A stretch of DNA of 16,703 nt from Thermoproteota archaeon (lineage in GTDB: Archaea; Thermoproteota; EX4484-205; JAAOZP01), in assembly GCA_049700215.1 (NCBI GenBank), contig JBNAVT010000029.1:1-16703 (forward strand). The letters run 5' to 3'. Shown here one piece after another: positions 1 to 16,703 of the stretch. The notes under the pieces were generated by a model that saw only the letters and a program-made list of their open reading frames with translations, searched no databases and was not told the DNA's origin. Made by a program: the position numbers and the translations under genes. Within the stretch, counting starts at the first letter, position 1. Every line of letters starts with the position of its first letter.

Positions 1-54
1 GTGACAAGCAACATAGTGGCCAAGCTCTATTTCGATTAACTCCGGCTTCTCGTA
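1..54 (-). pseudogene. C-terminal remnant of an oligopeptide/oligosaccharide ABC ATPase (OppD/OppF C-terminal domain); runs off the window start
   Basis: Manual translation of 54->1 gives YEKPELIEIELGHYVACH, matching the P-x-L-x-E-x(3)-GH-x-VACH tail of OppD/OppF. The rest of the gene is absent; the remnant starts at the (GC)7 motif. Not in the ORF track. Confidence 0.8.
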
Positions 55-251
55 GCGCGCGCGCGCGCTGCAAGTAATGCTACCGTTGTGAATGAAATAA
101 GTATAATGAGCCCGATTATGGCCTTTCTATCGTGCAGAACAACCCTCCATATTTCGAGCCAACCGCTTCTTTGATCACTCCATGTCCATGTGTTTCTTGA
201 ACCTGATTTACGAATGCTCTCAGGTTGATTACTAGTTAAACACGTCTTCAT
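36..251 (-). pseudogene. oppC: Truncated ABC permease OppC/DppC (N-terminus and first TM helix only)
   Basis: ATG abuts the oppB stop. 'WRVVLHDRKAIIGLIILISFTTVALLA' is a typical OppC N-terminal domain, normally followed by P..APYDP. Here it becomes ARARATRSRS* at the (GC)7 tract. Confidence 0.8.
53..69. repeat. TA(GC)nT palindromic motif, (GC)7 copy
   Basis: TAGCGCGCGCGCGCGCT read directly; lies at the oppC/oppD-F junction. Confidence 0.9.
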
Positions 252-1253
252 TTAATACCGGACCCTCGGATCTATAATTACGTACAGTATGTCCGTTATG
301 TAGTTTGCAATAATGACCGCCACAGTTATTATGTAAAAGAATCCTTGGATCAAAGGGTAGTCTTGATTAAGAATTGCGTTAAAAAGCAGTAGCCCTACAC
401 CGGGATAAGAGAAGACGGATTCGGTTACGATCGCGCCACCTACCATTGTCCCAAGGTGTAGCGTGAACAATGTTAAGACCGGTAGTAATGCATTCCTTGC
501 AGCATGCTTAATAATTATTGTCCTTGGCTTCACACCCTTTGCTTCAGCCAAAGTTATGTAGTCCTCACCCATTGTTGAAACCATGTTATCACGCATAATG
601 ATCGTGTAGGAAGCGAAATTGCCTGCAACCAGCGAAAGCGTTGGAAGGACGGCGTGTCTTAGAACGTCTACGATGAATTCTAGGCTGAAGAACGGTTTTG
701 AAGCAACATGGCTCGAATATGCTCCTGCAACAGGAAAGATGGGTATGTAAACCCCGAAGATCATTATCAGAATCATGGCGATCCAAAAATACGGAGTTGA
801 GAGAAGGAATATTGAGATTGTTGAGATTACGGCTTCAAGTTTGGTTCCTCGCTTCCAAGCCGATAGCATTCCTAAAAAAATTCCCAGAGTAGCTGTCAAT
901 ACTGTTGACAGAGTTAGAAGGAAAAGTGTCCAAGGAAGATAGAGCATAACCACATTCCAGACGGGAGCAGGATAATAAGAGTATGAAATCCCGAAGTACG
1001 GTGGAAACGTGAAAACTACGTTCTTCATATATAACGCGAATTGTTCGAGAAGCGGTTTGTCTAAGCCGAACCTGGTGCGGAGAGCTGCCGCCACCTCACC
1101 TGGAAGCCTGTATGAAGAAGCCATCAACTCCTCAGGGCTTCCTGGAATCAATCGAGGAATAACGAATACAAAAATTAGTGCAATTACATAGGTCAACAAT
1201 GCGTTCATACCACGTTGAAGAAGGTACTGCCAAGACAACAAGAGATTTTTCAC
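252..1253 (-). CDS. oppB: ABC transporter permease, OppB/DppB family
   Basis: 333 aa, multiple TM helices, 'FVIPRLIPGSP', 'FGLDKPLLEQF', EAA loop 'EDYITLAEAKGV..HAARNALLP', C-terminal 'DYPLIQG..DILYVIIDPRVR'. Confidence 0.93.
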   Translation of the reverse strand: MKNLLLSWQYLLQRGMNALLTYVIALIFVFVIPRLIPGSPEELMASSYRLPGEVAAALRTRFGLDKPLLEQFALYMKNVVFTFPPYFGISYSYYPAPVWNVVMLYLPWTLFLLTLSTVLTATLGIFLGMLSAWKRGTKLEAVISTISIFLLSTPYFWIAMILIMIFGVYIPIFPVAGAYSSHVASKPFFSLEFIVDVLRHAVLPTLSLVAGNFASYTIIMRDNMVSTMGEDYITLAEAKGVKPRTIIIKHAARNALLPVLTLFTLHLGTMVGGAIVTESVFSYPGVGLLLFNAILNQDYPLIQGFFYIITVAVIIANYITDILYVIIDPRVRY

Positions 1254-1304
1254 CTTTTTCTTAGAATGAGGTCATAACCTATAAGGCTTTCCAGGTCATT
1301 AAGT

Positions 1305-1323
1305 AAAAAAATAGGTTTAAAAA
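1305..1323 (-). terminator. Possible archaeal oligo-T terminator after the SBP gene
   Basis: Minus strand reads TTTTT-AAACCTA-TTTTTTT starting 9 nt after the oppA stop. Confidence 0.3.
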
Positions 1324-1331
1324 CGCTTTCT

Positions 1332-3149
1332 TTAGCGTTTACGAAGAACATAGTACAGAACCACTATCAAGACCACTAGCAGGGTAATTCCTACGGCATA
1401 CAGCTCTATAGGTGGCCCGGGTGGAGGAGTTACTTTTTCTTCAGGAGCTACTTTAACCGCGGGAAGATGAAGATTACAAACTAGGTTGCTCATCGGCCAG
1501 TTAAAACCTTCTTTCATAGGCTCCCACCCCTCAAAGGTGTCAGTCCTATGAGCCCATATATGTTTCGCATAGTATAAGGATAGGAAGGGTAGTTCCTCCG
1601 CTATGATTCGTTGAGCCTCATTGTATATCTCGTGAAGCCTCGCTGGGTCAGATTCCTGACGACTTATTTCCATCAATTCCTTGTAACGATCGTTAGCCCA
1701 CCGGGTCCATCCTCTATAGTAAACACTTTGTCCTATTGGAGTTACCCGAGGATAGAAGAACTTGTTCAACACGAAATCCATTGAAAGCGGATGGTTAGTT
1801 AGTATAACTCCCATGTCATAGTAGCCGTATCCGTAATTATTAACGTAGACTGAACTTGAAAAAGTTCTAACAGAGACGTCAAGCCCTATGTCCTTCCATT
1901 GCTGAGCCACTACTGCGGCAATAAGTGTTTCTCCACCTGCTCTCGCCATGAGCTCTAGCGTCAGTTTTGTTCCGTTGGGATAATACCAGAAACCGTCGGT
2001 TCCAAGTACGAAACCCAGGCTCTCAATAAGTGCCTTAGCTTTAGTAATGTTGCGCGGGTATGTTGGAAGCCCGGGAGCGAGCCACTCCGTGAAGTCGGAT
2101 GGAAGGAACCCATAGCTTGCTACCTTGCCATAACCTCCTGCAGCTAAATCAACTATTTGCTGTCTATCTAAGCCATAGGCCAAAGCCTGTCTAAACTCTT
2201 TTTGTGAGAGAGGATATCTAAGGTTGTTAATAAGTATTCCAGCCCATCTGGCCATCTGCCAAGCACCGTAGGGGTGGGTCGAGAAGGTTTCGACAGTAAC
2301 GTTCGGAAGACCGACTAGCCCAGCCACTTGAGCCGTGGATGGAACCTCTATTATGTCAAACTCTTTACTGGCCATTAAGGCAGGAATATTCGCGTCTGGC
2401 GACAGAAGGGTGACAGTTATGTTCGTTACATATGGCTTTGGTCCCCAGTAATATGGGTTCTGCACCATCTTGATAACAGTCGCTCCTGGAGAGAAGTCAA
2501 TTATCTTAAATGGTCCTGTACCTATTGTTTCAGTGAACCTCGTGGAGTTTGGAGAGAGGAACTCGTCAACGCTCTTCCAAAAATGTTTCGGCATGGGTGT
2601 TAACGCTAACCAGTAATAGAGAAACGGAGAAAACACTTGCTTAAGATGAACTTTAAAGTTTTTACTATCAACAACCTCTATATGGTCAATATAGGGGCTA
2701 ATTCCCCACTCGTCGATTTCTGGAAGAGCTTTAATAACGTCGTAAGTAAAGAGTATGTCTTCTGTTGTAACATCAGTCCCATCCGACCACTTTGCGTTTT
2801 CACGAATTGTGAAAGAATATGTGAGACCGTCTGCCGAGGACGACCATGAAGCGAATATTAGGGGGATTAAGGAGCCGTTTGGGGCTTGACGTGCACCTGT
2901 CTCATGAGCCAGACGAAGTAAGTTCTCTAGAAGTATAATGGGGCCAGCCGAAGTAGCTCCATGCCCCTCTATATACATTACTGGTCCTGTCGTGATCAAC
3001 CCGACTCTCAGGTTGCCACCTGACGGGATAACAACTTCTTCTTGCGCATTCCCCATCCTTAACAGTGTTGGAGTAAACAGGCCAAGGATTATCAACAGGA
3101 GAAGTAATAGCATGCGACAGCGGCATGCATTCATATGCATATTATTCAT
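1332..3149 (-). CDS. oppA: ABC substrate-binding protein, family 5 (OppA/DppA-like, probably oligosaccharide-binding), with C-terminal membrane anchor
   Basis: Hydrophobic N-terminal signal; 'SADGLTYSFTIRENAKWSDG..VTTEDILFT', 'IGTGPF', 'NPYYWG', 'FRQALAYGLDR'; Pro-rich linker, TM helix and RKR tail typical of archaeal SBPs. The true start may be a downstream Met. Confidence 0.92.
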   Translation of the reverse strand: MNNMHMNACRCRMLLLLLLIILGLFTPTLLRMGNAQEEVVIPSGGNLRVGLITTGPVMYIEGHGATSAGPIILLENLLRLAHETGARQAPNGSLIPLIFASWSSSADGLTYSFTIRENAKWSDGTDVTTEDILFTYDVIKALPEIDEWGISPYIDHIEVVDSKNFKVHLKQVFSPFLYYWLALTPMPKHFWKSVDEFLSPNSTRFTETIGTGPFKIIDFSPGATVIKMVQNPYYWGPKPYVTNITVTLLSPDANIPALMASKEFDIIEVPSTAQVAGLVGLPNVTVETFSTHPYGAWQMARWAGILINNLRYPLSQKEFRQALAYGLDRQQIVDLAAGGYGKVASYGFLPSDFTEWLAPGLPTYPRNITKAKALIESLGFVLGTDGFWYYPNGTKLTLELMARAGGETLIAAVVAQQWKDIGLDVSVRTFSSSVYVNNYGYGYYDMGVILTNHPLSMDFVLNKFFYPRVTPIGQSVYYRGWTRWANDRYKELMEISRQESDPARLHEIYNEAQRIIAEELPFLSLYYAKHIWAHRTDTFEGWEPMKEGFNWPMSNLVCNLHLPAVKVAPEEKVTPPPGPPIELYAVGITLLVVLIVVLYYVLRKR

Positions 3150-3235
3150 AAGCCAGGGTTTTTAGTAGCATTATTTAAACTTTACGCTCGCGAAAAACAT
3201 ATTCTTCAATAAGCGATGAGTTTGAACCGGCAGCT

Positions 3236-3250
3236 AAAATTTTTAAATAG
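3236..3250 (+). promoter_or_regulatory. Putative TATA box of the GHL10-like gene, in the divergent promoter region shared with oppA
   Basis: TTTTTAAATA about 32-40 nt upstream of the TTG at 3281; a minus-strand TTTAAATA lies near 3172-3179 for oppA. Confidence 0.4.
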
Positions 3251-3280
3251 ACAGAGCACGTAAATAGAACGATAAGAATA

Positions 3281-4666
3281 TTGAGCAATAAGTTTGAGAT
3301 TGGAGTATGGGCCTATATGGATTTTAGGGAGAAGCCCTATGGACAGGAAGACATTAAGAGGTTTGTAGACTGGTGTGATAAAGTAGGGATAAAGAAGGTG
3401 CTTATGTCGATAAGAACCGGATTATTTGCAAACTTCCCCGGTAGCAAGATGCTTCCTCCGCTTCCGAAATTCAAAGGGTGGAATGCCTTGGGTGAAGTCA
3501 TCAATATGCTTCATGATTCTGGAAAAGAGGTTCATGCCATGATAGTTGTGGCTCCGTGGCTGGAACTCGAAGGGACAACTTCCATTCGAGACGTCGACTT
3601 AACACCTAGGCCAGCTGTCCTCGACAATCCGGAATGGCTGTGCACCGATAGGTATGGCCTTAGAGAAGATAAAGCGCCCTTTTTTGGAACTAGGATCAAC
3701 CTTGACATAGGTAAGCCTGAAGTTAGAGAATATATAGCAGACCATGTTGAAGACGTCCTCTCAGCAAACCCAGATCTTGACGGAATCCATCTAGACTTCA
3801 TAAGGTACAGGTACTGGAAATCAACTATAACAATGGATATTAGGGAGAGTGCTGACTTTGGAAGGCTTTTAAACGAAGGAGATATATTGTATTTAACTAA
3901 GGAGGGGCCCGGTCCTACAGGACGTGCTGCTGTAAAACTAGCGTATTATCTCAAGTTTAGCGATAGAACTAAGTATGCACCCTACAACGGGACTAGAGCC
4001 GTTTTAGAAAGGGAGTATGCCTACTGCTTCTGTGAAAGCTGCTTGAGAAGATTCCAAGAAGAGATGGACCTAGAGATTCCTAGGCGATTGAGAAAGACTA
4101 TAGAGAAGGCGGATTGGATATTTTCAAACCATCCATCAGAATGGTACCTATGGAGAGCAAAGCAGGTTAAAAAACAGGTGAAACTGATCCGGGAGGTAAC
4201 GCGTAGGCTCTCGGCTAGATACAAGCTTTCTGCAGCCACCTTTGCCAGGTTTCCACCGCACGGAATCGTCATCAATGATGCACCTCCTAGTGTAGATGAT
4301 TATGAGTCAGTAGTTTATGCGCTTGGGCAAGACTGGATTTCTTGGGTTAACGATGGTCTCATCGACTTCGCGGAGCCCATGCTCTATTGGACTAAGCCGA
4401 GTGATTTTGGTAAAATCGTTGAACATTTAGTAAGCAGGATAAGGGACAAGAATTTTCCGCTATACCCCGGAATCTTAGTTTCGAACGAATACATCATCGA
4501 GCCAAGCGAGGTGGAGAAGTATGCTAAGAGAACTATTGATTCTTCGGGTTCAGGAATTACGCTATTCCAGTATGCCACGTGGTGTGCCTCTTATAGAAGG
4601 GCTCTGGGGTTACCTGAGATAAGAGATTATGATCAAGAACTTGTTAAGCTGAAGGATCTTCAATAG
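3281..4666 (+). CDS. Glycoside hydrolase-like TIM-barrel protein, GHL10/YddW (DUF187) family
   Basis: 'EVINMLHDSGKEVHAM', 'NPEW', 'LDIGKPEVREYI', 'LDGIHLDFIRY', 'YCFCESC', 'GQDWISWVNDGLIDFAEPMLY', 'GSGITLFQY'. No signal peptide. Confidence 0.8.
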   Translation: MSNKFEIGVWAYMDFREKPYGQEDIKRFVDWCDKVGIKKVLMSIRTGLFANFPGSKMLPPLPKFKGWNALGEVINMLHDSGKEVHAMIVVAPWLELEGTTSIRDVDLTPRPAVLDNPEWLCTDRYGLREDKAPFFGTRINLDIGKPEVREYIADHVEDVLSANPDLDGIHLDFIRYRYWKSTITMDIRESADFGRLLNEGDILYLTKEGPGPTGRAAVKLAYYLKFSDRTKYAPYNGTRAVLEREYAYCFCESCLRRFQEEMDLEIPRRLRKTIEKADWIFSNHPSEWYLWRAKQVKKQVKLIREVTRRLSARYKLSAATFARFPPHGIVINDAPPSVDDYESVVYALGQDWISWVNDGLIDFAEPMLYWTKPSDFGKIVEHLVSRIRDKNFPLYPGILVSNEYIIEPSEVEKYAKRTIDSSGSGITLFQYATWCASYRRALGLPEIRDYDQELVKLKDLQ

Positions 4667-4767
4667 TTGCCCAAAATTAAGTTTTTACCGCTAATTAGGT
4701 ATAGGAAGCCAGCGGATACATAGTTTAATTACAGATACAAATTCGGCTTCTTTAAGCCTTAATTCTT

Positions 4768-6918
4768 TTAATCAATAATTAGTCTGTTTACGAGCCTGAT
4801 GTCTCTCGACGAGGCGCCCACCCTTACCTCGTACTCTCCCTTCTCTACAACCCATTCTCCACCGTCGAAGCTTGCGAGCGAACTGAAGTCAAGCTCAACC
4901 CTAATCTCCTCCTTCTCGCCAGGGTTTAAAAGCCTCGTCTTATGGAACTCCTTAAGCTCCTGGAAAGGCTTATCCAACCTACCCTTCGGCGCCCTGATAT
5001 AGATCTGGGCAACCTCTTTCCCCGGGAGGCTCCCAGTGTTCTCAACCTCGAAGGAAACAACCACCCTATTGTTAACCGTCTCAACCCTTAAATTCCTGTA
5101 TTCGAAGCTCGTGTAGGACAGGCCGAAGCCGAACTCGTAGGCAGGCTCAACCCCGAAAGTGTCGTAATACCTGTAGCCAACGTATATCCCCTCGTCGTAC
5201 ACGACTCTCTGCGGGTTTTCTCCCGGCTCTCCTGGGAAGCTCCAGGATGGAACGTCAGAATAGTCCACGGGGAAGGTTGTTGGAAGCCTACCCGACGGAT
5301 TTCTCTCCCCGGAAACAATGTCGGCAACTATCCTCCCCGTTTCCTGGCCGGCTTGCCACGCTAACAGGATTCCGTCAACCATGTTCCTCCAGCTGGCGAC
5401 CTCTATCGGGGAGCCTATGTTCAACACGGCTACAACCTTTTTACCATGCTGATGAAAGGCTTTAGAAACCCTCTCCACCAGGGTTCTCTCGTCATCGCTC
5501 AAGTAGAAGTCTCCCTTCTCAGGCTTCCTATCGTAGCCCTCGCCCGATATCCTGCTTATCACGATGACCGCGACATCGTTCCTCTCAGAAAACCTCCCTA
5601 TCTCCCCCTCGCTTAGAAAGTCCTGGGGAACTGGTTTAAAGACCTCGCCGAACATTGTTTTCTCTATCCTGTATTCAGCCCTACTCCTGATCTCAGCCAA
5701 GTATCTCGCGTATGCCTCCGCAAGCTCCTCGTCTATCCTCAGGCGTCTCTCCCTCATCCCGTCGAGTATAGATATTACGTACCTCGGGTGAGTGTCGCCG
5801 CTCCCAGTACCGCCCTTTATAGTCTCTATCTGGCCTGTTCCGAAGAGAGCTATTCTAGCATCCTTGCCCACGGGCAACGCCCCATTGTTCTTAAGAAGGA
5901 CAACGCCCTCCACGCCGGCCTCATAGGCGACCCTAGCGTGAGCATCGAGATCAGGCTTGTTAGAGTAAGCGTACCCTTTGAAGGAAGGCGAGTTGACCAG
6001 AACCCTCAGAATGTTCTTCACATTCCTTATGAGGACTTCCTCGTCAAGCCTTCCTTCTCTAACAGCATTAATTATCGCCTCCACCTCGTCCTTCCTATTC
6101 TTGTCAACCTGATGCGCCTTCCCAGGCATTATCATATCGTTGCCAGCCCTCATCATCTCCACCGGGTCGTCTCTAGCGAACCAGTCTGTCATCACGAAGC
6201 CTTCAAACCCCCAGTCGCACCTCAGAACCCTCGTTAGAAGCCACTCGTTCTGCGAACAGTGTTTCCCGTTCAGCTTGTTGTACGCGCTCATCACTGTCCA
6301 CGGCTTAGCCTTCTTAACAGCTATCTCGAAACCCTTAAGATATATTTCTCTAAGCGCTCTTTCAGAAACAAGCGTGTCGATCAGGAAACGGTTCGTCTCC
6401 TGATTGTTGGCTGCGAAATGCTTCAGGCAGGCTCCAACCCCTTGAGACTGAACACCCTTAACGAAGGCTGCAGCCATCTCCCCGGTGAGGAGAGGATCCT
6501 CAGAGTAGTACTCGAAGTTCCTGCCGCAGAGGGGATTCCTGTGAATATTCATCGCCGGCGCTAGAAGAATATCCACCCCGTACTCCCTAACCTCCTCGCC
6601 GACACACCTGCCGACAGCCTCAAGAATCTCCCTGTTCCAGGTTGAGGCGAGCATCGTCTCAACGGGAAAAGCCGTAGCATGATACGTTTTATCATCGTTC
6701 TCCCTCCTAGGGTTTATTCTTAAGCCAGCCGGCCCGTCAGCCAGCACGGCTGAAGGTATTCCAAGCCTTTCAACAGGATGAGTCTCGCCGGCAGCACCCG
6801 GGACTCTGGGCAAGGGGTTTCCAAACATGCCGGGTATGCCTACTCCCACGACGATCCTGGCTTTCTCCTCAAGAGTCATCTTAGAAACGGTCTCGGGAAC
6901 CTCCTCCAGCGTTACCAA
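4768..6918 (-). CDS. Glycoside hydrolase family 3 beta-glucosidase (three domains, C-terminal Fn3-like)
   Basis: 'LADGPAGLR', 'LLAPAMNIHRNPLCGRNFEYYSEDP', 'LKHFAANNQE', nucleophile motif 'GFVMTDWF', 'RISGEGYDR', 'YDEGIYVGYRYY', 'FGFGLSYT'. Resembles Thermotoga Bgl3B-type enzymes; no signal peptide. Confidence 0.96.
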   Translation of the reverse strand: MVTLEEVPETVSKMTLEEKARIVVGVGIPGMFGNPLPRVPGAAGETHPVERLGIPSAVLADGPAGLRINPRRENDDKTYHATAFPVETMLASTWNREILEAVGRCVGEEVREYGVDILLAPAMNIHRNPLCGRNFEYYSEDPLLTGEMAAAFVKGVQSQGVGACLKHFAANNQETNRFLIDTLVSERALREIYLKGFEIAVKKAKPWTVMSAYNKLNGKHCSQNEWLLTRVLRCDWGFEGFVMTDWFARDDPVEMMRAGNDMIMPGKAHQVDKNRKDEVEAIINAVREGRLDEEVLIRNVKNILRVLVNSPSFKGYAYSNKPDLDAHARVAYEAGVEGVVLLKNNGALPVGKDARIALFGTGQIETIKGGTGSGDTHPRYVISILDGMRERRLRIDEELAEAYARYLAEIRSRAEYRIEKTMFGEVFKPVPQDFLSEGEIGRFSERNDVAVIVISRISGEGYDRKPEKGDFYLSDDERTLVERVSKAFHQHGKKVVAVLNIGSPIEVASWRNMVDGILLAWQAGQETGRIVADIVSGERNPSGRLPTTFPVDYSDVPSWSFPGEPGENPQRVVYDEGIYVGYRYYDTFGVEPAYEFGFGLSYTSFEYRNLRVETVNNRVVVSFEVENTGSLPGKEVAQIYIRAPKGRLDKPFQELKEFHKTRLLNPGEKEEIRVELDFSSLASFDGGEWVVEKGEYEVRVGASSRDIRLVNRLIID

Positions 6919-6970
6919 TTCTAATCCCCGGGAACGAATAGTTTAAAGATTATTTAAGCTTTTCAATTAA

Positions 6971-6983
6971 TACGTAGCGCGTA
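6971..6983. repeat. Degenerate TA(GC)nT motif copy
   Basis: TACGTAGCGCGTA; shares the ACGTAGCGCG left flank with the copies at 9640 and 13471. Confidence 0.6.
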
Positions 6984-7119
6984 AATTAAGGGCTTGCTAC
7001 AACAAATTAAACAATATCGATCCTGGTATTAGAGTAACCGTTTCCCGGAAACGTGGGAAAACCTGTCTTCACGCCAACCCTAATCATAACCTATAAATTT
7101 AGACTCCCCGTTAAGACTC

Positions 7120-7203
7120 ATGCAGGTCAAGATCCGCCCAGCGGAGGAAGAGGATTCGGAGCCGGTTGAAAACATTGTGGGAGACTGGCTTAGCGCGCGC
7201 TAA
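7120..7203 (+). pseudogene. N-terminal remnant of a probable GNAT-family acetyltransferase
   Basis: Manual translation MQVKIRPAEEEDSEPVENIVGDWLSAR*; 'IRPA-xx-ED' is the typical GNAT start. TATA-like CTATAAAT at 7091-7098. The stop comes from the palindrome at 7190-7203. Confidence 0.6.
7190..7203. repeat. TA(GC)nT motif, perfect 14-bp palindrome TTAGCGCGCGCTAA
   Basis: Read directly. Confidence 0.9.
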
Positions 7204-7254
7204 TGCTTGAACTTTCTTTAAACAGTCTTCAAAAGTAGAAAAAGTATTACGATA

Positions 7255-7572
7255 TTATTCTCTTCTCTCCACGATTATCTTGCACTTCGTCGCTATTGCT
7301 GCAATCACACCTAGGGCAGCCATCCATGGTGCTAAGATGGCGCCTATCACTCCAACGGTAGCAGGAATCTCAAGCAGCGTTTCATCTTTCTCGCTCTTAA
7401 CAATGATTCTCGTAACATTCCCTTCATGAATAATGTTTTTAATCGTTTTAACAAGATCCTCGGAAGAAACGGAGTATTCCTCTCTCGAAACATTATCCAC
7501 TGGAGAACCGCATGCGGAACAGAAGGCAGCGTCATCAGGCAGTTCCCTGCCGCACTTCTGACAATGCTTCAA
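7255..7572 (-). CDS. Zinc-ribbon plus DUF4342 domain protein
   Basis: N-terminal 'CQKCG..DDAAFCSACG' zinc ribbon, then 'IIHEGNVTRIIVK..LLEIPATVGVIGAILAPWMAALG..IIVER' (DUF4342). GAGGTG RBS before the TTG. Confidence 0.85.
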   Translation of the reverse strand: MKHCQKCGRELPDDAAFCSACGSPVDNVSREEYSVSSEDLVKTIKNIIHEGNVTRIIVKSEKDETLLEIPATVGVIGAILAPWMAALGVIAAIATKCKIIVERRE

Positions 7573-7720
7573 ACACTCTCCACCTCACTATATGTCTGGC
7601 AGCAAGTTTTTAAACGTTTTAATGCTGAACCCCGATTTCTGGAAGCAGGCTTTGAAAAACGAGGATCCGGCTGGTTTCAACCCTCATAGTCGGCGTAGAC
7701 GCCTGGGAAACTTCATAAAA

Positions 7721-8149
7721 CTACGTTATTAGAGTCCCGTTCTTTTTATCAAAGAGATGAAGCTTCCTTTTGTTTATCGACACCCAAACGGTGGCTTCAG
7801 GCTTCCATTCCTCAGCCGTCTCCACCTTAAACAGTATGTCTCCTATGTGGAGGCTGACTATAGCTTTACCCCCCAGCGGCTCCGCCACATAGACCCTGGC
7901 CTTAATACGTTCCCCACCGGGTGTTTCATGCAAGGATATGTCTTCAGGTCTAATCCCCAGTATGACTTCACTCCCCACGTGAGGCGCTAGAAGACCCTTA
8001 AACTCAGTCAGGTCAAGGCTAAAGTGTACCGCATCCACGTACAGCTTATCGTCTTTCTCAATCAGCCTACCTTCCGTCATGTTCATCGGCGGGCTTCCTA
8101 TAAAGCTCGCTGTGAACACGTTAGCCGGACGATAGTATAGTTCATCGGG
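7721..8149 (-). pseudogene. 3' remnant of a MalK/MsmX-type sugar ABC ATPase (regulatory/TOBE domains)
   Basis: Extending the frame to 8149 gives PDELYYRPANVFTASFIGSPPMN..LGIRPEDI..AEPLGG..LHLFD. The whole nucleotide-binding domain is missing. Confidence 0.85.
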
Positions 8150-8724
8150 GAGTAGCCTTCTTCCTGACGCTGATCTCCCTCGTCGTGATCCTTTGCCATT
8201 TCTACCTTAACCCTTACCCCGTGACCCCGTGGCAAACGCTCGGCTGCTTCCTAGCCATGACTGTTCTCACGTTTTGCGCTAAGAGGCTTAGAGGCTTGAA
8301 GCTAGGCTGCGCCGAGAGCCGTGTGAGGAACAGGTGGCTTTGGCTGCTCGGAGCATCAGGCGGGTTCATGTATTTCTTCATCGTGTTTGGGCTTCTGCCC
8401 TTGGTTGGCATCCCAGTTTTGCTCACGATCTCTATCGGCATCGCATTAACCATCCTTATTACAGTAATCGTCCTCAGGCTCTCTAAGAAAGGCATGGGCG
8501 AGCTAAACGCACTTGGGCTTGCATCCGGCTTCCTGACTCCCCTGATATTCCTCGACCCCATTTTAGAGGCTTCCAGCCCAACCCCCGAGGATTTCAGAGG
8601 GCAGACGGCGGTCGGAGTAATCTTCACTCTGTTTTTAATACTGCTCGGCCGCAAGACCAGCCGCAGGGAGGCGGTGACGCGGCAGGACAAGCAGACTGGG
8701 CAGTCTCTCATGCTCAGCCCCTAA
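8149..8724 (+). pseudogene. 5'-truncated multi-pass membrane protein
   Basis: About 6 hydrophobic segments. The hydrophobic frame continues upstream of the GTG at 8185 (GVAFFLTLISLVVILC) to the junction with the MalK remnant. No promoter or RBS seen. Confidence 0.55.
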
Positions 8725-8829
8725 GTGTCGCGCTCTGCAGACGAGGATTTTAAAAGTTTAGCATGCGCCCTCCTCATTCGAGCGTTTCGCTACCGAGAAA
8801 GACTGCGGCTTCAAACATAGTCTAATCAG

Positions 8830-8838
8830 TAGCGCGCT
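8830..8838. repeat. TA(GC)nT motif, (GC)3 copy
   Basis: TAGCGCGCT read directly. Confidence 0.75.
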
Positions 8839-8911
8839 GAGATTTTCCAACTGCCCAGCTTTCTATCTATCGTCAGCCGCTGCATGAACAGCCGCCTGAA
8901 GAACTGCCGGA

Positions 8912-8923
8912 AGCACGCGCGCT
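8912..8923. repeat. A(GC)5T motif copy with one G>A change
   Basis: AGCACGCGCGCT, at the apparent truncation point of the sialidase-like pseudogene. Confidence 0.7.
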
Positions 8924-9604
8924 CCATCTTACTCCAACTACCTCTGAAAACTATGAGCCCATGCATTATCCGCGGACAGGATGGGAAAACATCGTTAACG
9001 TCTATGCCCAATATCCCGCAGCACTTGGCAACGTTTGCCGCGACTGGAAACATTATGTCCCCGTTATCCAGTACTTCAATATTGCATCCCGCATAGGCTT
9101 CGTTAAAATTAACATAGTCTTCACGCGCCCAATCGTCTTCGCTGAAATCCTCTCCCTCCTCGTATTTCACCTGCTGCCATTTCCAATCCCTCAGATCCTT
9201 CGAAACCCAGATGAAAGAGTGGTCGGTGAAAGTCTTCTCACCCTTCCCCCAAAACCTCCTGTAGCTTTCACGATGATCCTCCAGGACAGCCTCTGCATAT
9301 TCAGGGCAACATAGTGGTCGTGAACAGGATTATAGACTCCTGTTTCAGGCCTCGACCAGAGCAGCTCCATGCCGCCGCGAACCCTGTAGGCATCACGGTA
9401 TATGTCCACCCAACCAGTCCAGGTTCCACCATTATCCTCCGAATAGCGAACATACATCTCGTTTTCATAATCCGATTCGCTTGTAACGCTTCGGATCTCC
9501 ATCCTCTTCAGACCCTTGCCGACGTAGCTCTGCGTCCGGCTTACGCATTTTGAGGGGCCGGGTGACTTTTCAACGATCTCTCTGGTAATTTTGACTCGCG
9601 CCAT
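8924..9604 (-). pseudogene. Frameshifted, 3'-truncated sialidase-like/BNR-repeat (Asp-box) protein
   Basis: ATG at 9604; Asp-box 'RYSEDNGGTW'. Adding one base near 9286 joins ORFs 9191..9625 and 8826..9170 (MQRL-x-LEDHRESYRRFWGKGEKTFTDHSFIWVSKDLRDWKWQQVKYEEG). About 227 codons, too short for a beta-propeller; ends at the motif. Confidence 0.65.
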
Positions 9605-9618
9605 CTTAGCCAGTATGG

Positions 9619-10152
9619 TTAACACCCGGTTCGAGTTAAACGTAGCGCGCGCTTTTCGAATGGTTTAATCACTGTTTCCCTTCCCGGGTTTTCCTCAGCT
9701 TTAACCGCTTCTCCCTGCGGAATGGGAATTGCCTCCGTGCCCAGGTAGGAGTTCAAATCCTCGGATGTCAGCAGGAGGAACAATATGCCCGTGCTCAGTA
9801 TCCCTGTGAGCAACCCCATTAAATGGGGTGCTGCCCCAATAGCAGCGGTTTCAGTATCGATCTTTTCAGACAAGACGTCTGTAAGAAGCGGGATAAAACC
9901 GTAGAGAGAGAAGAATATCCCTAGGACGGCGAAAACGGTGAAAACCAGCAGGGAAACCATGAACGTGACCACTCCCCGTAGCTTGTAAAACATTATTATA
10001 AGCGTAATGAAGAGGGGAAGGAACAGCAGGTCCCACACTATCCACTGTTTCAAGAAAAACCATTTTAGAAGCCAGTAGACAAGCCAGGAAACCATTATCA
10101 TCAAAACGAGTATGACTACCCGCCGGAGTTCCTTGGGTTTCTGCTGGGACAA
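9619..10152 (-). CDS. Hypothetical membrane protein (about 4 TM), C-terminus probably truncated at the motif
   Basis: Four hydrophobic segments and a charged tail; the frame crosses the motif at 9643-9653 and stops shortly after. TATA-like TTTTAAA near 10174-10180. Confidence 0.65.
   Translation of the reverse strand: MSQQKPKELRRVVILVLMIMVSWLVYWLLKWFFLKQWIVWDLLFLPLFITLIIMFYKLRGVVTFMVSLLVFTVFAVLGIFFSLYGFIPLLTDVLSEKIDTETAAIGAAPHLMGLLTGILSTGILFLLLTSEDLNSYLGTEAIPIPQGEAVKAEENPGRETVIKPFEKRALRLTRTGC
9643..9653. repeat. TA(GC)nT motif, (GC)4 copy
   Basis: (ACG)TAGCGCGCGCT read directly. Confidence 0.9.
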
Positions 10153-10311
10153 CCCCCTTGTAATGAGACTAGTGTTTAAAATAAAAAGCTTTCTTTAATT
10201 GAAGAAAACATCCGGAAGGAGACGTAACCTTGTTAGAATGCTCTCCACAGGCTTGGACGCGTCGCTGGGAAAAGAAAAATTTATTATTTAATCAAAACGC
10301 GGAGGAAGGTG

Positions 10312-11445
10312 ATGAAAGAAAGAGCGCTGGAAGCTTTAAACCTGAGGCGCGTGAAAGGCCTTCTTCTCTCCGGAGCCCCGACGTGCGATGAAACGCTTGT
10401 AGAGAGGCTGACAGGGGTTAAAGTGTACCGGGGGAGCCAGAGGGAGAAGATGAAAGCGGTTTTCGAAGCTCTCGACGTAGACTTGTTCTACCAGCTTGGA
10501 GTTAATTTAAACGTCGTGTGGAGCGATAGTAAGCCTAGGCTCATCGAAGGGTTTTTCGAAGAATTGAAAGAGGACTTCCCGTTTACGGATGCTTTCCACG
10601 TAGCCTATAAAAACCTCAGGCTGAGGAGAACAGAAACAGCCTCCCAGCTTTGGGTTGTAGAGAGGCCTTTTAAAAACTATGAGGAGCTGGTAAGCTACTT
10701 GAAGAAGCATGATCCTCGCGAGGATGAGCCTAGGTCCGTGAGTGAAATAACCAGCGAGTACAGGAGGGTATTCCAGGAATATGAGGAGCTGCTGGGTGAA
10801 ACCACGTTATATGCCGGAGAATTCTACTTAACGCTCTTCACGTATCTAGATATTCACATTGGTCTGCAAATGATAGCTAGACTAAGTCGTCAAAACCCGG
10901 AAATCCTGGATGAGCTCGTCTCCAACTATGCTCAGGTGGCTAGAAAGCATGTTGAAGCCTGGTCTAACACCGGGATAAAAGTTTTCGTTTCGCACGACGA
11001 CGTCGCCTGGAGGGGCGGCTTGTTCTTCCCAGCGGAATGGTATAGGAAGCACGTTCTACGATGGTGGAAACATATTTGGAAGCCTGTTAAAGACAAGGGT
11101 ATAAAACTGATATATGTTTCAGACGGAGACTACAGGGGTCTGATGGAGGACCTAGTTGAATTAGGGGTTGACGGCTTCCACGTGGAATGGGACCCCAGGT
11201 TTTCGAGAAGAGACGTTGAAAACCTGGTGGAGAAATACGGTAGTGAAAAGACGTTTCTCCTCCACCCGAGTTACGAGGTTTTGACCCGTGGAAGCGTTTC
11301 TGAAGTGGAGGAGGAGGCTAGATGGTTCACCGCCCTATCGAGGAAATACCCCTCAATATTCTTTGCAGGAACCCCGCCCGGCAACCCCGTAAACGAGGAA
11401 GTCTTCCTCAGAACATGGTTTTCCGAAAGACACGGTGAAAACTAG
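10312..11445 (+). CDS. Uroporphyrinogen decarboxylase (URO-D)/MtaA-CmuA superfamily protein
   Basis: 'HDDVAWRGGLFFPAEWYRKHVLRWWKHIW..GIKLIYVSDGDYRGLMEDLVELGVDGFHVE', 'LTRGSVSEVEEE'. GGAGG RBS at 10301-10305; alternative GTG start at 10309. Confidence 0.8.
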   Translation: MKERALEALNLRRVKGLLLSGAPTCDETLVERLTGVKVYRGSQREKMKAVFEALDVDLFYQLGVNLNVVWSDSKPRLIEGFFEELKEDFPFTDAFHVAYKNLRLRRTETASQLWVVERPFKNYEELVSYLKKHDPREDEPRSVSEITSEYRRVFQEYEELLGETTLYAGEFYLTLFTYLDIHIGLQMIARLSRQNPEILDELVSNYAQVARKHVEAWSNTGIKVFVSHDDVAWRGGLFFPAEWYRKHVLRWWKHIWKPVKDKGIKLIYVSDGDYRGLMEDLVELGVDGFHVEWDPRFSRRDVENLVEKYGSEKTFLLHPSYEVLTRGSVSEVEEEARWFTALSRKYPSIFFAGTPPGNPVNEEVFLRTWFSERHGEN

Positions 11446-11471
11446 GCTCCTGCAATCCCGGGTAACCAGCA

Positions 11472-11723
11472 TTAAAAAAGCGGGTCGCCTGAGCAGTGTT
11501 GTTTTTTAATTATTCGAGTGGTGAGAAACAGTCCGAGAGCAAACAGGAGTAGCGACAAGGTTCCTAACGCCCCGCACTGCACCCCTTTCCAGAAAACGTC
11601 TGAGTGAGTTGGGTACTCGCCTGTAAACAGTTGCCAAAAAAATAATGGCGGAGGAGAGGAAAAGCAGAAACGAGAAAACAGCGTAAAGCAACGCTTCAAC
11701 GTTTTCCGAAAACCCGCAGGCAT
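11472..11723 (-). CDS. Small hypothetical membrane protein, possibly frameshifted
   Basis: TTTATAA about 35 nt upstream of the ATG and a GGTGG RBS. One TM in this frame (GALGTLSLLLFALGLFL); a second clear TM lies in the overlapping frame (LLYAVFSFLLFLSSAIIFLATVY). Confidence 0.4.
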   Translation of the reverse strand: MPAGFRKTLKRCFTLFSRFCFSSPPPLFFWQLFTGEYPTHSDVFWKGVQCGALGTLSLLLFALGLFLTTRIIKKQHCSGDPLF

Positions 11724-11809
11724 GCTCTACCCACCGTCTTCTCTTCTAAAAGGCCGCTTATAAACCCGATGTTAATGTTGACGCTGGAAACCCGCCTCCC
11801 GCCGGAATT

Positions 11810-11820
11810 AAACTTTTAAG
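11810..11820 (+). promoter_or_regulatory. Putative TATA box of the cupin-dehydrogenase operon
   Basis: AAACTTTTAAG about 31-40 nt upstream of the ATG at 11851. Confidence 0.45.
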
Positions 11821-11850
11821 CCCGGGTTCAGTTTACAACATGGATGAGAA

Positions 11851-12192
11851 ATGTGGAAGATTATAGATTCTGAAACGATCCCTTTCACGCCTTATCCCAA
11901 GGGGGTTTCAAGCATAAAGAGGATTGTCGAGAAGGAGAAGATTGGAGCCGAGCGTATAAGCGGGTTCGGCCTAATCCAAGTTCCCCCGGGGGGAGTCTTC
12001 GGCCCCCACGAGCACCCTGAAAGAGAAGAGATATACTATGTTCTCTCCAACACCGGGACACTCATAGTTGGGAGCGAGGAGATCCCTGCCAGGGAAGGTT
12101 TAACCCTCTATGTTTCAGGTGAGGAGCCTCATGGAATTAGGAACCAGGGTGACAAACCGCTCCTCGTAGTCTTCGTAACCGTCTACAAGTAG
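11851..12192 (+). CDS. Cupin domain protein (cupin_2)
   Basis: Motif 1 'PPGGVFGPHEHPEREEIYYVLSNTG' and motif 2 'GLTLYVSGEEPHGIRNQG' retain the His/His/Glu/His metal ligands. Confidence 0.9.
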   Translation: MWKIIDSETIPFTPYPKGVSSIKRIVEKEKIGAERISGFGLIQVPPGGVFGPHEHPEREEIYYVLSNTGTLIVGSEEIPAREGLTLYVSGEEPHGIRNQGDKPLLVVFVTVYK

Positions 12193-12220
12193 TTGGGCCT
12201 CGGGGTGAAGGTGTAGCAGG

Positions 12221-13246
12221 ATGAAGGCAGTGGTATACCATGATTTCAACGATTTCCGGTGGGAGGAGGTGGAAACCCCTAGCATCGGCCCCGATGAGAT
12301 TCTAGTTAGGGTAAGGGCATGCGGCCTCTGTTCAACCGACGTGTGGAAAGCAATGTATCACGAGGCTAAGCCCGGCACGGTGCTGGGCCACGAGGTCTCT
12401 GGAGAGGTGGCGGAAACCGGTTCAAACGTTTCAGCAGTAAAGGTTGGCGACAGGGTGGCGGTGTACCACCGTGCTGAATGCGGAGCATGCTACTACTGTA
12501 GGCGTGGCGATGAAACACTCTGCAGCGAGTACCGTCAGCAATCGATTTTCCCAGGCGCGTTCGCAGAGTATATTCGCGTCACATCGAGGCTTGTCCGAAA
12601 ATCCGTTTTCAGAATCCCTGACGAGATGACGCATGAAGAGGCAGCGATGATAGAGCCGACAGCCTGCTGCGTAAGGGCGGTTTCAAAGTGTGGAATATCT
12701 CCGGGAGACAGTGTTCTGGTAATCGGCGACGGCCCCATGGGGCTGCTGAACGCTCAAGTCTCAAAGTCAGCCGGGGCCCTCGTGATGCTCAGCGGCCACC
12801 ATGACAGCCGCGTCGAAGCATCTTTAAGACTCGGAGCAGACTACGCGTTCAACTCGAACAAGACTAGCATTAGGGAGAAGGTTTTGGAGTTGACAGGGGG
12901 GCGTGGAGCCGATTTCATCATAGTGGCAGTCTCTTCCACGGATGCTGTTCAGCAATCCGTGAAGCTTGTTCGAGAAGGCGGCAAGATATGCGTCTTCGGC
13001 GACTTTAGAGACGTTCCCCAGCCTAGTCTCAGCCTAGACCTTAAGCCAGTGGTCCACGGCAGCATCAGCCTTTTAGGCAGCTGGGGCTGCTCAACAAAAG
13101 ACTATCATGCTGCCCTCAACCTGGTGAAAACCGGGAGGGTGAGGGTTAGGGAGATAATAACCCACAGGTTTCCGCTGGAAAGATTCCCAGAGGCCCTCAA
13201 CGTGTTCCTAGGCAAGAACTGTTTAAAGATCATTCTCCACCCTTAA
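12221..13246 (+). CDS. Zn-dependent medium-chain dehydrogenase (sorbitol/L-iditol 2-dehydrogenase-like)
   Basis: 'CGLCSTD', 'LGHEVSG', structural Zn 'CGACYYCRRGDETLC', Rossmann 'VLVIGDGPMG'. GGTG-type RBS. Confidence 0.92.
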   Translation: MKAVVYHDFNDFRWEEVETPSIGPDEILVRVRACGLCSTDVWKAMYHEAKPGTVLGHEVSGEVAETGSNVSAVKVGDRVAVYHRAECGACYYCRRGDETLCSEYRQQSIFPGAFAEYIRVTSRLVRKSVFRIPDEMTHEEAAMIEPTACCVRAVSKCGISPGDSVLVIGDGPMGLLNAQVSKSAGALVMLSGHHDSRVEASLRLGADYAFNSNKTSIREKVLELTGGRGADFIIVAVSSTDAVQQSVKLVREGGKICVFGDFRDVPQPSLSLDLKPVVHGSISLLGSWGCSTKDYHAALNLVKTGRVRVREIITHRFPLERFPEALNVFLGKNCLKIILHP

Positions 13247-13328
13247 CCAGTGTTAACCGCATGTGAGGAGGGTTTCTAGAGGAACCGCAGTATTTAACGC
13301 AAGATGTGAAACGTTTAAGAGGAGGTAA

Positions 13329-13400
13329 ATGGAGACACGTATTTTCCCCATAGAGAGCTCTATGCTCCCGGGCACTTCGGAAACTGGTAGCGCGCGCTAA
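13329..13400 (+). pseudogene. Gene start remnant (23 codons) with intact expression signals, ended by the motif
   Basis: TATTTAA at 13291-13297, GAGGAGGT at 13319-13326, ATG at 13329; METRIFPIESSMLPGTSETGSAR*. Family not recognised. Confidence 0.4.
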
Positions 13401-13625
13401 CATGCTTGCCGACGAAAGGACCAGGCTGCTGAGTTTAAGCTTGACCTGCTAGCCACTCCGAACCATATTTACGTAGCGCGCGCTCAGGTTCCTAGGGAGA
13501 TTATGGCTAGGGATCTCTCGGACAAACAGGCTGAGCGCCGCAAGATGCGTGCGCTAGTGTTAATAAATACTGGGCGTGAACTATGCGAGACACGGGTTGC
13601 ATCGAGCCACGTTAGCGTGCGCTAA
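13388..13625. repeat. Cluster of four TA(GC)nT motif copies separated by unique sequence
   Basis: TAGCGCGCGCTAA 13388-13400; TAGCGCGCGCT 13474-13484; TGCGTGCGCTA 13546-13556; TTAGCGTGCGCTAA 13612-13625. Confidence 0.8.
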
Positions 13626-13643
13626 AAAATGCGGGAGCCAGAT

Positions 13644-13654
13644 AGTTTTAAAAA
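13644..13654 (+). promoter_or_regulatory. Putative TATA box of the beta-helix gene
   Basis: TTTTAAAA at 13646-13653, about 28-35 nt upstream of the ATG at 13681. Confidence 0.45.
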
Positions 13655-13680
13655 CGGCTTAACACTTCTCAGCTTAAAAA

Positions 13681-15681
13681 ATGGAGAGTAGTGTAGATAC
13701 CGTGCTTCTCTATGTTGCGCCTAACGGTAGTGATTCTTGGTCGGGAAGAATGCCTGCGCCAAACCAGTTTAAGACGGATGGACCCTTCGCCACGCTTCAT
13801 CGTGCTGTTGAATCCATCCGTGAGTTGAAGCATCAGCAGGGTGGAACCCTTAGGCAGCCCGTTACAATTCTAATCCGCGGCGGCACATACTTCTTAACCA
13901 AGCCGCTGGTCCTCACCCCTGAAGACTCTGGAACATTCAGCTACCCAGTCTCCCTAGCGGCATACCCGGGTGAGAAGACGGTTGTAAGCGGTGGAAGAAG
14001 GGTGACTGGCTGGGAGGAGAAAATCGTAGACGGAAGGAAACTGTGGGTGGCGGAGGTACCGGAGACAGCTGAAGGCAAATGGTTCTTCCGACACCTCTGG
14101 GTAAACGGGCATGATTGCATACGTGCCCGCAGCCCTAACAAAGGCTACTTTAGGGTTGCAGGCGTTCCGGATGCAGCTTCAGGAGCCAAATGGGATGAAG
14201 GACAGTCTTGCTTCCGGTTCCACGAAGGGGATTTGAAGGCTTGGAATACTGTCAGAGACGGGGAGATCGTGGTTATGAACCGCTGGGTTGAATCACGCCT
14301 GCCCATAGCTAGTGTAGACGAGAAGGAACGCGTCTTGTACTCAACCAGGAGAAGCGTCTTCCGCCTTGACCCGGGTGATCCCTACTACGTGGAGCACGTT
14401 TATGAGCTTCTGGATTCTCCGGGAGAATGGTTTCTAGACCGTGGGGCTTCAACGCTCTACTATATGCCGTTGCCCGGTGAGGAGCCTAGTAAGGCTGAGG
14501 CCATAGCACCCGTGCTCAATGAACTCATCCGGCTCGAGGGTGAGCCCGAGTCAGGCAGATTCGTGGAACACCTCTTTATCAATGGCTTAACATTCGCCCA
14601 CACGGAATGGTGTTTCCCAGAGGACTCGGCTTCGCAGTCTAAGCCGGATGCAGGAGGGTTCCCACAGGCTGCGGTAGGCGTGCCAGGCTGTGTGCACGGG
14701 CAGGGTGTCCGAAACTGTCTCTTCGAAGACTGCACCTTTACCCAGATTGGCAACTATGCTTTAGAGCTGGCACGCGGCTGTCAACACAACCGTGTCACGG
14801 GCTGTAGGTTCTTTAACTTGGGCGCTGGCGGTGTTAAAATAGGGGAAACCATGATCCGCGAGTCTGAGAACGAGCAGACCTACGGTAACGAAGTATCTCG
14901 ATGCGATATCTACAGGGGAGGACGCTTCTTCCACAGCGCTGTCGCGATTTACATTGGGCAGAGCTATAACAACCGTGTCGTCAACAACCATATTCACGAT
15001 TTCTACTACACGGGTATTTCAATCGGCTGGACATGGGGCTACGGGAGATCACTGGCAAAGGGAAACATTGTGGAGTCGAACCATATTCACCATATTGGCG
15101 TCCTGTCTGATGGAGAAGGACCCATTTTAAGCGACATGGGTGGGGTCTACACGCTTGGGGTTCAACCTGGGACAGCCATCCGGTTCAACTTGATTCACGA
15201 TGTCGCCGGCCTTCGCTACGGGGGCTGGGGTATTTATTTCGACGAGGGAAGCACGAGCATTACAGCCGAGGGAAACACGGTTTACAGGACTTCTCACGGA
15301 GGCTTCCACCAGCACTATGGAAAGGAAAACATTGTCCGTAACAACATCTTCGCTTTCGGACGGGAAGCACAGATTCAACGCTCACGGCCAGAGCATCATG
15401 TGAGCTTTATCTTTGAGCGTAACATTATTTACTGGCGGGAAGGCGTCTTGCTCACTGGAAGCATAGATGATTTCAACTTTATCTTCAACCACAACCTTTA
15501 CTGGAGAAAAGACGGTGGCGAAATATGTTTCGGAACACTATCATGGGAGGAATGGCGGAGGCACGGGATGGATATAAACTCTTTAATTGCAGACCCGTTG
15601 TTCATCGCGCCCGATAAGGATGATTTCCGCCTGAAGCCGGACTCGCCAGCGTTCAAACTAGGCTTCATCCCACACGTCTAA
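13681..15681 (+). CDS. Right-handed parallel beta-helix protein, GH141-like glycoside hydrolase
   Basis: 'LYVAPNGSDSWSG..DGPFATLHRA', 'IRGGTYFL', 'AAYPGEKTVVSGG', 'LLDSPGEWFLD', 'YTGISIGWTWG', 'LSDMGGVYTLG', 'GWGIYFDEGS', 'ADPLF..DFRLKPDSPA'. No signal peptide. Confidence 0.85.
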   Translation: MESSVDTVLLYVAPNGSDSWSGRMPAPNQFKTDGPFATLHRAVESIRELKHQQGGTLRQPVTILIRGGTYFLTKPLVLTPEDSGTFSYPVSLAAYPGEKTVVSGGRRVTGWEEKIVDGRKLWVAEVPETAEGKWFFRHLWVNGHDCIRARSPNKGYFRVAGVPDAASGAKWDEGQSCFRFHEGDLKAWNTVRDGEIVVMNRWVESRLPIASVDEKERVLYSTRRSVFRLDPGDPYYVEHVYELLDSPGEWFLDRGASTLYYMPLPGEEPSKAEAIAPVLNELIRLEGEPESGRFVEHLFINGLTFAHTEWCFPEDSASQSKPDAGGFPQAAVGVPGCVHGQGVRNCLFEDCTFTQIGNYALELARGCQHNRVTGCRFFNLGAGGVKIGETMIRESENEQTYGNEVSRCDIYRGGRFFHSAVAIYIGQSYNNRVVNNHIHDFYYTGISIGWTWGYGRSLAKGNIVESNHIHHIGVLSDGEGPILSDMGGVYTLGVQPGTAIRFNLIHDVAGLRYGGWGIYFDEGSTSITAEGNTVYRTSHGGFHQHYGKENIVRNNIFAFGREAQIQRSRPEHHVSFIFERNIIYWREGVLLTGSIDDFNFIFNHNLYWRKDGGEICFGTLSWEEWRRHGMDINSLIADPLFIAPDKDDFRLKPDSPAFKLGFIPHV

Positions 15682-15802
15682 GCAAGAACTTCATCCTGAA
15701 ACCCTTGCTGGAAGAAACTGAGATTTACGTTGGCTTGAAAAGGATTTATCCCGCCCCACTGCTACCCGAAGCGCTTATTAGCGTTCACAGTCTAAGTCTA
15801 TC

Positions 15803-16703
15803 GTGATAAGAAGGCTGAGGCTGTGGAACTTCAGGGGTGTGAAAAGGGGGGAGGCTAGGCTTGCACCCTTCACGATTATCCTAGGCGGCAACAACTCTGG
15901 CAAGACGACTCTTCTCGAAGCCCTGTTCCTCGCTCCAAACCCTTTCCGTAGAGCCCCTTATTCCGGAGTCGACGTGGCGGTTAAGATACTGCACGAGCTG
16001 CACAAGGTTTTCGAAAGCACAGGCTACTTCTTCCTTTTCCACAACTACACTTCGGGCAAAGCAGGAATCCAGTGCGACAGCCACGTGATACGTTTCATCA
16101 GGGATAATGAAATGATTTACGTCACTACGAATAAGAGCGACACTGGCCAGTGCATAATGCTTAACGGTAAGCCGACTCAGGTTTTAGGAAAACTGTCTTT
16201 CACGCTTACCAACATAGTATTCATGTACGTTAACGATAAGGTGACCAAGGAGGATTCTCTGCTTCTCAGCCCGAGCCTTACAAAGATGAGCTACAATTAC
16301 CTGAGGATAAACTGGCCCCTTCTTGCTCACAGCGATGTTTGCAGCAAGATTGCTGAAGAATTGTCTCAGCTTGTTGGCGAAAAGTGCGTCGACATAACTA
16401 TGGAGCCCTTCTTCAAAGGAGGAATGTCGTTGAACCTTCTTCTCGAAGACGAGAGGAGGATAAGGCTCAGCGACGCTGGAACAGGGGTTCAGAACTATGT
16501 TACGGCGAGAATCCTATATGAGTTGAATAAGCCTGGGATACTGCTCTGGGACGATTTTGAGAACAGCCTTGATTCAGCCACGCTTTCAAGCGTCTCAGGC
16601 TGGCTATCAAGCCTTGTTGAAAAAGGCGTTCAAGTCGTTGTAACCACCCGCAGCCCGGAGGCCGCGGGAAGGATTGCGGCAGCTGCCGGAGGCAAACCGA
16701 TGA
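15803..16703 (+). CDS. AAA_15/AAA_21-type (ABC-superfamily, non-transporter) ATPase, partial at the window end
   Basis: Manual translation from GTG 15803, open for 300 codons: MIRRLRLWNFRGVK..FTIILGGNNSGKTTLLEAL (Walker A), 'RLSDAGTG', 'ILLWDDFENSLD' (Walker B), 'QVVVTTRS'. Absent from the ORF track because no stop is reached. Confidence 0.88.
   Translation, partial: MIRRLRLWNFRGVKRGEARLAPFTIILGGNNSGKTTLLEALFLAPNPFRRAPYSGVDVAVKILHELHKVFESTGYFFLFHNYTSGKAGIQCDSHVIRFIRDNEMIYVTTNKSDTGQCIMLNGKPTQVLGKLSFTLTNIVFMYVNDKVTKEDSLLLSPSLTKMSYNYLRINWPLLAHSDVCSKIAEELSQLVGEKCVDITMEPFFKGGMSLNLLLEDERRIRLSDAGTGVQNYVTARILYELNKPGILLWDDFENSLDSATLSSVSGWLSSLVEKGVQVVVTTRSPEAAGRIAAAAGGKPM

What the first reader, a model, noticed from the sequence alone, without database searches (positions are those of the whole stretch)
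53..13625. Dispersed TA(GC)nT palindrome marks gene-truncation junctions: candidate undescribed deletion, end-joining or recombination system
Seen: the exact 11-mer TAGCGCGCGCT occurs at 7191, 9643, 13388 and 13474 (about 0.004 expected per strand in 16.7 kb at uniform composition). Length variants lie at 53 (GC)7, 8830 (GC)3 and 8912 (GC)5, with degenerate copies at 6975, 13546 and 13612. By eye I found no GCGCGC inside intact genes. Five gene starts lose protein-like sequence or stop at a copy: oppC, the GNAT remnant, the sialidase-like gene, the 9619-10152 membrane gene and the 13329 remnant. Inference: the motif is either filler synthesised or ligated during break repair, the core site of a recombinase acting on a highly iterated palindrome (compare cyanobacterial HIP1), or a footprint left by a mobile element. 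No enzyme candidate is clearly encoded here.
Basis: partly seen in the sequence, partly recalled or inferred. Interest (0 to 1): 0.88.

Follow-up and report, generated by a model that had tools for sequence, protein, structure and literature searches.

The report
GC-repeat scars at archaeal deletion junctions
In this hot-spring archaeon, short runs of alternating G and C sit exactly where pieces of DNA have been lost or rejoined, as if broken chromosomes were patched with a fixed GC stitch, a repair signature I could not find described.

Summary
Genome-wide, A(GC)4T occurs 118 times in 2.09 Mb against 1-2 expected.

Orthologous loci of relatives (records titled Candidatus Brockarchaeota) show what the runs are. 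They are absent at the same sites in relatives. In this genome they replace 0 bp to 9.6 kb of sequence that the relatives still carry. Different lineages carry different (GC)n-joined deletions in the same GNAT pseudogene. One ~1.5 kb gene remnant in the window carries four separate lesions. The (GC)7 copy at 55-68 is a deletion allele of oppC that coexists with the intact allele in the likely source sample.

No conserved sequence abuts the runs, and I found no multicopy element, IS630 transposase, Ku, PolX, reverse transcriptase or C5-methylase.

Best reading (0.6): self-complementary (GC)n filler laid down during Ku-independent end joining or gap repair, surviving as neutral scars.

A clade-specific RadA2 plus small primase-polymerase (AEP2) module tracks the motif within the genus. 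Distant motif-rich Thermoproteota lack it, so the enzyme remains unknown. Only about 8% of indels against one relative carry the run.

The parts
53..69 (.). TA(GC)7T junction of an internal oppC deletion allele. Window 1-52 is the far side of the deletion.
   Evidence: Window 1-52 is identical to the end of contig C36 (14620-14671), just upstream of an ABC ATPase ORF. In run X1 the Logan contigs on both sides continue with other sequence at 55 and 69, i.e. the undeleted allele (table 7).
36..251 (-). oppC remnant. Only the N-terminal 71 codons are left.
   Evidence: Weak OppC_N hit, E 1.4e-4, 22.1 bits against a cut-off of 23.9. It follows oppB at 252-1253 and the binding protein at 1332-3149.
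6975..6983 (.). Decayed short copy, TA GCGCG TA.
   Evidence: Read. The blastn blocks to L001, L002 and L005 end at 6972-6973.
7120..7238 (+). GNAT acetyltransferase remnant (pseudogene).
   Evidence: L006 carries the longer form. Its segment 1294-1536 hits Acetyltransf_7 and Acetyltransf_1, E 9e-12 and 8e-11.
7191..7202 (.). TA(GC)4TA junction replacing about 320 bp of the GNAT gene.
   Evidence: The flanks align to L006 981-1181 and 1502-1702, leaving a 320-bp gap in the subject and 0 unaligned query bases beside the 8-nt run. The TA on both sides pre-exists in L006.
8830..8838 (.). TA(GC)3T junction, left edge of an ~80-bp remnant.
   Evidence: Read. L004 holds 1157 bp between the blocks that align to window 8148-8762 and 8922-13242.
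8912..8923 (.). Decayed (GC)5 junction (one transition), right edge of the remnant. About 940 bp are missing.
   Evidence: The flanks map to L004 and L001 with subject gaps of 936 and 940 bp.
9643..9653 (.). TA(GC)4T junction replacing about 42 bp at the 3' end of ORF 9619-10152(-).
   Evidence: Alignment with L004. L006 has its own (GC)4 junction about 30 bp away (L006 2049), and L001 has GCGCGC nearby.
13329..13650 (+). Remnant of a ~1.5 kb gene of unknown family, carrying four lesions.
   Evidence: It is an intact 492-codon ORF in L006 (5979-7457), with no Pfam family. L001, L002 and L007 also hold the missing parts.
13388..13399 (.). TA(GC)4TA junction; roughly 155-200 bp deleted.
   Evidence: #25: subject gap of 199 bp in G011. 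The left TA pre-exists in four relatives.
13474..13484 (.). TA(GC)4T, an almost pure insertion: net +6, with 2-3 bp lost.
   Evidence: Alignment with L001, L002, L006 and L007. In L007 the subject gap is 5 bp against the 8-nt run.
13546..13557 (.). Decayed copy at a junction of about 1.1 kb deletion.
   Evidence: Alignment with L006. The blastn blocks are 13433-13549 and 13556-16703 against L006 6239-6349 and 7450-10618.
13612..13625 (.). Decayed TA(GC)4TA (one transition) replacing about 32 bp.
   Evidence: Alignment with L006. One mismatch to the decamer.

Best explanation
The (GC)n runs are filler DNA. In this clade, when chromosomal DNA is broken or gapped, the ends are rejoined by a Ku-independent end-joining or gap-filling route. 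That route places a short self-complementary tract of alternating G and C at the joint, most often 8 nt and usually flanked by A and T.

The model I commit to has four steps:
1. 3' ends are extended with G/C.
2. Two such tails pair with each other, because (GC)n is its own complement.
3. The tails slip and are re-extended in steps of 2 nt until the pairing is stable at high temperature.
4. The gap is filled and sealed.

Anything from 0 bp to several kb is lost between the two ends. Events that hit needed genes are removed by selection. The scars therefore pile up in pseudogenes, intergenic DNA and accessory islands, are inherited, and decay by CpG transitions. The process is recent or ongoing, because intact and scarred alleles coexist.

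Shown:
- The run is absent at orthologous sites.
- It replaces sequence of variable length.
- Events are independent in different lineages.
- Scars are inherited and decay.
- One junction is polymorphic in the population.

Inferred:
- That the initiating lesion is a break.
- That a polymerase makes the tract.
- The tail-pairing model.
- The enzyme. The AEP2 primase-polymerase with RadA2 is only a weak candidate, about 0.1-0.15.
For: Excess. A(GC)4T occurs 118 times in 2.09 Mb, against 1.6, 1.1 and 20 expected under Markov orders 1, 3 and 5. The 12-mer occurs 35 times against 0.07, 0.03 and 1.5. It is the commonest A-N8-T word by about 3-fold, whereas A(CG)4T occurs twice.

No larger repeat. 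Base frequencies are flat beyond the flanking TA. Only 8 of 1066 flanks have a similar partner, all paralogues or strain variants.

Location. 44 of 155 A(GC)>=4T copies lie in an ORF proxy that covers 87% of the genome. They sit in long gaps, median 358 against 94 bp, with no orientation preference.

Junctions in the window:
- 320 bp, about 940 bp, about 42 bp, about 155-200 bp, about 1.1 kb and about 32 bp that are present in relatives are replaced by the run.
- One site is an almost pure insertion.

Independent events. L001 and L002 share one (GC)4-joined deletion in the GNAT region, L004 has another, and the window a third.

Genome-wide against G011:
- Of 243 (GC)>=4 sites, 29 have both flanks collinear.
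- 21 of those 29 differ in length: 13 have G011 longer by more than 10 bp, 2 have G011 longer by 4-10 bp, and 6 have G000 longer by 4-30 bp.
- Among random sites, 16 of 684 differ in length.
- Deletions of 29 bp to 9.6 kb, a +11 insertion and two equal-length replacements are seen.
- In C19 a +9 in-frame insertion sits in a gene that four relatives have without it, and a 369-bp deletion is replaced by 9 nt, a net change of -360.

Reciprocal census over 1.49 Mb of aligned sequence:
- The run sits at the junction of 15 of 190 events where G000 is shorter, against 3 of 164 where G011 is shorter.
- For events of 8-299 bp the figures are 11 of 159 against 0 of 142.
- Background is 0.3-1.6%.

Decay. 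The one-mismatch variants are dominated by CpG transitions, at 19, 14, 12 and 10 copies.

Polymorphism.
- Runs are 3-fold enriched within 200 bp of contig ends, 26 against 8.7 expected.
- Three such ends (C29/C36, C28/C10, C67/C58) are branches between an intact and a (GC)5-7-joined form.
- The Logan contigs of X1 carry the intact oppC form.

Not an artefact. The run occurs in 10 of 17 species-level genomes of the genus. The loci come from records assembled by different pipelines (titles). It also appears in contigs of three further runs from other studies.

Plausibility. [quoted passage not shown]
Against: - No enzyme is identified and no break is observed. The mechanism is inferred from scars.
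- Run-bearing junctions are a minority: 15 of 190 (8%) of the events where G000 is shorter than G011.
- A cruder test on BLAST block ends was only modestly significant: 6 of 80 ends lie within 20 bp of a run against 1.9 expected, P = 0.012.
- Most motif sites cannot be polarised. 157 of 243 have no adjacent homology in G011, and 15 of 25 sites in three regions have no homologue in the fetched loci.
- Polarity rests on a few relatives. 'G000 shorter' also includes insertions in G011.
- The model does not explain why the tract is strictly alternating GC in the phase A-GC...GC-T, or why A/T flank it. The flanking A/T pre-exists at some breakpoints and is new at others.
- MAGs tend to lose multicopy elements, so the absence of a transposon is weak evidence.
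- AEP2/RadA2 tracks the motif only inside one clade. G285, G389, G142 and G105 have 90, 35, 30 and 22 copies without AEP2. G023 has an AEP2 homologue and only 3 copies.
Confidence: 0.6

Rival explanations
1. Footprints of a cut-and-paste transposon that targets TA (IS630/Tc1-mariner style) and whose ends begin with GC repeats. Excision leaves TA + end remnants + TA. Imprecise excision, or recombination between two copies, removes flanking DNA.
For: - TA flanks: 35 of 118 A(GC)4T copies are TA...TA, and T stands at position -2 in 50% of n>=4 copies.
- At several junctions one breakpoint lies at a pre-existing TA while the other is arbitrary.
- The scars are palindromic.
- Scars cluster in dispensable DNA.
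- The phylogenetic distribution is patchy, as expected of a mobile agent.
- MAGs under-represent multicopy elements.
Against: - No DDE_3 (IS630) transposase in 5 of 5 panel genomes.
- TnpB does not track the motif: G000 has 5, G011 has 6 and G002 has 0.
- The self-BLAST finds no multicopy family.
- No recurrent sequence abuts any of 1066 run flanks.
- The outward pieces at contig ends are unique chromosomal sequence.
- n ranges from 3 to 9.
- Insertions also occur at non-TA sites, and there are equal-length replacements.
Confidence: 0.18
2. Capture of a pre-formed, self-complementary oligonucleotide of the form [T]A(GC)4T[A] at breaks. The oligonucleotide would be a by-product of some nucleic-acid enzyme or defence system, and it would be ligated in rather than synthesised at the ends.
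For: - The length has a sharp mode: n=4 occurs 118 times, n=5 33 times and n=3 53 times.
- The flanking A is present in 74% of n>=4 copies and the T next to it in 50%, as expected if a unit is trimmed from its ends.
- The flanking A/T is new at some junctions (#8, #19, #27).
Against: - No source of such an oligonucleotide was found. RVT_1 gives no match in 21 of 21 genomes.
- Runs of n=5-9 and odd-length fillers of 9 and 11 nt occur.
- Among n>=4 runs near contig ends, n>=5 is more frequent than genome-wide: 8 of 18 against 60 of 264.
Confidence: 0.1
3. Ordinary microsatellite behaviour. Short GC tracts arise by slippage, and their Z-DNA or hairpin potential then provokes nearby deletions.
For: - A few junctions reuse a pre-existing GCG or AGC (#4, #14).
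- Passages of PMC4060949 cite work in which Z-DNA promotes genome instability.
Against: - Orthologous intact sites show no GC tract at either breakpoint.
- The tract sits exactly at the joint, not beside it.
- PMC4060949 (abstract and passages) finds Z-DNA-promoting patterns generally suppressed in prokaryotes.
- The phase is strict: A(GC)4T occurs 118 times and A(CG)4T twice.
Confidence: 0.05
4. A selected functional motif: a protein-binding or regulatory site, or a HIP1-like palindrome maintained by a methylase or biased repair, or the core site of a site-specific recombinase.
For: - It is a perfect palindrome that is strongly over-represented and clade-specific.
- It is enriched in intergenic DNA.
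Against: - It is not positionally conserved between relatives.
- It shows no preference for gene starts, gene ends or gene orientation.
- It lies in pseudogenes and decays by transitions.
- No C5-methylase was found in 5 of 5 genomes.
- GCGC and CGCG are not avoided, with ratios of 0.90 and 1.12.
- The ancestral loci lack sites at both breakpoints, so recombination between sites cannot explain the deletions.
Confidence: 0.04
5. Assembly, adapter or chimera artefact.
For: - Runs are enriched near contig ends.
- The (GC)7 junction is not reproduced by the Logan contigs of X1.
Against: - The other nine window copies are spanned by an independent assembly of X1.
- The same junction is shared by two different MAG records, L001 and L002.
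- Run length and decay state vary.
- The run is present in 10 of 17 genus genomes from records with different naming and assembly styles.
Confidence: 0.02

Closest known systems
Filler DNA at end-joining junctions (eukaryotic NHEJ and polymerase-theta-mediated end joining; nucleotide addition by the bacterial LigD polymerase domain). My own knowledge, plus the abstract of PMC11724360.
   Same: Deletions of variable size carry a few extra nucleotides at the joint. Use of microhomology is possible. The result is a set of scars with no function.
   Different: Known fillers are heterogeneous or copied from nearby sequence. Here the filler is one defined sequence class, alternating GC with a mode of 8 nt, and it accumulates to hundreds of copies. 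Ku was not found.
Microhomology-mediated end joining by the archaeal replicative primase PriSL (PMC12019639, abstract only).
   Same: A Ku-independent archaeal route that uses a primase of the AEP superfamily, with terminal transfer and annealing of short homologies. It gives small insertions and deletions.
   Different: The abstract reports no GC-specific filler. Canonical PriS is present in motif-rich and motif-free genomes alike, so on its own it cannot explain the clade specificity.
HIP1, the highly iterated palindrome of cyanobacteria (search listing and abstracts; the rest is my own knowledge).
   Same: A short perfect palindrome with a lineage-specific, huge excess over expectation.
   Different: By recall, HIP1 is abundant inside genes and linked to a methylase. 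Here the copies avoid ORFs, mark indel junctions, decay, and no C5-methylase was found.
Excision footprints of Tc1/mariner-IS630 transposons (my own knowledge).
   Same: A TA target, short palindromic remnants between two TAs, and flanking deletions from imprecise excision.
   Different: No element, no transposase and no conserved subterminal sequence were found. The 'footprint' varies from 6 to 18 nt.
Template-independent ('ab initio') synthesis of palindromic repeats by thermophilic DNA polymerases in vitro (recalled: Ogata and Miura, Liang and colleagues). My search retrieved only reviews that mention it, and I did not read them.
   Same: Self-complementary repeats grow by slippage or hairpin elongation at high temperature.
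   Different: It is an in vitro phenomenon, and no genomic scars have been attributed to it as far as I know.

Membership tests
Highly iterated palindrome (HIP1-like) | A short perfect palindrome far above the Markov expectation, genome-wide. | tested here: met
   118 observed against 1.1-20 expected for the decamer; 35 against 0.03-1.5 for the 12-mer.
Highly iterated palindrome (HIP1-like) | Copies spread through coding sequence and maintained, not decaying (feature recalled). | tested here: not met
   28% of copies lie in an ORF proxy covering 87% of the genome. Positions are not conserved. Transition-decayed variants are common.
Highly iterated palindrome (HIP1-like) | A cognate DNA methyltransferase (feature recalled). 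| tested here: inconclusive
   No PF00145 C5-methylase in 5 of 5 genomes. N4/N6 methylases were not searched.
Ku-LigD non-homologous end joining | A Ku protein. | tested here: not met
   PF02735 gives no match in 5 of 5 genomes.
Ku-LigD non-homologous end joining | An AEP-type repair polymerase. | tested here: inconclusive
   AEP2 has the AEP fold and resembles the LigD polymerase domain (E 2e-6, TM 0.54/0.52), but PriS matches better (E 1e-10). Its activity is untested.
Microhomology-mediated / alternative end joining with filler | Deletions with extra nucleotides at the joint. | tested here: met
Microhomology-mediated / alternative end joining with filler | Microhomology between the joined ends or between end and filler. 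| tested here: inconclusive
   Some junctions share TA, A, T or GCG with the run and others do not. The relatives are about 15-20% diverged, so single bases are uncertain.
Tc1/mariner-IS630 excision footprint | A TA target-site duplication on both sides. | tested here: inconclusive
   35 of 118 decamers are flanked TA...TA. The insertion inside a conserved gene in C19 has no TA.
Tc1/mariner-IS630 excision footprint | A transposase and intact element copies in the genome. | tested here: not met
   No PF13358 in 5 of 5 genomes. No multicopy repeats. No conserved sequence next to the runs. Caveat: these are MAGs.
Archaeo-eukaryotic primase superfamily (for AEP2, G000:C17:241-1062) | Catalytic motifs I-III and the AEP fold. 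| tested here: met
   PF01896, E 1.6e-7. The DxD, the sGxRGFHxH motif and the third-motif D are invariant or nearly invariant in 41 homologues. Model pLDDT 84.6; PriS folds at E 1e-10.
Replicative primase PriS (for AEP2) | Reaches the curated PriS equivalog score. | tested here: not met
   45.7 bits against a cut-off of 143.5. A separate 377-codon PriS exists in all 5 panel genomes.
RadA recombinase (for RadA2) | Reaches the curated RadA equivalog score. | tested here: met
   460.7 bits against 259, and 446.8 against 361. It is about 50% identical to the canonical RadA, which was found in 15 of 17 genus genomes.

The most novel reading that the evidence does not exclude
Some Thermoproteota carry a dedicated, horizontally spread, Ku-independent end-joining system. 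It tails broken DNA ends with alternating GC and joins them through the self-complementary tails. In effect it is an archaeal counterpart of NHEJ with a sequence-defined linker. As a by-product it writes a datable record of every tolerated break into the genome, and it creates a highly iterated palindrome de novo. The enzyme is either the RadA2-AEP2 module or a still unrecognised protein shared by the motif-rich lineages of three families.
Probability: 0.3. Interest if true: 0.9.

Novelty: new variant of a known kind. Interest (0 to 1): 0.8.

Why it matters
How archaea that lack Ku rejoin double-strand breaks is an open question. Here the genome itself seems to record the outcome of such repair as hundreds of sequence-tagged scars.

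If the reading is right, three things follow:
- It gives a concrete and testable origin for a highly iterated palindrome: a mutational by-product, not a selected site.
- It offers a natural marker for dating and counting deletions during gene loss in uncultivated archaea.
- It points to an enzyme activity, the synthesis or use of alternating-GC linkers at DNA ends at high temperature, that would be new to DNA-repair biochemistry and possibly useful for DNA assembly.

The same decamer is enriched in unrelated hot-spring lineages, one of them a complete genome. That makes comparative and perhaps experimental tests feasible.

Tried and rejected
Enzyme candidates tested by family on a panel of motif-rich (G000, G002, G008) and motif-poor (G011, G003) genomes:
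- Prim-Pol PF09250: found only in G002.
- PolX palm PF14792: only sub-threshold hits, in G000 and G011.
- Ku: none.
- C5-methylase: none.
- IS630 DDE_3: none.
- TnpB: does not track the motif.
- RVT_1: 0 of 21 genomes.
- Topoisomerase IB: looked G000-specific against G011 but is present in 14 of 17 genus genomes.
- PolY: present in G000, G011, G003, G142 and G389; not found in G004, G015, G105, G285 and G213. It does not track the motif.

Differential gene content between G000 and G011:
- 194 ORFs of at least 180 codons lack a good hit in G011. Many are core genes missing from the 92%-complete G011.
- Only 20 of the 194 were annotated.
- A 253-codon NTP_transf_2 protein (C19:39957-40718) and an Fpg/Nei glycosylase (C19:18387-19220) were not followed up.

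AEP2/RadA2:
- No relative in viral contigs.
- AEP2 has no PHROG or PADLOC family.
- No orthologue at E<=1e-15 in G105, G285, G142 or G389.

Other negative or limited results:
- The 14-mer TA(GC)5TA occurs once each in 36 viral contigs, with no contig enriched.
- The synteny of the RadA2-AEP2 insertion site against G011 could not be resolved, because the flanks map to two G011 contigs.
- The block-end test gave only a modest signal.
- Runs X2, X3 and X5 hold relatives, not this strain. They show other alleles but cannot confirm this genome's junctions.
- No raw reads were available, so allele frequencies are unknown.
- G011 is not a clean negative. Three large events where G011 is shorter carry the run at the G011 junction.

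Literature. Searches found no description of GC-run filler at prokaryotic deletion junctions or of this palindrome. 'Find' in PMC8065059 gave 0 hits for palindrom, repeat, pseudogene, primase and RadA. These searches cover only the held library. Supplementary files were not opened.

- The Python budget ended. Later tabulations were therefore done by eye: the A/T pre-existence across, and the share of n>=5 among n>=4 runs near contig ends, 8 of 18.

Full report
WHAT IS IN THE WINDOW.
The window is the first 16,703 bases of a 23,916-base contig (C29), up to a run of N, in a 2.09-Mb, 85-contig assembly with 49% G+C. The assembly is estimated 94.6% complete.

- TAGCGCGCGCT lies at 7191, 9643, 13388 and 13474, against 0.01 expected by shuffling.
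- TA(GC)7T lies at 53-69 and TA(GC)3T at 8830.
- A one-mismatch (GC)5 lies at 8912-8923.
- Decayed copies lie at 6975, 13546 and 13612.

The Pfam-supported genes are:
- oppB, 252-1253(-)
- a family-5 binding protein, 1332-3149(-)
- a GHL10-like protein, 3281-4666
- a GH3 glycosidase, 4768-6918(-)
- a DUF4342 protein, 7255-7572(-)
- a URO-D-like protein, 10309-11445
- a cupin, 11851-12192
- a zinc alcohol dehydrogenase, 12221-13246
- a beta-helix/GH141 protein, 13681-15681
- an AAA_15/21 ATPase, from 15803

None of these contains GCGCGC.

GENOME-WIDE.
- There are 537 runs of (GC)>=3: 273 of n=3, 204 of n=4, 53 of n=5, and 7 of n=6-9.
- A(GC)4T occurs 118 times. Markov models of order 1, 3 and 5 expect 1.6, 1.1 and 20, and the order-5 model already contains the motif. 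The 12-mer TA(GC)4TA occurs 35 times against 0.07, 0.03 and 1.5.
- The phase is strict: A(CG)4T occurs twice.
- Next to runs of n>=4 the adjacent base is A (or T on the other side) in 74% of cases, and the next base out is T (or A) in 50%. Beyond that the composition is flat.
- Only 8 of 1066 flanks resemble another flank, and all are paralogues or strain variants. The run is therefore not the tip of a longer repeat.
- Copies avoid ORFs: 44 of 155 A(GC)>=4T copies lie in a crude ORF proxy that covers 87% of the genome. This proxy is not a gene call.
- Copies lie in long gaps, median 358 against 94 bp, without preference for divergent, convergent or tandem neighbours.
- Copies are clumped, with up to 12 per 20 kb against a mean of about 2.5.
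- One-mismatch variants are mainly CpG transitions, as expected of unselected sequence that decays.

WHAT THE RUNS ARE: COMPARISON WITH RELATIVES.
Eight syntenic loci were found, from MAG records titled Candidatus Brockarchaeota, Thermoproteota, Crenarchaeota, Nitrososphaerota, Nitrososphaera sp. or uncultured archaeon. They are 76-91% identical in the URO-D-like protein. Their alignment blocks break at the runs.

At 7191:
- L006 carries about 320 bp more of a GNAT gene. The deleted part hits Acetyltransf_1 and Acetyltransf_7.
- The window has exactly the 8-nt run in its place, between a TA and a TA that already exist in L006.
- L001 and L002 share a different (GC)4-joined deletion in the same region, and L004 has a third joined by (GC)3.
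- L003 has a further deletion there without any GC. By eye it is joined at a 4-nt repeat.

At the other window junctions:
- 8830/8916: about 940-1150 bp present in L004 and L001 are missing.
- 9643: about 42 bp of L004 are replaced, and L006 has its own (GC)4 joint about 30 bp away.
- 13329-13650 is what is left of a gene that is an intact 492-codon ORF in L006. It carries four lesions, each with a run or a decayed run: a deletion of about 155-200 bp (13388), an almost pure insertion (13474), a deletion of about 1.1 kb (13546) and a 32-bp replacement (13612).

OUTSIDE THE WINDOW.
In C19:
- A 369-bp stretch present in three relatives is replaced by 9 nt, a net change of -360.
- A conserved gene carries a +9 insertion of the run that four relatives lack.
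- The closest relative (95% identical) diverges exactly at a run.

I fetched one whole relative, G011 (2.03 Mb; 37 runs of n>=4 against 264 in G000) and compared it with G000.
- Of 243 usable G000 sites, 29 have both 300-bp flanks collinear in G011, against 684 of 1000 random sites.
- 21 of those 29 differ in length, against 16 of 684 random sites.
- The alignments show deletions from 29 bp to 9.6 kb, a (GC)9 replacing 639 bp, a +11 insertion, and two replacements of equal length.

A reciprocal census over 1.49 Mb of aligned sequence:
- The run is at the G000 junction in 15 of 190 events where G000 is shorter: 7 of 129, 4 of 30 and 4 of 31 for sizes 8-29, 30-299 and >=300 bp.
- The run is at the G011 junction in 3 of 164 events where G011 is shorter: 0 of 121, 0 of 21 and 3 of 22.
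- Background is 0.3-1.6%.

So the association is strong, but run-bearing joints are a minority of indels, and G011 has a few of its own. Two weaker tests should be told:
- BLAST block ends fall within 20 bp of a run in 6 of 80 cases against 1.9 expected, P = 0.012.
- Of 25 sites in three regions, 5 are at breaks, 5 are crossed by an alignment and 15 have no homologue in the fetched loci. Random sites give 5%, 67.5% and 27%.

RECENT OR ONGOING ACTIVITY.
- Runs are three times enriched within 200 bp of contig ends, 26 against 8.7 expected, often about 54 bp from the end.
- In three cases the outward piece is the end or the interior of another contig, so the assembly graph branches there between an intact form and a (GC)5-7-joined form.
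- For the window's own (GC)7: bases 1-52 equal the end of contig C36, next to the start of an ABC ATPase ORF. That makes the joint an internal oppC deletion.
- The independent Logan contigs of the likely source run carry the undeleted sequence on both sides. Only contigs were available, so allele frequencies are unknown and this one joint still needs raw reads.
- All other window copies are spanned by that independent assembly.

DISTRIBUTION.
A(GC)4T counts within the genus (the reversed control gives 0-3):

| Genome | Copies |
|---|---|
| G000 | 118 |
| G008 | 88 |
| G002 | 70 |
| G009 | 33 |
| G007 | 32 |
| G006 | 18 |
| G010 | 16 |
| G013 | 6 |
| G011 | 3 |
| G014 | 3 |
| seven others | 0 |

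Among 401 Thermoproteota genomes, the 12-mer reaches 4 or more copies in seven genomes of this genus (G000, G008, G002, G007, G009, G006, G010) and in four distant genomes. For those four the decamer counts are:
- G285: 90, with a reversed control of 29.
- G389: 35.
- G142: 30.
- G105: 22. This is a single-contig genome.

The phenomenon is therefore patchy and not confined to this genus. I could not fetch sequence from those genomes, so I do not know whether their copies also mark junctions.

SEARCH FOR A CAUSE.
- No multicopy element turns up. The family searches that failed are listed under Tried and rejected.
- Comparing gene content of G000 and G011 turned up a 273-codon protein of the archaeo-eukaryotic primase superfamily, which I call AEP2 (G000:C17:241-1062).
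- AEP2 has intact catalytic motifs and a confident model (pLDDT 84.6). The model resembles archaeal PriS most closely (E 1e-10) and also the LigD polymerase domain (E 2e-6).
- AEP2 is far below the PriS equivalog score and is additional to a canonical 377-codon PriS.
- In six genomes it lies directly after a second, full-length RadA paralogue, RadA2. RadA2 is about 50% identical to the canonical RadA and passes the RadA equivalog cut-off.
- In G008 the gene order is PolY, RadA2, AEP2, HEPN, then a minimal nucleotidyltransferase.
- The module is intact in G000, G002, G008, G007, G006 and G013. Only AEP2 fragments remain in G009. It was not found in G010, G011 or the eight genomes with 0-3 copies.

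That distribution fits the motif, but those genomes are one clade, so the agreement is not independent evidence. Against AEP2: the four distant motif-rich genomes have no AEP2 at E<=1e-15, and G023 has a homologue (3e-52) but only 3 copies. I therefore keep AEP2/RadA2 only as a weak candidate. Its 93 database homologues are all unnamed or generically named.

MECHANISM.
The facts to be explained are these:
- A constant sequence class sits at the joint.
- It is self-complementary.
- The modal length is 8 nt, with a range of 6-18 nt and some odd lengths.
- The loss between the ends is variable and sometimes zero.
- The flanks are A/T-biased, sometimes pre-existing and sometimes new.
- There is no template nearby.
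- There is no element.

The simplest account is end joining, or gap filling, in which G/C is added to 3' ends. The two tails then pair with each other. Slippage lengthens them in steps of two until the pairing holds at the growth temperature, and the joint is filled and sealed.

AEP primases are reported to do terminal transfer and microhomology-mediated joining in archaea and on mobile elements (abstracts of PMC12019639 and PMC11724360). Growth of palindromic repeats by thermophilic polymerases in vitro is something I recall but did not read here.

I put 0.6 on this class of explanation. The main rival, at 0.18, is footprints of a TA-targeting transposon lost from these assemblies. Capture of a pre-made oligonucleotide gets 0.1. 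The recombinase-site, regulatory-motif and artefact readings are disfavoured by the absence of sites at ancestral breakpoints, by the lack of positional conservation, and by the independent assemblies.

NOVELTY.
My searches of the held library found no report of GC-run filler at prokaryotic deletion junctions or of this palindrome. A survey of DNA-structure motifs reports Z-DNA-promoting patterns, which include alternating-GC runs, as generally suppressed in prokaryotes (PMC4060949, abstract and passages).

I class the finding as a new variant of a known kind, namely filler at repair junctions. There is a 0.3 chance that a dedicated, categorically new joining system lies behind it.

Noticed in passing
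G000:C59:5553-6308 + C17:3-1062 (outside the window); G008:C7:376639-381247: A clade-specific module made of a second full-length RadA paralogue followed directly by a small divergent primase-polymerase (AEP2). In G008 it is preceded by a Y-family polymerase and followed by a HEPN/nucleotidyltransferase pair. I found no description of this pairing: 'RadA' gives 0 hits in PMC5862659.
   Followed up: partly
Genomes G285, G389, G142, G105 (other families of the phylum): A(GC)4T is also enriched there, at 90, 35, 30 and 22 copies, with reversed controls of 29, 1, 0 and 0. Several copies lie about 57-300 bp from contig starts.
   Followed up: no
whole genome G000: TAGCTA, formally the n=1 form of the motif, is the second most over-represented 6-mer palindrome (ratio 1.7), after GCGCGC (1.8).
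   Followed up: no
window 11450-11800: In run X3 a relative's contig replaces these ~350 bp, which include ORF 11472-11723(-), by GCACGCTA, a decayed run (table 5c). L007 also has a shorter stretch here.
   Followed up: no
window 7721-8119 (-): Only the C-terminal OB_MalK/TOBE part of a MalK-type ABC ATPase is present, with no ATPase domain. This is another truncated gene, and no exact run was seen at its edges.
   Followed up: no
L004, L006, L007 (GNAT region); window 7120-7238: By eye, the GNAT reading frame is interrupted at the same place in three relatives. The gene was therefore probably already a pseudogene before the various GC-joined deletions.
   Followed up: no
G000:C19:25700-29000 (L009 3700-7000): Seven runs within 3.3 kb cut up genes that have no homologue elsewhere in G000. 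By eye they resemble a DUF1156 methylase and a DUF499 ATPase; these labels are recalled and no Pfam search was run.
   Followed up: no
G000:C20:5933-5940: An 11-nt insertion containing (GC)4 sits inside a sequence that by eye looks like a tRNA gene (#20). It was not checked with ARAGORN.
   Followed up: no
G000:C41 start and C69 end: Two diverged versions of one locus, both carrying the run (one with a transition), are present in the bin. This suggests two strains in the assembly.
   Followed up: no
G000:C32:16970-18595: A eukaryote-type DNA topoisomerase IB (Topoisom_I_N, Topoisom_I, Topo_C_assoc) is present in 14 of 17 genomes of the genus.
   Followed up: partly

Follow-up and report, generated by a model that had tools for sequence, protein, structure and literature searches.

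The window, by which we mean the whole stretch of 16,703 nucleotides analyzed here, corresponds to C29:1-16703 of an 85-contig genome (G000), and its start is the end of that contig. Genes of an opp operon lie on its minus strand. The gene of a substrate-binding protein, oppA (1332-3149; Pfam SBP_bac_5, 9.2e-66), is followed by an intact permease gene, oppB (252-1253; Pfam BPD_transp_1, 5.8e-46), and then by the start codon and first 61 codons of a second permease gene, oppC (69-251), which breaks off inside the OppC_N domain. Positions 55-68 are a (GC)7 tract, GCGCGCGCGCGCGC, and positions 1-54 hold 18 codons from the last part of oppD, YEKPELIEIELGHYVACH, identified by alignment to the OppD ends of two related operons, L129 and L136. 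A family-5 binding protein and two permeases in the order A-B-C are what an oppABCDF operon has, and two ATPases with ABC_tran and oligo_HPY complete the set: OppF is encoded on another contig of the genome, C36, and the OppD body was reached via a contig that continues beyond window position 55. OppB and three other proteins of the window are identical on a 51,091-nt contig in other assemblies.

Translation of the minus strand of 69-251 gives 61 residues that end in ...TTVALLA. Compared with Pfam OppC_N, this N-terminal piece gives a weak match (E 1.4e-4; 22.1 bits, under the cut-off of 23.9). In a protein search, all 61 of its residues (61/61) are identical to those of P0012, a 116-aa partial OppC from an NCBI assembly, which itself scores above the OppC_N cut-off at 44.6 bits. 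The oppD tail, YEKPELIEIELGHYVACH, is read in a frame other than that of oppC and aligns with the ends ...CFYEKPKLIKIGHDHYIACHKVTS of the L129 OppD and ...CFSKKPEFIEVGQGHYVACHKVVS of the L136 OppD. Translation across the joint yields a chimeric ORF of 71 aa (36-251, minus strand), which consists of the 61 OppC residues, ARARATRSRS and a stop; its exact sequence is absent from the protein collection searched. The reading frame of the chimeric ORF differs from that of the oppD tail, so a fusion protein is not expected.

The original prediction, that the N-terminus of oppC is joined to the tail of oppD or oppF through (GC)7, is borne out in its structure by the minus-strand translation and by the tract at 55-68. 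The tail is that of an ATPase, and the peptide of 1-54, whose failure to align had been named as a reason for rejection, aligns with the OppD end in both related operons; it does not belong to oppF, however, but to oppD, the gene of the first ATPase. The prediction had also held that (GC)7 was added at the junction and had named GC-rich microhomology at both parental breakpoints as the observation that would speak against this. None was found, and the filler model survives: the bases common to both parental breakpoints amount to at most one G, and there is no GC tract at either. The G at 55 can also be assigned to intact oppD, and the extra bases at the joint number 13-14. Microhomology-mediated deletion, in which shared breakpoint bases are kept once at the joint, does not describe this structure. 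With both parental breakpoints free of GC tracts and of GC-rich microhomology, the (GC)7 of the joint is added filler. With up to one mismatch, GCGCGCGCGC has five matches in the window where 0.28 are expected, a number that none of 200 shuffles reached (0/200); the (GC) tract in the window is no chance feature. At this length it is also unusual, since only 3 of 537 tracts with at least three repeats in the genome are as long.

Intact relatives locate both breakpoints. The other 16 genomes of the genus have only distant relatives of this OppB, none more than 39% identical, and the DNA matches are weak, so breakpoints cannot be aligned in those genomes. Closer operons are L129 (93% OppB identity) and L136 (90%), both of which are arranged oppB-oppC-oppD-oppF, followed by the same neighbor gene as on C36. 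The check that had been proposed, a search for the intact operon in a relative, could be carried out on these two, where the breakpoints were placed and the oppC and oppD flanks supported. The break in oppC falls after the residue aligned with the end of ...VLA and before PYIAPYDP, and that in oppD falls 22 codons before the stop. Spacing between the breakpoints in intact operons, as estimated from BLAST coordinates, is ~1.63 kb (1,636 nt in L129 and 1,629 nt in L136). The predicted loss of most of oppC and one or both ATPases, put at 1.5-3 kb, stands insofar as the joint skips ~1.63 kb with the bodies of oppC and oppD. It does not extend to oppF, which is intact on C36, and it is not the main genotype.

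A branching contig end and an intact operon

Window bases 1-55 are identical to C36:14620-14674, the last 55 bases of C36. Contig ends of G000 have 42 terminal 55-mer matches, and N-runs of 10 and 100 are present in the contigs; from these terminal identities and N-runs it follows that each contig is a path through a k=55 graph. In de Bruijn assemblies, overlaps of length k between contig ends occur at branch vertices and at minor-variant or chimeric edges. C36 and C29 meet at a branching vertex of the k=55 graph: the k bases at the end of one recur at the end of the other, and there is an alternative continuation. The joint lies within C29:1-68, of which 1-55 is the k-mer overlap with C36.

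The sequence left of the window, where the original prediction advised looking for the ATPase stop and a possible intact oppF, thus lies on another contig, and both were found there. On its minus strand, C36 has the rest of the oppD tail (NVVS and a stop) and then a complete second ATPase, with Pfam matches to ABC_tran at 5.7e-36 and oligo_HPY at 2.7e-15. This arrangement on C36 assigns the tail in the window to oppD and shows that oppF is intact. Contigs of G000 hold only the last 22 codons of OppD. The situation is like that of other k-overlapping contig ends in de Bruijn assemblies in that an exact 55-base overlap goes with a better-supported alternative path, and in that the missing piece of ~1.7 kb is smaller than the smallest contig in the genome (2,553 nt). 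Unlike ordinary chimeric graph edges, the minor edge here has a structured filler that recurs at fixed genomic sites.

Two public hot-spring runs hold the window (X1 with 0.96 and X2 with 0.31 of the sampled words), and their Logan contigs were compared with window positions 1-600. Record 1 of X1 (5,974 nt, depth 10) matches 1-55 and then diverges, its loose end encoding RCPIAKERCF in frame with the YEKPEL of oppD. Record 2 of X1 (6,968 nt, depth 10.7) and record 3, from X2 (depth 3.4), match the window from 69 on; before 69, both read PYIAPYDPFA in frame after VALLA, as an intact oppC does. The two X1 records reach 1,212 and 435 nt past the breakpoints. The intact flanks show 100% identity with the window across 55 and 532 bases, and their depth (10 and 10.7) equals the full depth of the neighboring contigs. 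P0012 also crosses the oppC breakpoint and continues after the 61 residues with PYIAPYDPFALIG.... Since the X1 and X2 contigs and P0012 run from the flanks into intact oppC and oppD, the operon is intact in the main genotype. Among the Logan contigs of X1 and X2, none runs across window 56-68 or has the joint; 3.4% of all 31-mers overlap the filler, which fits the 4% of words missing from X1. Two further runs, X3 and X4, gave no matching contig, a result that carries no information on the joint. An exact 23-base pattern of the oppD tail had no match in JGI metagenome contigs.

The joint is thus neither the only nor the main path at this locus, and the intact allele is present. The original prediction took the deletion to be the state of the genome and named an intact oppC in the reads as the observation that would overturn it; at contig level, X1, X2 and P0012 provide that observation, and this part of the prediction falls. 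Contigs drop rare variants, so the lack of a contig with the joint neither proves nor disproves a minor allele. Logan contigs are made from the same reads, so they do not speak against a read-level artefact either. In annotation, the opp operon ought to be entered as intact; C29 needs either to lose 68 bases or to be connected with C36 via the missing 1.6 kb.

The start of C29 is not the only contig end close to a tract: with it, 4 of 170 ends have a tract at a distance of 53-54 nt, versus 0.064 expected (p 7e-7). The end of C28 has (GC)5 and then 55 bases identical to the end of C10, and the 64 bases before its tract resemble C10 ~1.13 kb upstream (77% identity). The first 55 bases of C67 lie within C58 (C58:4729-4783) and are followed by (GC)5 and then by unrelated sequence. 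The C28/C10 and C67/C58 ends are alternative joints of the same type as the oppCD joint. The fourth case, the end of C69 and the start of C41, is a different situation, a similar pair that differs by one base in the tract. The C69 and C41 copies read ...TTTA, a GC tract and CCGGAGCGCCC...ATGATGA..., which might be where a small RNA gene begins, preceded by a promoter-like AT box.

GC tracts and deletion joints in part of the genus

In the 2.09 Mb of G000, GCGCGCGC has 339 copies, whereas the other 8-mers counted have 0-58, with the exception of the phase-shifted CGCGCGCG (132). Maximal tracts comprise 273 of (GC)3, 204 of (GC)4, 53 of (GC)5 and 7 longer ones, and those with n of at least 4 total 264. 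Their phase is fixed, with 166 runs of 8 that start with G and end with C versus 10 in the other phase. An A is at -1 in 197 of 263 tracts and a T at +1 in 194 of 263, and TA lies beside the tract on both sides in 46 of 263 and on one side in 132 of 263. An ORF that extends at least 150 nt to each side spans 5.6% of 233 tracts versus 62.8% of 1,000 random sites, and by a crude gene call, 177 of 264 tracts are intergenic versus 428 of 3,000 random positions.

Few genomes of the phylum share this feature. The 12-mer TA(GC)4TA has 35 copies in G000 and 28, 26, 14, 11 and 9 copies in five other species of the genus; in the remaining genus, one species has 4 copies and the rest have 0-1. Among 401 genomes of the phylum, 374 are without any copy, and nine or more copies occur only in the six genomes of the genus and in one outlier. 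The outlier, which is outside the genus, has 12 copies, and the reversed control is raised there too. The tract-rich genomes (G000, G002 and G006-G009) represent six species of one genus; G002 and G000 are 83-95% identical in DNA.

Alignments with relatives associate the tracts with the ends of homology. Three 20-kb stretches of G000, picked as tract-rich and not at random, and parts of the window (12001-15000) were compared with the corresponding loci of five relatives. An alignment of at least 80 nt with a relative ends no more than 3 nt from the tract in 11 of 34 cases, versus 2.3% of 5,000 random positions (Fisher p 2.7e-10). At unspanned sites with homology within 200 nt, 10 of 16 tracts lie at an alignment edge versus 8.8%. 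Conversely, alignments with relatives span 5 of 34 tracts, two of the five ambiguously, versus 81% of random positions. A further 13 of 34 tracts lie in DNA without a homologue in the five relatives.

Six cases are colinear on both sides, and in these the tract replaces 175, 369, 476, 376, ~900 and ~155-199 nt of the relative. At 7193-7200, (GC)4 exactly replaces 320 nt of G002 in the alignment, with the native flanks ...ggctta and taatgc... and the filler GCGCGCGC. The reverse was seen in G008, where GCGCGCGC and a T stand in place of 745 nt that G007 and G009 retain, and among the relatives' own tracts, 7 of 22 have such alignment edges. In five colinear cases, the filler is GCGCGCGC and a non-native T (or an A on the other strand). 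No GC microhomology was found at the fixed colinear joints. In 6 of 7 cases, the genome that has kept the deleted segment carries it within an ORF of 918-1,734 nt, and there is no similarity among the segments; because the segments are unrelated and mostly lie within ORFs, these are gene-internal deletions and not excised elements. A (GC)5 replaces CC in a repeated gene, a small event. The intergenic tract at L032 7195 fits a TA target duplication on a poor alignment, and other small events replace 2-3 nt without duplication. For one tract of G007, the alignment is too poor for classification.

Three lesions lie close together in the window. At 13390-13397, (GC)4 marks a deletion joint in a gene remnant, where five relatives have ~199 nt and the window has 44. 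In the same remnant, at 13476-13483, (GC)4 and a T replace GAC of the relatives in the alignment, the filler being GCGCGCGCT. A degenerate tract, GCGTGCGC, is at 13547-13554, where G002 has ~1.1 kb more. The apparently intergenic stretch 13247-13680, with its three GC-tract lesions, is what remains of a gene that five relatives have intact; a second GCGTGCGC was noticed at 13615-13622. A (GC)4 at 9645-9652, in the 3' end of a 177-aa ORF and 22 nt from the edge of a conserved block, is a putative scar, and the 177-aa protein coded across it is identical in NCBI, Logan and ENA assemblies. The adjacent block of the window, 7621-9674, is poorly conserved or absent in five relatives and bounded near 9645 by this (GC)4. 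ORFs without Pfam matches were noted in and around it at 8185-8724, 8826-9170, 9191-9625 and 9619-10152.

We read the (GC)4-5 tracts as a lineage-specific deletion scar. In the literature searched, with subscription journals outside its scope, no description of such a scar pattern was found. Another observation from the compared stretches concerns L032 18531-18989 (G000 C3:44530-44988), which is ~450 nt long, occurs many times in each of the five relatives and is probably a repeated gene or element; its G000 copy has a (GC)5 insertion and ends at another CGCGCGC.

Origin of the oppCD joint and of its filler

We infer that the joint exists in cells, and we favor, as reasonably probable, the reading that it is a rare, real deletion allele made by the scar-forming process of this clade. 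On the simplest account of the contigs, the assembly graph would have contained the intact path together with a short edge through (GC)7; under the favored reading, window 1-68 would be the minority path, left at the end of C29. The intact piece of ~1.7 kb would have become a separate contig under the size floor of the genome (its smallest contig has 2,553 nt), and the short edge would have stayed on C29. The rare allele would have lost ~1.63 kb, namely OppC from residue 62 on and all of OppD but the last 22 codons, with the ends sealed by 13-14 non-templated bases of alternating GC. It would be a null allele of the transporter and one fresh product of a clade-specific mutational process. Counting against this reading are the unusual length of the (GC)7, the absence of the chimeric ORF from the protein collection and the position of the joint right at a contig end.

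A technical chimera is rather unlikely in our view, but has several points in its favor. In that case, the joint would never have been in a cell; chimeric or erroneous reads, or gap closing by the assembler, would have linked the oppD tail to the oppC start, and this path would have survived only through a local coverage gap in the intact path. Its position in the first 68 bases of a contig, beside a 55-base graph overlap, is where such a product might be expected, as assembly errors concentrate at contig ends, and at a depth of only ~10x, gaps in a k=55 graph are likely. No independent contig crosses the joint, and the intact allele is shown by three lines of evidence. A chimera, however, gives no reason for a filler of 13-14 nt of alternating GC, nor for a link in direct order between two points of the same molecule that are separated by 1.63 kb, with the typical A...T flanks. 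Neither parent has a tract able to mediate template switching, the same structure is fixed within contigs and in other species, and a pattern restricted to one genus among 401 genomes is unlike a library artefact. The opposite possibility, that the organism has lost oppC and oppD for good and the intact copies come from another strain, is very unlikely. The deposited contig does have the joint, and the genome has many fixed scars of the same kind; yet the intact flanks are identical over 55 and 532 bases at full depth, Logan contigs cross both breakpoints unbroken, and had the joint been the sole or principal path, a merger of C36 and C29 would be expected and not an overlap by k.

Across cases, the filler is nearly constant, self-complementary and not templated by the flanks, and it accompanies losses of 2 nt to ~1.7 kb. 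We tentatively suggest, at somewhat less than even confidence, that a small hot-spring archaeal clade has an active break-and-seal pathway that writes a near-constant (GC)4-5 filler, and that the oppCD joint was caught while polymorphic. As part of the same tentative reading, the pathway would yield gene-internal deletions of 0.15 to ~1.7 kb. DNA ends, often with A on one side and T on the other, or TA, would be joined with a short self-complementary filler, usually GCGCGCGC, to which a single T (an A on the opposite strand) is often added. For the mode of filler synthesis, which we infer, our guess is Ku-independent end joining at high temperature, in which GC tails on both 3' ends would anneal mutually. 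Full overlap of the tails would give the modal 8 bp, and partial overlap would give longer tracts such as (GC)7. A candidate for the enzyme involved is the replicative primase.

To our knowledge, little has been established about how Ku-less archaea reseal DNA breaks at high temperature. At the junctions of end-joining deletions, filler DNA is familiar from classical and alternative end joining in eukaryotes and from Ku/LigD in bacteria. There, as here, a deletion without microhomology is sealed by a short insert, but the filler described here is nearly constant alternating GC, mostly 8-10 nt and often with one T or A, and is lineage-specific in archaea with Ku in 0 of 17 genomes. That count comes from a search of 17 genomes of the genus (70-95% complete), in which Ku (PF02735) was found in none (0/17) and a B. 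subtilis control was positive. The RVT_1 reverse transcriptase was likewise found in 0 of 17, and so was the IS630-type DDE_3 (PF13358), although multi-copy elements may be missing from such assemblies. The presence or absence of DDE_3, Ku or RVT_1 does not explain why only part of the genus has tracts. Neither Ku-dependent end joining nor an IS630/Tc1-mariner footprint, that is, DDE_3 together with element ends abutting TA, is recognizable in these genomes. A restriction-type cut at AGCGCT followed by fill-in, which would give A(GC)4T, was also considered and was dropped because the parental breakpoints are without GCGC.

Primase-mediated repair in Saccharolobus islandicus is a closer parallel. 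According to the part of that study used here, its PriSL primase combines terminal transfer with end annealing on 2-4 GC pairs in break repair, and repaired breaks have indels that are biased to C/G and mostly of 1-2 bp (PMC12019639). Both systems involve a hyperthermophilic archaeon and annealing on GC pairs; unlike the present case, the same part of the study mentions no alternating (GC)4 filler and no kilobase deletions (PMC12019639). Such annealing could also serve an origin in two steps, which we consider improbable. In this alternative, (GC)4-5 would be inserted first, the deletion would follow by recombination between nearby tracts acting as GC-rich microhomology, and out-of-register pairing would give longer tracts such as (GC)7. 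It draws on the small events in which 2-3 nt are replaced by 9-10 nt, on the clustering of tracts (those at 13390 and 13476 are 86 nt apart, and seven lie within 2 kb on C19) and on the annealing of ends by the archaeal primase on 2-4 GC pairs (PMC12019639). The main allele, however, is without a tract at either breakpoint, which would require two insertions and a deletion to have taken place within a single rare lineage, and relatives are without tracts at both ends of every deleted segment examined.

Most improbable of all, in our estimate, is a TA-duplicating cut-and-paste transposon of the IS630/Tc1-mariner type with GCGC ends, the imprecise excision of which would remove flanking DNA. Excision footprints of Tc1/mariner and IS630 elements consist of TA flanks and a short palindromic insert, and the tracts are like them in both respects: TA is frequent beside them (on both sides in 46/263, on one side in 132/263), and the filler is palindromic and of a fixed size, as expected from two inverted ends. 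Yet a DDE_3 transposase was found in 0 of 17 genomes of the genus, and neither repeated sequence nor repeated element ends were found beside 1200 tract flanks or 825 TAGCGC sites. The T or A beside the tract is often non-native in colinear cases, the small events replace 2-3 nt with no TA duplication, and the tracts go with deletions of unrelated gene segments. HIP1, the highly iterated palindrome of cyanobacteria, offers another comparison. It too is a GC-rich palindrome strongly over-represented in one lineage, but the tracts described here avoid reading frames (5.6% vs 62.8%) and coincide with indel joints.

Because a constant GC filler marks the joints, every event is recognizable from sequence alone, and deletion rates, sizes, site preferences and polymorphism could in principle be read directly from metagenomes. 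If the reading as scars is true, the tracts would record, in readable form, how an uncultured hyperthermophile has repaired double-strand breaks and lost genes. For annotation, they are a warning that many stretches of these genomes that appear intergenic are gene remnants. The wider scar pattern matters more than the oppCD locus, where the result is one of caution.

Some further features of the genome were noted. An AAA_21/AAA_15 ATPase gene at window 15803-16702 is cut by an N-run (C29:16704-16713). A partial archaeal 16S rRNA gene lies at a contig end (G000 C49:9255-10029) with a tRNA upstream; it appeared as two pieces 12 nt apart in the genome search and as one match in an Rfam scan. A second OppB-like gene (G000 C12:12768-13763), with orthologues in G002, G009 and G011, has one in-frame TAA in the four genomes, which may reflect only a match that extends beyond the start codon.
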